Below, piece by piece: positions 1 through 64,000 of a stretch of DNA of 64,000 bases. Numbering within the stretch: the first letter of the stretch is position 1; each line of letters begins with the position of its first letter. The notes beneath the pieces were generated by a model. That model searched no databases, was not told the DNA's origin, and saw only the letters and a list, made by a program, of their open reading frames with translations. The DNA lies in assembly GCA_004431415.1 (NCBI GenBank), contig QPMI01000601.1, positions 62,001 to 126,000 of the forward strand. Reading direction: 5' to 3'. Source of the stretch: Cyanophora paradoxa CCMP329. Its lineage: Eukaryota > Plantae > Glaucophyta. The translations under genes were made by a program, and so were the position numbers.

Positions 1-153
1 GCCCAATCTGGATATGTTGACCTTACGAACTCGTCTTCATCATTCCTCACTCTATATCTTCCTGCTGATCGCACAATTACTGTTAACGTTCGCGCTCTCA
101 TGCATTCGTTCATTATTGTCGATAAGGATGGAATTCGTCGTATAAATTTGTAG
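1..153 (+). CDS. Major capsid protein, C-terminal 50 aa (5' part outside window)
   Basis: Frame 1 reads AQSGYVDLTN...VNVRALMHSFIIVDKDGIRRINL*, which aligns with the C-terminus of the element B capsid (TGYIDAT...CIALAHNIMIIGADGIRRVSS). Same position upstream of the ATPase. Confidence 0.75.
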   Translation, partial: AQSGYVDLTNSSSSFLTLYLPADRTITVNVRALMHSFIIVDKDGIRRINL

Positions 154-226
154 TAACCTTACTGTTTATCGTAAGACATTTAAGGAAAAAATGATTAGTT
201 ATTTTTGGGGTTTCTTATAAAATAAA

Positions 227-958
227 ATGCCTGTCACGATTGAAGAGTTTGTAGCTCGTGCAAATGCCCAGCATAACGGTAAATTTGATTACTCAAAAGT
301 TCAATTTGAAAAATGCAAGGATAAGGTTCTAATCACTTGTTTGACCTGTAAGGTAACATTTGAACAACGTGTTGACCATCACCTTAGGGGATCAAGTTGT
401 AAAAAATGTAGCTTTCAGCGTTTAGGAAATGAACGGAGAAAAGAGATGGACACTTTCATAGAGCAAGCAAGAAAAACACACGGTAACAAATATTGCTATG
501 ATAAAGTGGAATATGTTAAAGCCCAAACACCGGTATGTATTAAATGTAACTCTTGTAACAAAGAGTTCATGCAACCCCCTATAATTCACATTCGGAATAC
601 CGGTTGCCCCTTTTGTAGAACTTCAAAAGGTGAAGACGAAGTCTGTAAAGTGTTAGATTCTATTGGATTGGACTACAAACAACAACATATATTCAAAGAT
701 TGCCGAAATAAGTTTCCATTGCGATTTGATTTCTTCATTGAATCTCTAAGGCTTGCAATCGAATATGATGGAATTCAACATTTTGAGCCAAGGAAGTTTT
801 GGGGCAATGAAGATGCCGAAGAGCGGTTTAAACAAGTTCAAATGTGTGATGGAATAAAGAACCGCTACTGTGAGGCAAACAATATTAAACTTCTAAGAAT
901 TCCATACACTGAAAAAGATATCAGTGGATGTGTTACACGGTTTCTGTCTTCACTTTAA
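227..958 (+). CDS. Zn-ribbon repeat + Vsr/DUF559-like PD-(D/E)xK endonuclease (homing-endonuclease-like)
   Basis: Two F-I/V..A...H.....Y.KV.....CxxC...F.Q....H.....CxxC repeats, followed by SKGE...FDFF...LAIEYDGIQHF...D..KN.YC....IKLLRIPY. Confidence 0.8.
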   Translation: MPVTIEEFVARANAQHNGKFDYSKVQFEKCKDKVLITCLTCKVTFEQRVDHHLRGSSCKKCSFQRLGNERRKEMDTFIEQARKTHGNKYCYDKVEYVKAQTPVCIKCNSCNKEFMQPPIIHIRNTGCPFCRTSKGEDEVCKVLDSIGLDYKQQHIFKDCRNKFPLRFDFFIESLRLAIEYDGIQHFEPRKFWGNEDAEERFKQVQMCDGIKNRYCEANNIKLLRIPYTEKDISGCVTRFLSSL

Positions 959-1019
959 ACCATTATCAGTAAGATTTCGTTATTTTTATCTATCTTTATT
1001 AAGAAGAATCTACTACGCC

Positions 1020-1802
1020 ATGTCTGACGTTCCCGAATTTAATGCTGGTGAGATGATTAAACCCCCTTTTCGCGTATTAGCAATCGGAAAAAGCGCAACG
1101 GGCAAGTCAGAAGCGGTGAAGTATTGGCTAAAACAACTTCACGATGCGAAAAAAATAGATGTGGTTCTCGTTGTAAGTGGGACGAGTTTCAATCATTTCT
1201 GGAATGATGTTGCTACATTACAGCTTGGTAAATGGGATGCGCCTTACATTTCTAAACTTCTCGATGAAAGACAAGAGAAAATAGAGAAAGGAGAACCTGT
1301 AAACCAACTATTAGTTTTGCTCGACGATTTAATAGATAATGAGTTAGTCGACCTCACCCGTGATAAAATCATTGGTTCTTTGTATTCCCGTGGTCGCCAC
1401 TCGAATATATCGATTGTCTGTATCACACAGAAACTGCGTAAGGTTTCTTCAACCATTCGCGTCAATTCAGATTATGCAATGTTCCTAAGTGCCGCCAATC
1501 GCAAAGAACTGGAAGCCATTGAAGAAGAATACAATATCATGCGGGATAAAGACGCTTTCTATAAGATGTTTGAGGAATACGTTCACTCCTATCAGTTTCT
1601 CATTTGGAGTTCTGCGAATTATTCGGTGGAATACTATGTTGATAAAGCGGAACTCGTTAAAGACTTTAAGTTTCCTCGGTTCCATCGCAAACCAAAAAAG
1701 AAAGAAGATGAATTAAAACCGCCTGAGAAGGAGGAAGCGCCGAAAGAGATTAAAAGCGCTGTTCACACGAATAAGTTGATGCGATATAAGAGGGGATTGT
1801 AA
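1020..1802 (+). CDS. A32-like (FtsK/HerA superfamily) genome packaging ATPase
   Basis: Walker A GKSATGKS, Walker B LLVLLDD, SRGRH motif, ITQ, IRVN. ATG at 1020 preferred over 924, which overlaps the upstream gene. Confidence 0.9.
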   Translation: MSDVPEFNAGEMIKPPFRVLAIGKSATGKSEAVKYWLKQLHDAKKIDVVLVVSGTSFNHFWNDVATLQLGKWDAPYISKLLDERQEKIEKGEPVNQLLVLLDDLIDNELVDLTRDKIIGSLYSRGRHSNISIVCITQKLRKVSSTIRVNSDYAMFLSAANRKELEAIEEEYNIMRDKDAFYKMFEEYVHSYQFLIWSSANYSVEYYVDKAELVKDFKFPRFHRKPKKKEDELKPPEKEEAPKEIKSAVHTNKLMRYKRGL

Positions 1803-1830
1803 AATTATCTCTGTATGTTATAAATATACA

Positions 1831-2562
1831 ATGCCGCCGAAACGTAGAGGTGTTCCCGCTGGTGCTATGTCATATTCCGGCGGTGAAAGTAATGGATCTC
1901 TCAACACTACACCGATGAAATTCAACGGAATGAGCGAAGTGAAACCATCGCAACAGGAAGAAGACCCCTTAAATGCGGCGTATGAAGAAGCGCCCGGTGA
2001 TAAAGCGCCGCAGACCTCCCAAAGTGAGCAATTGAACATTTCGCCGGAAGTCTCGAAGATGAAGGCGGTCGGTGAAGGTGCGCGTCGGATTATCGGTGCT
2101 GCCGATGATCGCGGACTGGGTCTGCAAGATCTTTCACTCGCTCGCAAGGGTGAAGGTGTTTCCAAAGAATCCGACAAAGTAATTCAATCGATGGCTGGTG
2201 AAGTTACTTACAAGGTTGCGCCAACTCAAAACATCCACCGAATCCCGAAAGCGCAATGGGATGAGATGACCGCTAAATTAAAGGATCTGGAAGCGAAATC
2301 AAGCGCTCTGGAACAGTATGTAACTGAGAAGAAAGAACGCGCTAAAATCAAGGAAATGCTGCGCAAAGAAGTATTCCGAATGGGAATTACTGGTGTTCCC
2401 GATAAACAATTCATTGGTAAGAAGGAGACTCAAATTGACGAACAAGCGGTTGATGAGTTGAAGACAAAGACCCAAAAAGGAACTGTTGAACCTGGTGCTA
2501 CGAAAGCGGAAGTTGAGAAAGGTGTAGCTCCCACAGCATACAAGCGAAGAGTTTGGCTTTAA
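1831..2562 (+). CDS. Hypothetical charged/coiled-coil protein, positional homolog of 27550..28233
   Basis: 243-aa ORF. LKDLEAK...EQY..EKKERAKIKEMLRKEV.RMG resembles VRDLEMK...EKW..DYNERKKLKGLVKKEI.KLG in element B. Confidence 0.7.
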   Translation: MPPKRRGVPAGAMSYSGGESNGSLNTTPMKFNGMSEVKPSQQEEDPLNAAYEEAPGDKAPQTSQSEQLNISPEVSKMKAVGEGARRIIGAADDRGLGLQDLSLARKGEGVSKESDKVIQSMAGEVTYKVAPTQNIHRIPKAQWDEMTAKLKDLEAKSSALEQYVTEKKERAKIKEMLRKEVFRMGITGVPDKQFIGKKETQIDEQAVDELKTKTQKGTVEPGATKAEVEKGVAPTAYKRRVWL

Positions 2563-2588
2563 TTATATATTGTTTAAAGAGGGAATCA

Positions 2589-2807
2589 ATGGAGTTTCTG
2601 AAAAAGATCATTGAGATGTTTGAGATGCATTGCGTAACCGATTGTCACAATGACTGCTGCGATACGAAATTCGAAATGGATTTCTCAGATGGTGGAAGCG
2701 ATGGAGGGCGAAGGCAATCGCAAGATTCGATAACAACTGAGACAGTCACCGTTACGGAAACTGAGACTGTCCGTCGCCGATCGTTTTCGCATAACGATCA
2801 TAAATAA
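2589..2807 (+). CDS. Small Cys/His protein, homolog of 26932..27345
   Basis: MEFLKKIIEMFEMHCVTDCHNDCCDTKFEMDFSD vs MNFITQCIEMFHLHFTSTCHNSCCDTTVEVDISD; both followed by GGRR.S. Confidence 0.75.
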   Translation: MEFLKKIIEMFEMHCVTDCHNDCCDTKFEMDFSDGGSDGGRRQSQDSITTETVTVTETETVRRRSFSHNDHK

Positions 2808-3015
2808 TATCTTTGGTTATGGTATCAAATGTCACTCGAAGAGATCTACGACATCATACTATCGAAACGAAGGATTTACGCCGTTAAATCTGCAATTGAG
2901 GAACGTAGACACCAACTGGCTTTGGTCATCAAAAAATGACACCATAAAATACTTAAAGACATCAGGCATAATACAGAGTGGTAAAAGATTTTCTCAACTA
3001 TATATAAAAGGGAAC

Positions 3016-3252
3016 ATGGCGACTGTAATTCATGTAACCGAAGACATGATTAGCGTTGTCGAATTCGGCGAAGAAGAAGATGAGACCCGCGCCAATTACA
3101 AGATGAGAGATGCTCTCAGGAAGCGAACGCTCTACAACGAAGACCCGGTTTATCGGGAGTATAAGAAGGCGCAATCGCTCGCTTCATATTATCGTCGTAA
3201 GGAGCGGGAGGGAATCGAAAACAAGTCGCGGGGACGTCCACGAAAGTATTAA
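3016..3252 (+). CDS. Small basic AT-hook-type DNA-binding protein
   Basis: Ends RGRPRKY. Y.ED..YRE..K.....Y.RRK segment is shared with 26394..26807. Confidence 0.65.
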   Translation: MATVIHVTEDMISVVEFGEEEDETRANYKMRDALRKRTLYNEDPVYREYKKAQSLASYYRRKEREGIENKSRGRPRKY

Positions 3253-3457
3253 GGGAAACACCCATTTGACCGCTGAACCCAATTACTCATTTTTCGAGCG
3301 GTCTATCGATATGCTTCGATAGATCCATTACCATCTCCCGATTGCCGTTTTTGGTAATTGAAGAGATATCAACCACTTAAAGGTTAGCCGCCAAAAAATG
3401 ACAGGAAACCGGAGAAACTCTTTTCTCCATCATAGATAAGACACCCCGATTATCGAG

Positions 3458-5805
3458 ATGAACGCTGCCGCCAAGAAATCCCTGAAACGCCTTGTTGATT
3501 GGCTTCGTGAAGACGATGTCCGGTCTGAGAATATCGTAATCCCCGTCGATCCCGATACCAAAAAACCCTCTTCGCCCATAAAGACGGATCGTGGACTTGG
3601 GATAAATTCGATGAAGCCCTGAAATCCGGTAAGTATACTGCTTGGGGCATTCTCGCTCGCAACATCGTGGTTATCGACTTCGACCAAGAGGAGGATTTCG
3701 CCAAATTCGAGGAGGAATATCCCGATGATTTCGGTGGTGTCAATCCTCTTGCTAAAACCAAAAAAGGATATCATGTTTACTTCTCTCGTCCTACTGACTT
3801 CGATGCTGTTAAGCTCTGGATAAAGCGGGTGCTTTCAAAGGTTATCCAAGATTGACTGCAAAACAATTGCATCCACTGGAACGGCTGGGTTGATCAACGT
3901 TTCCCCAAGCCCTGGTAAAACTTGGATCAGAGAACCATGGGCGGAAGGCTGTGAGTTGATCGAACCGAGTGCTGAACTCCAAAAGTGGATGATTGAAAAC
4001 TACCTTTTTCCGAGAGGATCTTTCAGTTTCGTTGAAAAGGGTATTGAGGAGAACTTACAGAAAGCTATCTTTGAGAAACTGGAAGAATTTGGATTCATCA
4101 CACCCACGATCATCAATGAGACGGAGCATGGCTACAATTTCACTGCTGAAAACAAAGGGAATGATTGTCCTTGTTGCAATCGAGTTCACGATTCCAACAA
4201 TTGGTATGTGATTCGAGGAAAAGAGAAGGGCATATATATCGTTTCGAGTTACAGTGCGAATTGCAAGAAGCGTTCTATCATCGTGCGAGTCAAAGAGGAG
4301 ACTTTGGCTAATATCGATCACCTAATTGATAAGTCTACGGGTTCAGATGGCGGGCATTATGATGTTGCGGATGTTGCTTACCTCATTCTGCGGGAAAGCT
4401 ACAAGTTTTCGAACAAGACTTGGTTCAAGTTCAATGAGAAAAGTGGTATTTGGGAGATGGATGATACTGGAAAGCGAATCTATCTTTGTCTGAGTGCGAA
4501 AGTTTGTCCTGCTTATCTGAAACGTGCTATTGAATACTCAACAAAAGCGCTTCGTGATGAAGAGAACCGTAATATGTTCGAAGAGAAGGCAAAGACGTTG
4601 CTTGGAATTGCAAAGATGCTGAAACAAACTTCATATCGGAGGTCGGTTATCAATGATCTCGAAGTTTACCTGAGTGATAGATTGTTCTTTGGGAAACTTG
4701 ATACTGTTCCAACGTGATCGGGTTCACAAATGGAGTATTCGACTTGAAGACTATGTCTTTTCGCAAAGGAGTTCCGGATGATATGATCAGTAAGACTGTT
4801 GGCTATGATTACACCACAGAAATCGATCAAGAGAAAGTTGAGAAACTCAAATCGATTTACGCTGATATTATCGAATGCCCAATTGATCGTAACTACGTTC
4901 TCGGTTCCATTGCTTTCTCATTGTCTGGTAAGATCGAAAACCAAAAATATCATTTCTGGACTGGAATTGGAGCAAATGGTAAATCACTCCTTCAAGAGTT
5001 GGTGAAAGATACCTATGGTGAATACTATGGATCTCTTGATATGTCGTATTGGACGAAACCAAAGAAAAGTTCATCGGAGGCGTCACCCGAACTTGCCGAT
5101 ATTCTTGGAAAAAGGATTGTTTTCAGTAATGAAGCGGAAGATGGCGATAAACTTCAACTCAACAAGATTAAACAGATCAGTGGAGGCAATGAGTTGAAGG
5201 TTCGCGCTCTTTTCAAGGATCCCGTAGTCTTTGTTCCAATGTTTCAGCTGTTCTTGTCAACAAATGACAACCTTGGATTGAGCAAACCCGATAACGCAAT
5301 TGAGAGGCGGACATCTTACTACCGGTTCAAGTGTGTATTCAAACCAAACCCTGGTGAAGGCGAGAAGTTAGCCGATACATCACTTATGTATCTTCTGCGT
5401 GACGATGATGATTACAAGATGGCTAACATGTCAATCTTCTTGGAGATGTGGAAATCCCAAGATCTTCTGAAATTGATGAAGAACCCGCCACAGACCATCA
5501 TTGATGAAGGAGCGAGTTACTTTGCTGAAAATGATAAGATCGGCGAGTGGCTGCGCAACAACTACGAGAAAACAGGAAGCCGGACTGATTTCGTCCCAAG
5601 TGACACGATCATCAAGGGGTTCCGTTCTGTTGATGAGAAAGCGGATCCCATCAGCATTGGTAAGCGAGTTCGGGAGATCTACAATATCAAATCTGAGACC
5701 AAGAAAGAAAGAGGTCAGGTATCCCGTGGATATTTCGGATTGAAGAAGAAACAGATCGGAGAATTCGTTGATGATGATGGAATCGACAGCGATATCGAGG
5801 CTTGA
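3458..5805 (+). CDS. Primase-polymerase (primpol) fused to D5-like SF3 helicase; split by frameshifts near 3570, 3820 and 4710
   Basis: Joined frames give IPV..DTKKP...W...WGI...IVVIDFD...KTKKGYHVYF (primpol), a CPCC..H Zn motif, D5_N IGFTNGVFDL, Walker A GIGANGKS, Walker B RIVFSNE, IKQISGGNELKVRALF and motif C LSTN. Confidence 0.88.
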
Positions 5806-5855
5806 AGAAGAAAATCAAAATAATATATTTAACTGATAATTCATTTTTTATAACT

Positions 5856-6013
5856 TTACTGAATATGGTAAGGGTAACAGAGGTAACGGATTTAATCGAG
5901 GGTAACGGATTTAATCGAGGGTAACAGAGGTAACGGATTTTGCGCAACTTTTTGAAAATCTCGATCTTAGGGGAGAGGTTGGGAAAAATCCGTTACCTCT
6001 GTTACCCTCGATT
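5856..6013. repeat. GGTAAC iterons and 29-bp perfect inverted repeat (5913..5941 / 5985..6013); candidate replication origin
   Basis: AATCGAGGGTAACAGAGGTAACGGATTTT and its exact reverse complement, immediately downstream of the helicase gene. Confidence 0.8.
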
Positions 6014-6073
6014 GATCGATGAAAAAAATGACAGATTATTTAAAAAATCATTGTGTGTATCTCTTGACAGAAA

Positions 6074-6256
6074 ATGGATTACTTTGGTGACATTCGGAAG
6101 CAGATTGTTGAGAACAATGATATTGCAGAGGTGGCGGATTACATCGCAAAGATAAGAGCAATCAATGGTCGACCCTATCAAAAGAAGCAAGTATATTCAA
6201 ACAGTGTGACTGTGTATATCCCGAAAAACGCGAATGTGAGAATCATTAGAACTTAA
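6074..6256 (+). CDS. Hypothetical 60-aa protein
   Basis: ATG-initiated ORF filling the gap between the hairpin and polB; no motif recognised. Confidence 0.4.
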   Translation: MDYFGDIRKQIVENNDIAEVADYIAKIRAINGRPYQKKQVYSNSVTVYIPKNANVRIIRT

Positions 6257-6298
6257 TGCGTTCAAACTCCAAAATAAAAATGTTCCTTTATAGCAAAG

Positions 6299-9200
6299 AT
6301 GCCCCGCCAAACGAACAGACTGATCAAAGAAAAGAAAAATGAAATACTTGGATTGTTAGGAACTCTCTTAGTTACCGGTGAGATAACCGAAGCGGAATAC
6401 GATAGAGAAGCCGCCATCTTAGATAGACGACCGCGATTAGGACAACTCACTGAGATTGCAAATGACCTCTACAATCGCATGCAGAGAATGGAGGAGTTTA
6501 TGGATGAAGGACAGAGATTAGGAGCAATTGAACCGGATATTGAAGATGGTCAAGCAATGAATCAAGCGTATTCGTGGTTAACCTATCGCGCCCGAAACGA
6601 AGTTGTCGTGGATGCTATCGAATTTCTCGAAAGAATCGCACCAAGTCTACCGCAACGCATTAGAACCCGCTTAGATCAACTGAGAGCCGTTAAAGTCCGT
6701 CTGACTTTCGTTTGCAAGTTCACCAAAGTAGGTAATCCGCGCATCTATATCACCAAATTCATTTACAGCGATTATTTCGTAATTACCCGATCCCGCAACA
6801 TAGACACAGAAGTTCGCAAAGCGTTACAGAAAATGCAAGAGGAGATGACGCAAGTGGATAGTTACCGTTTAGAGAAGATCGAAATTTTAAGAGGTGTAAT
6901 CATGTCATACGCACCTGTGGGTGGTTGTTTTTTCGCAACTCCCGAATGGATCGCATCCAAGAAGGCAACGGTGAACGTTAAGAATATCGACGGTCAAGAT
7001 TGCTTCAAGTATGCGATTTTGGCTTACCTACATCGAAAGGACATTAACAAACACAAGAGCAACGAACCAAGCCAATACCGCAGATGGTTAATGAACTCAA
7101 TTTCGAAGGTATTCAGTTTCCCGTTGCCTGTGATGCTGAGGTAATCGATCGATTCGAAGAACTGAACCCCGAACTTTCTATTAACATTTACGGAGCCGAT
7201 AACGCCAAAGAGTGTTTCTATCCTCTCCATCAATCAAGTAACCCAAGGAGAAAGACCAAGATTAATCTTTTACTTATCGAAAACACCGAAGATGATCGGG
7301 GACACTACATTACTATCATGTCTTTTAGTCGTCTTCTGAAAACTACATTTGATAAAGCATGTGATGGTCGCATTTACTACTGTGAAACCTGCTTGTCTCG
7401 TTTCAGAACTCAGGAGAAATTAGACCTGCATGTTGAATCAAATCGCTGCATTGATTGGAGGGAGAGCAAAGGCAAATGCCCGAAAGCGGGAAGCGTAATC
7501 GAATTCGGTTTGCAACATCTACGTAAAACCGTGTGGCTTCCTGTGATCTGTTACGTTAAAGTTGAAGATCATTCAGTTGCAATCGATGCTCAGAGGAGTA
7601 AACGTGAGATCAAAGCGGTTTCATTGAGAGTGGTAATGGGAGATGAAGTGAGAGCATACCATTTCGAGGGAGCCGATCCGCTTGGTTCTCTCTTTGCTAC
7701 TCTACAAGATATTAGACCCGAAATCGTTGAGACGCTGTTTAGAAACATTCCGATGCATCCACTCACAGACGATCAGAAGGCGGAATACAAGGTAACAAAA
7801 CACTGTTACATTTGCTCTCAGAGATTCACCCACGAAAACTTCCCGGTTCGCGATCATTGCCACCAATCCGGCGATTTCATCGGAAAGGCATGCCGAAACT
7901 GTAACCTCCACCGGCGAATCTCAAAGCAAACCAAAGTAGCTATCGTGGTCGATCACATGGATGAATGCGGACACGGAATATTCCGCAAAATTGCCCAACA
8001 AGATGATAAACTACGTGTTGAGATTCTGAGCAAGAATTTCGATCAATACCTATCGCTTCAATGGGGCATGTGGAAGTTCATAGATGCTTCCCATTTTATG
8101 GATTTCCAATCTGTGGATGTAGGCGATTTAATGAGAAAGTTTGAAGCATTTCGCAAATTGGCGTTTTCTCAATACGGATTGGATCCCGCACATTATGTTA
8201 GCGCACCGGGTCTCTCTTGGGATGCTATGCTAAAACATACGAAAGTTAAGATTGAACTAATCGATGATGTAGAGAAATACGAATTTGTTGAGAGAGCCAT
8301 TCGCGGTGGATTTGCTACCATGCCCACACGATACGCAAAGGTAGAGAACCCCAACGATCATATAGTTCTGTTGGATGCAAATAATCTTTATGGTTATGCT
8401 CTCAGTCAACCACTACCAATCGGAGATTATCGATGGGAAGACATCACAGAGGCACTTAAAGAGGTAGAGGGACGAAGCGCATTTATTGAAGTAGATCTTG
8501 AATACCCCACAACTTTTGAAGATCATTACGATTTCCCACTGATTGTGAATAAAGAAGTGATTACCGCTGAAATGCTTGGTGATTATCAACGTAAACTATT
8601 AGATCTGACGGGCGAAAAGATCAGCAAAGACCCCAAACTTACAGCGACATTTACGCCCAAGAATAAATACGTGATTGCTCGACCTCTTCTTAATTACATC
8701 ATTGAAAAGGGTGTCGTTCTAAAAAAGATACATAAAGTTCTCTCATTCGCTACTTCCCCATTCATGAAGTCTTACATTGGTCTGAATACTCTTCTCAGGC
8801 ATGAATCTACTAACCATTTCGAAAGCGACTTCTTTAAACTCATGAACAATGCAATTTACGGTAAATGTTTGGAATCTTGCAGGGGTCGCTCAACTGTCAA
8901 GATCGCTAACAGTGAGAAACTCTGTAAGAAATACGCAGCAAGTCCGCTTATCAAGGCGACCAATGTATTAAACGAAAACGCAGTTGCCTTTGAGATGTAT
9001 TCGAAGCATGTTAACTTAGATAAACCCGTAGCAATTGGCGCTTTCGTTTTGGATTTCGCGAAGCTGCATAATTATCGTTCTTCTACGATGTGGTAAGGAG
9101 GAAGTGGGAAACAGCTAAACTACTGTTCCACGATACCGATTCGTTCTGTCTTTTCCTGAAAACCAATAATCTGAACGAAGATATGAAAGAGATAGGTGAG

Positions 9201-9578
9201 TATCTCGATAGGAGCAATTACGATAAATCCCATCCTCTCGTGAGTATCAAAAACCGCATGGTTCCAGGTAAATATAAAAATGAGTTCCCAAATGCAAAGA
9301 TCATGGAGTATGTGGGTCTGAGATCGAAACTCTATGCTTTCAGAACTGAGACCAACGAAAGAGTAAAGATGTCGGGGACTTCCTCGAAAGAGGTTCATTT
9401 TGATGATTTTAAGAGATGTCTGTTCGAAGGCATCATAAAAACAGTATCAGTAACAAACAAGCGAAGGCAAGACCACAACTTATATGACTTGGAGAGCAGA
9501 AGGGTCGCTCTAAACCAACTCGATAGCAAACGGAAGATATCAGCCGACGGCATTCACAGCATTCCATTTGGTCTTTAA
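6299..9578 (+). CDS. polB: Protein-primed family B DNA polymerase (Maverick/Polinton type, with EndoVII-like insert); frameshifts near 7090 and 9080
   Basis: TPEWIASKKATVNVKN..DCFKYAIL, VRDHCH..G...G.AC..CN, YGLDPAHYVSAPGLSWDAML, AIRGG, LDANNLYG, KLMNNAIYGK, DTDS, GLRSKLY. Confidence 0.92.
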
Positions 9579-9763
9579 TATACTTGCTCAATACTTCTCT
9601 TTTTATTTTTTCGATCTCCAAGTAGCAGCAAACCACGGATCAGATGCAGCAACCATATGCACCTTAAACCGGGGTCATTTGGATCGATCGCAAAGTAGTT
9701 TGGTTTCGGGTGTTCTGTCCAAACCGGCTCGTCCATTATTAATATATTGAAAATAAAGTAAAG

Positions 9764-11164
9764 ATGCCCTCAGCACAGATAGGATTGCGACCCATTCCTA
9801 AAATCGTAAAGAAGAGCATGAAAGAAGACCAAGGGAACATGCTACCGATAACCATTCCGGTCGAAGAGAAGAACACACGAATCTTAAAGAAGTCGGAGAT
9901 GGTTAAACAACTGATCCCGGAGGCATTGCCTACTGAGACTGTAACGAAAGAATCGAAGATCGCGAAGAAGTTTTACGATCCGCGCACAGGTTACAAAGGT
10001 TTCGGGGCAATGAGAAAGGAACTACCAGAGGAAGACTACAAGAAGATGAGAGAATGGTATGATAAACAGGAAGTCGTTCAGATAAACGCACCGACCCTTT
10101 CAAGAAAGAGAGATCCGATGATTCCGATTCGGCAACCTCTCGATACCTACGTAATCGATCTGCTCTTCTTCCCAGCATACAAGAACCAAAACGACGGATA
10201 CGATACGTTCATGTCCGCGATGGAATCTACCTTACGCACGGGTTACATCATTCCGATGAGAGATAAGAGCGCTCTTACGGCGCTTGCGGCGTTTGAACAG
10301 CTACAACGAAGAGTTCCTCGACCTATCGCACGCGTTCAGAGTGACAGCGGAAGCGAGTTCACAAATAACATGTTCACGAATTACCTTGCTAAGAAGTTCA
10401 TAGACCATCAGATAAGCGATGTCGCAGATCATCGAAGCCAAGGTAGAATCGAAGCGTTTAACAAGCAGATCAAACGATTGATCACGAACTATTGCATAGC
10501 AAACAACACAGCGCGATTCTTCGATGTATTGGGAGACATTGAGTATAACTATAATAATACCATCCACTCAGCAACCAAGAGAAAACCAGCAGAAACGACG
10601 GAAGATCATTACCGTGAGATTATCGGATTAGAAGATGAGAGGTTCAAGAAGTCGATTGCTTACTTGGATGGTATCAAACAGGGTATGTTTGTGAGAGTGA
10701 GAATAGAAAAGAACCCATTCGCTAAACAAGGTGTCAATTGGTCGCGAATCGTCTATACTGTCGAAGGGAGAGAGGGTTTCAAGTTCAGGTTGCGAAATCC
10801 GAACGGCGAAATGGTCGAAGGGAGATTCGCTTTCCACGAACTGTTACCTATCAAAGGTGTTGAGTATCACGAAGCGCCCACAGTGGATGCACTTGAACAA
10901 GCGAAAGAAGAAGCCCGGGTCGATTCGGCAATTCGCAAGGAAGGCATCGAAAAAGCGGATGACGTCCCAGAAGAACCGTTAACACAAGCCAGAACCAAGA
11001 AGAAAGGTAAGGCGGAACGTGAATTAAAGAAGTTAACCATAGCAGGAACCCAGAAACTATCAGAAGTCAACAGTCAGAGATGGTATACAGACTTTCAGAC
11101 CTCAAAAGAGACATATTCAGCCCCACAAACCCGGGTAAATCTAAGATCCAGTTCGCGAAAGTAG
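9764..11164 (+). CDS. Retroviral-type (rve, DDE) integrase of Polinton type
   Basis: YVIDLLF (D), VQSDSGSEF (D), GRIEAFNKQIK (E), YNNTIHSAT..KP, followed by F.K...NWS...YTV. Confidence 0.92.
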   Translation: MPSAQIGLRPIPKIVKKSMKEDQGNMLPITIPVEEKNTRILKKSEMVKQLIPEALPTETVTKESKIAKKFYDPRTGYKGFGAMRKELPEEDYKKMREWYDKQEVVQINAPTLSRKRDPMIPIRQPLDTYVIDLLFFPAYKNQNDGYDTFMSAMESTLRTGYIIPMRDKSALTALAAFEQLQRRVPRPIARVQSDSGSEFTNNMFTNYLAKKFIDHQISDVADHRSQGRIEAFNKQIKRLITNYCIANNTARFFDVLGDIEYNYNNTIHSATKRKPAETTEDHYREIIGLEDERFKKSIAYLDGIKQGMFVRVRIEKNPFAKQGVNWSRIVYTVEGREGFKFRLRNPNGEMVEGRFAFHELLPIKGVEYHEAPTVDALEQAKEEARVDSAIRKEGIEKADDVPEEPLTQARTKKKGKAERELKKLTIAGTQKLSEVNSQRWYTDFQTSKETYSAPQTRVNLRSSSRK

Positions 11165-11277
11165 CATAGATGTGTAGAGGATGCAAAGAGGATTCCGGCG
11201 ATGGTCGCGGTTTCGAAAATGGATGAGTTGGTGAAGAGTTACAGCAGTGTGTATGAATTTCTTGGAATTTTGGGTTC

Positions 11278-11580
11278 AGTTATCATATCATACCTCTCCC
11301 CCGGTTATCATATCATATCATATCATACTTTCCCCCCCAGTTATCATACTTCTCCCCCCAGTTATCATACTTCTCCCCCCAGTTATCATACTTCCCCCAG
11401 TTATCATAATTAATCCCCAGTTATCATAATTCATCCCCAGTTATCATATCATACTTCTCCCCCCAGTTATCATACTTCATCCCCCAGTTATCATATCACA
11501 CTTCTTCCCCCAATGACGTCACGACATATATACCGCATATATACACGTGACGTCACGACATATATACACTATATATACCA
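11278..11580. repeat. ~20-bp minisatellite (CCCCAGTTATCATACTT) followed by duplicated TGACGTCACGACATATATAC
   Basis: About ten imperfect copies between the convergent integrase and patatin genes. TGACGTCA at 11514 and 11548. Confidence 0.85.
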
Positions 11581-11692
11581 AAACCTCCGTAATGCCGGTT
11601 GACCAAGAAAAAAATGTTTGGAAAAAATGTATATATACGTATACATATACATATATATAATCAAAAAAATCGGAAAAAATTCCCTCTCTTTT

Positions 11693-13249
11693 CTATCGTA
11701 TAAATGCGCCCGTCACATCGACTCTCATGGTCGGGGCATTTATATATACCAGCGGATATATTCGTATATATCTTGTTCTCAGTGGGAAACCTATATAGAA
11801 AACATCGTTTATTGCAAGCGGAAAGCCCCCGTTATATGATACATCCCCAGAATTATGTGCATTATTTATATTCTCACATACAAACATTCTATTCACACCT
11901 TCATACTTGATATATGACCATGAAACCCCATCTTGCGATGTTGCAACATTGAAAGTCTTAATAAACGCAGTTGTTATACCTGACCCATAAGCAATTATCG
12001 AAGCGATCTCATATGTATATGGGAATGCTATTTGCAGATATTCTGTTGGCGTTTCCCATACTCCGTTAATTGCGGATGCATTCGCTTCCCATCCAGTTAA
12101 TGATGGGCGGGCTTTAAATGCCTCCTTTCCAAATTTCGCAGACGAAGCGGTAAACGCATTATCAGGTAGAAGATACCAATTAGCATCAATGGGAGGTATG
12201 TTATTAAGAGTGGAAGATATATACGATCTGACAGGGTTATTAATCTCATAATTTGTTACAAGTAAATCACAGAGTCTATTTATCATAGCGTCATTTGCAG
12301 CAATATACGTTTCAGTGAATGCGAGCATTTCAGGTATCTTAGATGTATCATCAAGTGATCGAACTATGTCATTTGGAAGCGGAACAGAAAGACGGAAATA
12401 TCTATTATATCCTTGGTCAAGATTTGGAGGTAGTAATTCTTCCATTTTATCAAGAGCGGATAGTTCGCTTGCAGCCATTAGCATATTAATTAATGGGCTT
12501 CCTTCTGTTGAAGCAATCCATGAAAGAATACCCCAGCTATTCACAGTCTCATAAGCATATCCGAAATATTCAGATTCTAAATTTGCATCAACCTCACCAC
12601 AAGATATACTTATAACTATAATTTCATCATCTTCATTATAAATCTTTTTTGCATGACTATAACCGCATACACTTGGGTTATTGTTTCCTGAAATTGCGCC
12701 ATCAATCAGAGAAGCAATTACGCCATTATTGAAATCTACAATGCTAACAGGTGAAAAGTATGTTGGAGCAGCAGATGTAGCACGCGCTACTATTTTATTC
12801 GGCAAAAAATTGTATTTGTTATCGTTTGTGATAAATATTGGTTTCATATATTGAGTATCAAAAGATGTAATCACAATGTCTTTTAGAGAATCTCTTATGA
12901 GTGATTCACCAGTTACTGAATAAATCGCACTTTCCAGTGGTGTAGCATCGTATTTTGTATTGAAAAGGGCATTTTCAATGATATTTCGCGGATTCGCAAA
13001 AATTAACGGTAACTGTGTAAGATAAATATTATGCAAATCGTTAGCAGTTAGTTTTGGTTCATTGGGTCTCTCAGGATGTCTGATATTTAACCCAATAGCA
13101 ATTATACCACCTGTGGATGTTCCGCTTACAAGATCGACAAGATCTATAATACGTCTACCAGTTCTATTTTCAATTTCTTTTAGCAACCTTGTTATGATAA
13201 TACCACGCGCACCCCCGCCTGATAACGCTAAAACGATCTTCTGAGGCAT
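11693..13249 (-). CDS. Patatin-like phospholipase fused to C-terminal F5/8 type C (discoidin) domain
   Basis: LALSGGGARG, GTSTGG nucleophile elbow, ARATSAAPTYF, IDG. C-terminus has FTASS...W...EYLQI.F...I...G...F.V..S.DG..W...TRYIRIYP......MRVDV.G. Confidence 0.92.
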   Translation of the reverse strand: MPQKIVLALSGGGARGIIITRLLKEIENRTGRRIIDLVDLVSGTSTGGIIAIGLNIRHPERPNEPKLTANDLHNIYLTQLPLIFANPRNIIENALFNTKYDATPLESAIYSVTGESLIRDSLKDIVITSFDTQYMKPIFITNDNKYNFLPNKIVARATSAAPTYFSPVSIVDFNNGVIASLIDGAISGNNNPSVCGYSHAKKIYNEDDEIIVISISCGEVDANLESEYFGYAYETVNSWGILSWIASTEGSPLINMLMAASELSALDKMEELLPPNLDQGYNRYFRLSVPLPNDIVRSLDDTSKIPEMLAFTETYIAANDAMINRLCDLLVTNYEINNPVRSYISSTLNNIPPIDANWYLLPDNAFTASSAKFGKEAFKARPSLTGWEANASAINGVWETPTEYLQIAFPYTYEIASIIAYGSGITTAFIKTFNVATSQDGVSWSYIKYEGVNRMFVCENINNAHNSGDVSYNGGFPLAINDVFYIGFPLRTRYIRIYPLVYINAPTMRVDVTGAFIR

Positions 13250-13298
13250 CTTTACTTTATCGGAATTTAATAAATCTCTATATGTAGAGTAACCAGCG

Positions 13299-16200
13299 AT
13301 GAGTTTTAATTATCCAGCAAATCTACAAACAATACCAGGAAGTGGTGGTAAAACAAACGCGAAACATGTGAATTTCGATAATATCACCATCAAAGGGTCG
13401 GCTTCTATTGATCAGAGCGCAGATAAACCCAGTAAGACGCAATCCAGAGAGCATGCTTTATCGCTGAATCAAACAGACCCAAACAGAGAAGATGTAAGTA
13501 TTGCTTTCAGTTTGGGAGACGTTAAAAAAAACGAAGTTGCCGAAATTAAAGCAACAAGAAGACAACGGAAACTTAAAACAAGTAAAACCCATCCCGATAT
13601 TCCGACGCGTTTCGATAGTGGGCGATTAGTGTTTAATGTTCAAGATGAGAAAGGTAAACAGAATACAGGTCTAAGAATTTATAATGAAGGTAGCACACCA
13701 ATCGTCGAGTCATCACAAATCTTACAAGTAGGTAGTTTTCCTAATGCGAATCAAGTATGTATCACAAATAATGTATACCCAAAAGACATTACTTATGATT
13801 TTGCGAAAAATGAACCTTTTGGGTTTTTTACTCCGAAAGACGTTCACCAACAAAAACCATCAATAACCATTAATAGTAGTCCCACTCAACCAGTAGCGAT
13901 CCATTTACACCCCGATCTTGTCGAAATGGACCGGCACCTTTTACCTTTGGTCACAAACACCAAAGACCTTGGTATTAGAACCCGACAATGGCGAAATATC
14001 CATGGAAGCAATGTCTATGCAAATGGTGAGAAACTTGTTAGTGAGAAAACTTTAAGAGAAATTATAGAACATTACGGACCTAATGGACCAACTGTTCCAT
14101 TTCCTATTCCTTATCCAAATGGACCACCAGATCTTACACCAAAGAAACAACCTGGCAGAGAATACACAGCAGAAGAAGATGTAGCATTTGGGCAACATAT
14201 CGTAAGTTGGGAACAGGTGCGAAACAAACCAATTATCGAACCTAAAAAGCAAATAGATGAACAATATTTACCGCCTGAAATCGATATTTTAGAGATTGAT
14301 GATTACCAATTTGTCCCAGAAGAGGAAGAGTATTTACCTGACGGTTTTGACCCACAGGAATATGAGTATGATCAGTTTGACCCCAATGAGGAGGAGATAC
14401 TACCAGATGGCTTAGATCCACAAGAGTTTGAGTATGAGCAGAACTATGAACCTGATGAGGAGTATTTACCAGATGGTCATGATCCACCAGCTGTTGATTA
14501 TGAGCAACCATATGAACCCCATGAAGAATTATTACCTGATGGATTTCGCCCAGAGATTTGGGAATTCTTTCCTGATTATGAACAAATTAATAATAAACCT
14601 GCAAAGTATCCCCCAGAGGATCACAATCATGATTGGGACGAGATCTTAGGCAAACCTCAAAAGTATCCACCAGAGGATCACAGGCATGATTGGGGTGAAA
14701 TTGATGGAATACCAGAAGAATTTCCACCAAGCAAACATGAACATATTTGGGATGAGATTAATGACCAACCAGAGTTTGCAAAAGTGGAGCCTTTGGCAAC
14801 CCTAGGGGTTTCTCTTTACCAGACTTGCAATGTCCCTGAAAGGATCTTTTTGAATGAACACTATGTTCATGTGAATGGGACACTTGCGAATTCAGCTATG
14901 AGAGGACCACTTCATATTAGGACATTACCAGGCTCTTTTGAAACCCCACCACCACCAGGAGCAACCATACCAAATATCTTTGTGTCAAGCTACATGGAGG
15001 CTGACATTCCCACAGATACATTCAGAGTCCCAACAGACCCAGCAACCTACCAAAATTACAACTCTGCTATACAGGTTCATGTAGCAGATGTAAGCAGCTT
15101 AGATGGTTCAAGACCAATGATAGTATTCAGCAGAGATAAGTATTCCTACATTCCCATAGTGGGAACTGCAAATGATAATTATGGAAGGGCAGAGCTTGCA
15201 TGGATTAAAACAGATTATGGTGGGGTTCTGGAAGCCAATCAGAGGATGGCTGCAAAAAACATTCACAACGAAAATATATCGAGAGTGGTAACAGAAGATT
15301 ACCTAACGGCTGTAATTCTCGTTAATTTTGTTACTCTTGCGATGCTTGGAAATTATGTAACAAAACCTGAACTTGCCGCGGAATTATCAAAATATCTTCC
15401 GCTTGTTGGTGGGACAATCACAGGAAACCTTACAGTTAATAGTAATATTTACAGTAGCAATATTGAGACCAGCAACCTAAAAGTGAATGGAATTCTTACA
15501 GTTGGTTCAGGCAATTTTAATACCATGAACCAACTTTACAGGGAATGGTATTCTATCACAGCAAGTAACGATCCCGCTTCTAATATTCCAAATTGCCTTT
15601 TTGCATGGAAAGCCTCAGGAGTTCATGGTCAAAATGCTGCCTCATCAATTCTTTACAATAGAGTTTCCTCAATCGTTCCATCTATAACTGTTAGTTCCAC
15701 AGGAAGTCCCTACTACTCATCCAATATCGCTATAAATAATCAGATGACTTTAACAAGCGATTCAGGGTCATACTTAGCAAATTCAACGACGACAAGAACA
15801 TTTGATTGGTCACAAGGTTTGACATTCTTCTATATTGGTAGATATCATTTAACAAGCACAAGTTCTTCTCATACTCATTTACGAGTGGTAAAATCAATAT
15901 CGCCAAGGCGAGATGCTTACTATGGAGTAAGAGGCTCAACAGTTTTGGGAACAACGGCTTTTGGTATAAATGGTGTTCCACAACCTAACATTAGTTTCAA
16001 TATTCCATCTTTGGTAAATAAATGGTATTACTCAGACCAAACCATAACTTCTACAAGCTACACAGTTGGGCTAAATGGTGTGGATGTGGGAACTCTCACA
16101 GGAATTAATAATTATTTACCTGATTCTACTATCAACGATTTTGGAATTGGTTCAATCACAGGTGGAAGCATTGCTGAAATTATTGTATTCAACAGAGCAT

Positions 16201-19200
16201 TAACCGCAGCAGAAAAACAACAAGTGAGATACTATATCCAACAAATGTATGGATTTCCAATTACTCAACCTCTCAATATCTACAGAGGGTTAAAGATCAC
16301 ATCACCAGATACAGTGATTGATTATCTCACTGTAACAAGTAATGCGAATTTACCACACCATCCAACATCAAATGTGGTTCAAGGTTGGATACAAAACCAC
16401 ACACACACGAAAGCGCAAATTACAGATTTCGCCCATACGCACACCAAAGATCAGATCACAGATTTTGCCCATACTCACACCAAAGATCAGATCACAGATT
16501 TTGCCCATACTCACACAAAAGATCAAATAACAGATTTTGCCCATACTCACACAAAAGATCAAATAACAGATTTCGCCCATACTCATTTATGGGAGCATAT
16601 CACAAATCCTCCCTTAACCTTCCCACCTGATTCACATACTCATGATTATTCTGAAATTACAAACTCTAACCACAGGCACCCATGGAGCGAAATAGATGAG
16701 CAACCAAAATTCGCATCAGCAGGAAATTTATTAACAGATTTCCAATTTGGTGTAAGTCTCTACCAAAAGATAGACATTGCCGAAAGGTTACAATTAAATG
16801 ACTATTACGTTAATCGAAAAGGAATTGAAGCAGGCACCACAATGGATGGCGAATTATACATTAAACAACCTTCAAGATCTCAAATGGTTTCAGCAGGTGG
16901 GGTGGGGGTTATAGATACCAAACCAGGTCTGTTTTTGACAAGTTATTATAATGATGATATTCCATTAACAGCAGGTTTACCACCACTTCCATTAGATCCA
17001 GTGAGTTATGATGATAAAGACGCCATTTTACAAGTGAACGTTACAGATGTAAGCGCAACCGATGGATCAAGACCGAAAATAATATTTAGTCGCTCGAAAT
17101 TCAATTATGCACCACTTGTGGGACAACCAAAAGATGATTTCGGGAAATGTGAGATGGCGTGGATCAAAACATTAGCAGGTGGCGCCCTTGAAGTCAATCA
17201 GAGAATGGCGGCAAAAAATTTACACAATGAAACCCTTTCGGGTGTAGTCACAGATGATTACCTTGAAAGCAAAAATTATGTAGATGATACAGAACTTGCA
17301 GCAGTTCTTGAAGATTATGTGACAAAATCAGAACTTGATGTATATGTGACTGAACCTGAACTTAATGTAGCATTATCTAATTATCTTCCTCTCACAGGTG
17401 GAACCATCACCAGCAACTTGGTTGTGACAAGCAACCTAACAGTTGGAGGGAAAATACAGATGGGAACAGGAAGCATATTTGAGATTAAGAATGATTATTA
17501 CTATCGAATCACTTCCAATTTTGATCCCGCTTCTAACATTCCCAATTGCCTTTTTGCATGGAAAGCATCAGGGACAGAAGGGCAATCAGCAACAGGAACT
17601 TCCATTTTTAATCGAATCTCATCAAGTATTCCATCACTTCCTGTTATTGGAAGTCCTTATTATGCATCAGATATTGCTATTAACAATCAAATGAGTTTAA
17701 CAATTGAACAAGCTAACAACTTTGCAATATATTCTATTATAACTCGAACTATTGATTACTCAGCCGGGTTAACCTTTTTCTTTGTTGGAAGATATGGAAG
17801 AGCAACAAGTGGGGCAGATTTCCATTTTAGATGTGAGAAATCAGCAGCTCCAAATAGACAATTGCGTTATGGAACAGTTACGTGGTCTTCAATTGGTATC
17901 AGCTCATTCGTAATTAATGGTGTAAGTCAAACAAGACCTTCATTTACTGTTCCATCTTTTGCAAATCAATGGTATTACTCTGACCAAACCATAACAGCAG
18001 ATAGCTACACAGTAGGATTTAATGGAGTTGATATTGGGACAACCACAGGAACCAATTATTTACCCGATTCAACAGTGAATCTTTTTGGAACGGGTTCTCT
18101 CTTTGGAGGTAGCATTGCTGAGATTATTGTATTTAACAGAGCATTAACCGCAGCAGAAAAACAAGAAGTAAGGTATTACATTCAACAAATGTATGGTTTC
18201 CCCAATACTCAACCAATCTTAACTCGGGAAACTCTTAATATTGTAGGAAAAGACAGATTAACACTTAGCAATTTGGAAATACCCACACACACTCACACAA
18301 AATCACAAATAACAGATTTTGCCCACACACATTCCCGATTAGAGATTCCAGATTTTGCTCATGTTCACACAAAAGATGAGATTTCAGATTTTGACCACAC
18401 ACATACATGGAACAGTATAACAGATAAGCCTGTAACATTTACACCTTCACCACATCCACATTTATGGAGTCATATTACGGATAGACCCACCTTATCAGCA
18501 GTTGCAACAAGCGGAAATTATGATGATTTAATTAATAAACCAACATATACAGCACCCACAAATTTCGATGCTACAAGTGGTATTTCCACAGACTACACAG
18601 GAGATTGGAGAGGTTACATCGGGCAACCATTGGAGGAGACAGACACTTGGGCAAACACATGGGTTGATGGTGATTTTGATTGTAGTAGCTGTAAGATGTA
18701 TTGGACTGTCCCAGCAGGAATGAAATCATGTTATATCTATTATACCTGTCAGTATAACAGTAGATACTTTGATGTAGTGGGAATTGATTCATCGACAAAT
18801 ACTTATGTTTATTCAAGAGTAAATGCCTATGCTCCTGCTATTCAGCCTTCTCAATATAAACAGTTTGTTGGAATAAATTGTGAAGGACTTGTTAAAGTTG
18901 GTGTTCATGGACAAATAGGAAGAATTTATCTTCCAGGTCCGATTACTGTTGGTTGGAGCAAAAACCCCGCTGTGTCGTCACACAGTGGTTACTTCCATTG
19001 GGATAATATCTACGGAAAGCCAACAGCTTCTACGTCTGTCGGTCCTCATTCCCACACTAAATCAGAAATTACAGATTTTGCACATACACACACAAAGGCA
19101 AATATTACAGATTTTGCCCATACTCACACTAAATCAGAAATCACGGATTTCCCAACCTTAGACCCATTTGTAGCAAATACGATCACAGCAAATAATACCA

Positions 19201-19697
19201 TGTATGTGGGATCCGGTCAAATTTACCAACCAGACTCTCCTTTATTCTACGAACAGTGGTTCTTCCACAATTCCGCGAACATATACGATAAAACACTATT
19301 ATGTCGTGGCAATGCTTACGCAAGAGCATACTATGCGATGGATGAAAAAGACAATGGTAAGATTGCGAAACTTGTCTCAGAACAACGGGTCAATAAAGAC
19401 CAGTATATACAGACAGGGAGTTTTTCAAAATCCTTAGCAATCACAGGTCCGGGTCATTGGGGATTTCCACAAGTTGTCACATTCCCAAAAGCGTTTGCAG
19501 AAGCCCCAGCAGTCGTTCTCAATTTAAGAGATGGGTATAATGGTGGTTCATATGTATTGGTATATGGTGTCACAAGTTCCACAACAACAACATTTACTAT
19601 TTATGCAACAATTTCGGCAAATAGAGAATACAATGAAAGCATTGGACTTTTCCACTATCAAATGACTTATATTGCAACAGGGAAGATGGTAGCATAG
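13299..19697 (+). CDS. Large fibre/adhesin-like virion protein (2132 aa) with duplicated LamG/ConA-like modules
   Basis: Phage-tail-like HTHTKDQITDFA and LSAVATSGNYDDL repeats. Two ~510-aa modules each end GGSIAEIIVFNRALTAAEKQ. YLPL.GGTIT repeats; C-terminal VTFPKAFAEAPAVV. N-terminus homologous to the element B fibre. Confidence 0.8.
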   Translation: MSFNYPANLQTIPGSGGKTNAKHVNFDNITIKGSASIDQSADKPSKTQSREHALSLNQTDPNREDVSIAFSLGDVKKNEVAEIKATRRQRKLKTSKTHPDIPTRFDSGRLVFNVQDEKGKQNTGLRIYNEGSTPIVESSQILQVGSFPNANQVCITNNVYPKDITYDFAKNEPFGFFTPKDVHQQKPSITINSSPTQPVAIHLHPDLVEMDRHLLPLVTNTKDLGIRTRQWRNIHGSNVYANGEKLVSEKTLREIIEHYGPNGPTVPFPIPYPNGPPDLTPKKQPGREYTAEEDVAFGQHIVSWEQVRNKPIIEPKKQIDEQYLPPEIDILEIDDYQFVPEEEEYLPDGFDPQEYEYDQFDPNEEEILPDGLDPQEFEYEQNYEPDEEYLPDGHDPPAVDYEQPYEPHEELLPDGFRPEIWEFFPDYEQINNKPAKYPPEDHNHDWDEILGKPQKYPPEDHRHDWGEIDGIPEEFPPSKHEHIWDEINDQPEFAKVEPLATLGVSLYQTCNVPERIFLNEHYVHVNGTLANSAMRGPLHIRTLPGSFETPPPPGATIPNIFVSSYMEADIPTDTFRVPTDPATYQNYNSAIQVHVADVSSLDGSRPMIVFSRDKYSYIPIVGTANDNYGRAELAWIKTDYGGVLEANQRMAAKNIHNENISRVVTEDYLTAVILVNFVTLAMLGNYVTKPELAAELSKYLPLVGGTITGNLTVNSNIYSSNIETSNLKVNGILTVGSGNFNTMNQLYREWYSITASNDPASNIPNCLFAWKASGVHGQNAASSILYNRVSSIVPSITVSSTGSPYYSSNIAINNQMTLTSDSGSYLANSTTTRTFDWSQGLTFFYIGRYHLTSTSSSHTHLRVVKSISPRRDAYYGVRGSTVLGTTAFGINGVPQPNISFNIPSLVNKWYYSDQTITSTSYTVGLNGVDVGTLTGINNYLPDSTINDFGIGSITGGSIAEIIVFNRALTAAEKQQVRYYIQQMYGFPITQPLNIYRGLKITSPDTVIDYLTVTSNANLPHHPTSNVVQGWIQNHTHTKAQITDFAHTHTKDQITDFAHTHTKDQITDFAHTHTKDQITDFAHTHTKDQITDFAHTHLWEHITNPPLTFPPDSHTHDYSEITNSNHRHPWSEIDEQPKFASAGNLLTDFQFGVSLYQKIDIAERLQLNDYYVNRKGIEAGTTMDGELYIKQPSRSQMVSAGGVGVIDTKPGLFLTSYYNDDIPLTAGLPPLPLDPVSYDDKDAILQVNVTDVSATDGSRPKIIFSRSKFNYAPLVGQPKDDFGKCEMAWIKTLAGGALEVNQRMAAKNLHNETLSGVVTDDYLESKNYVDDTELAAVLEDYVTKSELDVYVTEPELNVALSNYLPLTGGTITSNLVVTSNLTVGGKIQMGTGSIFEIKNDYYYRITSNFDPASNIPNCLFAWKASGTEGQSATGTSIFNRISSSIPSLPVIGSPYYASDIAINNQMSLTIEQANNFAIYSIITRTIDYSAGLTFFFVGRYGRATSGADFHFRCEKSAAPNRQLRYGTVTWSSIGISSFVINGVSQTRPSFTVPSFANQWYYSDQTITADSYTVGFNGVDIGTTTGTNYLPDSTVNLFGTGSLFGGSIAEIIVFNRALTAAEKQEVRYYIQQMYGFPNTQPILTRETLNIVGKDRLTLSNLEIPTHTHTKSQITDFAHTHSRLEIPDFAHVHTKDEISDFDHTHTWNSITDKPVTFTPSPHPHLWSHITDRPTLSAVATSGNYDDLINKPTYTAPTNFDATSGISTDYTGDWRGYIGQPLEETDTWANTWVDGDFDCSSCKMYWTVPAGMKSCYIYYTCQYNSRYFDVVGIDSSTNTYVYSRVNAYAPAIQPSQYKQFVGINCEGLVKVGVHGQIGRIYLPGPITVGWSKNPAVSSHSGYFHWDNIYGKPTASTSVGPHSHTKSEITDFAHTHTKANITDFAHTHTKSEITDFPTLDPFVANTITANNTMYVGSGQIYQPDSPLFYEQWFFHNSANIYDKTLLCRGNAYARAYYAMDEKDNGKIAKLVSEQRVNKDQYIQTGSFSKSLAITGPGHWGFPQVVTFPKAFAEAPAVVLNLRDGYNGGSYVLVYGVTSSTTTTFTIYATISANREYNESIGLFHYQMTYIATGKMVA
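16398..16586 (+). repeat. 36-bp coding tandem repeat (HTHTKDQITDFA x5)
   Basis: Directly visible; further copies near 18290-18410 and 19047-19150. Confidence 0.9.
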
Positions 19698-19737
19698 ATA
19701 TTCGTTTATTTTTCTATCCTTCTTAGTAAAAGAAGCA

Positions 19738-20592
19738 ATGGGTGAATACAATCGAGTTCAACTGCCCATTTATTCGCTTGGATCGCCAGCTATGCACTTT
19801 CGACAACATGAAGTTAATGATGAAGTCCGCGGTTTAGAATCCACAGAGAGACCCAATTCTAATGGTAACTCCTTTGATAAAAACTCGATAATTCGTGTAA
19901 AAGAACTCCGAGCCGATAAGAATTCGGGTGTAGTTAAAACCACACGACTACTTGTAACAAATGCTAACTTCTTTCAACCGACAAATGGAGGTCCTGATGC
20001 ATACAGTGTGGATTTAAAAGCCCTCGATTTCGATAAGAATTCTGCCGCTGCTACAATTCGTTCAGGTGGAGCGTTTATTGGCGGTGGTTGTCGTGTATCC
20101 GGTCAACTTTCTTCATCGATTTCGTATAATGATGTCCCAGATACTCTTGAACAGAATGTTGAAGACCCCCAACGAATACGTTTCTATACACCAGTTGCAC
20201 AGCAACCTTTTCTACATTTCTATGTTGCTTCCTCTGTCACTCTTGAAAATTCGGAATTGGTTATTATAACAGGAACTGATCGAGTAAGAAGAAATATTCC
20301 GCTTCCCACAGCAATGCTATCTATGTGCAGAGCAAACAACAATCAAACAGGTCATAATTACCTATTCTTTGTTCAAGCATCAAACCATTTCGGTCGAGGA
20401 TATTGTGTTTATAACAATTTGACATTTACCTATGATTTGTTTGTAACTGAGGTTGGAGTTTACAATACTATGATTATGGGACTGAGGACAGATATAGCAG
20501 CTGTTTCGGCACTTCGAGGGGTAAACGTTGCAGATATCTTCACAACAGGGTTTTATTCGGAACCAGATATAATCGATGACCCCACCCCATAA
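19738..20592 (+). CDS. Putative structural protein, paralog family with 20616, 59880 and 60364
   Basis: Shared N-terminal domain SL..PA.H..QH...D.V.GL.STE...N.F......R..ELR.DK..G.VKTT.LLVTNANF...GGA.IG.G. Confidence 0.7.
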   Translation: MGEYNRVQLPIYSLGSPAMHFRQHEVNDEVRGLESTERPNSNGNSFDKNSIIRVKELRADKNSGVVKTTRLLVTNANFFQPTNGGPDAYSVDLKALDFDKNSAAATIRSGGAFIGGGCRVSGQLSSSISYNDVPDTLEQNVEDPQRIRFYTPVAQQPFLHFYVASSVTLENSELVIITGTDRVRRNIPLPTAMLSMCRANNNQTGHNYLFFVQASNHFGRGYCVYNNLTFTYDLFVTEVGVYNTMIMGLRTDIAAVSALRGVNVADIFTTGFYSEPDIIDDPTP

Positions 20593-20615
20593 AAGATATA
20601 TCCCTTTAATGTAAA

Positions 20616-21446
20616 ATGGCTGCCCCAATACCAGAACGAATTATTACACCCCAACTCTCATTAGCAGCACCTGCGAATCACGTTTTGCAGCATGCTACCT
20701 TTGATGATGTAGAAGGTCTCCAATCCACAGAAGTGCAACCTACCATGAATACATTTGGTTCCACCCACAAACTGAGATTGCAGGAACTCAGGTGTGATAA
20801 AAATAATGGTATAGTTAAGACAACGAAACTCCTTGTCACAAATGCAAACTTTTCTGCCCACTATGGAGACCCAGACAGTTATGGTGATCCTCTTTCTACT
20901 TATTCTTTTGAATCTCGGTCGGGAGCTATTAACTGCAAAACGGGGGGAGCATATATTGGTGATGGTCTTCGGATTGGTGGAGCTGTTGGTGCGCCTCTTT
21001 TCGTAAATGATCAACCCAATCCCATTGATCCCAACACCAGAATTCGCACCTATGTCCCCAGTATGAATGCACCATATATTATCAAGATCTTCCCAATTGT
21101 TGTGAATGAGCAGACATCAGTAGTTGATTCTCTTGTTGAGATTGGTGACCACTACAAGGTGGTTGTCGATATCCCACCAGATGTTTATGCTGTCTGTCAA
21201 GTAGAGGGTGGAACCCCAAATATTGCAGTTGTGATCACGCCATATGACAATTTCGGAATTGCTTATCATGGAGTGAATTTCGGTCTTGAAGATTACCAGT
21301 TCTTGGTGAGAGCCACCAGGTTTGGTATCTACAAATGCATTCTCTATGCTGAAAGAACCGATGCTATCGCAAAACAGAATACATATGCAGAATATTACGG
21401 CACAAATCGCTACTTCCCCATTTTCGGGCAGGATACTGCTCCATAG
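20616..21446 (+). CDS. Putative structural protein, same family; near-identical to 60364..61198
   Basis: 276-aa ORF whose protein is almost identical to the element B copy, with mostly synonymous differences. Confidence 0.8.
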   Translation: MAAPIPERIITPQLSLAAPANHVLQHATFDDVEGLQSTEVQPTMNTFGSTHKLRLQELRCDKNNGIVKTTKLLVTNANFSAHYGDPDSYGDPLSTYSFESRSGAINCKTGGAYIGDGLRIGGAVGAPLFVNDQPNPIDPNTRIRTYVPSMNAPYIIKIFPIVVNEQTSVVDSLVEIGDHYKVVVDIPPDVYAVCQVEGGTPNIAVVITPYDNFGIAYHGVNFGLEDYQFLVRATRFGIYKCILYAERTDAIAKQNTYAEYYGTNRYFPIFGQDTAP

Positions 21447-21473
21447 AAATCTCAGGTATATATAGAGAGAGGG

Positions 21474-21746
21474 ATGGATGATAAAACAAAGAAATTCATA
21501 GAATCTGCAATGATGGTTCATGGTGATGCTAAATTCGATTACAGTGAGACTGTCTATAAGAAAGCACAAGAGAAGATATCCGTTAGATGTTTACAATGTA
21601 ATAAGACGTTCCAAACCTACGGATTTAATCACATTAAGGGATCGGGTTGCCGACAGTGTTCCAAGAAACACTCACATGCATACAGAAAAAAGACTACATG
21701 GGGAATCGTTATAGAAGAGAAACCGATTATGTTGTATTTTGATTAA
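21474..21746 (+). CDS. Stand-alone Zn-ribbon protein (one repeat unit of the 227..958 endonuclease)
   Basis: KFIESA..VHG..KFDYS.T.Y.KAQEK.SVRCLQCNK....H.KGSGCR.C; homolog at 61221. Confidence 0.8.
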   Translation: MDDKTKKFIESAMMVHGDAKFDYSETVYKKAQEKISVRCLQCNKTFQTYGFNHIKGSGCRQCSKKHSHAYRKKTTWGIVIEEKPIMLYFD

Positions 21747-21892
21747 AGTTTCGAAAGAGAAATTACCATCTTCCCACATTTACCTTTGGTGATTATACAG
21801 GTATCAAAGCAACTTGGACATGTTTTATGAAAATATACCATTATGATATCGACCAACTCATACGGAAACACTTTCGCTAAGATGGTTCGCAT
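21743..21892 (-). CDS. 49-aa microprotein with F-box-like motif and CxxC (below ORF-track cutoff)
   Basis: My translation is MRTILAKVFPYELVDIIMVYFHKTCPSCFDTCIITKGKCGKMVISLSKL*; clear homolog at 27395..27553. Confidence 0.7.
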   Translation of the reverse strand: MRTILAKVFPYELVDIIMVYFHKTCPSCFDTCIITKGKCGKMVISLSKL

Positions 21893-21932
21893 CCTACTAA
21901 TTTCGTTTTTAATTTTTCTATATAATTCATAA

Positions 21933-22334
21933 ATGAACTATCATCGGGGATTTCACGTGATGTTGGATTACAAATTCGGAAAGGAGATTGCGATAGGAGT
22001 AGAAAACTTGGAGACCACAACAAGATGGTTAATGCAATTTTTACAATCTATTATTCAAGAGCAAGGTATCCGAGTTGTTCACAAGCATTGCGAGATTTTC
22101 GATGGTGGTGTTTCCCCACCGGGTTTTGCGATGGTTCTTCTATTAGATGAAAGCCATTGCACCGCTCATTGTTACTCCGATCAAGGAATGTTAGCAATTG
22201 ATTTATTCACTTGTGGAACGGAAGCGGAAAGTAAGACCTCAGTAATATCACAATTGATAGATGAGAGAATAACAGAGATCTTTTCAGGGTTGGAGAAAGC
22301 GGAGAAGCATAGAGTGAGGCGATTTCCGAGTTGA
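21933..22334 (+). CDS. speD: S-adenosylmethionine decarboxylase proenzyme (short prokaryotic-type)
   Basis: G.HVMLD...F...PGFA.VLLLDESHCTAHCY...G.LAIDLFTCG, with the E-S autocleavage motif. Confidence 0.88.
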   Translation: MNYHRGFHVMLDYKFGKEIAIGVENLETTTRWLMQFLQSIIQEQGIRVVHKHCEIFDGGVSPPGFAMVLLLDESHCTAHCYSDQGMLAIDLFTCGTEAESKTSVISQLIDERITEIFSGLEKAEKHRVRRFPS

Positions 22335-22377
22335 TCTTACTTATAAAACAAAGAATTCATTCTTTTCTTACTATAAA

Positions 22378-22952
22378 TGGTAACAGATAACAAAGGTAAC
22401 AGATTTATTCTTATTTTCAGTAAGGGTAACAGAGGTAACGGATTTTGCGCAACTTTTTGAAAATCTCGATCTTAGGGGAAAGGTTGGGAAAAATCCGTTA
22501 CCTCTGTTACCCTCAATTGTTTATCATTAAACAAAGATGAATTATTCAAGAAATCATTACTTATTATGGTAAGGGTAACAGATTTTTTCTTATTTCCAAT
22601 AAGGGTAACAGATTTTAATTGAGGTAACGGATTTAATCGAGGGTAACAGAGGTAACGGATTTTGCGCAACTTTTTGAAAATCTCGATCTTAGGGGAAAGG
22701 TTGGGAAAAATCCGTTACCTCTGTTACCCTCAATTGTTTATCATTAAACAAAGATGAATTATTCAAGAAATCATTACTTATTATGGTAAGGGTAACAGAT
22801 TCATTCTTATTTTCAGTAAGGATAACAGATTTTAATTGAGGTAACGGATTTAATCGAGGGTAACAGAGGTAACGGATTTTGCGCAACTTTTTGAAAATCT
22901 CGATCTTAGGGGAAAGGTTGGGAAAAATCCGTTACCTCTGTTACCCTCGATT
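22378..22952. repeat. Three 217-bp tandem units, each carrying the GGTAAC iteron hairpin of 5913..6013
   Basis: GGGTAACAGAGGTAACGGATTTT...AAAATCCGTTACCTCTGTTACCCT repeated with 217-bp period, plus extra GGTAACAGAT half-sites. Confidence 0.92.
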
Positions 22953-23725
22953 AATTGGAGATCATGCAGTAACCATCTCTTCCAACAAAATACGCCGCAA
23001 TCTCATCGATTATTTAATTGGACATGATGCACCACAGATACAATTTTGATACAGTAAAAAACAGAATCCAATCTTATCAATTGTTTAATTGGACATAATG
23101 CAACTATGGGGTCATTTTTGATACAGTAAAAATCTCAACCGAATCTCATCGATTGTTTAATTGGACATAATGCAGTAACCATCTCTTCCAACAAAATACG
23201 CCGCAATCTCATCGATTGTTTAATTGGACATAATGCAGTAACCATCTCTTCCAACAAAATACGCCGCAATCTCATCGATTGTTTAATTGGACATAATGCA
23301 GTAACCATCTAATCCAACAAAATACGCTGCAATCTCAACGATTGTTTAATTGGACATAAGGCAGTAACCATCTAATCCAACAAAATACGCCGCAATCTCA
23401 ACGATTGTTTAATTGGACATAATGCAGTAACGAGTGAATTATTTTCATCCGATATCTCATCGATTGTTTAATTGGACATAATGCAGTAACGAGTGAATTA
23501 TTTTCATCCGATATTTCATCGATTGTTTAATTGGACATAATGCAGTAACGAGTGAATTATTTTCATCCGATATCTCATCGATTGTTTAATTGGACATAAG
23601 GCAGTAACCATCTAATCCAACAAAATACGCCGCAATCTCATCGATTGTTTAATTGGACATAATGCAGTAACGAGTGAATTATTTTCATCCGATATTTCAT
23701 CGATTGTTTAATTGGACATAATGCA
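22947..23725. repeat. Array of a 32-bp conserved core (ATCTCATCGATTGTTTAATTGGACATAATGCA) alternating with 27-40-bp variable segments
   Basis: 12 full cores plus 1 degenerate core; periods of 59, 63 and 71-72 bp; four classes of intervening sequence. Confidence 0.9.
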
Positions 23726-23876
23726 ACTCTGTGTGAATTTTTGCGATTTCCGATAGAATGGGCGGTGGACTACTTCAATCGTGATTATATCAATCGTGAT
23801 TATATCATAAATTTATGTTCCTTCAATCGAGATTATATCAAATTTGCATATTAATCGCGTTTATTACGTTAAAATC

Positions 23877-24170
23877 ACACATAGAGAAACGCGGCGTTTA
23901 AACCGGAGGCAAGATCTAATTAAGATCCAGTTATATTATTCGGAAAATTATACAAATTCACGATTGATTTAAGTAAGACAAATCGAAATTAAGATAAATT
24001 TACCATAGAACATCAATAAATTATAAATGAAATACACAAAAATCAAAATATTTAAATAATTCGATAGATTTCACACAGATTATCGATTGATTGATACAAA
24101 ATATACGAGAGATATAAACAAGATCAATTAAGATACGCCGAGGGTTTAAACGCCGCGTTTCTCTATGTGT
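23877..24170. repeat. Terminal cassette of element A: 294 bp bounded by perfect 28-bp inverted repeats
   Basis: ACACATAGAGAAACGCGGCGTTTAAACC (23877..23904) and its exact reverse complement (24143..24170); homologous to 63044..63326. Confidence 0.9.
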
Positions 24171-26225
24171 CGCGTATTCGAGAATATCGCTTCCCACTTT
24201 AAAGGGAACGAAGTCATCGAATACATTGTATTTCGGAAGATATTGCATGCCTTTCAGTATCGAAGGGTAGCACTTCGCCATATCGACGGCTGTGTAGGTG
24301 GCTTTCGGGTTCGGCTTATAGAAATAGCCGCTTAGTGCGGATCGCTTGTAGTGCGTGAGAATTTCGCGCATGTTCGGACTGTAATGTGAGATATTCGTCG
24401 CATTTAGAAGCGACTCGCGGAAACCCTTCCCGATTTCACAGACCTTATTATAATACTCCTCTGTTTCGAAATCTTGCTCAATAAAGTGGTCTGTTGTGCG
24501 CGGATCTTTGATAGAGAACATGGAGCCATTAGCTTTGAATGTGATGCTGTCGATCTGTTTCGATGGTGTAAGCTTCACAGCGGGCTCATATCGCATTTTC
24601 AGGAACGTAAATAGAAGCCCTTCCAGACCTTCGCGCCCAGTATAAAGAATGCGGATGAAACTGCGCTCGTCAGGCGATAGTTTAAGTTGCGTGATCTTTA
24701 ACAAATCCTTGGATGTGTGCGCGAAGATATCGTAAGTAAGACACGTCGGAATTTTATAGAGTGCTAACGAAGAGTTGGACTTAGGAACATGATTATCGAG
24801 CTCTTCGACCTCCATCTTTGCCATGCGCATTTCGAGCGACTTGATGTTATCGTTGAATATATAGATGTGCTTGTTGTGAATCATAAAGTGAATATTGCGG
24901 GGAAAGATGTTTTTGTTAATTGATTCCGCCGCGAATTTGTATATTAACTTACCGTCGACATCAAAGACGCGGAAGCCTGTCTGAATTCTCTTACAGAATT
25001 TCTCGATATGGCGGAGGGTGAGAGCCAGAGAGTCGCCAGGTGTGCGTTCGCGACCGTGAAAGAATTTATAGAGACCGTCGTACGACATAGTTAAGTCAGT
25101 ATATCGCGGTTTTGGCGCCTCCTGACACTTCTTAATGGACGCTCCCCATGTGGAGATGATCATATCATAGCCGCAAGCGTTAGATGTCGATGATTTGGGA
25201 AGCTCAATAACATCTTCGAACTCAGACGCGTTTGGATTTAATGTATAGTCTGTGAATTTGCTCATAATCGCGGTGCATCGCATACTGTCCATGAGCTCCT
25301 CATCCAGAAACGCGTAGCGATTTCCAGGAATAGCACCGGCTCCGTCATCTTCGACACCTTCGTCCCCATCGATCGCGATCTCATGAACAGTTATAAAGGC
25401 ATCATCGACACTGCCGCCAAAATCATCGAAACCTTTGCGTAGTTTTTTCTGTTCCTCGGTTGGTGGTGTCTTAAAGAAGAACATCTCGTATGCTTGTCCG
25501 AAAGTTCCCAGACGAATCTTCAATTCATCGTAGTTTTCGAGTAAATCGAAGATTGAATCTCTCTCTTCCGAATAATAACGATTTTGAGCGGTGAGAATTC
25601 CATACACTCTATCGATTTTTGCCAGAGCAAAGTTTCTCAACACCCTCACCGAAACTGTCTCTCTTATATTGCGGTAGGTGACAAAGGTTCTGTCTGGTAT
25701 ATTTAATTCGGGAATTCCGGGAATAACAATTACCTCCGTCGACCGAGCACCGGATCCAGGCGCCCACATCTTGAACGTAATTGTTGCGAGAGTTTCCGGA
25801 TCGTATGCGGCGATTGGGTCGAGAATAGTGCGTTTAATCGCATCCTCTACCGCTTTTAGTTTACCTCTCTGCTGCTTCGCTTCGAGTTTCGCTTCTTTCG
25901 CTCGTTTCTGTTCTTGCTTGCGATCGAAGCGCTGTAAACGCTTAGCCTCTTGTTCTTTTTGCTTCTGCTTTTCTATATTAACTTGGGTGCGAGCGGCGCG
26001 CTTTTCTTTCCGCTCTGCCCTGCGGAAAACGCGGGGATTAATGATTCCATTCAGAGTATCCCGAATGTCGATCAGCGTTTGGAGCTTGGGCTTCCGATTC
26101 ATTGTGTTGTGCATCGCCCAATGCGCCTGTTCTTCGGTTAGCAAATCCTGACTCAATCCCTGCATAATGTATCCGATAATCTCCTCCCGAACATTGTTAG
26201 CGATTCTGTTGGCTGCGCGCGGCAT
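24171..26225 (-). pseudogene. 5' part (685 codons) of a divergent protein-primed PolB, truncated by element A
   Basis: Motif A-like YTAVDMAKCYPSIL near the break. The ORF runs ...ILEYA then directly into the A terminus (THRETRR = ACACATAGAGAAACGCGG...). N-terminus homologous to that of the element A polB. Confidence 0.7.
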
Positions 26226-26393
26226 CTCTATTAGTTCTTTTAAAATAACCGGAGAAAATAATTTCGGCGCAATCTACCAAATCCTCCTTTTCATACCCTT
26301 GTTGTTAATTCCTTAAATGCTTTTTCGACGGATACGGGGAATAAAAAGGGAGGTAAAAATTAATCATTTTTTGCGTCGTACGGATACTTTCCG

Positions 26394-26807
26394 CTACGAA
26401 TTTTTCGCGTTCTCGACGACATGCTTTCGGGGTCTCCCAGCGGGCTTTTGCGGCTGGGGCTTCACCGGCGGATTCAGCTTTCGTTCCGCTCTTTTTCTGC
26501 GTTGGTATTCCCGTGCCTTTTCCCTGATTTTCTCCCGATACTCTTCATCGTCTTGGTATCGCTGCTGTTTACGAATTGCGATCTTTTGTAGCTGCTCCGG
26601 GGTAAATACGGTCGCTTCCCCTGCGGCTAATCGCTCTTGCTTTTGTCTCTGATGCTTGTTTCGCTGCCGCTCTGCATCTTTCTCGCGTTTTAGTCTTAAT
26701 CTCTCCGCTTTCTCCTCTTCTGTGATCACCTTCTTCGGTCGCCCTGGTCTGCGCTTTTCTTGCTGTGCCGCCATTGCCTCTTGGTTTGAAATCTTGGGTT
26801 TCGCCAT
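26394..26807 (-). CDS. Basic AT-hook-type DNA-binding protein
   Basis: RPGRPKK and AGRPRK motifs; syntenic with 3016..3252. Confidence 0.7.
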   Translation of the reverse strand: MAKPKISNQEAMAAQQEKRRPGRPKKVITEEEKAERLRLKREKDAERQRNKHQRQKQERLAAGEATVFTPEQLQKIAIRKQQRYQDDEEYREKIREKAREYQRRKRAERKLNPPVKPQPQKPAGRPRKHVVENAKNS

Positions 26808-26931
26808 TTACTATAACCGGAGAAAATAGTTTTTTGTCACTCTGTATTATTTCCCTTGCCCTTATATACCTTTTACCGAAACCTTCAATTTTTGCCCTCG
26901 GATCGATAGGAGCACCACCGAAATTCACCGC

Positions 26932-27345
26932 TCAATAACCGTTCCAGACGGTTCTTTCTTGTTGCTGAGGATATACATAAGGGTTTGTTAAGCTGTCATC
27001 GTCGCCTAATGCCATTTGATCCAATCTATACATCGGATAAGGTGAATCAGCGCGCAAATGCCCTTCCACAAATTCGGGACATGATCGCCTTCTAATATGC
27101 TCTACATGCACGTCCTCTATCTGAGCGGTTTCAATATTAGAACTCATAGCCGCGGGCACAGGCGAGGGCGATCGAGATCTTGGGTGGTTGTGATTGTCGC
27201 TGTGGTTAGAATATACAGAAAGGCGCCTACCTCCATTGTCTTCATCGCTTATATCAACCTCTACGGTTGTGTCGCAGCAAGAGTTGTGGCACGTGCTTGT
27301 GAAATGCAAATGAAACATTTCAATGCATTGTGTGATGAAATTCAT
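26932..27345 (-). CDS. Cys/His protein, homolog of 2589..2807
   Basis: IEMF..H....CHN.CCDT..E.D.SD conserved between the two elements. Confidence 0.75.
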   Translation of the reverse strand: MNFITQCIEMFHLHFTSTCHNSCCDTTVEVDISDEDNGGRRLSVYSNHSDNHNHPRSRSPSPVPAAMSSNIETAQIEDVHVEHIRRRSCPEFVEGHLRADSPYPMYRLDQMALGDDDSLTNPYVYPQQQERTVWNGY

Positions 27346-27394
27346 CGACCCTACAAATGGGCAACGTATTAAATATCGGAGAAAATAAAAGGGA

Positions 27395-27553
27395 ATGAGG
27401 GCTTTACTTGCTCGTGTGTTCCCCTACGAATTGGTCGACCTTATAATGCTGTTTATGGAGCCGACATGCCCGTTTTGCAAGGGCATTCATATTAAGACCC
27501 GCTCTAAATACGGGCGGGTTCAGCTTTGCCTTGCGGATATTCACAGCCATTAG
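27395..27553 (+). CDS. 52-aa microprotein with F-box-like motif and CxxC
   Basis: My translation is MRALLARVFPYELVDLIMLFMEPTCPFCKGIHIKTRSKYGRVQLCLADIHSH*; homolog of 21743..21892. Confidence 0.7.
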   Translation: MRALLARVFPYELVDLIMLFMEPTCPFCKGIHIKTRSKYGRVQLCLADIHSH

Positions 27554-28233
27554 CGGATATGGCGTTTACCACCGAGCATTGCGGCATAATTTGCTGGTGC
27601 GGTCGGCACTATATGTGCATATTGCGGGGCGACCGATTGCTGACGAGTTACGGCTTGCGCATCTGTCTTGTCCTCCTTTTTAATCTCCTCTACGTCGACC
27701 TTTTGCTTTAATCCGAGTTTCGAGATCTCTTTCTTTACGAGCCCCTTTAATTTCTTGCGTTCGTTATAATCTTGCATCCATTTCTCGTAGTTTGACACTT
27801 TCATTTCAAGATCTCGCACTTTCTCTTCGAAGCTCATGACAACGTCGACTGGAACAGTGTGTTTTTGATAGGATCCGCGCTTTTTAAGCTCGGTTTCGGC
27901 GGCTTTCGGGACGTCTTGTGTCTTGTGCTGGCTTGCAACAACTTGCGCTTTGAGTACTTTGTCGGTTGCTTCATCAACAGAGCCGCCTCCAATCTGTGGT
28001 TTTACAGTAGCTAAATCCTCCATTTGGCGTTTACCGCTATCTTGGTTTCCCTTGTCCGCGGTGGCACTCGCAATAATTGCCTCTTGCTTGGCAACCTCCT
28101 CTGGCGAAGTGTCTACAAGATATTCGGGCATTTCGAGACCGCCACCCGACGTTAATCCAGACTCTTCAAGTCCGCGATTTGGATTACCAGAAGCGACCGT
28201 TTGAATGGTTTGAGGCTTCTTTCGGTAGACCAT
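27550..28233 (-). CDS. Hypothetical charged/coiled-coil protein, homolog of 1831..2562
   Basis: Synteny downstream of the ATPase and a shared C-terminal coiled-coil pattern. Confidence 0.7.
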   Translation of the reverse strand: MVYRKKPQTIQTVASGNPNRGLEESGLTSGGGLEMPEYLVDTSPEEVAKQEAIIASATADKGNQDSGKRQMEDLATVKPQIGGGSVDEATDKVLKAQVVASQHKTQDVPKAAETELKKRGSYQKHTVPVDVVMSFEEKVRDLEMKVSNYEKWMQDYNERKKLKGLVKKEISKLGLKQKVDVEEIKKEDKTDAQAVTRQQSVAPQYAHIVPTAPANYAAMLGGKRHIR

Positions 28234-28235
28234 GA

Positions 28236-29153
28236 TTATCTTCTCTTACATTTGATTAACATTTTCTTTTTCTTAGGCGAAATTTGGGAAAGTTTTGGGA
28301 TACCTTCAAGCTCACGTTCAAATTTGGATAAAGTTTTACAGACAGTTGTCGAATCTTTGACAGGCGGCGGTTTTGTAGCTTGCTCCTCTTGCTGTTTGCG
28401 CTTCTTTTCTTCAAAAGCCGCCCGCTTGTGGAATTTAGTAAACGGATGGTCATCGATCATATCGGCTTTTTCGACCCACCATCGCACAGAATACCCGGTA
28501 TTATCGTGAATGATCGCTTGGTAGCTATGACAGAATTCTTGGAACATGCGCTTGAAACTCTCTTTATCCATGTTCCCGAATTCCTCGTGATATGCTTCAA
28601 ACTCTCGCATGTTTGACCAGCTTAGGAATATGATATACTCCGCATTGCTGCGAATGATCGTTGACAGCTTTGTTAGTTTCTGCGATATTAAAGCGACGCT
28701 ACAAAACGTATGACGACCTTGCGCCATCAATTTATTTAGCAAATGATCGCGCGAAAGATCGATAGTTCCGGACTCCAAACAATCGTCGAGCACGATAAGA
28801 ATATTCTTTGGTTTCTTACCCGCAATGATAGCCTTTTTGCGGGCTTCTATGATCGACTCTACGTATTCCGGTTTCCAGGTATCATGCACTTCGTCTGTTA
28901 TTTGACCCCAGAAACCGTTAAAACTCGTAGGACAGAAAACCAGAACATACGAGATCTGGTCTTCGAGTTCTTTGATCAGCCACTTTAAGAATACCGATTT
29001 ACCACAATTGGTTTTCGCCAATAGGAGAAATCGTGCGGGAAGTTTCACCCTTTGTTTCGGGTTCCATTCTTCGAGATCCATGGGCGTCGTCCCTTTTTGC
29101 ATTCTTTCACTATAAAAACAATAGAAAAATAAGACTGACTGTGGTAATCTCAC
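28236..29153 (-). CDS. A32-like packaging ATPase (true start probably ~29102 or ~29081)
   Basis: Walker A AKTNCGKS, Walker B ILIVLDD, AQGRH, ISQ, IRSN; homologous to 1020..1802. Confidence 0.9.
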   Translation of the reverse strand: MRLPQSVLFFYCFYSERMQKGTTPMDLEEWNPKQRVKLPARFLLLAKTNCGKSVFLKWLIKELEDQISYVLVFCPTSFNGFWGQITDEVHDTWKPEYVESIIEARKKAIIAGKKPKNILIVLDDCLESGTIDLSRDHLLNKLMAQGRHTFCSVALISQKLTKLSTIIRSNAEYIIFLSWSNMREFEAYHEEFGNMDKESFKRMFQEFCHSYQAIIHDNTGYSVRWWVEKADMIDDHPFTKFHKRAAFEEKKRKQQEEQATKPPPVKDSTTVCKTLSKFERELEGIPKLSQISPKKKKMLIKCKRR

Positions 29154-29160
29154 GAATTCC

Positions 29161-30473
29161 TTAGCTACTTACTCTGCGAATACCATCAGCTCCGATTATC
29201 ATGATATTATGAGCGAGGGCAATGCACTGAATTTGCATCTTCTGATAAGCGGCACCCGCATACCACTCCTCATTACCGACTCCACCGGCTGTGACACCAT
29301 TGAATTCGAAGACCAGATCGAACGCCGATGTGCCTGTGGCATCGATGTAGCCCGTGTTCTCTTGGTTGAGAAGCGACGCCTTTCCGTTTCCAGCACCGAA
29401 GTAAATGCCAGTGAGAGCGGGGTAGCTTGTGCTCTCGGTAAAGATCGCCGAATTATATTTATCTTGAAGTTCGGTCGCGGCAATCATGAGAGGAAGCGAA
29501 GTATTCGAGTAAAGGCGGTTATTGTTGAGTTCCACATAGAAGTTCACAGCGTTGGTTCGGAGTGCACGAGGAGCCAGAACCGAGAGAGTTCCGTTGTTCA
29601 CCTTCGTCTTCGCGTTTTGGCGCACAGAGAATACGAGAGTGTGGATGAGACCCGCACCTGTGAGTTGCGAGAGATTGACTCGCGAACCGGAGGCGGTCGG
29701 CTGGAAATCTGTGTGGAGGAAACCGATTTCGTTGTAGGGGATCGCGATACCAGTCGATTTTACACGGGCAATGGTCTCAGATACAACCGCCTCATCGGCA
29801 TTTACGACCTTGCAGATAATGCGGGGTTTCAGCACTTGAAGGGAAGCGCCATTGTTGGTAACCGCAATATTGGCAACATTGTTAGTATCCTCAATGATAC
29901 CATCACCAATCGCCTTGAATTCGATTTCGACCACGATCTCAGAGTTCAGAGCGCAAAGTGGGAACATCGCCTTCTCGAAAGGAGAGGGTAAATCGATTTC
30001 GTAGGTTCCACCGACAGTGTTACCAGCGGTTCCGACAAGACCACCCACATAGCGAAGTTTCTTATCGAGTTCGCCCTGTTCGGTCATCAGTAGAAAATAC
30101 TGGGTGACGAAATCCTCTGGGACAACGTAGCGGAATGAAGCGTGAGAGATTTCGATGCGCTTAATTAGCGATCCAATAACGCGAAGGTAGCCAGTAGTTC
30201 CAGCGACACCATTCGTGAGATCAGTGAGGGTGATCGGGTTAAGATCGAGTTGCAGCGCGAGACCATTCAGGAAATGGTAGCGGGGATTTTGAAGACAACT
30301 CGGTTGCCGAGAGCGCTGGGTGGCTCAGTGTCGGGGGCGACCAGAACTCGAAGTGGCTTAGTGCCAGAGGACGTTCCAATGACCAGCGACTTGTTTAGGA
30401 AATAATCCTTGTAGTCGTCGGTGGTGAGCATAGATTTCAGCGTTGGGCGCTGGAATTGGCTGTTAGTCTCCAT
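29161..30473 (-). CDS. Major capsid protein (double jelly-roll, ~437 aa); one frameshift at ~30283
   Basis: Adding one C to the CCCC run joins ORF 30267..30473 to 29161..30087 (VVFKIPRYHFLNGLALQLDL...SLIKRIEI...YEIDLPSPF...FPLCAL...IVVEIEF). Beta-rich; lies between ATPase and penton. Confidence 0.8.
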
Positions 30474-30520
30474 GAGCGTTTCTTCTCTTATCTTTGGGTT
30501 CAGAAAATAATTTACAGGGC

Positions 30521-31447
30521 TCAGTAGAAATTCATTTCCGGCGGTGCGTCGTAGGTTTCGATTTCAAAAGTGAAATAATGCGCCCAAACCCCGAAATCTA
30601 AGAGAGCGCCGTCATGGTCGATGAGCTTAATCGTGAGGCGGTCGAAAGATTTTAATTCGCGGAACTCGCGAACGAGAGGCACAGTAGTGGACGTGTCAAA
30701 GTGGTAGATATCACCGTGTTCGAGTTCCTGTGGGATTGGAATGCGCATGAAATAACCGTCGACGTGCTTGTTGACTGAGCGAATAAACGGCGCGAATTCG
30801 TCAATATATAGCCAGATCATTGCAGCCGGGGTCTCATCTCCACGAGTATAGCCGCGAATGCGTCGATTGAGTGTCACAGTTCCCGTCCCAGGATTAAACA
30901 CAAGGAATGTATCGCTTGCAAGAGGGGTAAATGTCTCGTAAACATATAGTTGAATATCTTTGAAACCGAATATTGCGAGTTTCTTAGCGATTGCTTTGCG
31001 GTTACTGGATTTTCTGAGTGTTTCAGGGGAAGCTTTGGAGAACTTGAACCAAAAGTTACTATCACTGAAAAACTCATAGATCTTTGAAGTAGTATTATAG
31101 CGGCATTTAATATATTTTCCACCGAAATCTGAAAGGCGAGCTGCTTCGAGTCTTTCTGTGACTTTTGCGGCAAGGTCGTCTTTGGTGTAAAATCCTTTGG
31201 GGATTGTGATGGTCACGAATCCAGAATCCGAAGCTGTGACCGAGAAATAGAGTTCCATGCGCTCGATGGTTGCACCAGTGGCGTCGATATCGTTCGTCAC
31301 AGTTGAAAGAACATTCGGAACCGTTGCCTGCACCAGGCGCACCGATTTTACGTTGTCATAGCGACGGGGTAATGTCACTACATACTTGTTTGGCTGTGTG
31401 AACTCCTCGTCGCGATCATCGCTCGAAAAGCTCAGGTATTCTTTCAT
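30521..31447 (-). CDS. Minor capsid (penton-like, single jelly-roll) protein 1
   Basis: SSDDRD.....NKYVVTLPRRYDNVKSVRLVQATVPN, ITIPKGFYT, LYIDE, FDRLTIKLIDHDGALLDFG....FTFEI. Confidence 0.8.
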   Translation of the reverse strand: MKEYLSFSSDDRDEEFTQPNKYVVTLPRRYDNVKSVRLVQATVPNVLSTVTNDIDATGATIERMELYFSVTASDSGFVTITIPKGFYTKDDLAAKVTERLEAARLSDFGGKYIKCRYNTTSKIYEFFSDSNFWFKFSKASPETLRKSSNRKAIAKKLAIFGFKDIQLYVYETFTPLASDTFLVFNPGTGTVTLNRRIRGYTRGDETPAAMIWLYIDEFAPFIRSVNKHVDGYFMRIPIPQELEHGDIYHFDTSTTVPLVREFRELKSFDRLTIKLIDHDGALLDFGVWAHYFTFEIETYDAPPEMNFY

Positions 31448-31463
31448 CTTACTATAATAGATT

Positions 31464-32309
31464 ATGAAAAGAATAACAATAAATTGCGACAGTAGAGACC
31501 TTGAAAATGGCGTGCTGCACTTGAAAACGCGCCTTAATAATGTACGACGATTTCGTGTGCTATCAGCTGAGATTCCTAATAGCTCTTATGTTGTTCCGCC
31601 CGATCAGACAATAACTATAACGCTTCTGAACGAAGAGCCCACAGTAATCCCCGCATCCAAAATGATAGCACCGATTCCCAGCGTAAACGACTATTATTAC
31701 GTCGATGCTGATAACGAACGATATCCGAAAGAGAGAGCTTTAAACAGGGATGCTTTACTCGGTTTTTCAGGCGGTTCTTTTAATCCACTCGGTCTCTTCC
31801 CGGTTTCCTATTCTCTCGCTCTGTCTACCAACCGCTTCGTGTTCTCATCTCCAAATAGCCCTTTTACATTAGAGAGCTCAGACCAGGAGTTCTGTGATTG
31901 TCTCGGCATAGAACCCGGAGTGGTTTACGCCAGCACAACAGAACCAGTGACGGTTCCACTCAGAGATTACCCCAGTCGCTATGCATTTACGTGCCCGAAA
32001 ATGGTCGACTTTAATGCGATTCCATATATTTACCTTGATATCGAAGAGCTCCGCCCGTTTACCAAATTCGCAGCGGTTACAGGTAGACAGAACAATGTCG
32101 ACGACTCCTATCTATTGCGAATTCAGATGAATTCGGACTTTGGTAGATATTCCTTTTACCACGAACCGAGCGCAAGCATCCCTTTCGTAAATGTCACATC
32201 GCAACTCGATTTAGATCGTCTCACAATTTCGCTTCGAAAATGGCGGGGCTCTGTTGCGGATATAAACGGTCTCTCATTCTCGTTCCAGCTCGAAGTGATC
32301 ACCGACTAA
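31464..32309 (+). CDS. Minor capsid (penton-like) protein 2
   Basis: INCDSRD...L...LNNVRRFRVLSAEIPNS, YIYLDIEEL, LDRLTISLRKWRGSVADINGLSFSFQLEV. Confidence 0.8.
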   Translation: MKRITINCDSRDLENGVLHLKTRLNNVRRFRVLSAEIPNSSYVVPPDQTITITLLNEEPTVIPASKMIAPIPSVNDYYYVDADNERYPKERALNRDALLGFSGGSFNPLGLFPVSYSLALSTNRFVFSSPNSPFTLESSDQEFCDCLGIEPGVVYASTTEPVTVPLRDYPSRYAFTCPKMVDFNAIPYIYLDIEELRPFTKFAAVTGRQNNVDDSYLLRIQMNSDFGRYSFYHEPSASIPFVNVTSQLDLDRLTISLRKWRGSVADINGLSFSFQLEVITD

Positions 32310-32315
32310 GCGCTG

Positions 32316-33809
32316 TCACACATAGTAGCCCTCGAAATCAATTCGGCATGCCGAAGCTACGTTCGTCGTGAGCACCCAGATTACGAGGGTTCTCACAGAT
32401 CTCGGGTTCGCTAAGAAATGTTCGTCGGGATCCGCACTTCCGGCTATTTGATTTGCATTGGTAAACACTCTCGTTGCGCCGGCTTCTGTGTAGGTAACAA
32501 GCGCAGAAACTCCGGGAGTGAGTTGGTAATCAATCTCAAACGTTTTAATATAGTTGCCATTCGCAGCCGGCTTCATTTTTATTGAGGAAAGCATGAACAG
32601 ACGCGGAAAATCAATGCGTAAATAATTGCCTCCCGACCTACTACCTTGCGGCGGGTTTGTAAATCCCACCCACCCCGTAGCATTTGACCAGCGGGCATTG
32701 GAGGCTGTGCCGAATTCCGCAATAAAGGCGCTATTATCGAGCGGCACCCAGTTAGACTCCGGGGGTGCACTTGTATCTGTGCACCCGGACAGATTAATTA
32801 TGGGAACATCGCCCTCTGAGATATTCATGGTCAGCACTGAATACATCGCATTAAAATACGTTTGCTGTGCGGAAACAAAGGTGAGGGCTTCCGTTTCCAA
32901 ATATTGCAGGTGACTGGTCGTGATCGTATCGAGGGTCATTTTGTCTTTCGGTAAAGGCACGCTCAGCTTATAGTAGCGATCGTAATTCTGATCATCGTTT
33001 CTGGGTAAAAGTTCCAGCAGCTTTACGTGGGCGTTTAGATCGCTCGACTCTAAGAACATGCTGAGAATTGGCGATCCTGTGGCGCTTAGCATCCATTGCA
33101 CGATCCCCCAATTTTTCATAGTGTCGTACGAATATCCAGCTGTCGCCTTATCAGAGTCTTGGACGTGACCCGCCGTAATCGAGACCACTATAAGCTCCTC
33201 CTCGCAAGAGTTTCCGAATAAAGTGCGGGCGAACGTGTAGCCACAGATCCCGGGCGAATTATTTCCGCTCATGCAACCATCGATTAAACAATATGTTCTC
33301 CCGGCGACTGTGACTTGTTTCGGCTCGAAATAGGTCGGAGCAGCCGAGGTAGCCCTTGCAGCATCGCGCACAAGCATCCCATTAATATCTTCATCGTTGC
33401 TTGAAATAAAAACGGGGGACATTAAGACCGTGTCGAACGCAGTCACGATGGTGGGTTTATAGAGATCCGCCATGGTCGCTGAGCCGCAGAGTTCGAGAGC
33501 CACCGCTTCTAAGTTAGTTGCTTCGTACTTTGGGCGCTGTACAATCGATGTAAGCACTCGTGGATTTGCGAAAATCAGCGGTAGCTTCGCTTTGTAGAGC
33601 GCCAGAATATCAGTAGCAGTATATTTAGGGGCGCCATCGGTTCCCTTGATATTCAATAGGAGCGCGATTAATCCACCTGTGGATGTTCCCGCAAAGCAGT
33701 CGAATAGCTGTTGGATTCGTTTACCTGTTTGTGCTTCAATCTGTGCCAGTATAGCAGCCTCGATTATTCCGCGCGACCCCCCTCCACTCAAAGCGAGAAC
33801 GGTCTTCAT
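32316..33809 (-). CDS. Patatin-like phospholipase with C-terminal discoidin-like domain
   Basis: LALSGGGSRG, GTSTGG, ARATSAAPTYF, IDG; ortholog of 11693..13249. Confidence 0.92.
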   Translation of the reverse strand: MKTVLALSGGGSRGIIEAAILAQIEAQTGKRIQQLFDCFAGTSTGGLIALLLNIKGTDGAPKYTATDILALYKAKLPLIFANPRVLTSIVQRPKYEATNLEAVALELCGSATMADLYKPTIVTAFDTVLMSPVFISSNDEDINGMLVRDAARATSAAPTYFEPKQVTVAGRTYCLIDGCMSGNNSPGICGYTFARTLFGNSCEEELIVVSITAGHVQDSDKATAGYSYDTMKNWGIVQWMLSATGSPILSMFLESSDLNAHVKLLELLPRNDDQNYDRYYKLSVPLPKDKMTLDTITTSHLQYLETEALTFVSAQQTYFNAMYSVLTMNISEGDVPIINLSGCTDTSAPPESNWVPLDNSAFIAEFGTASNARWSNATGWVGFTNPPQGSRSGGNYLRIDFPRLFMLSSIKMKPAANGNYIKTFEIDYQLTPGVSALVTYTEAGATRVFTNANQIAGSADPDEHFLANPRSVRTLVIWVLTTNVASACRIDFEGYYV

Positions 33810-33852
33810 TATCTTATATACTTCTTATATATCTTCTTTGTTTATAAAGAGG

Positions 33853-34458
33853 ATGTCGTTTTTGAATCCGAGACCAGATGCACGAGTAATTAATTCGACC
33901 ACGCAGATAGAGGACACTGATCAGGTAAACACTGAAATTCGCGGGTCTCTGAGAATAAATTACAATGCAGACCGCGAAGATCCAGTCAGTGGGACACCGA
34001 GCAGACCCGCAGCTTTGCAGTTAATGAACGTCGAGAAAGGGGATCACAAGCTTGCAATCGACTTTCTACTTGATGACAACGAGCGAAATCGAGTTGCCAG
34101 CATCCAGGCGACTCGTCAGCTACCCAAAACGGTGCGCTATAATCGCAGGAACATTCCCAGAGCATTCGACAGGGGTCGCTTGAACTTCTTTATTCAAGAT
34201 GAGAGCGGGTTCCAAAATGCAGCTCTGAGAATCGTGGATAATAGCACGCTTGTAGCCGGAGTATCCACACGAAAAACAAAGGTAGAGGTCGTCCATGATC
34301 TCTCAGCAGGTAATCTAACGACGAGCAATATTACAGCAAGTAACATCACTACGGATACCCTAAACGTAAACTCGCTTAACTCCGAGTCGTTTTTCGCCAC
34401 TAATGTCGCAACCTGTAACCTTAACATCGAATCCTTTGTGATTCAGAAGAGCGAATCG
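33853..34458 (+). pseudogene. Fibre-like gene of element B, 5' part (202 codons), interrupted by LINE
   Basis: FDRGRLNFFIQDESGFQNAALRI matches FDSGRLVFNVQDEKGKQNTGLRI of the A fibre. Ends IQKSES at the TSD and resumes in frame at 55328. Confidence 0.88.
34441..34458 (+). repeat. Left target-site duplication ATTCAGAAGAGCGAATCG
   Basis: Identical 18-mer at 55310..55327. Confidence 0.95.
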
Positions 34459-37400
34459 CTGCCGGGCCCCTCGATCTGCGCGAGAGGCTCAGTCCGGCTC
34501 CGGAGCTACTTGCAGCGGCGCCTACCTCGTTCCTGGCCGCGGCGAAGCCCGCCCAGCGCCCCCGCAGCGCCCCCGCCGCCCTCGCCTCGGCTGCCGGGCC
34601 CCTCGACCTGCGCAAGAGGCTCAGTCCGGCCTCGGGACTGCCCGCGGCAGCGACCACCTGGGGCTCGGCCGAGAACGAGCCTGCCCGGGGCCCTTGTAAC
34701 GCCCCCGCAGGCCTCGATACAACGCAAGCGACCCGCGGCCTGTGCGCCGCGCTGAGCCTGGCCTCAGATCCAACGACGGCGATGCGCCCCCCATCAGCAG
34801 CCGACCAAGCCGCCGGGGCTACCACCAGAGCGACAGCGCACGTCGGTGTGACTTCTTCTGACAACGCCTATGCCGCCACGGCCACCGCTCGCACACCTGA
34901 GCTCTGCACGCCCGGCATCTGCAGCTGCGTGGCGTGGCCACCTGCACCTGCGCCCGCGCGGATCAACTGCAGTAGCAGCCAAGAGGCAAGATGCGCAAGA
35001 TCGCACGTCATTATGTCCTTTACCTCTGGGATCGTTAGCGCTGCCACGTCTATGCGCACCATGACACTCGAGCATGCCGTTCACGGGACTCCAACCTGCC
35101 CAGCAGGCGCAGCAAGGGCGGCCCACATCGTGGCGCAGCACGTCCCTGCACCGATCAGCACTGCCGGAGCGAAGTGCGCAGGGCCCCAGCGGCTCAGGGC
35201 GACTTCCTCGGCAGCAGGGAAGTGCCCGCACAACGCTTTCCGGAATTTAGCTAGCTATACGGCTGCCAACACGCAATGCACGCTGCTGAATCACCACAAC
35301 TCCAACGGAGCCACTCCTTGGACCGCAGCCGGCCGCGGAGCGGCGCACTGTGCGGGCGCAGCTAAGCTGCCCAGGTCGAGGGGGGTACCGGCAGACGGCT
35401 GCAGCATGGCCATCCCGGTGTCGGCCGGCACAGCTCTCACCTGCTGCAGCTTCATTACTATCCTTAGCTTGCAGCCAGAGGCAATCCGGGCCTGCAGCGG
35501 TCGACTCGACACTATCTTTCGCCCGATCGACACGTCCGCCTTGCTCGATGCCCAGACTGGAGAGAACGTATTCGACGAACCTACCCCCGGAGTTCTACCG
35601 AAAGTCGTCCGTGAAATCATGGGCTTGCCTTCTGTACAGTCTCGAACATTGCAGTCAGTGCTCGTCCGCCGCATTCAGCGAATCAGTACTATACTGGACT
35701 TCTTTGAAGGCAGCGGTCTACCGATCCACATAGTAGTGCTATTCTATCGTTCGCTGCTTCCCGGAGACGCCCTCTTTCTTTGCAGCCCTTTCTACTTCCA
35801 CCCAGACCCGAGCTCCCTCGGCCTCCCGCAGCTCCCGCCCACGCCCTGGGCCCCAGAGCCGTCCGACCCGACGCTCTTTGATCACATCGTCCAATCTATT
35901 CCCTTCCCATCCCTTTTCACACCGCGAGCGGACGCCGCATTACTAGCTAAGCTGCCCCCGGCGGCGGCCTGGGTCTCGCAGGACTGGTTCAACTGCGCAG
36001 CGGGCAACCTTACACTTCTCCGAATCCTCAATCAGGGTGTCCAGCTCCTGCAGCGCTACCGCCAGCTGGGGGCAGTCCGCGAATCGGACTGCAACGCGCA
36101 GCTCATCGAATCCACAGTCACAGCGATCACCGTCACCCTGGCGCACACGGCCCTGAGCAGCGGGATCGGCGCTGCGTTGAGCGACCGAGATACTGTTGTA
36201 CAGCTCGCTGGACCTTTGGAGACCCCGCTCCTGGTCCTCAAGCCGGCAAGCGAACTACAGCCCAACCTTCCAGCTGGCTGGAAGCAGCCAGCCACGGTTC
36301 GGACAACCGCAGCGGCGGCAATCTCCCTCGCCCTGGCGCTCGCGCTTCCGTCGGCGGCCTTCCTCGCCCGGGACATAACCAGCTGGGAGAACAAAACAAA
36401 ACAACCAATTTCCTCTCAGAGCCCCTGGCACCTTTACCTACTACTGTCATCGGTCTTCCGCGCGCTTCAGGTCTGGGCACGCTATCTCCGCCGCCGGCGC
36501 GCTCACTCACATACCTCCCAGGCAGCGCTGGCCTCTCCACCAGGCCTCACCCTTTCCCGTGCGGCGTACACCCTCAACCCGCCCCTCCTCGCGTGTGCAC
36601 GAGCTGCCCTGCCGCCCCCCCTCGCTTGCCTGATCACCGTTTCCGGCTCGCCAGAGCCGGCTACGCCCCGGACGAAACGGCGGAGACGACGCTTGGCCAC
36701 GTCGACGCGAACTTCCTCCTCCTTCACCCGGTCGGCTGCTGCTTCTTCGATGAACCCCCGGCCCCCTGCAGACACCCCGTCCCGGACTGCCTCCAATGGG
36801 CGGACCAGCTCCGCCTGGCGGAACGAACCTGCCCTCCGCTTCCCTCGCTGCTCCGCCTCGCCGACATGCTGGGCTCCCCGAGCTCTTCCGTCCGTGTGGG
36901 GTTTGACCAATCTGTTGAAGCCTTTGTCCTGTCTTTCCATGGATAATGACCTATCCCGCACACGGCACCCACGCTCACACAGACCTTGCATTAAGCCGGC
37001 TGTACTCCTCTTAATTACACTCTCCTGTGGGCAAGGCAGTGCGAGAGCAACTCTCAGTGCCTCCGAAGCTGTCGGAACGGCCCTGCACTCTGACTCGCAC
37101 ACTGGCATGTATTTTCAGACACCAGTACTTGTGCACGCTGGGCTGAGCGAAGGCGGAGGCTGTAGACTCGAATCAGGGTTCGAGGCGGAGCCCGCGGCTG
37201 CCCCATGCCTCTGCATCAACCCCGCCGCCCCCGTCTCGCCGGCTGAGCGCCTCGACCCCTGCGCGCGGCTCAGCCCGGCCTCGGGGCCGCCCGAGGCGGA
37301 GCCCACCTGGAGCTCGGCAGAAGAAGGGCCCTCGCCCTCGCCCTCGCGGATCTCGCTCCTAGCACTGCGAGAGGCGATCAGCTACGGCCCGGCGCCCACC

Positions 37401-40400
37401 GTGCGGGCGCTCACCGTGATCAAAGCTGCAACGCTGCGCGCCGAGGCCCCCCCCGCCCGAGCCTCGCCTCACCTCGCAGGTCTCGCTCCTAGCACTGCGA
37501 GAGCGGTCAGCTACGGCCCGGCGCCGTCGTGCGGGCGCTCACCGCGATCGAGGCTGAAACGCTGCGCGCCGAGCCCCCCCGCACGCCGAGCCCTCGCCCT
37601 CGCCCCGCGGATCTCATCCTAGCACTGCGAGAGGCGGTCAGCTACGGCCCGGCGCCCACCGTGCGGGCGCTCACCGTGCTCGAGGCCGAAACGCTGCGCG
37701 CCGAGGCCCCCCCCGGCGCGCCCGAGCCCTCGCCCTCGCCCCCGCGGGTCTCGCTCCTAGCACTGCGAGAGGCGATCAGCTACGGCCCGGCGCCAGCCGT
37801 GCGGGCGCTTACCGCGATCGGGGCCGAAACGCTGCGCGCCGAGCCCCTCCCCCGCACGCCCGAGCCCTCGCCCTCGCCCTCGCGGGCCTCGCTCCTAGCA
37901 CTGCGAGGGGCGGTCAGCTACGGCCCGGCGCCCACCGTGCGGGCGCTTACCGCGATTGAGGCCGAAACGCTGCGCGCCGAGCCCCTCCCCCGCACGCCCG
38001 AGCCCTCGCCCTCGCCCTCGCGGGCCTCGCTCCTAGCACTGCGAGGGGCGGTCAGCTACGGCCCGGCGCCAGCCGTGCGGGCGCTAGCGCTCACCGCGGT
38101 CGAGGCCGAAACGTTGCGCGCCGAGGCCCCCCCCCGCACGCCTGAGCCCTCGCCCTCGCCCTCGCGGATCTCGATCATAGCACTGCGAGAGGCGGTCAGC
38201 TACGGCCCGGCGCCCACCGTGCGGGCGCTCACCATGATCAAGGCTGCAACGCTGCGCGCCGAGGCCCCCCCCGGCGCGCCCGAGCCCTCGCCCTCACCCT
38301 CGCAGGTCTCGCTCCTAGCACTGCGAGAGGCGGTCAGCTACGGCCCGGCGCCCGTCGTGCGGGCGCTCACCGCGATCGAGGCTGAAACGCTGCGCGCCGA
38401 GGCCCCCCCCCGCACGCCCGAGCCCTCGCCCTCGCCCCCGCGGATCTCGATCCTAGCACTGCGAGAGGCGGTCAGCTACGGCCCGGCGCCCACCGTGCGG
38501 GCGCTCACCGTGATCGAGGCCGAAACGCTGCGCGCCGAGGCCCCCCCCGGCGCGCCCGAGCCCTCGCCCTCGCCCTCGCGGGTCTCGCTCCTAGCACTGC
38601 GAGAGGCGGTCAACTACGGCCCGGCGACAGCCGTGCGGGCGCTTACCGCGATCGGGGCCGAAACGCTGCGCGCCGAACCCCTCCCCCGCACGCCCGAGCC
38701 CTCGCCCTCGCCCCCGCGGGTCTCGCGCCTAGCACTGCGAGGGGCGGTCAGCTACGGCCCGGCGCTAGCCGTGCGGGCGCTCACCGCGATCGAGGCCGAA
38801 ACGTTGCGCGCCGAGGCCCCCCCCCGCACGCCTGAGCCCTCGCCCTCGCCCTCGCGGATCTCGCTCCTAGCACTGCGAGAGGCGATCAGCTACGGCCCGG
38901 CGCCAGCCGTGCGGGCGCTTACCGCGATCGAGGCCGAAACGCTGCGCGCCGAGCCCCTCCCCCGCACGCCCGAGCCCTCGCCCCCGCCCTCGCGGGTCTC
39001 GCTCCTAGCACTGCGAGCGGCGGTCAGCTACGGCCCGGCGCCCACCGTGCGGGCGCTCACCGAGATCGAGGCCGAAACGTTGCGCGCCGAGGCCCCCCCC
39101 CGCACGCCTGAGCCCTCGCCCTCGCCCTCGCGGATCTCGATCCCAGCACCGCGAGAGGCGGTCAGCTACGGCCCGGCGCCTACCGTGCGGGCGCTCACCA
39201 TGATCAAGGCTGCAACGCTGCGCGCCGAGGCCCCCCCCCGCGCGCCCGAGCCCTCGCCCTCACCCTCGCAGGTCTCGCTCCTAGCACTGCGAGAGGCGGT
39301 CAGCTACGGCCCGGCGCCAGCCGTGCGGGCGCTAGCGCTCACCGTGATCGAGGCCGCAACGCTGCGCGCCGAGGCCCCCCCCCGCGCGCCCGAGCCCTCG
39401 CCCTCACCCTCGCAGGTCTCGCTCCTAGCACTGCGAGAGGCGGTCAGCTACGGCCCGGCGCCCGTCGTGCGGGCGCTCACCGCGATCGAGGCTGAAACGC
39501 TGCGCGCCGAGGCCCCCCCCCGCGCGCCCGAGCCCTCGCCCTCGCGCTCGCGAATCTCGATCCTAGCACTGCGAGAGGCGGTCAGCTACGGCCCGGCGCC
39601 CGTCGTGCGGGCGCTCACCGCGATCGAGGCCGAAACGCTGCTCGCCAAGGCCCCCCCCGGCGCGCCCGAGCCCTCGCCCTCGCCCCCGCGGGTCTCGCTC
39701 CTAGCACTGCGAGAGGCGGTCAGCTACGGCCCGGCGCCAGCCGTGCGGGCGCTCACCGCGATCGAGGCCGAAACGCTGCGCGCCGAGCCCCTCCCCCGCA
39801 TGCCCGAACCCTCGCCCTCGCCCTCGCGGGTCTCGCTCCTAGCACTGCGAGAGGCGGTCAGCTACGGCCCGGCGCCCACCGTGCGGGCGCTCACCGCGAT
39901 CGAGGCCGAAACGCTGCGCGCCGAGGCCCCCCCCGGCGCGCCCGAGCCCTCGCCCTCGCCCTCGCGGGTCTCGCTCCTAGCACTGCGAGAGACGATCAGC
40001 CACGGCCCGGCGCCAGCCGTGCGGGCGCTTACCGCGATCGAGGCCGAAACGCTGCGCGCCGAGCCCCTCCCCCGCACGCCCGAGCCCTCGCCCTCGCCCT
40101 CGCGGGTCTCGCTCCTAGCACTGCGAGGGGCGGTCAGCTACGGCCCGGCGCCCACCGTGCGTGCGCTCACCGAGATCGAGGCTGACACGCAGCGTACCGC
40201 GGACCCCCCCAGCGCGCCCGAGCCGTCGTCCTCGCGCGCCTCGCCCCCTGACCCGCGAGCGGCTGTCAACCACGCCCCGGCGCCCGCCCGGCGGACGCTC
40301 ACTGTAATCAAGAATGAAGCGCGGCGCACTGAGGGCCCTCCCTGTGTGCCCGCCCCATCGCTCTCGCGCGCCTCGCCTTCCGATCTGCGAGCAACTGTCA

Positions 40401-43400
40401 GCCCCGCCCCAACGCCAGCCGCGGGGAGGCGTACCGCGGTCGGGGCCGAGGAAGGGACCGACAAGGACCCCCGTCGGGAGCCCAAGCGGACCCCCTCGCG
40501 GGCACGGGGTCCTCGTGCTGCCCTCACCGCCCCCGTCTCGCCGGCTGAGCGACTCGACCCCTGCGCGCGGCTCAGCCCGGCCTCGGGGCTGCCCGAGGTG
40601 GAGCCCACCTGGAGCTCGGTAGAGGAAGAGCCTTCGCCCTCGCCCCCGCGGGCCGTGCTCCTAACAATGCGAGAGGCGGTCAGCTACGGCCGCAACATGG
40701 CAGCGGCGCAGACCGGAACACGCCGTTCGGGGCTAGTAGAGCTCTTCGGGCGCATCGTAGCTGCCAGAAACCGGCCAGTGCAGGCGGGAGGGCGCGCTCC
40801 ATCGCAACGCGTCGGTCAGGAGCACGGTATCCACCTTGCGTGTGCGCCTGCACCGCCTGAGCTGCAGCCTAGCCCCGGTACGGAGCACACCGACGACTCC
40901 TCAACGGCCCGGACAGACTACCATGGCTCCCGGCCAGCGGCTGCAGTCCACGGTCCCCGGAAGCCGCCGGAATGGGCCCCAGCAACCAAGGAACTAGCTT
41001 GGGCGTCACTGGGTAACTCGAACGCCTCCTCACCCGCACAGGGCCGCCGACGCTGGCGTACAAGCCTGCGCTTAGGCGAGCCGCTCGCTCCTACCCCGGG
41101 CGAGCCTCTTCCCCCTGTCCCGTCGCCTGCATCCCGGCCGCGGGAGGCGTTGCTCAGACGAGAAAAAAACTCCTTTCCAGCCGAGTACGCCCTAGCATCT
41201 GATTCGCTCGCCAAACACCAATCACCGTTAGCCCGGTACATTAACATGCCAAATACCCGGAAAGTTGGCGCTAGCGCACCAGGTCTCGATACAGCCCCTG
41301 TATTCGCGCGCGAAGTCGCTAGGGCGTCAGCGCTAGCTATAGCCCCGACACTAGAACACAAGCTAGCAGACCCCGCCTACGCGTCGACTGTCGCGCACCG
41401 CGTAGCCTCTCCAGGCCTCGAAGATGCTGGCGCGCGCGCTGGTACCGGAACTCGAAGCGACCGCGAAGCTGCAGGGACAAGGCCCCGTCGTGTATACGCC
41501 ACCAGCCGGCGGCCCCCCGGCCCTCGAGCCCGACCAGACTTTTACTGCTCGGCGCTCGAATGCAGCAGGCACCCCCGCCCTGAAGCCCGTAGCCCCCGGG
41601 ACACCACCGGCCCCCCCGCCTCGTCGCTACGGCATCTACTTACCTTAGAGCTGTTGCCCGCGATGCTCCGACTCTACGGCCTTCTGCTGTACCTCTCCTC
41701 TCAGTTCCGTGTCGGGGACAACCTTGAAAATACGCTTCTGCTCTCCTTCTCTAGCCGGCTGCTCGGGCTACTCAGCGCGGACGTACCCACATCGCTGATT
41801 CTGATCATGAGGCCCTTGCCTGCACAACCGTGGGCTCAGGGGGGGGACGGCTCGACCCTTCGCCTGCATCTGCTGTCCTCTCGCCAAGCCCAACTACTAT
41901 CCCCCGGGTCAAGAGAACTACCCTGCACGCACATACCCTCCCGTTTCCAAACCGGACTCACCCTGGGGGGTCTCCTCCTCCTTCTCGTGGCCCTCGCCCC
42001 GCTGGCAGGCATCGACGAGGGAGCTGAGAAGCTGCGGCGCCTCGGCCGATCTATCCGGCCTACTGTCAGCGCCACTCTCAACCCCCCTTGCAGCGCCCTC
42101 TGGTTCGGCCCACGACCCCGCGGAGCCAAAATAAACTGGAGCCCATCACCCTGGGACCGCCTACTCTGGTTCTTGACTAAGGCCTGGCGCCGCCGTTGGA
42201 GACTCACCGACGAGTTGGCGGTGGCCCTCAGCCATAGCCTACACCGGGCCACTTCCTTCCTCGAACTCGCCGTCCTACTCGCAACGAGGACCCGACGCCG
42301 CGCTGCGCACGGACTGCAGCACTGCGCCGTACGAATGAACACGCATGCCCGCTCTGCGTTCTCCAAGCTGGACGCCGACCTCCCATCGCGAGTCCTCCAC
42401 GGATTCTTGCCTCTTGCCGGCTTCACAGCCCTCCTTGCAGCGTTTGCGACCGCTCAGGCTTCTATACAGGCGATGACGAGCTTACGCCTCCTCGCGCCAA
42501 AGGCGCAACGACTGCTCGTCCCAGTCGCCATCGGGCTGCTTCTGGCACTCATGCTCCCCGCCTACGCCCTCAGTGCACTGGTAACTTGGATAAGTTTGCT
42601 TCTCCTCTACGCCTGCGTCATGCTCGTGCCCTTCGCGCGTCGCCTGACCGCCCGTGCGGTCACACGGCTGCTCTACCCTAGGAGCCTGCGGCGCCCCTGT
42701 CCCGCCCTGCGGGCGCCACACCCCCGACGCCCTCCCCTTCTGAGACCTCTTACAGCAGGAGACGTGTTCACGGTGCTGGCTTGGGCCCCGTTGCGGGGCC
42801 CCCTCCGCACGAGCCTCTCCCTGGCAAGAGCAATTGCCGGCGACGCCCAGAATGCTGTGACAACGCTCGCCGCAGCTTTCACGACGAGCGCTGCCCGAAT
42901 CAAGCGCTACTGCAGTCCCACACACCGGACACAAGCTGCCGGACGCGTGTGCTTGCCGCAAGGCACATTTCGCAGGGGCCTCTTACCCTTGCTCATACTC
43001 TGCCTCCTGTTTGAGACATCTCACGCGGCCCCGGCGCCATGCCCTGAACCGACGGGCCCGCTGACGGCGGCCACGGCACTGCTTGCACCGGCAGCAGCAT
43101 CGATATCGCTGACCGCCGCACTCGCCGCACGTGACAGCGACGGCTTCGATGCTGAACTCCCTGACCTAGTAGACACCCGACCGCGCGCGTCTGGACCCGC
43201 AGAGCCCTACGACTCGGACCCCGACGACTGCGCACCTCCCGAGATCTCGAGCTCTCCATGGCCAGACTATGACGAGGAAGCGGACACAGATGAAGACAGT
43301 GCGGCTGAAGCCAGCAACGCCGGCCCCTCACATCCACCCCCGACAAAAAAGGCGCGCCGCCCCTTTGCAGGGCTGCGTCCCGGGTTCTTCAATTCCGAAC

Positions 43401-43730
43401 GCGGGACACAAGGCCTCTCAGCCGACGATTGGCAATCGAACATGGCCACGTTCCACTCATCTGACAGCGACGCCCCCCCCGGCCCCCTACCAACGCCGTG
43501 GGGGGACCCCGACCTGGACCCCCCGGAATCCGACTTCGAAGACCTAAACGACGAAAGTCCCGGCCCCGCCCCTGCGAGCGCCCAGCCGCTACCTCCAGCT
43601 CCCCTCTCGCTTGGGGAACTGTACCCACCTAATTTCTATCAGAACACCGCCATCTATCCTCGCCCAACCGATGAACGACGTTTCGTTCTCAGGGGCCGGG
43701 CCTCGGGCAGCCCCTCCGCGGCCTGCCCAC
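34459..43730 (+). CDS. LINE polyprotein N-terminal region: unknown domains, 46-aa repeats, hydrophobic segments, acidic linker (frameshifted)
   Basis: ORFs 34782..37622 and 37529..46717 overlap. The 34782 frame is open back to the junction; the 37529 frame is continuous with APE. Confidence 0.6.
37325..40230 (+). repeat. 138-bp coding tandem array, ~21 units (REAVSYGPAPTVRALTAIEAETLRAEAPPRTPEPSPSPSRVSLLAL)
   Basis: Period measured 37760 to 37898; some 144-bp units. Bracketed by a direct repeat at ~37225 and ~40525. Confidence 0.95.
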
Positions 43731-43739
43731 GGCTCAACT

Positions 43740-44580
43740 CTGAGATTCGCTGCGTCACTTGGAACGTCCAGGGACTGCTCGAGACCTTACGTGACCCGGC
43801 AGACCGCCTTCTAACGGCTCTCAACGAAACCGTGGGGACCTGGGCTGCGGACTTTGCAGCTTTCCAAGAACTCAGCCTGCCAGGCGCACGAATGCAAGGA
43901 CTCGTACGCACCATACATCGCACCCGCCCTGAAGGAACTCTCTACGTCTCAGGCCCCACCAACGCTGACGAGGCCGGACGCGGCAAAGGCGTCGCCCTGT
44001 GGGTGCACAACCGATTCAAACACGACATTGTCAAAACTTATTCAGTCCCCGGCCGCCTAATTGGTATTCTTTATCAGAAATCTCCAGCCGAGCGGCTCCT
44101 TGTCCTGAACGTGTACATGCCCCATCGCTCACTTCCCCAGAGCGAACTAGATGACGTCATGGAATATTTAACTACAACTGTCCTGAATGACTGGAGACAC
44201 AAGGATTTCAAACACACCGAACTAGTGCTAATGGGTGACTTTAATGCGGTCCATGACCCTCGCCGCGACCGCATCTCCACGGCCCGAGCTCGCAAATCAG
44301 CCCCTGAGCGGGATTTCTGGACAACGCTGCTCCACGACTGGCAGCTGATCGACCTCGGCACTCCAGGGGATATTACCTGGGTTAAGGCTGCTCGGACGGG
44401 GCCCCAGGGCGAAGGCCCAGACACTCCAGCCCCACAGCGCCTCCACACGGCTGCGCGACTGGATGGGATCCTTGCGTCTGAAACTCTGGCAGCGCGAATG
44501 CAGGCCACTCGCACACTCTACACTGCCCGAGTCCTGACCGCAATCCGCTCCGACCACTTCCCCGTGATCACCTCATTCAA
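43740..44580 (+). CDS. Apurinic-like endonuclease (APE) domain of the LINE
   Basis: TWNVQGL, AFQE, GKGVALWV, LNVYMP, MGDFNA, RLDGIL, SDHFPV. Confidence 0.93.
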
Positions 44581-45699
44581 CATTGAGGGGCTTTTCTCCT
44601 CGCTAGATAATGAAGGGAATGCGGTGCGCCCCAGCGTACGCCCTCAACCCCAGCCCCTACCCCCAGTCTTCACCTACTTGGCGCAACCAGCAGAAACACG
44701 CGTCAGAGCAAAGCTGCACGTCCAGACCTGGTTGTCCCGCTCCTCACCCCAAGTAAACCTCATCCTCCACCCCACAGAACAACAACGGACGCATCCAAAC
44801 TACCCGAAGCGGGTCAAGCGGGCAGTCCAAGCGCTCATGAATGCCCTCGTGGACGCAATTAAATACGCGGCCGAATCGCCTGACCTCAGCGACGCCCAAC
44901 TCCTCCAATACCGCCAACGCCGCGACCGGCCCCCAAGAATATTCACCCCAGGAACGAAGGAGCATGACTCCGGTATCCTGCTTCAAGTCCAGGGATGCCT
45001 CTCAGCTTGGGCGCGCCACGCTGACACGTCTGGACCCCCACCGGCACTTGCCCCCGACAACGCAGACAGCTCCAGCTCGTCCCCACTACACTACCTTACA
45101 CAACTCGAGCAAACTGTTGAACTCCACAATTTTGAAGTAGCTCAACGCCCGGAGACGGAACTCCATTACTACCCCATCCCCCTAGAAACCGCCCCAATTT
45201 TCCCGGGCGCCTCAGACCGTGCGACTCCCGAAGACTGCTGGTCGCGTTACTTTGCAGCATTAACCTCCTGGACAAATCGAAACATGGCAGCTCTTGATGC
45301 ACATCGCCGGGGCTTCCAGACTGACAAACTGTCCCGTGACATAGATGCCCGCCGCCACATGCTCTCCCGCTCGTCCTCGATGGGGCAAGCAATCCAGATT
45401 CTCTTCGACAAATTCAGGAGCACTGTTAAGCCCTATCTCACAAAACTGGTGGACGGTCTCGTGCACGTTATCACGGCGCCGCACGCTGTGAAGACAGAAT
45501 ATAAGGAATTCTTCGACGAACGATTCTGGTACCCGCGCGATGCCGCAGTCACACCCGACCGCATCCGCGCTCGCCTGGCCTCGCATCCCGAACGAGCCGA
45601 ACACTGGATCCGCCAGTACGCACCTCTCCCCCACGTCCAGCTTGCTGCATTTGATGGCATGACAGACATGCCCGACGATCGGGAAATCTCAGCCCGCCT

Positions 45700-47200
45700 C
45701 GCAGCCACATCAGACGGAGCCGGCGGCCCGTCAGGCCTCACCAATGGCATGCTCAAAATGATTTTTTTCCCCCCGCGCCTCTCAAAGGCCGATCGTCAAC
45801 TTCTCACCCTTAAGCACAGCCACGCTGAAGTTGATGCATGGGCGAGCACTGAATTCTGGACCACCTCCCGCGAGGTCATCAAGGCGATCGTCAAAGCCAC
45901 GCTTGAGGGCCATATATGCGACCATCTTCTCCGCGGACAGGTTTTTACCATCCCCAAACGCGACAATGCCACTGATCTAGGCTCCTTCGCCCAATCACGC
46001 TACAGGAAGTTCTCTGGAAACTTGTTACGGGCATCCTCACCGACAGGCTCGATTCCCGTCTGGAAGACCACCAGATCTTGCGAGGACCCAACTACGGCTT
46101 CCGTCGGCACGAATCTACCGACCCAGTCCTGTACGCGGTCCGCGCGGCCCTTGAGGACGCCCATGACCACCGCAAACCAATATATATTGGCCTCGGTGAC
46201 ATCGCTAGCGCGTACGACAGTGTCTCCTGGGAAAGCATGGAAGCCAGCTTCCGCCGGCTACGCATGCACGAACACCCGGCCGGCCACGCATATATCCAGC
46301 TGCATGCCTACGCAGCTCGACACCGCACGGCCGCCATCCTCACCCCCCACGGCCGTACAGAATGGTTCCAAGTTCGCTGCGGCTTGCCACAGGGAGGGAT
46401 CGAAGCCCCCCTTCACTGGCGTATATTCTACGATACGGTCCTCACAGCAATTGATGAAGAAGCACGGTCAACCAATATCGGATACCGCATGGGCCCCCTC
46501 CCAGGTACTCCCTCCGGGAAGCTCCGTGACTTTGTCCCAGGCACCACAGGCGCCGCGCGACCCGGGGAGACCTATAAAGTTCCAGCTGGGCCCCGCTCAT
46601 TCCTATCAATCCTGGCCTACGCGGATGACACGACGATGTTTGCAGATTCCCCACACACCCTCCAGCGCTTCTTCCAGTGGCTCTCAGAGTTCCTTCACAT
46701 TCATAACATACGCCTGAATGCAAAGAAGAGCGAGGTAGCCTTTTGGCGACCGGACTGGCGGCCATCACGCCCGATCACGCTCGCACCCATCAAAGTGGGA
46801 CTGGGCCCCCAAGCCGAGCCCATCGGCACCATCCATCAACCAAATGAGGCATTCCGAGTCCTTGGAGTATTATTTACAGCGTCGCTTGACTGGGGGCACC
46901 AATTTCGCCTCCTCCTTTCACATGCACGCACCGCAATGCACCTCCTTGGCCCAAAATATCTCTCCGTTGATGAATTTCGCACTGTTTTACACCGCGTTAT
47001 CTATCCTAAACTGGCTTACCCGATGCGAATCATGACGCTCAGTGCAGCTCGCTGTGCACAACTGGAGCGCGTCTGGTCCGAAGTGTTTAGACACGCAGCA
47101 GGTCACGCTAAATCAACCAGTACACCAGCACTCTACCTTCTCTATCAGCTGCGCCACGTCTCCACGCTCCTGCTCCAGTCTCAGACACTCGACGAGCGGC
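45700..47200 (+). CDS. Reverse transcriptase domain of the LINE (frameshift at ~45985)
   Basis: AGGPSGL, IPK, (L)RPITL, NYGFR, DIASAYDSV, GLPQG, LAYADD, LNAKKS, FRVLGV. Confidence 0.95.
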
Positions 47201-48739
47201 TCCGGCTCGAGACAGCTTATTTTCTCCCGGACTCCCTAATTGGCCAGCTCCACCGCCAACGCATTCTCGATACCCAAGCCCGACATGGGCTCTGCCTGCT
47301 CCCCTACGAATACTCGAACCTCACACCAACTTCCCGGCAAGAGGACACACATTTGTGCCTGTCCATTTCACGGGCTCTAGCCGCGTCTGATCATGCCTTC
47401 GCCAACTGGACGACATTCGCAGCGAATGGATGGGTGCTAGGCCTCTCAGGGACAGAAGCTAAACTTGACCGTCGGTTCATCCTAGCTTCCCAACTTTCTC
47501 CCGCCCTCCTAGCCAAGGCTGGCGTCTTTCTCATGGAATGTGGCCTCTTCACGATGGCCCACATCACAGTTCAGACTCACGGTGAAGTCTGCATCCCAAC
47601 CTGGTCAGAGCTCTGGCAGCTTTGCAGGGTCCCTTACACAAAGCGTAAACAGCCGGAATGGTGGGATTGGCTACGCGAAGAACTGTCTGAACGTGAACAT
47701 TTTGACAAAGCGGAGGGCCCCAACTGGCCCCGCCCGCTCCGCGCAGAATATCGCATGCCCCTACTCCCCCGCCCCCTTGATATTCGCCAGGCAGTCCGCG
47801 CTAGCCCCCTCATCGCCAAGCTCACCCCCGGCACGCTGGTATGGACCTCAGCGGGCTACCTAGCCGAGGTCGTGTCCACGCCTCTGATCGCAGACCCCGA
47901 AGCCACGAATCTCGACCCAGAAGCAACAGCGGAAACCGCAAAGGTCTACATGGTTCACCTGCGCCACTGGCGACTCGACGACTCAGAGCTCCGCGGACGC
48001 AACGAAATTATTGCAGAGACCGCTGGTGAGAAAGCTTGCTTCGTCCCCTGCCCAGCGCCGTCGTACTGCGGAAGCGCCGGCCTGCACAAACGCCTCGGCC
48101 TAGCCACTGATGTGTGCGAATGGCATGAATGGGCCACCCATGTCCGCGTGGCCCGCATTGCCGCCACAGGCCCGCCTGGTCATCCTTCCAAACGCCGTCG
48201 CCGCGCAGCCGACGAGCTGTTTGTTCCCCCACGCGTGCTAAACCAACGAGACAAGCCCGCCTCTGAGGCTAGCTCACCTGCAAGCTTGACCCACCAACTC
48301 TCAACCGCGGCGCACGTCCAGAAAAGGCTAGCAAGGCTGCACAAAAGGCTAGCCTTTGTTGGACTTCCGATGAATCGACAAGACTTCCGCTTAGCTTCCG
48401 GCCCCCGCCCGCGTCGAATCCGATCCTTGCCCCCGCGACCGACGCACGACTCCGACTCCGAGGATGCCGATGCACACGCCCAACCCCACTCTGTCTACTA
48501 TGAAGTACCCGACGGGGCCGCGCGATCCATCTGGCTCGAGCTTGCCCCTTGGTGGGCAGAATTTCAGGACGAAGCGGCGCAGCTCGACGTAACTGAAACG
48601 AAGCCACCCCTTCCTGCGCGTCGCGAAGACCTTGACCCATATCTCATCCCGTCGGCCCACCGGAACACAACGAACCCGCCGGCGGCACTAGCTCGAGTGA
48701 TCGAGGCTACACATGCGCCGGCACCGGACGCACTGGCCA

Positions 48740-49145
48740 CCTCAATCTGGACCGACGGGAGCACCAGACACGCAGGGAAACTCACAGTCCGAACGACGTT
48801 CGGCGTGGTAATGCCTGCAGCCCGAAACTCCCAGCTGCCCGCCACAGTCACCTTCTCAGCTCGTGTCAGCGGAGTCCAATACAACATCGGCCTTGGCGAG
48901 CTTGAGGCCGTCATGCTCGCGCTCACGTATCTAGGCAAGGATGGAGGCACCCTCACGCTCGACAGCAAAGGCACGATCTCGATCTTGCTGCGCTTTTGCC
49001 TCACAGGCTGCCCCCTCCTACTTCGGAAAGTCCTCCGCAGTCCATACTGCGACACAATACTAGCAATACGTGCAATTGTTGCAGCCCGGGTAAGAGCAGG
49101 CTACGCCCCCCTCCCGACTCTTAAATGGACCCCGGCCCATGAGCC
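48740..49145 (+). CDS. RNase H domain, N-terminal part
   Basis: IWTDGS, GELEAV..AL, LDSK, KWTPAH. Confidence 0.85.
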
Positions 49146-50349
49146 GAAAACCATCCCTCTCACGAAGCTCGAGCCCCGACCGCCCCACCCGGGACCGCCC
49201 CACCAGCCCCCGAGGGCTGCCCCACCACGAATGCCTTTCGATGCCACCCGTCCCTATGTCACGCGCTCGGGCCCTGCCCCGCCCCCTCGCAGCCAGCCGC
49301 CGACAGCGGAGGCAGCGGCCCGGGAATACTGCAGTGTCTACGGAGGGTTGAATATTCCAAAGGCCTATCTACATGACGGGCCTAAAGATGACGAGGGCGT
49401 GCCCAGGTCTATATTGCCCCCCACACGCTTGGCGAATATGAACAATACCTGGCAAACCCCGACATCTTAGAGCTTGCTCAGTTCGGAACGCCGCACCACC
49501 TTCTGCTCGATCTGGCTGCGGCTGCCCCTGACCTCGCGACACACCCAGCCGAGCAATGTATAATCTGGAATAACGCCATTCGCATACCGCGGGCCCATGC
49601 ACGTGTGCCGCCTGAGGGCTCTCTCCTGATTACGGCTCCAGCCGATTACCTACGACGCTACACACCTTGGCTCGCCGCCCTCCCGAGTCGGCATCGCACC
49701 AGAATCACTCTCCACTGCACTTCCCCCATTAACCCAATATTTTGGCCTGAAGTCGACGCTTCTCTCCCAACAATGGGCCCGTCGCGCACAGAATACTGGG
49801 ATGCACTCGCAGTCAGAGCGAATGCTCGCCGCGACTATCCTCTCACTGGCCCTCTGTACCCCTCCGGAGCCCTGCGTGACCAGACTATCTGGCTCACCTC
49901 GCCGTCTCGGTGGCAGCTAGCTGAAAATGGCTCCCTCCCGGCTGCGTGCCCCGCTTGGTACTGGGACGAGGACCTGCCCCTGTCCCCCAGCGACCCGACG
50001 ACAGCATACCACCGCTGCGACCCGGACCGCCCGTGCACTTCCCTTGACTTTGTACTCCAAGACTGGCGAGCGGGCCCCGCCCCCCTCTGCACTCTATGCC
50101 ACCCGGCCGTGTTGCCCAACACTCCCAGCCCGATTCTCCCGGAGCGGCCATCGCACGGCAAGTTCACAGACGCAGATGCAGTCTGTGCATACCACCCGCC
50201 CCCGCCCACCGTTGGAGCCTCAGCCGCCTACCCAAACTACCGGGCTGCGCCACTGCCGCCAACTCTGCGCCAGCAAGTGCAGGCGGCATCTATGCGTGAC
50301 CCTCTCACGCTCTCCGACCGTGAAGCTGCCTCTGCGCTCCTCGTTCAAG

Positions 50350-50960
50350 AAATGCCCCTTCAAGAGCAGCATGTAGCCGCGTTCCTACGCCTTGTCGCTC
50401 GCCGAGCTGTGCATGAACGTGCACGGACGCCAGGCCTTCCCCACTGTATCTTTGCCACTCCCCGTGCCGCTAGACGAGCCCTCTTAGACCCGGACTGCGC
50501 ACCAGAATTTATTTGCTCAAACAAAGCGACCCTCCGCCCGACCGACGTCGACTACCTCCTGCTCCCCCTCCCGCCCGTCCCCGGGCCTGACGGTCGGGCA
50601 CGTCTCCGCCACTGGCGCCTGGCGCTCATCTCGCCGCGCACCCGAGTTATAAGGGTCATCGACGGCTCTCACGCGCCATGCGCTGATGTTCTCCCTGAAC
50701 TTCAAGCTTGGGCAGACGCGTGGCAGGAGCAAGCTGGGGGCCCGGCCCCCCAATGTCCCCGCTGGTTCTGCGATGCTAGTACCCTCAACTCGCCGAGCTG
50801 GCCAGGAGCGGATCGCGGCGAAGACGCCCTACTGGTTATGGCAGCTGCAGACTATATCGCCTCGGGCTACATCTCACGCATGACCGGAAACGCCCCCGGC
50901 AAACTATCGCGTACCATCCTCCCGGCAATTCGACTGCGATACGCCGCTGCCCTCTACCTT
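50350..50960 (+). CDS. Ulp1/C48 protease-like domain 1 (catalytic Cys apparently missing)
   Basis: L....V..FL.L, DYLLLP, HWRLALI....R.IRVIDG; ADRGEDALLV in place of Q....CG. Confidence 0.6.
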
Positions 50961-51504
50961 TCAGACCTCAGCCTCACAGGACAAGGCTACAAACCACCGA
51001 AGCCCTCTTTCCCTGCCGACTGGACCGGGCCCACCCACCCACATGACTTGGATCAGCTGCATCCGTCTGCGACGCCGCCTCAACCGGAGCCCCGTCGGCA
51101 CCAATATTCGGCTCTGTCGCGGCACCCGCACTAGCCGACCCGCCTTCACCGGTGCCCACAACACGCTCCGTGTCTCCTCCCGCCTCACCACCCTCGGGCA
51201 AGCAGGGGCGCCGAACCATCAGCTACCGCCCCTGTACCGCCCCTCCCCGAGCTCTATCAGAAGCCGAGAAGGCTCTGCTTCCCCAAATTCGCATCTGCTG
51301 GGGTCCAGCCCTCAACCGAGGCGACCATGCAGCGGAGAACGCCATCATTGGGCTCCCACGTGCTTGCATTACGACAGACAGCCGACCCTCCCGATCGCCT
51401 GCCCCGGACCTCTACGTCGCAGACCTCGCTCGCCTCTACACAGATCTAGACCTACCCCCGCACCTAGGGATGGGCGAGCTCGGACTATTGCAAGTGCACT
51501 TCCC

Positions 51505-52100
51505 CGTGGAGTCTCGGACCGTGTGGTTGATGCCTTCTTCGATGTCCTGGCAGCCCGTCCCGTGTGCCGTGGGGGCGACGTTTGCTTCCTTCCTACCGCG
51601 ATCTCCACGGTCGGTGCAGGCGCCCAACCCCACACCCTGAACCCAGCACAAGCCCTGCAATATCTGCCGCCACGGCCACTACGGTCGTACCGCATGGTTT
51701 TCTTCCCTGCTCTGGTCCCGTCCCGCCTCCCGCAGCGGGAAGGCGACTCGGCCGACCACTGGGTCCTCCTTCTCATTGCCCCCAGACAACGCTCGATCCG
51801 AATCTACGACGGCGGCAACCGAAGCCGACCCGACCGAACAGCCCTCGGCCTTGACCTTGTCAGAATCTGGCTTCGAAGGGATGACGAGCCCTTCGCCCCG
51901 CCTCTCTGGACATCCTTCTCGACAGACGCCTGTGACGGCCCCATCCAGATTGCCCGCTCCTCCTGTGGGATCCTTCTCCTCATGACAGCCTACGTCCTCT
52001 CGGGTGACCCGTCGACGCAACGCCTCAGCACACTCATCCGGGACTTCCCGGAACGGCTTCGGACCTACACCCATTTCATTATACTTGCCCTTTACCTCGG
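51505..52100 (+). CDS. Ulp1/C48 (SUMO-protease-like) domain 2, catalytic residues intact
   Basis: VSDRVVDAFF, VFFP, HWVLLLI....SIRIYDG, PIQ....SCGILLL. Confidence 0.8.
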
Positions 52101-52202
52101 CACCACTGAAATAGGCTCCGCACCTTTCCCCCGGATCAGCTCGCGTTTGCGACTCCAGAAACAGCATGCGTTCCAACGCTCGGCAGCCGGCGCCGGCGAA
52201 CG

Positions 52203-53972
52203 GTGGCAACCTTGCACCACGGTGGCATGCTGCCGACGCCGCCTGACTCTGAAATCGACGACGGAGGCGAGACCCGCTTAACACTCGAGGACAACTGGCA
52301 GGCAAGCGACAGCGAAGAGGACTCCCTCGTTGCTCACTCCTGCCCTCCCTCGCCAACGCTCATCACGTTACCAGATCCGGCAGCAGATCCCCCGCCAAAA
52401 TCAGACGAGGCCGCCTTCGCCCAGGTCGTAGGAAAACTGCAAAGAGAACGGAGGCTGCATCTGCCTCGCGCCGAGATTCTCTCTAACCTTACCCGCCCGG
52501 CATCGCTCCGCGCAGCTGAGGTTGCCACCCTCGCCGAAGAGAACTCAAAATCGCCCCCACCGGCCCCTGCGCCTGCCCCGACCAAGAAAGACCGGGCGCG
52601 AGCCCGCCGGGCGCCGGGAGCGGAACTGGTACCCAATCCAGCGTACGACTGCTACAACGACCAGGCCGATCGCCTCGCGAAAAGCTGCAACGATGGGCCT
52701 TTCCCTGCCCTTCTATACCTCCCCGCAGGATGCGGGTCCACCACCCCGCTCATCCGCTATGGCACCAAGCCTGGCTCTGCGGAGCTACCGACCGGCACAG
52801 AGAGATACGCCGGCCACCTCTTGGCGTACCGCGTGAACGGAGACCCGCGCAAACACATGGACGAGGAAGCCCACCTCGTGGATTTCATTCAGTGGAGCTG
52901 TCAACTCGAAGCTGGTAGACTCCTGCGCTTCACTGGCGGCCAAATCGACGCTGCTCTCTCCCTCATGTCCGCACACCGCAAAGATGGACGCCGCAAGACC
53001 CAAGCCGGGGTTCAGCTTCGCGCGACGCGCTCGAAACTGCTGACTGCATCTCTGGCCACGCTGCGAGTCCGTGCTCGCACGCGCCCGGACATCTATGCGG
53101 CAATCTGCCCCGAGGGACCGATTTGCCCCCGCTGCCGCCTCGCAGAGGAAGACTTCGATCACATCTGGGTATGCCCTGCTGCTGCTACTGCCGTCAACGT
53201 CTTTCGCCTAGCCGCCCGCGAACACGTCCTTAAACACGTGATGAAACACAAGCCGACGGGACTTCGCAGCTCCTGGGACTCGCTATTCCCCTTCCTACTA
53301 GACCCTGGCATGTCCAGCCCTCCGCTCGAGTTCGCTCCGGATTGCCCACTGGGCCAGAAACTAGCTATTCTCGAAGCAGCCGACCTCCTTCATCAATTCG
53401 AATTTCGCGCTCTCTTCCAGCTTGTCGCCCCGCAAGGAATTCACGTCCTACTCCGAGCCTTCGGAGTTCGAACTCTAGCTACGACCTCGCAGCAAGCAGT
53501 GAATGGATTGGTGCAACTAGCGGACGAACATGCACGGACCATCTGGAAAACCCGCTGCGACGCAGTCATAGCCTGGGAACAGGAACACGGCATCACGTCG
53601 GGCAAAAAACGCACCAAGCGGGCTAAGGCCTCAATGCTGGCTCAGGTCTCTGCTACGCCAGCCCCGGCACCAATCCCTCTCAACCCGACTACCCGATGCC
53701 CCTCGCTCGAACGCCAACAAGTCACGGTCACGGAGTACCTCGGCGGGGCAGCTCCTGCCCTGGCGGCCGAGCTGGCGGCGTTCACCTGGAAGAAGCTGGA
53801 AGAGGAACCTACTCAACAGCCCCCCGACGTAGCGCCCGCCTCCGCGAACTCGACGCACGACGCCCTCGCTGCGACACCTGCGGGACAAGCTTTGCCTCCG
53901 CCCGCCGGTGCCTCCGCCACCTCGCTACCGGTCTCTGCGTCGACAGCGCAGCGGGAGTCGGCTTCCAGCTAG
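52203..53972 (+). CDS. LINE polyprotein C-terminal part: RNase H final helix, CCHC zinc finger, IWxxRC motif
   Basis: YNDQADRLAK (52653-52682), CPRCRLAEEDFDHIWVC (53124-53174), IWKTRC....WEQEHGIT..KKR. Confidence 0.85.
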   Translation: MATLHHGGMLPTPPDSEIDDGGETRLTLEDNWQASDSEEDSLVAHSCPPSPTLITLPDPAADPPPKSDEAAFAQVVGKLQRERRLHLPRAEILSNLTRPASLRAAEVATLAEENSKSPPPAPAPAPTKKDRARARRAPGAELVPNPAYDCYNDQADRLAKSCNDGPFPALLYLPAGCGSTTPLIRYGTKPGSAELPTGTERYAGHLLAYRVNGDPRKHMDEEAHLVDFIQWSCQLEAGRLLRFTGGQIDAALSLMSAHRKDGRRKTQAGVQLRATRSKLLTASLATLRVRARTRPDIYAAICPEGPICPRCRLAEEDFDHIWVCPAAATAVNVFRLAAREHVLKHVMKHKPTGLRSSWDSLFPFLLDPGMSSPPLEFAPDCPLGQKLAILEAADLLHQFEFRALFQLVAPQGIHVLLRAFGVRTLATTSQQAVNGLVQLADEHARTIWKTRCDAVIAWEQEHGITSGKKRTKRAKASMLAQVSATPAPAPIPLNPTTRCPSLERQQVTVTEYLGGAAPALAAELAAFTWKKLEEEPTQQPPDVAPASANSTHDALAATPAGQALPPPAGASATSLPVSASTAQRESASS

Positions 53973-54847
53973 TCCGCAATCCTAGCCCCTCCCAGCCCAC
54001 GTCCTCGACGACCGACTTGGAACTACCCCTTCTCTACCCCCCGCAGCCCCCCGCCCGCGTAGCGAAACGGCCTGCAGTCACGCCTGCAGCACCCCCGACA
54101 TCAGCTAAACGCTTCAGAGACGAGCACGGGGCCCCGCAACACCCGCCACCGTCCACCAGCAGGCCTCCACCCGTTGGCTCCAAACGCACGGTGGAGGATG
54201 ACGTTACAGCCCCGGCCTCCAGCGCCAAACGTCGCCCAGGGATAACACCGTCAGAGCCGCCGAGCAGCAAACGCAAACACGCACCGGCCCCTCGGAAGCC
54301 TCCAGGACAGAAACGCGGCAAGCGTGACGCCTCAGCCCCGCCACCGGACCCCATTCCGGGGCTCCCTGAGGGCTCCATCTTTAAATTCTTCGCCCAGGCG
54401 AATGGAAACCGACGGCAGAAACCACTCTGCGGCCGCCTAGCGAGCGCGCCCCCGCGGGCCAAGCAACCTCGAAACCCCGGAAAAAACTCCGCCGCCGCCA
54501 GCCAGCCCGACTGGAAGAGCTGCCCCCGCTGCCCCGGCCGCCGCCACCGCCCCCGAAGCCACCGCCGATGCCACTACCGACGCCCCCTCCCAAGCCGCGC
54601 AAACCTCGAAAGCCCCGCAGCATACTCCAATACCTCCCAGACATGTGCGCAACCTGCGGCTGCCGTCGCATCCACCATGACGCGATCACCCCCACAGGCC
54701 TGGCCCGTCTCCCACATCTGCTCTGCCCCTCCAGACACGCCCGCCAGCTTCTCAGCTCATCACTGCGCCTGTCAGCCACATATCATTTCCTTCATGTCGA
54801 CCCCTCGGGGCACAACATCCTGAAATACAAAGGCTAGCAAGGAGGTC

Positions 54848-54871
54848 CGGGGGGGGAGGGGAGGGGAGGGG

Positions 54872-54909
<38 letters not shown>
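54848..54909 (+). repeat. Poly-G tract in the LINE 3' region
   Basis: About 60 nt of almost pure G just after the last stop codon. Confidence 0.9.
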
Positions 54910-55309
54910 CGCAGGTCTCGGAGCGCGGCGCCTCGTCCCACTGGTCGGAGCTGGACTTCGAACGGCGGCGACGACGACGGGCGCGACGACACCGTGGACT
55001 CTCCCCCCTACCGCATCTCCGCCACTATTAGATAGGACACAGCGTACCACGGCCAAGTTCTACGAGACATCAAGCGGGCATCTAGGACCGTGCAGCTCAT
55101 CATGCCGCGCTCACTGCTAGAGGACCGGCGCATATTATGTTCTGGAGGCGACTCGGTAGACTACAGCTAAAGCACCAGCTCGACACGACTAGTAGCTGTA
55201 GCACTCTTGTCACCTATCTCCTCCTGCAGTCAGCATCCCAGTATCCAGTAGGCGAGGAGCGGGGGACTGTTGTCAAGTGTGTACGAATGCAACAGGTTGT
55301 TCAAAAAAA

Positions 55310-55327
55310 ATTCAGAAGAGCGAATCG
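55310..55327 (+). repeat. Right target-site duplication
   Basis: ATTCAGAAGAGCGAATCG preceded by an A-run. Confidence 0.95.
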
Positions 55328-58300
55328 GTTCCCCAGATAACAGAGGGCGTTTTCACATTAGACCCCGCGAAACCGACCTTAGAAATTGTCGAAAATGGGA
55401 ACGTTGTGGATATTATCGGCGCCAATGCTCCGAATGTGAGATCCTTAGCACTTGATAAAACGACTATATCATTTGCAGAGGAAATTCCGGCATTTACCAC
55501 AGAGAAACAGGCACTGAGAACAGATCATGTTCACATTACCAGAGACAATATAAACGATCTTTTGGGCAAGGACATTGTAAAGGCGTTTTTGGAGTTTGAA
55601 AGGAGCAAGAACACCAAAGATTCCAGCCAGGATGGAACCCTCACGACCCACACAACCGAGATCGCGGCTTTGCAGTCCGAAATTAATGCACTGTTTGCAG
55701 CAGATGGAGCGCTTGCAATTACCTTAGCCCATATTCTATCGAAAAGGAACATTTACCCTTCTATTGATAATGCATACCGAATTGGTCTCTCGAATCTGAG
55801 ATGGTCAGAGTTGCATGGAGTTTCCATGTTTGCCTCCAATTTAATCCTTCCATTTAATCACTCACTCCGACCCAATCAGATTCTCACCAGTGAAAATGCA
55901 CTAATCAGCTACACCGACTATAATAGTAACCTTTCCCGCTCAGTTTCGCGAACTGAGACCTACACTGTCGAGGGATACCCGCAGAAATTCGCAGGTCTCG
56001 AAGTTTATGTAGTTTATGCAGACAGTCCAACATACACATTTACTTGGGATCAATTGGGTGTCACAGGTTTCGAGATTTTACCTACGGTTACCTTGGTCGA
56101 TCATACAGTTTACTATAATCAAATCACTTTCACTGATGAATATAACAAGGCATATGTCCAAAATATCACCTCCACAGGGTTTCAGGTTTTGTTCCAATAT
56201 GTTGGAACAAATACTCTCATTATCCGGAACTCCTCACTGAACACCATAGCTAATCTGAGTTTCACTCTGAATATCAATTATATCACCCCTGAATTCGATA
56301 GCAAACCCAGAGTAAAGGTTTACCGAGATTTACAGGTAAATAATGTCGTCCCCTTCCCAGCCTCCAATATACAGATTGGCGAACCCACAAATCCCTTCAA
56401 ACGAGAATATCTTAAAGAGCTCTATATAACAAAGTCCGATTTTGCAGATGCTGTCGCTTTGGTTAACTCCCCGACACCCAGTATATCATACCACAATATC
56501 AAAGCATTTACCCCTATGACTCAGACAGGTAGCAGGTCATTCCCGAGCTCAGAACTATTAAGTATGGTAAATGGTTACTATTATAGATATACTCCATCAG
56601 AGTCGATTACTATACCTATTACCTTCACATCGGCATTTAATGCCCCCCCAACTGTTACCATAGTAGATACCAATCGATATTTCGCCCAGCCCTCAGGAGG
56701 CATAACACCAGCACCCAAATATACTACCGTTTTTCGAGCAGAGAATGTCACCACGACGGGCTTTAATCTTGTAGCCGACCCAACAATACATACTCCTGTC
56801 ACAGGCTACCCAGTCGGTGTCTACTTCTATACATATAATGCCACCACAGCGAAATTCGAGTATCCCCCATACACAGTAGGGTGGTCAGCTGTGGGTCAGA
56901 CTCCCCAGTATGATGATACTGATAGATTAAAAATAAAGTATCCACTCGATGTGACCGACCTCTATACTACAAGGATCAATGGGCAGAATTTCGTATTTAA
57001 TGGAACCAATGCGACTCTGATCGATAATCGAGTTACAAATAATTACTTTTTCGATTCTCGATATATTAATACTTGCAACATTGTCATACAGAACACGTTT
57101 GAGAATCGAAGTAAGACCTTAACAGTCACCTTGCCCACTCACTCGAATGTCTCAGATGGATTTCACTATTACCTGTTCAATCGCAATTACACCTCATATA
57201 TTCCATATCCTTCTGAGACTGTCAACATGAGCTATCCCAGAGCTACCCTAACATCGACCAATGCTGACTTCTTTGGATCCACGGACTTTATGACCTTCTT
57301 TGCTTTCACATCCTCTACTGATGGTCTGTTAGTTTATTACACTTTCAGATATGATGCAGTTTGGACTCAGCTTGACAGCCACCCAAATACAGATGTAATC
57401 GAAGTGGGCGATAAGAAATATATAAAAACCGCTTCCCCATGGGTGTGCACTGTCCGGCTCGACGACAGATACACTCCCAACCTAAATAACATTGGAATGC
57501 ACTCGACATGCAATATTTATGTTCAAGGTGCAATTTCAGCTTCAAAGTACTTTGAGGGTGGGAACTGTGATGCAGGGCATCGATTGCTATCGCGAAATGG
57601 ACTCTTTGAGTCATTCAGTGGGACAGCTCTACCTCCCTTTATTAGGGACACAGTCTATGATACTACATGCAATATTTGGGTGTGCCGATCTGTGAGCAAT
57701 CCGCCTGTGACAAAGGAATTATATAAATATCTTTCAGATACCTATGGTGCCATCACAGGGTCTTCAACAGGAAATCCAGCGACGGCTCCCATCGTGTTTG
57801 CAAATGCATACACAGCGCCAACATCATTGTCAGGGTCGACAGAGCCGCCACCAAACGATCCCAATCCGAACCAGCCTAACCCAGATCCCGATTCGAAAGA
57901 TCCCCCTACAACTGATCCAGATCCAAACACGACACCTAATAATCCCACCAATCCTACAAATCCAGTCGGAGCACCCGGAATGGATCCCGGGACATTAGTG
58001 CTTCTCATTCTCTTGCCAATTCTCGGTGCCCTTGGACTTGTGCTTGCATACAAATTCCGAGCTCTATGTTGTGCTTGCATAGACAGAACCATTGCAGGAG
58101 CAGGTAATAAATACTCGGTGCCAGAAATGAATGTGACCCAAACAGCCGAAGGAGATGTGGGCTTAGAGGTGAGGTCAGCCGAGGGGCATGGTCTTAGTGT
58201 AGTGAGAACTGATCAACCACCAGCAAGTAGGGCAGCACCCAAAAAATCGCGAGCAGAACGAATGGCTGAATCAATAATAAAAGATAATGCAGACTTTATG

Positions 58301-58357
58301 GCGGAAATGGCACAGCGAGAAGGGAGAATATATGAACATGTTCCAAATGTTATGTAG
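55328..58357 (+). pseudogene. Fibre-like gene of element B, 3' part; reconstructed protein 1211 aa with C-terminal transmembrane segment
   Basis: In frame with 33853..34458 once the insert is removed. IYPSIDNAYRIGLSNLRWSELH repeat type, ITFTSAFNAPPTV modules, Pro/Asn linker, LVLLILLPILGALGLVLAY. Confidence 0.85.
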
Positions 58358-58394
58358 CGATCCTAATTTTGTAGTATGCCATAATAGAGAAATA

Positions 58395-59858
58395 ATGACG
58401 GAACCCATAGTAGAAACGACAGTAAAGAATGCTGTATTGGATAATCAATTTTATATAACCCATGCCAATATACCCAGTGAATCCAATGACCTAATTGTTA
58501 ATCTAAAAGGCTATGTGATGGGAGCTATGGCTTCTAACCTATGGAATGACCTTTTCGGTTACGAGTTTGGTCACATCTATGACATTGCAAATGGGATCGG
58601 CTATGTGGATGCGATGGCAGGCACAGCCTTTCGAAATCTAAATTGCAACTGTGTGGGTGGGTGGATGTTTCAGATCTGTTCAAATGTCGATCCTACTATT
58701 GATCCCGCCACGATAACCTTTGATTGCAATCTGTTTGCCCCCAAAACCATTTTCTCCATCACTTGCAATCTCGTTAATTCGGATGTGCCCATTGTGGCAC
58801 CTGTAATAGGTGCATCAAATATGTATATCCAAAGAAATCCGGTCGTGCATACAGGCGCCGAATTTATATTGGGCGACAACACCCCAATTAGTCGACTCGA
58901 ATTGCCCACGAATTTCACCTTTAATCTCGTGGATGAGTTCCCTAACAGTCAAAGTCTCATGTATTTCACCTCTGAAAATCGCCTTTCTGGTGCATTCTCA
59001 CCCATTGAGCTGTCTATACCGAAGCAAAAGGTGAGCTATAAGGAGCTTACAGATGTGCCGGCGGGATTTAGTGGGAAGTGGAGTGATATCATTCAGAAGC
59101 CGACTTGGAGTAGTGTAGCATACACAGGAAATTACTATGATTTAGTAGGAACTCCCGATTTCACAAGCTATATACCTCGTTGGATTGATCAAGGTGTAAT
59201 TATATCAGAATCTACGCTCCCTTTCAATGGGACATGGGATAGGTTATTTACTAAGCCGAATTTGCATGCTGTTGCCACAAGTGGTGACTACAACGATTTA
59301 ACTAACACCCCTATTGCACCGACCTTGCATGCTGTGGCTACAAGTGGGAGCTATACAGATTTAGTTAATACACCTAACCTCCACGCTGTGGCTACAAGTG
59401 GAAATTATGATGATCTTATTAACACACCTACTTCGCCACCTACTCACAATCACAGCATAGAGTTGCTCACGAATTTCGGTAGTTATGTGAATCCAAATGC
59501 ATATGTGCAACAAGGGACAATGGATGTAGTAATTCCTGCCGGAGTCTATTACAAAGGGGATTTTACCACAGTATCGGGAACCGTTACATTCTCAACCCCA
59601 TTTTTTAGTGATCCTGTAATTACTGCTACTCTCGAAAACAGTATTATTTTAACAAGTGTCGATTTCACCAATAGCATATATCTCTCTGCTGAATATCAGT
59701 TCGGAAATCGCATTGGGTTCAAAAATAAATTCACTTGGATTGCGATATTCACTTGTTACTCGGACATCAATTATAACAGTGTGATCCAAAGCAATCGCAC
59801 CCTTAAACTCCATTGGATTGCTGTCGGACCTCTCCAAAACAATAATATTCTCGCTTAA
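58395..59858 (+). CDS. Second fibre-like protein
   Basis: LHAVATSG(D/S/N)Y.DL.NTP repeats (also in the A fibre); C-terminal GTVTFSTPFFSDPVI...HWIAVG. Confidence 0.75.
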   Translation: MTEPIVETTVKNAVLDNQFYITHANIPSESNDLIVNLKGYVMGAMASNLWNDLFGYEFGHIYDIANGIGYVDAMAGTAFRNLNCNCVGGWMFQICSNVDPTIDPATITFDCNLFAPKTIFSITCNLVNSDVPIVAPVIGASNMYIQRNPVVHTGAEFILGDNTPISRLELPTNFTFNLVDEFPNSQSLMYFTSENRLSGAFSPIELSIPKQKVSYKELTDVPAGFSGKWSDIIQKPTWSSVAYTGNYYDLVGTPDFTSYIPRWIDQGVIISESTLPFNGTWDRLFTKPNLHAVATSGDYNDLTNTPIAPTLHAVATSGSYTDLVNTPNLHAVATSGNYDDLINTPTSPPTHNHSIELLTNFGSYVNPNAYVQQGTMDVVIPAGVYYKGDFTTVSGTVTFSTPFFSDPVITATLENSIILTSVDFTNSIYLSAEYQFGNRIGFKNKFTWIAIFTCYSDINYNSVIQSNRTLKLHWIAVGPLQNNNILA

Positions 59859-59879
59859 TAAGTAAAGAACAATCAAAAG

Positions 59880-60302
59880 ATGTCAACTGTATTCACGCCT
59901 GTGTTTTCTTTGAGTGCAAGTGCTGTCCATAATGTCCAACACACAGTCTATGATTTATCTCCGAGCCACCCTTCGACTGAGACAGCGAAAACCGATTCTT
60001 TTAATGACCAAAGCATACTCAGAGTCAAAGAACTCAGAGCTGACAAGATTGATGGACTCGTTAAAGCTACTCAAATGATCGTATCGAATCGACCCGCAAT
60101 ATCTTCGGGGCTGGTCACCAAAGAAAATCTATATGAGGGTCAACAGGATTCCAAAACGGCTTTTAATCCGGCTGATAGGAATTCGGCGGCTTTTCAAGTT
60201 TACAGTGGTGGGGCATGGATTGGGACTGGACTGAGTGTGAATGGGACAGTGACAGCAACTTCTTATGGGGCTGTGAATGCAACCACTGGTGGATATTTGT
60301 AG
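59880..60302 (+). CDS. Short member of the 19738/20616 paralog family
   Basis: SL.A...H..QH...STE...F...SILRVKELRADK..G.VK.T...SAA.....GGAWIG.G. Confidence 0.7.
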   Translation: MSTVFTPVFSLSASAVHNVQHTVYDLSPSHPSTETAKTDSFNDQSILRVKELRADKIDGLVKATQMIVSNRPAISSGLVTKENLYEGQQDSKTAFNPADRNSAAFQVYSGGAWIGTGLSVNGTVTATSYGAVNATTGGYL

Positions 60303-60363
60303 GTGGGGGCAAAGATATTATTGATGACCCAACCCCATAAAAGATATATCCCTTTAATGTAAA

Positions 60364-61198
60364 ATGGCAGAGGCACCCACACCAATAGAGCGAATTATAA
60401 CACCACAGCTATCATTAGCTGCCCCAGCAAACCATGTTCTGCAGCATGCTACATTTGATGATGTAGAGGGTCTCCCATCCACAGAGGTCCAACCTACAAT
60501 GAACACCTTTGGTTCCACCCACAAACTGAGATTGCAGGAACTCAGATGTGATAAAAATAATGGATTAGTTAAGACAACTAAGCTACTTGTTACCAATGCA
60601 AACTTTTCTGCTCATTATGGAGACCCAGATAGCTATGGAGATCCTCTGTCTACTTATTCTTTTGAATCTAGGTCTGGAGCTATTAACTGCAAATCGGGGG
60701 AGCTTATATTGGTGATGGTCTTAGGGTTGGTGGGCTGTTGGAGCGCCTCTATTTGTGAATGATCAACCCAATCCCATTGATCCTAACACAAGAATTCGAA
60801 CCTATGTCCCCAGCATGAATGCCCCATACATTATAAAGATATTCCCCATTGTTGTAAATGAACAAACAGCAGTAGTAGACTCTCTTGTTGAAATTGGTGA
60901 CCACTACAAGGTAGTTGTGGATATCCCACCAGATGTATATGCTGTATGTCAAGTAGAGGGTGGAACTCCTAATTTTGCAGTTGTGATCACCCCATATGAT
61001 AATTTTGGTATTGCTTATCATGGAGTCAATTTCGGTTTGGAAGACTATCAGTTTCTGGTGAGAGCCACCAAGTTTGGTATCTACAAGTGTGTATTATATG
61101 CTGAGAGAACCGATTTTATTGCAAGGCAGAATACCTATGCTGAGTATTATGGCACAAATCGATATTTCCCCATTTTTGGACAGGATACTGCTCCATAA
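60364..61198 (+). CDS. Putative structural protein near-identical to 20616..21446 (two 1-nt deletions near 60700 and 60735)
   Basis: ORFs 60364..60762 and 60755..61198 match the two halves of the element A protein. Confidence 0.85.
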
Positions 61199-61220
61199 GA
61201 ATATTGGTTATATATAGAGT

Positions 61221-61493
61221 ATGGATAGTAAAACAAAAAAGTTTATTGATGCTGCTATGACAGTTCATGGTAAAGATAAATTCGATTACAGTGAGACACA
61301 TTACATCAAAGCTCAAGAGAAAGTATCTGTGAGATGTTTGCAGTGTAATAAGGTGATCCTTACCTATCCCTTTAATCATGTGAAGGGATCAGGTTGCAGG
61401 GACTGTAACAAAAGAAAGAGTCAAGCACACAGGAAAAGAGCTACTTCATCAATCAGAGTAGAGTATAGGGATATTTGCATTAGGTTTGACTAG
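61221..61493 (+). CDS. Stand-alone Zn-ribbon protein
   Basis: Ortholog of 21474..21746. Confidence 0.8.
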   Translation: MDSKTKKFIDAAMTVHGKDKFDYSETHYIKAQEKVSVRCLQCNKVILTYPFNHVKGSGCRDCNKRKSQAHRKRATSSIRVEYRDICIRFD

Positions 61494-61516
61494 TTAATTT
61501 TTCTAAGGTATTCTTA

Positions 61517-61914
61517 ATGGAGACTAAATACAGAGGCTTTCATGTTATGCTTGATTACAAGGCTAAATCAGCTATAGCAACAGGTTATGAGCATGTTAGC
61601 TTCCTAGGTAATTGGATTATGGAACCCTTGAACAAGCAGTATTGAGACAAGGTATTAGGATTGTTCATAAGCATTGTGAGATATTTGATGGCAAACTATC
61701 ACCTCCTGGTTTTGCTTTGGTTCTGCTATTAGATGAAAGCCATTGTACAGCTCATTGTTATTCCAATGAAGGCATGTTAGCAATTGATATATTCAGTTGT
61801 GGTAAAGAAGCTCAGCATAAAACACAATCAGTAGCAGATGAGATCGATAAAACAATGAATTTCTTAACATTTGAGAAGACTGAGAGACATAAACATGATA
61901 GATTCCCGTTTTGA
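61517..61914 (+). CDS. speD: S-adenosylmethionine decarboxylase proenzyme (frameshift near 61625)
   Basis: METKYRGFHVMLDYK from ATG 61517 joins LEQAVLRQGIRIVHKHCEIFDG..SPPGFALVLLLDESHCTAHCY..IDIFSCG. Confidence 0.85.
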
Positions 61915-62339
61915 TGGGTTTCTATTATGGTGATCAGGGTGATTTACCTTTTTTATTACAATGGCAATCGTTAAAAAAGGATATAATATATCCTTTCCTA
62001 CAATAGCTTTCTACAATGATTTTCTTTCTACAGTAGCTTTTGTTACAATAGAATTCTACTGTATGATGTAGCCGAAATATGAATGCACCCTACATTAAGC
62101 AATGTCAAGTATTTCGAATACTATTCGATTTCCTTACAATAACACTCAGCATCTCCCCTTGATTCCCCCTATTATATTATATTTATATTTAAGTGGACTC
62201 AAGGTTGACTCATATTAATCGTAAAAGTAGTAAAAGTATATGGATTTTGTTACGAATTCAATGCAAGGGTTGACTAAGTGGGTTGAGTTGACTCAAATTT
62301 CACAGGAAATAACAATGAATCAGAGTATAAATGCATTTT

Positions 62340-62791
62340 TTGAATCAACTACACCAACTAACACTGAGATTTTACCAATATATGAGGTCCTTACTGAATA
62401 TGGTTTGTGTGACAGGTGTGACAGGTCTATCCCAAACTTTTCTATAGCATAAAAATGAACTCTCAAAAGTTTGGGATGGACCTGTCACACCTGTCACACT
62501 CGATTATTTCATTTGTTTATTCAAGTAGAATTACATAGATAAACTTCTTACTTATTGTTACTGAGTTTTTCATTATAAAAGAGATCCTTACTGAATATGG
62601 TTTGTGTGACAGGTGTGACAGGATGCATTTTGTGAATCAACTACACCAACTAACACTGAAATTTTAACATTAAAAGAGATCCTTACTGAATATGGTTTGT
62701 GTGACAGGTGTGACAGGTCTATCCCAAACTTTTCTATAACATAAAAATGAACTATCAAAAGTTTGGGATAGACCTGTCACACCTGTCACAC
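62340..62791. repeat. GTGTGACAG iterons and two 35-bp-arm hairpins (62407..62499, 62699..62791); candidate origin of element B
   Basis: GTGTGACAGGTGTGACAGGTCTATCCCAAACTTTT / AAAAGTTTGGGATAGACCTGTCACACCTGTCACAC, plus a half-site at ~62604. Confidence 0.9.
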
Positions 62792-63043
62792 CCAATTATT
62801 TCAAAAATCCTAAGGGTCCCCCCTTAGAATCATTAAAACATGATAAAAACATATAAGTTTCATGTATAATTACGATTGGAGTCAATAAGAGATCGATTTG
62901 TTAATATAAACAAATGAATCATTTATGGATCTTAATCGAGTTTAGCGATATGTTTCCGATTAAATGAATTAAATTTAATTAAATTTAATCGAGAAAGTAC
63001 ATGAATATAATATCGATTAAATCAATTAACTTTTAGACCAATC

Positions 63044-63326
63044 ACACATAGTAAAATGCGGAGTTTTAACCAGAGGCAAGATCTAATTGAGATTCAGTTA
63101 TATTATTCGGAAACATATAAAGATTATCGATTCACTCAGTAAGACTAATCGGAAAATAAGAGAAATTTACGATAAAATATCGAAAAGAATACAAAATAAT
63201 CGAAATAAATGAATATTCGATAAGATATACACAGATTATCGATTGATTGAAATAGAATATACGAGATATATCAACAAAATCAATTAAGATAAGCCGAGGG
63301 TTAAAACTCCGCATTTTACTATGTGT
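63044..63326. repeat. Terminal cassette of element B: 283 bp bounded by perfect 28-bp inverted repeats
   Basis: ACACATAGTAAAATGCGGAGTTTTAACC (63044..63071) and its exact reverse complement (63299..63326). Confidence 0.9.
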
Positions 63327-63817
63327 ACCGCCCGAAGAAGGAGCGCCGGACGAGTCATGATCAGAATCAGAGCTCAAATTAGACCGATCATCGGATGAGA
63401 GCCGGCACCAGACTCTGAGCCACGTTCGTCATCGTCCAAGGCATCCTGATCATTAGCGTCAGCAGCAGCCAAACTAGCGCGCCGCTCCTCCAATAAGGCC
63501 GAATCCTGAGGGAGGGTGAATTCTAGGTAGGACGTATTCCTGTCCCAGGCGGCAACAAGGGCGGCACGGTTGTAGGAAGGTGCATCAATGTCAGCCTCCT
63601 CAAGATCGCACCGAGCGCGAGCAATGCAACCTGTTGGATGGAAAATACGCCAGCAAGCTTAAGGATCGCTCCAAGTGATCGAAGGCAGAAGGCGGGGTTG
63701 ACTTTACTGCGCAAAATAGGCCGGCGCCATCTCGAGTTAGTCGAGTTAGGCCCGGCGGCCTGGAGGCAATTGCAACTTCCTGGAGCTATAGCTATGCCCG
63801 GGCTGCAAGCTTAAGGA

Positions 63818-63848
<31 letters not shown>

Positions 63849-64000
63849 ACCTCTCGTCACGGCGTTGATCATGATCGCATGAGGTCGAGGGGCGGCCCGC
63901 GGCGCCGGCTTCCGGGATCCGGGAGGCTAGCTCTTCGAATAAATATGTTCAACGTGCCGAGGCCAGGCGGTCCAGGCGGTCCGACGGTCCGACATGTCCA
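63327..64000. other. GC-rich flanking (host or other repeat) DNA
   Basis: Abrupt compositional change after ATGTGT; poly-C at ~63818-63845; no recognisable gene. Confidence 0.65.

Follow-up and report, generated by a model that had tools for sequence, protein, structure and literature searches.

The window, by which we mean the whole analysed stretch of 64,000 nucleotides, contains the right parts of two elements of the polinton-like virus (PLV) type, referred to here as A and B. Element A (1..24170, forward strand, 40% GC) carries genes for an A32 ATPase (1020-1802, Pox_A32 above the cut-off), an SF3-type helicase (DUF5906, 4753-5805), a protein-primed PolB (pPolB; core at 7084-9096, split over ORFs) and an rve-like integrase (9764-11164), in addition to a patatin, a fibre-like protein of 2132 aa and an AdoMet decarboxylase. 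Its polymerase matches the Pfam family DNA_pol_B_2 with 37.1 bits against a cut-off of 25.8; the integrase matches rve with an E value of 2e-4, which is under the cut-off, and PF00665 is found in two of its three homologues. The DNA directly to the right of element A is not host DNA, it is the interrupted polymerase-like gene of element B (24171-26225, reverse strand). Since the end of A cuts this gene, A is nested in B.

The right part of element B (24171..63326) further comprises an A32 ATPase gene (28236-29102, reverse strand, Pox_A32 above the cut-off), a double-jelly-roll major capsid gene (29161-30563, reverse strand, read in two frames), a patatin gene and a fibre-like gene that is split by a retrotransposon. 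The polymerase-like gene of B scores 0.91-0.93 to PolB clusters of the atlas, which we treat as a lead, and has no Pfam match; no integrase was seen in the part of B that lies in the window. For the capsid gene, P0001, a 60%-identical relative of 29164-30324, reaches an atlas score of 0.98 to the Capsid_N/Capsid_NCLDV clusters, and a Foldseek search of its predicted model (pLDDT 60) against a viral library matches NCLDV major capsid proteins with E values of 1e-18 to 1e-9. Via this relative, the capsid of B is predicted to adopt the double-jelly-roll fold of NCLDV type. The capsid protein encoded at 29161-30563 has three matches among 1.84 billion representatives and its lineage possibly belongs to an unplaced NCLDV-like PLV group; groups of this kind are described in the accessible part of a recent preprint (bioRxiv 10.64898/2026.06.19.733378).

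The insertion in the fibre-like gene of B is a non-LTR retrotransposon block (34459..55309, forward strand, 20.9 kb, 65% GC) with endonuclease, RT and a poly-A tail, flanked by a target duplication of 17-18 bp (34441-34458 and 55310-55327). It contains a 138-bp tandem array (37300-40400) within an ORF of 2827 aa, and its length is unusual for a single LINE.

Both elements possess iteron-like dyads upstream of their right ends, at 22423..22954 in A (217-bp units, with a further copy at 5856-6052 directly after the helicase gene) and in the same layout at 62331..62803 in B (35-bp perfect arms). Each dyad has two 9-10-nt repeats per arm and a loop of 21-23 nt, and we take them, by resemblance, to be candidate internal replication origins. 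Between the dyads and the end of A, about 12 tandem units of 59-72 bp occupy 22955-23740; no such array is present in B.

When compared with each other, the polymerases of A and B show no BLASTP similarity (best E 3.3), the ATPases and patatins are 37-39% identical and the core genes 36-44%, whereas the terminal cassette and its neighbouring genes are 80-84% identical at the DNA level (81-84% for the right-end block 20565-22225 versus 60313-61811). From these identities, the end module seems to have been transferred recently between distant elements, and it may be read by its shape. Since a similar cassette accompanies unrelated polymerases, no single polymerase goes with this end structure, which could instead have a role in packaging or integration.

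Terminal cassettes with co-varying arms and a predicted hairpin fold

Each element ends in an AT-rich cassette, located at 23877-24170 in A (294 bp, 29% GC) and at 63044-63326 in B (283 bp, 28% GC). In cassette A, an inner arm (23877..23904, forward strand) is the perfect complement of the outer arm (24143..24170, forward strand), which forms the right terminus of the element and ends in TGTGT; the interior between them (23905..24142, forward strand) is an imperfect palindrome. Cassette B is built likewise of an inner arm (63044..63071), an imperfectly palindromic interior (63072..63298) and an outer arm (63299..63326), all given on the forward strand, the last being the right terminus of B. 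In both cassettes the inverted repeat is perfect over exactly 28 bp, has the ends 5'-ACACA...TGTGT-3' and an arm-to-arm spacing of 227-238 nt, and the inner arm is directly preceded by AATC. With up to 9 mismatches allowed, the arm sequence occurs at only four places in the 64 kb, namely the arms of these two cassettes. The longest perfect local inverted repeat in 300 shuffles of the 1-kb context measured 13 bp (mean 9.5), compared with the 28 bp observed. The original prediction of AT-rich terminal cassettes of about 290 bp with inverted 28-bp edges is thus borne out for both elements, including their position. As only right ends lie inside the window, this end structure is known from one end of each of two elements.

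The alignment of the two cassettes covers 300 bases at 80% identity. Five of the 28 arm positions (9, 10, 14, 19 and 24) differ between them, and full complementarity is nevertheless retained within each element, so that all five differing arm sites are compensated, just as had been proposed from the sequence at the outset. In the interior, compensation was found for only 1 of 10 changed pairs (Fisher p=0.002). With compensated arms and a mostly uncompensated interior, the arms appear to evolve in concert, as if one templated the other. The restriction of compensation to the arms points to a copying process that would be limited to the terminal 28 nt.

Self-complementarity extends to the interior, at 55-57% of its columns; this feature, overlooked in the original prediction, makes the whole cassette an imperfect palindrome. 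In A, 144 of 253 interior columns are self-complementary, a score matched by none of 2000 dinucleotide shuffles (z 3.8), and in B 131 of 239 columns (17 of 2000 shuffles, z 2.6). Among 17 control stretches, 16 had a z below 2, the sole exception being one that includes the iteron dyad of B. The predicted fold of both ends, about 290 bases each, is a single long mismatched hairpin on a perfectly matched 28-base foot, with a 3x3 internal loop made up entirely of purines immediately above the foot, at the start of the interior. The contribution of the interior to folding stability is small in A, for which 13 of 100 interior shuffles were equally stable, compared with 0 of 100 in B.

The mismatches in this predicted hairpin are unevenly distributed between base classes. 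On the 3'-terminal strand, which is the A-rich forward strand, purine-purine mismatches exceed pyrimidine-pyrimidine ones (20:2 in A, 30:5 in B), most bulged bases are A, and the A/T skew amounts to +0.26 and +0.29 in the cassettes versus -0.15 to +0.11 in 10 other non-coding stretches; as A and B are homologous, their values for mismatch bias and skew do not represent independent tests. Substitutions between the A and B interiors fall on paired sites less often than expected (13 of 34 versus 19.9, p=0.005), a comparison that is partly circular as one of the two sequences served to define the pairing, and A and B are least alike at the apex (9 of 20 identical). Beyond the arms, the interior looks as if it were maintained through selection on shape.

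Insertion sites and contig paths in public runs

The neighbourhood of both cassettes was followed in contigs from the public runs X1, X7, X9, X11, X14 and X19. These contigs were built with 31-mers, which exceed the 28-bp arm; hence, contigs would be split at the arm by solo or direct-repeat copies that have random host DNA on their inner side, or by inverted interiors. An empty-site allele was found precisely at 24170/24171 in four of four runs. At the other cassette, whose flank is a host repeat, an empty-site allele resumes at 63327, again in four of four runs (three samples). Behind the A-type outer arm, GC-rich loose ends at 24170/24174 are present in X1, X7 and X11. Taken together, the empty-site alleles and these loose ends identify the outer arm as the true terminus, and the claim that the cassettes terminate PLV-type elements agrees with this break precisely at the outer arm. 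Among the loose ends listed (21 of 26), those behind the A-type outer arm are GC-rich and have no AT-rich viral continuation in common; no such continuation stands behind 63326 among the 24 of 76 listed there.

At the inner arm, X14 yields one unbranched contig of 350 nt that consists of 56 nt of subterminal viral DNA (23821..23876, forward strand) and the full 294-nt A-type cassette and ends at its last base; its depth is 478, compared with 42 for a nearby low-depth GC-rich contig. X9 likewise contains an unbranched A-type contig of 331 nt over 23841-24171, although this run is shallow, informative only on repeated paths and probably too shallow to reveal single-copy flanks. In X1, X7 and X19 the A-type contig opens with viral bases, its start lying 2 nt inside the inner arm, and X11 shows a GC-rich loose end ahead of 23874. 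This break and loose end are most simply explained by an outer end whose host flank matches 3 bases by chance, alternatively by a rare solo or flipped copy. X7 and X14 derive from the same sample, yet they disagree on the contig break at the inner arm. B-type contigs continue without a break over the inner arm in the shallow X9, but in X7 they branch at it (depth 2643 versus 3220). No strand-changing joints appear in the A and B contig listings. In the X14 and X9 contigs, the A-type cassette is joined to a single inner neighbour and stands in a single orientation.

Contig depth is unusable for copy number, as the B cassette is about as deep as the interior in X1 and X9 (ratio about 1) yet reaches about 5 times its depth in X7, and run-to-run ratios track GC content. 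These inconsistent ratios consequently have no bearing on whether each element has two such ends.

The contigs also revealed further variation. Loose ends at 23921 and 24137 in X1 and X7 match the arm and then continue into about 235 nt of other AT-rich DNA, which probably reflects at least two more cassette types in the same organism. At 24073 in X1, X7 and X11, GC-rich DNA is fused to the outer third of the cassette, and these joins may stem from truncated or invaded cassette copies elsewhere in the genome. An A-type variant carries seven substitutions and one deletion at 24004-24057; an inversion of the apex only was rejected as its origin, as by eye there are too few changes for inverting an A-rich stretch.

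Interpretation of the terminal structure

On the evidence at hand, the cassette is a real, non-trivial end structure that is neither an LTR nor a solo MITE. From its sequence and position, we read it as the last ~290 bp at the end of an integrated polinton-like virus, where it would provide protein-primed copying with a snap-back origin and end repair with a template, a reading to which we give about an even chance. The 3'-end strand would become single-stranded on being displaced, or where a fork moving out of the internal iteron dyads leaves a gap, and its last 28 nt would pair with the inner arm some 240 nt away, creating a short duplex end for which the far genome end is not needed. The protein-primed PolB would prime at the TGTGT terminus, sliding back on the dinucleotide repeat, before copying outer arm, loop and inner arm in turn, which would keep the cassette orientation constant. 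Trimming and refilling of the 3' arm, or its mismatch correction, against the inner arm would preserve the identity of the arms; the purine-mismatched remainder would be maintained by selection on shape alone. During integration, the integrase would join the free outer end to the target; the inner arm would be buried and unused, and no solo cassettes would arise. At the left end, the same long terminal repeat would likely recur in inverted form. Folding in vivo, the origin function, the repair route and this left-end arrangement are the parts of the snap-back reading that we infer. We count in its favour the pPolB and rve-like integrase of A, the arms that change in concert, the mismatch bias, the position at the terminus and the single A-type orientation, and against it that only two cassettes are compared, that the stability contributed by the A interior is small and that the polymerases of A and B are unrelated. 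A helicase, a pPolB and iteron-like dyads, the dyads as candidate internal origins, occur together in element A.

Elements of this scheme are known from other replicons. That an ACACA end suits slide-back protein priming, as had been noted from the start, is established knowledge (PMC5449611, available part). In Polintons, adenovirus and PRD1, a protein-primed PolB, a short slide-back repeat and inverted repeats that re-form a duplex origin on the displaced strand are likewise described, but there the two genome ends pair with one another, whereas here each end would pair with itself; in the accessible text of PMC11886824, the panhandles of PRD1 and adenovirus are proposed origins and homology-restoring structures for which direct evidence is lacking. 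A parallel in mechanism is offered by the protein-primed telomeres of Streptomyces, whose ends fold back, with repair on this folded form preceding the priming by protein (PMC5449611). In this Tpg/Tap end patching, a 3' end of about 300 nt folds back, its tip pairs with an internal copy, purine-purine pairs occur, priming is by protein and the tip is repaired. However, that system is bacterial and GC-rich, with several short palindromes and the Tap polymerase, unlike the one long AT-rich hairpin of a eukaryotic virus with pPolB and integrase, and we claim no homology; according to this source, no such repair has been reported for replicons of the adenovirus/phi29 type. Of the two end arrangements considered originally, the self-contained panhandle at each end is the best reading.

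A different and less probable account, which we hold to be possible but doubtful, is that the free genome has covalently closed, incompletely paired hairpin telomeres, either poxvirus-like or formed via hairpin self-priming, and that, once the integrase has nicked behind TGTGT, the hairpin is opened out by host repair, the mismatches serving as a packaging signal. The predicted shape of the cassette, an AT-rich and incompletely paired hairpin, fits this account, as does the match of the capsid relative P0001 to NCLDV-type major capsid proteins. Poxvirus telomeres are also AT-rich imperfect terminal inverted repeats with a predicted fold that contains extra-helical bases, and according to the accessible part of PMC8956199 their mismatches are a requirement for packaging and work through structure, not sequence, which would fit the sharing of the cassette across unrelated polymerases. 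Poxvirus ends, in contrast, are covalently closed, occur as flip and flop forms and depend on a resolvase and a resolution site. Both forms would be expected after concatemer resolution or hairpin transfer, whereas the integrated ends studied here show one orientation (seen for the A type in the deep X14 and for the B type in a run of low depth) and a terminal ACACA of protein-priming type, and no resolvase family exceeded the cut-off in the 29 ORFs scanned, the nearest being a weak Endonuclease VII match inside the pPolB (E 0.007). A hairpin-priming model has been proposed for elements of Halocafeteria seosinensis, in which, according to the available part of the preprint (bioRxiv 10.64898/2026.07.28.741278), virophages and PLVs of subtype 4 carry terminal palindromes in their TIRs next to TSDs. 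These resemble the cassettes in that a palindrome with a proposed replication hairpin stands at the extreme end of an integrated PLV or virophage, adjoining the host junction. They differ in being short, near-perfect palindromes of 52 nt (gap limit 10 nt) that mostly accompany replicases other than pPolB, whereas the structures here are 283-294 nt long, imperfect, with purine-biased mismatches, and belong to elements that have pPolB-type genes, in B a putative one. It is unlikely, in our estimate, that A and B represent small integrating viruses with an NCLDV-like capsid whose poxvirus-style mismatched hairpin telomeres were frozen in unfolded form by integration, and which would thereby stand, as living intermediates, between Polintons with their protein-primed inverted ends and giant-virus lineages with closed hairpin ends, with the end as a portable module across unrelated polymerases. 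If the closed-hairpin account were true, it would bear on the origin of the hairpin telomeres of Nucleocytoviricota from Polinton-like ancestors, and the significance of the cassette would increase sharply if free genomes had closed mismatched hairpins.

Less probable again, and in our view quite unlikely, is a relic, that is, an old mini-element or a fold-back duplication of the two ends of the virus that was fixed at the terminus; the outer arm alone would then work as origin and integrase site, and the inner arm would remain identical through gene conversion or as a second site for the same protein. The layout of the cassette indeed equals a left end facing a right end, its interior halves are 55-57% complementary, like diverged repeats, and compensatory change is rare in the interior (1 of 10). 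Random decay, on the other hand, would yield neither purine-biased mismatches of 20:2 and 30:5 nor fewer substitutions at paired sites, and no TSD stands at the cassette flanks. Very improbable by comparison is an LTR-like unit, as had been suggested, which would be directly repeated at the left end and leave solo copies in the manner of an LTR or of the flanking module of a composite transposon. Short inverted repeats do bound the unit, and the GC-rich loose end ahead of 23874 in X11 and the branching of B-type contigs at the inner arm in X7 agree with such copies. The A-type contig, however, runs unbranched over the inner arm in X14 and X9 and starts on viral bases in X1, X7 and X19, the loose ends behind the outer arm are GC-rich with no common viral continuation among those listed (21 of 26, and none at 63326 among 24 of 76), and the ends are AC...GT rather than TG...CA. 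The suggestion of an LTR-like unit with solo copies conflicts with the indirect evidence of these A-type contig paths, the B type being less clear, and neither pair of flanks contains a TSD around the cassette. The same flanks, together with an inner edge that remains on viral DNA, speak against the cassette as an independent MITE.

Returning to the snap-back reading, a 290-nt end with a co-varying foot and strand-specific mismatches would be a short, synthesizable substrate with which snap-back protein priming could be set against hairpin priming. Evidence of this kind, on how PLV ends are copied, packaged and integrated, is called for in the part of the Halocafeteria preprint available. The view that the end structure was undescribed holds in part. 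Short terminal palindromes in PLV and virophage TIRs and a hairpin-priming model are already contained in that preprint as far as it was accessible, whereas the long, purine-mismatched form was not found in the literature searched. In full-text searches we found no long imperfect terminal hairpin in PLVs, although supplements and figures of preprints may describe longer palindromes; in the available parts of the sources, entomopoxvirus-associated PLVs, cryptophyte PLVs and Gezel-14T have TIRs without such a hairpin.

Relatives in public sequence

As a search image, the cassette is of a kind missed by palindrome screens with short gap limits. The arm pattern had 0 matches in viral, metagenome and genome contigs, and no loci related by capsid gene, ATPase alignment or capsid alignment were obtained. 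Searches with the integrase and the polymerase returned 31 distant loci (23-37% identity; 282,011 bases), none of which contained cassette-like sequence (best E 0.065), a weak test given that most of these contigs lack ends. Perfect local inverted repeats of at least 16 bp occur in 8 of the 31 loci, none in the terminal form of about 290 nt. The only distant locus with a TIR pair (L028, about 242 bp) has no local inverted repeat in the part examined.

Two of the distant loci contain palindromes in other positions. In the viral contig L031, which shows no similarity to the cassette, an intergenic imperfect palindrome with a 28-bp perfect part lies at 4657-4840, just upstream of a pPolB gene. 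In L013, from an integrase-bearing contig family, a 32-bp perfect inverted repeat spans 87 nt within 264-356, about 150 nt upstream of the first gene, and is also present at the start of L015.

Follow-up and report, generated by a model that had tools for sequence, protein, structure and literature searches.

The window analysed here is a 64-kb stretch (64,000 nucleotides) of a Cyanophora paradoxa CCMP329 contig carrying endogenous viral elements. Matches to Pox_A32 (packaging ATPase) occur at 1020 and 28239; those to DNA_pol_B_2 (protein-primed polymerase) and rve are located in the neighbouring left element, and the ATPase is the only part of the interrupted viral element itself that Pfam names. 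Eight related contigs were found in IMG/VR at 33-37%. The segment 29164-30324, which by its position we take to be a candidate double jelly-roll major capsid protein, had no Pfam or PHROG match, and none of three candidates from an IMG/VR scan was related. A fibre-like gene of this Polinton-like virus (PLV) is interrupted by a long retrotransposon, with the following features (P0001 denotes a metagenomic relative of 3,720 aa).

33853..34458, +, fibre-like gene of an endogenous PLV, 5' part, 202 codons
34441..34458, +, left target-site duplication (TSD), 18 bp
34459..55309, +, non-LTR retrotransposon, 20,851 bases, 65% GC
34459..34722, +, pair of 132-bp units opening the element, with in-frame relatives at 37207-37389 and 40520-40691
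34461..54837, +, putative single reading frame of 6,795 codons, 11 breaks being bridged by X; stop at 54835-54837
34782..37327, +, N-terminal region, stop-free, two hydrophobic stretches, no homologue found
37328..40235, +, 138-bp repeat array, 21 units, translating as a 46-aa Ala/Pro-rich repeat
40450..43750, +, unique region sharing the endonuclease frame, no homologue found
43751..44560, +, APE-type endonuclease (Pfam PF03372, E 2e-10; motifs)
45985..46866, +, reverse transcriptase (RT), YADD at 46618 (Pfam PF00078, RVT_1, E 3e-19)
48739..49143, +, RNase H, N-terminal part with Asp, Glu, Asp and His (profile positions 8-134, E 1.8e-15)
49144..52652, +, insertion of about 1,170 aa in the RNase H His loop, common to P0001
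50340..50955, +, first Ulp1/C48-like domain, without the catalytic Cys and predicted to be inactive (hhalign to the second copy)
51463..52120, +, second Ulp1/C48-like domain, bearing the His, Asp, Gln and Cys motifs (PF02902)
52653..53630, +, last RNase H helix (NDQAD), CCHC knuckle and C-terminal domain (profile positions 138-412, E 2e-24)
53124..53174, +, CCHC zinc knuckle, followed by a C-terminal domain like that of shorter relatives
54838..55309, +, 3' UTR, 472 nt, with G tract at 54841-54909 and A7 tail at 55303-55309
55310..55327, +, right TSD, 18 bp
55328..58357, +, fibre-like gene, 3' part, 1,009 codons (weak H-lectin match below cut-off)

Target site and interrupted gene

The two TSD copies are identical, lie 20,851 bases apart and are the only occurrences of that 18-mer in the whole window. 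The short tail becomes A8 if the first TSD base is counted, the G+C content of the insert compares with 46% and 42% in its flanks, and self comparison revealed no terminal repeats within the element. The left part of the interrupted gene, which runs from the ATG at 33853 through the left TSD, and the right part, which follows the right TSD up to the stop, share one frame and sum to 1,211 codons, cut at codon 202. The perfect duplication, the A-tail and the restoration of a 1,211-aa frame by excision had all been proposed in a sequence-only reading of this DNA, and each was confirmed. That reading further called the target a viral fibre gene; a gene is indeed cut, and the fibre label is inferred from its N-terminal 108 aa, which are 40% identical to a 2,132-aa gene at 13299 with PHROG tail-fibre matches, the interrupted gene itself giving weak matches only. 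The insertion likely disables this viral copy, as also claimed, because a long fibre-like gene is cut.

Domain organization and reading frame of the element

The insert is an APE-type non-LTR retrotransposon (LINE): it has RT, APE, tail and TSD, lacks long terminal repeats and is multi-copy. Tail and TSD suggest movement via an RNA copy. The domain order is N-terminal half, APE, RT, RNase H and CCHC knuckle, with APE upstream of RT within the same ORF, an architecture that presumably matches in outline the Proto1, RTEX and L1-group clades with RNase H. Its top relatives are APE-RT elements; the best PDB matches of P0001 are R2 proteins, and human L1 ORF2p is not among the seven PDB matches at E<=1. 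Past the CCHC knuckle a motif test, as distinct from a structural one, found neither RH[ND] nor PD-(D/E)xK, which we take to be the RLE patterns, in the element or in P0001. The 3' UTR folded no better than shuffled sequence (z 0.23) and had no Rfam match; Rfam gave no match at E<=1 over 34300-55500, and therefore no 5' ribozyme marking the start of the element.

A profile of 34 relatives matches the RNase H and C-terminal region in two pieces (positions 8-134 and 138-412) that lie 1,172 aa apart, and it does likewise in P0001, where the insertion occupies the same point and measures 1,166 aa. The distance from the first Asp to the last helix is 112-192 aa in 45 of the 46 long relatives with both motifs, as against 1,301 in P0001 and 1,304 here. 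Pfam RNase_H no longer matches this element. All five residues of the RNase H catalytic set, D-E-D-H-D (PMC4640811), are nonetheless kept in both the element and P0001, the last of them 1,172 aa away, and the two are just 36% identical. Within the insertion, the second Ulp1/C48-like domain scores barely above the PF02902 cut-off (21.0 bits vs 20.7) and its motifs are kept in P0001; the first aligns to it by hhalign with a probability of 94% (E 9e-8). PDB matches for the C48 region were weak (E 0.11-0.29), an AlphaFold model of the second protease (4 rows) reached a pLDDT of 38, and the C48 domain of relative P0039, used as sole query, did not recover it. Inspection by eye led us to reject an intein as a reading of this insertion, because it does not end in the intein signature, a His-Asn pair with Cys, Ser or Thr after it. 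An RNase H split at its His loop by two predicted Ulp1/C48-like domains appears to be new, no such case having been found in our literature searches. The sequence-only reading made no mention of the split, of the protease domains or of the 21-copy 138-bp array.

The sequence-only reading had described overlapping ORFs of about 6,800 codons joined by small frameshifts, in agreement with the 6,795 codons read through when N is placed at 11 breaks; 6,688 of these follow the first ATG, at 34782. Random placement of 11 breaks (2,000 trials) yielded at most 2,801 codons. All listed breaks sit at C or G runs, and short-read contigs of four runs supply the missing base at 10 of the 11. Contigs 99-100% alike to the window carry one extra base at nine listed breaks (in all four runs at eight, and in three of four at 53819) and at one unlisted gap in 48945-49700; some have no substitutions over 1,301 bases, differing solely by five one-base gaps. 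These contigs merge near-identical copies and therefore show the family, not this copy. The break near 37500 was inferred from repeat register alone, and one of the listed pair at 52122 and 52127 was used because both together give a stop at codon 5,932. P0001, encoded on an 11.9-kb contig and with its starting Met just ahead of the endonuclease, is collinear with 43733-54834 from endonuclease to C-terminus with no break; the frame at 45983 is joined by contigs, by P0001 and by a further relative, P0028, which bridges it with 62% identity over 196 aa. Long-read errors in homopolymers are the most likely cause of the frameshifts.

The first 3,090 residues have no known relatives. Blank homologue searches of 40400-43730 (longer proteins only; Atlas) and of 35400-36749 (247-788 aa proteins only) are weak evidence, and an AlphaFold model of the latter segment alone (pLDDT 38) was uninformative. 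Hydrophobic, membrane-segment-like stretches lie at aa 2500, 2645, 2686 and 2870 in the unique region. The 132-bp repeat is present in two copies, 75-76% alike, and the downstream recurrences claimed for it were found in the same frame; the units could be either a coding repeat or a 5' monomer array, and the element may, as the sequence-only reading had it, be 5'-truncated. Units of the 138-bp array have lengths that are multiples of three, except for the error-rich first unit, and the array gives no sign of purifying selection on its peptide (pN/pS 1.43). That the frame is open from the first inserted base holds as claimed, and is weak evidence, since 107 codons were stop-free in 28% of 5,000 shuffles and the first ATG lies further in. 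Short-read cover of 34459-40449 consists of one loose contig end, matching 37195-37224, and the junctions have none. A single ORF is supported by the contigs and by P0001 downstream of about 40.5 kb, and is likely, from internal evidence only, across 34.5-40.5 kb.

Relatives and other giant retroelements

Contigs of all four runs contain two subfamilies and rearranged derivatives, which makes this a multi-copy family. Likeness to the sister subfamily is 85-87% at 41998-43231, which reaches 1.7 kb upstream of the endonuclease, and 86-88% at 48676-49501; the enzyme part and the sequence preceding it have hence diverged together. Thirty-four of the 40 variants listed are synonymous, and 39 fall in the enzyme half. 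Depth of near-identical contigs at 40.6-41.8 kb, which is a hint and not copy number, is 56-83% of that over the stretch from RT to RNase H, and about 3-6x that of rare junction contigs. The closest named relatives are C. paradoxa gene models. In a tree confined to these and metagenomic relatives, the element and P0001 group with a support of 100, and together weakly with the C. paradoxa models (SH-aLRT 81). Metagenomic and C. paradoxa APE-RT-RNase H-CCHC elements (P0019-P0167) share the core order and C-terminal domain; unlike the element here, their long members (1,300-2,800 aa) have a contiguous RNase H. P0039 carries its C48 domain at the C-terminus, and P0047 has a weak OTU match before RNase H. 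None of 598 candidates from JGI metagenome scans was confirmed, and none of 17 motif matches was related; in IMG/VR, an RT piece gave no relative among four candidates and a degenerate RT motif gave no matches.

Among described elements, Dualen/RandI is similar in that a single ORF of great length encodes APE, RT, RNase H, CCHC knuckle and C48 peptidase, and in its algal host, and the cryptophyte Dualen-1_GCr, at 5,287 aa, has the longest LINE protein that we found in print (PMC5029228). Dualen/RandI, however, has both APE and RLE, whereas the C-terminus here is collinear with that of relatives and carries no RLE motif; we found no SET domain here, unlike in Dualen/RandI. The C48 domain, doubled and inside RNase H in our element, precedes APE in the description of Dualen-1_GCr (PMC5029228), and the 18-bp TSD contrasts with a median of 900 bp given for more than half of new Dualen-4b insertions (PMC9977147). 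The element had been called several-fold longer than typical LINEs, which stands against its relatives of 1,300-2,800 aa but falls to about 1.3-fold against Dualen-1_GCr (PMC5029228). NeSL and Utopia are also described as non-LTR elements with a captured Ulp1-like cysteine protease, although they are RLE-type and site-specific, with an N-terminal protease (PMC4640811). Giant retroelements, namely Burro (LTR, >30 kb, ORF 4,873-5,140 aa), Ogre (16-25 kb) and Terminons, resemble the element in sizes >20 kb, huge polyproteins and accessory domains tied to ubiquitin-like pathways, but belong to LTR or Penelope-like classes, and the passages describing them name no giant APE-type LINE (PMC6431247).

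Nesting of retroelements in virophages and PLVs has already been described, as the sequence-only reading noted for Ngaro elements in Cafeteria, which measure about 6 kb (PMC8547959); in other reports, cryptophyte PLVs contain RT elements of 4-9.5 kb, with tail-fibre genes among the sites (PMC12220804), and LINEs lie inside Halocafeteria PLVs (10.64898/2026.07.28.741278). These cases are likewise GC-rich elements disrupting a gene in an AT-richer integrated virus, and are 2-5 times shorter than ours where sizes are given.

Alternative readings and implications

We consider it probable that the locus holds a 20.85-kb APE-type LINE, likely inserted by target-primed reverse transcription and likely encoding a single polyprotein, about 6,700-6,800 residues long, in which an insertion with two predicted Ulp1-like protease domains interrupts the RNase H. 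The suggestion of an exceptionally large single-ORF LINE family stands downstream of about 40.5 kb, where four-run contigs and the unbroken P0001 agree, and is likely from internal evidence only at 34.5-40.5 kb. That the LINE proper spans about 15 kb from about 40.5 kb, the first 6 kb being another repeat or co-copied host DNA in this copy alone, seems to us quite unlikely: reads scarcely touch 34.46-40.45 kb and no homologue of it was found, the window sequence has a break where the first array units are joined, and the array shows no selection, but 34461-37450 is stop-free over 996 codons (shuffles average 21 stops, minimum 8), meets the array in the peptide register of the downstream frame, one motif is repeated in frame at 34.6, 37.2 and 40.5 kb, and no second TSD or tail was seen inside the insert. 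Still less credible is a set of several ORFs or a decayed copy, in which frame changes are real, whether programmed or mutations of this copy. The assembled sequence does contain eleven breaks, and contigs cannot single out this copy; against this, contigs without substitutions differ by one-base gaps alone, the breaks coincide with homopolymers, 16 bases are missing from array units one and two, chiefly within runs of C, viral genes in the flanks are likewise split, and P0001 is one ORF.

Compatible with the reading we favour, though very improbable, is a family that targets PLVs and travels in their particles. The sole copy seen sits in such a virus, and some Ngaro types are reported to favour virophage loci (PMC8547959), yet this is one insertion, it cuts a long fibre-like gene, it enlarges the viral element from some 19 kb to some 39 kb, a size likely to impede packaging, and the IMG/VR scans recovered no copy. 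The earlier idea that the element hitchhikes on PLVs thus finds no support, and its landing in a virus was likely opportunistic. As to mechanism only, it is unlikely that the insertion killed RNase H and that the protease domains are passengers; the adjoining catalytic His, the lost Pfam match and the Cys-less first copy favour this, but the five residues, the insertion point and length, and the second protease motifs are kept at 36% identity.

In L1-type elements, the endonuclease nicks DNA, RT copies RNA from the nick, and repair leaves a TSD. By such target-primed reverse transcription the LINE was likely inserted here, and its RT would have copied at least 20.85 kb in one event. RNase H would still fold and work, Pro-rich linkers allowing the insertion to loop out; the intact protease may strip SUMO or a related modifier off host or element proteins, easing silencing or integration, its Cys-less copy may bind substrate, and the 3,090-aa N-terminal half may replace a separate ORF1 protein. 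A bolder version, which we hold to be unlikely, makes this a record LINE of at least 21 kb with one self-processing 6,800-residue polyprotein, whose protease, sitting in the RNase H loop, would cleave the chain or remove SUMO from it to switch RNase H on at the right step, and whose N-terminal half, anchored in a membrane and carrying the repeats, would take the place of ORF1 and enable a single RT to copy >20 kb per event.

LINE copying usually ends early, and a 20.85-kb copy with a clean TSD therefore sets a lower bound for target-primed reverse transcription in one event, making this RT a candidate for long-cargo gene writing. The protein, at about 6,700-6,800 aa, would be the longest LINE protein found described, as compared with 5,287 (PMC5029228); a literature search for the largest LINEs gave unrelated papers only among the matches listed. 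Our searches turned up no other RNase H interrupted by a kilo-residue protease module, such as these two distant elements share. Among relatives, Ulp1- and OTU-like proteases occupy three different positions, which points to repeated capture and makes the countering of SUMO-dependent silencing by retroelements a testable question.

Insertion into a Polinton-like viral gene

The LINE (34459..55309, forward strand) comprises 20,851 bases between two exact copies of an 18-mer (34441-34458 and 55310-55327), which has no third occurrence within the window, and its 3' end is A7; the position, target site duplication (TSD) and A tail described in the sequence-only reading are all confirmed. G+C content is 65% in the insert vs 46% and 42% in its flanks. 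Excision restores, as that reading also proposed, an in-frame gene, with 202 codons before the insert and 1,009 after it in a single frame. This "viral fibre gene" is indeed an interrupted viral frame; its fibre-like character we infer, because the resemblance runs through a 2,132-aa gene of the adjacent viral element, which matches PHROG tail-fibre families and is 40% identical to the N-terminus of the cut gene.

The surroundings of the LINE consist of two related Polinton-like viral (PLV) elements, in which Pfam identifies A32 ATPases, a protein-primed polymerase, an rve integrase and patatins. Relatives of the polymerase occur on eight IMG/VR contigs of 4-18 kb each, and comparisons with Pfam, PHROG and IMG/VR confirmed no capsid gene. 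The insertion likely disables the cut viral copy; the suggestion that the LINE hitchhikes on viruses was not borne out, as our data revealed no preference for them.

Several features of the viral elements were recorded separately. Their right ends are homologous (20565-21690 vs 60313-61437, 84% over 1.1 kb; 22062-22225 vs 61648-61811) and share one gene order: a patatin is followed by a long fibre-like gene, two short paralogues and a gene resembling S-adenosylmethionine decarboxylase (PF02675), which is intact at 21933 and broken near 61600; hairpin-forming repeats come last. In both, the gene for a patatin-like phospholipase (11693-13249; 32316-33809) and the fibre-like gene are arranged head to head; the phospholipase of the left element has an F5/8 type C domain fused to it. 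A stretch of about 300 bp occurs at both ends of the interrupted element (23873-24170 and 63040-63326, direct orientation, 80%), and inverted arms are present in the right copy; in the interrupted element we saw no integrase. Hairpin-forming repeats with 217-bp units separate the helicase gene from the polymerase gene (5856-6052) and recur at 22368-22955, and a dissimilar hairpin repeat occupies 62331-62803; these may be replication origins or ends. The capsid-side genes of the left element are situated outside these repeats, which suggests that the viral copies are rearranged or in tandem. The helicase and polymerase genes (3989-5805, 6299-9578) are split by frame changes, for which assembly errors of the type that affect the LINE are the probable cause. 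Past the viral end, G+C content climbs across 63330-64000, where a C28 tract (63818-63845) mirrors the 3' G tract of the LINE; the 3' portion of a further retroelement may lie here in minus-strand orientation.

Reading frame and protein anatomy

The LINE contains overlapping ORFs of 1,065, 3,074, 1,164, 580, 465, 620 and 398 codons plus shorter pieces. Most of 41000-50999 is covered by 20 of the 24 sequencing runs listed, all from one organism, and we compared contigs of four runs with 40450-54840. Contigs 99-100% alike carry one additional base relative to the window behind 45983, 51089, 51195, 51228, 51244, 51454, 52122, 53819 and 54392 (among 12 of 27 indel rows), and show one further, unlisted gap within 48945-49700. 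Because every listed break sits at a C or G run, and the first two units of a 138-bp array are short by 16 bases, mostly in C runs, the pattern is that of long-read deletion errors. A further listed insertion, at 52127, was handled as an alternative to 52122, since combining the two leads to a stop at codon 5,932. With N placed at ten breaks and at one near 37500, a read-through frame of 6,795 codons opens at 34461 and ends with the stop codon at 54835, whereas 11 breaks placed at random gave a longest frame of 2,801 codons (2,000 trials). Evidence that does not depend on the reads comes from P0001: this 3,720-aa protein, encoded without a break on an ENA metagenome contig, aligns collinearly with 43733-54834 (36% identity across its first 2,380 residues). 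The small frameshifts proposed to link the ORFs are most likely sequencing errors of this kind, and the LINE family is in frame. As short-read contigs merge near-identical copies, they speak for the family rather than for the window copy, which is itself likely intact.

Features of the read-through (forward strand) are, in order:

aa 1-3,090: no Pfam match; a 46-aa repeat and several hydrophobic stretches
aa 3,098-3,367: APE endonuclease
aa 4,054: YADD of the reverse transcriptase (RT), after APE
after RT: RNase H
aa 6,225: CCHC knuckle
C-terminal to the knuckle: basic, Pro-rich tail
3' UTR: 472 nt, with a G tract

The upstream half calls for separate consideration. From 37493 the frame runs without a stop into the endonuclease. 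For a second subfamily, similarity is 85-87% at 41998-43231 and 86-88% at 48676-49501; the upstream stretch therefore already belonged to the element before the two subfamilies diverged. All four runs contain near-identical contigs over 40560-41767 (in X2, to 41601), and a contig in two runs fuses 40653 (or its paralogue near 37350) to 52178, representing an internally deleted derivative. Also present in all four runs (X2, X4, X7, X8; contigs on 51678-54515) is a low-depth derivative without 51679-52650 and 52672-54514, possibly a non-autonomous element of the family.

Support for 34459-40449 is internal to the window sequence, apart from a loose contig end, seen in two runs, that matches 37195-37224 exactly. 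This region reads through 996 codons without a stop, against 21 stops in shuffles; its frame continues into the 138-bp array with no change of register, and a motif recurs in frame at 34.6, 37.2 and 40.5 kb. Against the 5' half as a family feature, P0001 starts at the endonuclease; homologue searches found no homologue of this half, and neither the array (10 synonymous vs 32 non-synonymous variant codons, pN/pS 1.43, in 16 of the 18 units examined) nor the dispersed motif shows synonymous bias. The frame is open from the first inserted base, as had been noted, but this carries little weight: shuffled versions of the 107 codons ahead of the first ATG lack a stop in 28% of cases. The 132-bp units might also serve as promoter monomers, as in rodent L1, and the LINE may or may not be 5'-truncated.

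Protease-like domains within a split RNase H

Both the first-Asp and the last-helix motif of RNase H are present in 46 of 59 relatives of at least 1,300 aa; the distance between these is 112-192 aa in 45 of the 46, 1,301 in P0001 and 1,304 in the window LINE. A profile built from 34 relatives matches the read-through as two pieces, positions 8-134, ending at His (aa 4,761-4,895, E 1.8e-15), and 138-412 (aa 6,068-6,393, E 2e-24), and the P0001 match is broken at the same place. The 1,172 residues separating the pieces contain two related Ulp1/C48-like domains (hhalign probability 94%). In both proteins the second keeps His, Asp, Gln and Cys, and the first is without Cys; the second narrowly passes the Pfam cut-off (21.0 vs 20.7 bits), PDB matches are weak (SENP8, NopD-like) and predicted folds were uninformative.

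Insertions of this kind arise through target-primed reverse transcription, here presumably with 20.85 kb or more copied in a single event. Since all five RNase H catalytic residues are kept despite 64% divergence between the window LINE and P0001, the enzyme would fold with the insertion looped out. The predicted protease might strip SUMO or a related modifier, or process the polyprotein, and the N-terminal half may perform the job of ORF1.

Relatives and published elements

An RT search retrieved 3,068 proteins at E<=0.001. Among the best 150 of these, the nearest named relatives are Cyanophora paradoxa gene models, with P0028 62% identical over 196 aa. Of 25 long relatives scanned, 24 have an endonuclease-family and/or RNase H match beside RT (Pfam RNase_H in 18). 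A quick tree of 135 of 167 matches, omitting near-duplicates and short pieces, groups the window LINE with P0001 (support 100) and joins them to C. paradoxa rows at 81. These affinities point to a glaucophyte-like alga, or else a different protist, as the probable host.

Nearest in kind is Dualen-1_GCr (5,287 aa; SET, C48, APE, RT, RNase H, CCHC, RLE; PMC5029228). We rejected assignment to Dualen because a motif search C-terminal to the CCHC knuckle found no RLE, which defines that group. Dualen target duplications are described as long (PMC9977147), Ulp1-like domains occur in NeSL and Utopia (PMC4640811), and giant LTR and Penelope-like elements have ORFs of up to 5,140 aa (PMC6431247). Retroelements nested in PLVs or virophages have already been reported (PMC12220804, PMC8547959, 10.64898/2026.07.28.741278). 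Passages of PMC12344493 and PMC6704402 make no mention of an element like the present LINE. In the literature listings searched and the texts cited here, no APE-type LINE exceeding 20 kb and no protease inside RNase H came up; longer elements could be present in Repbase, in the first descriptions of Dualen and Proto1 or in supplements.

Other relatives carry a C-terminal C48 protease (P0039, E 5e-15), a weak OTU protease match ahead of RNase H (P0047, E 0.0015) or a PCIF1-like match near the C-terminus (P0041). The LINE of the window is genuine and very large, its enzymes are unusually arranged, and its group seems to collect accessory enzymes.
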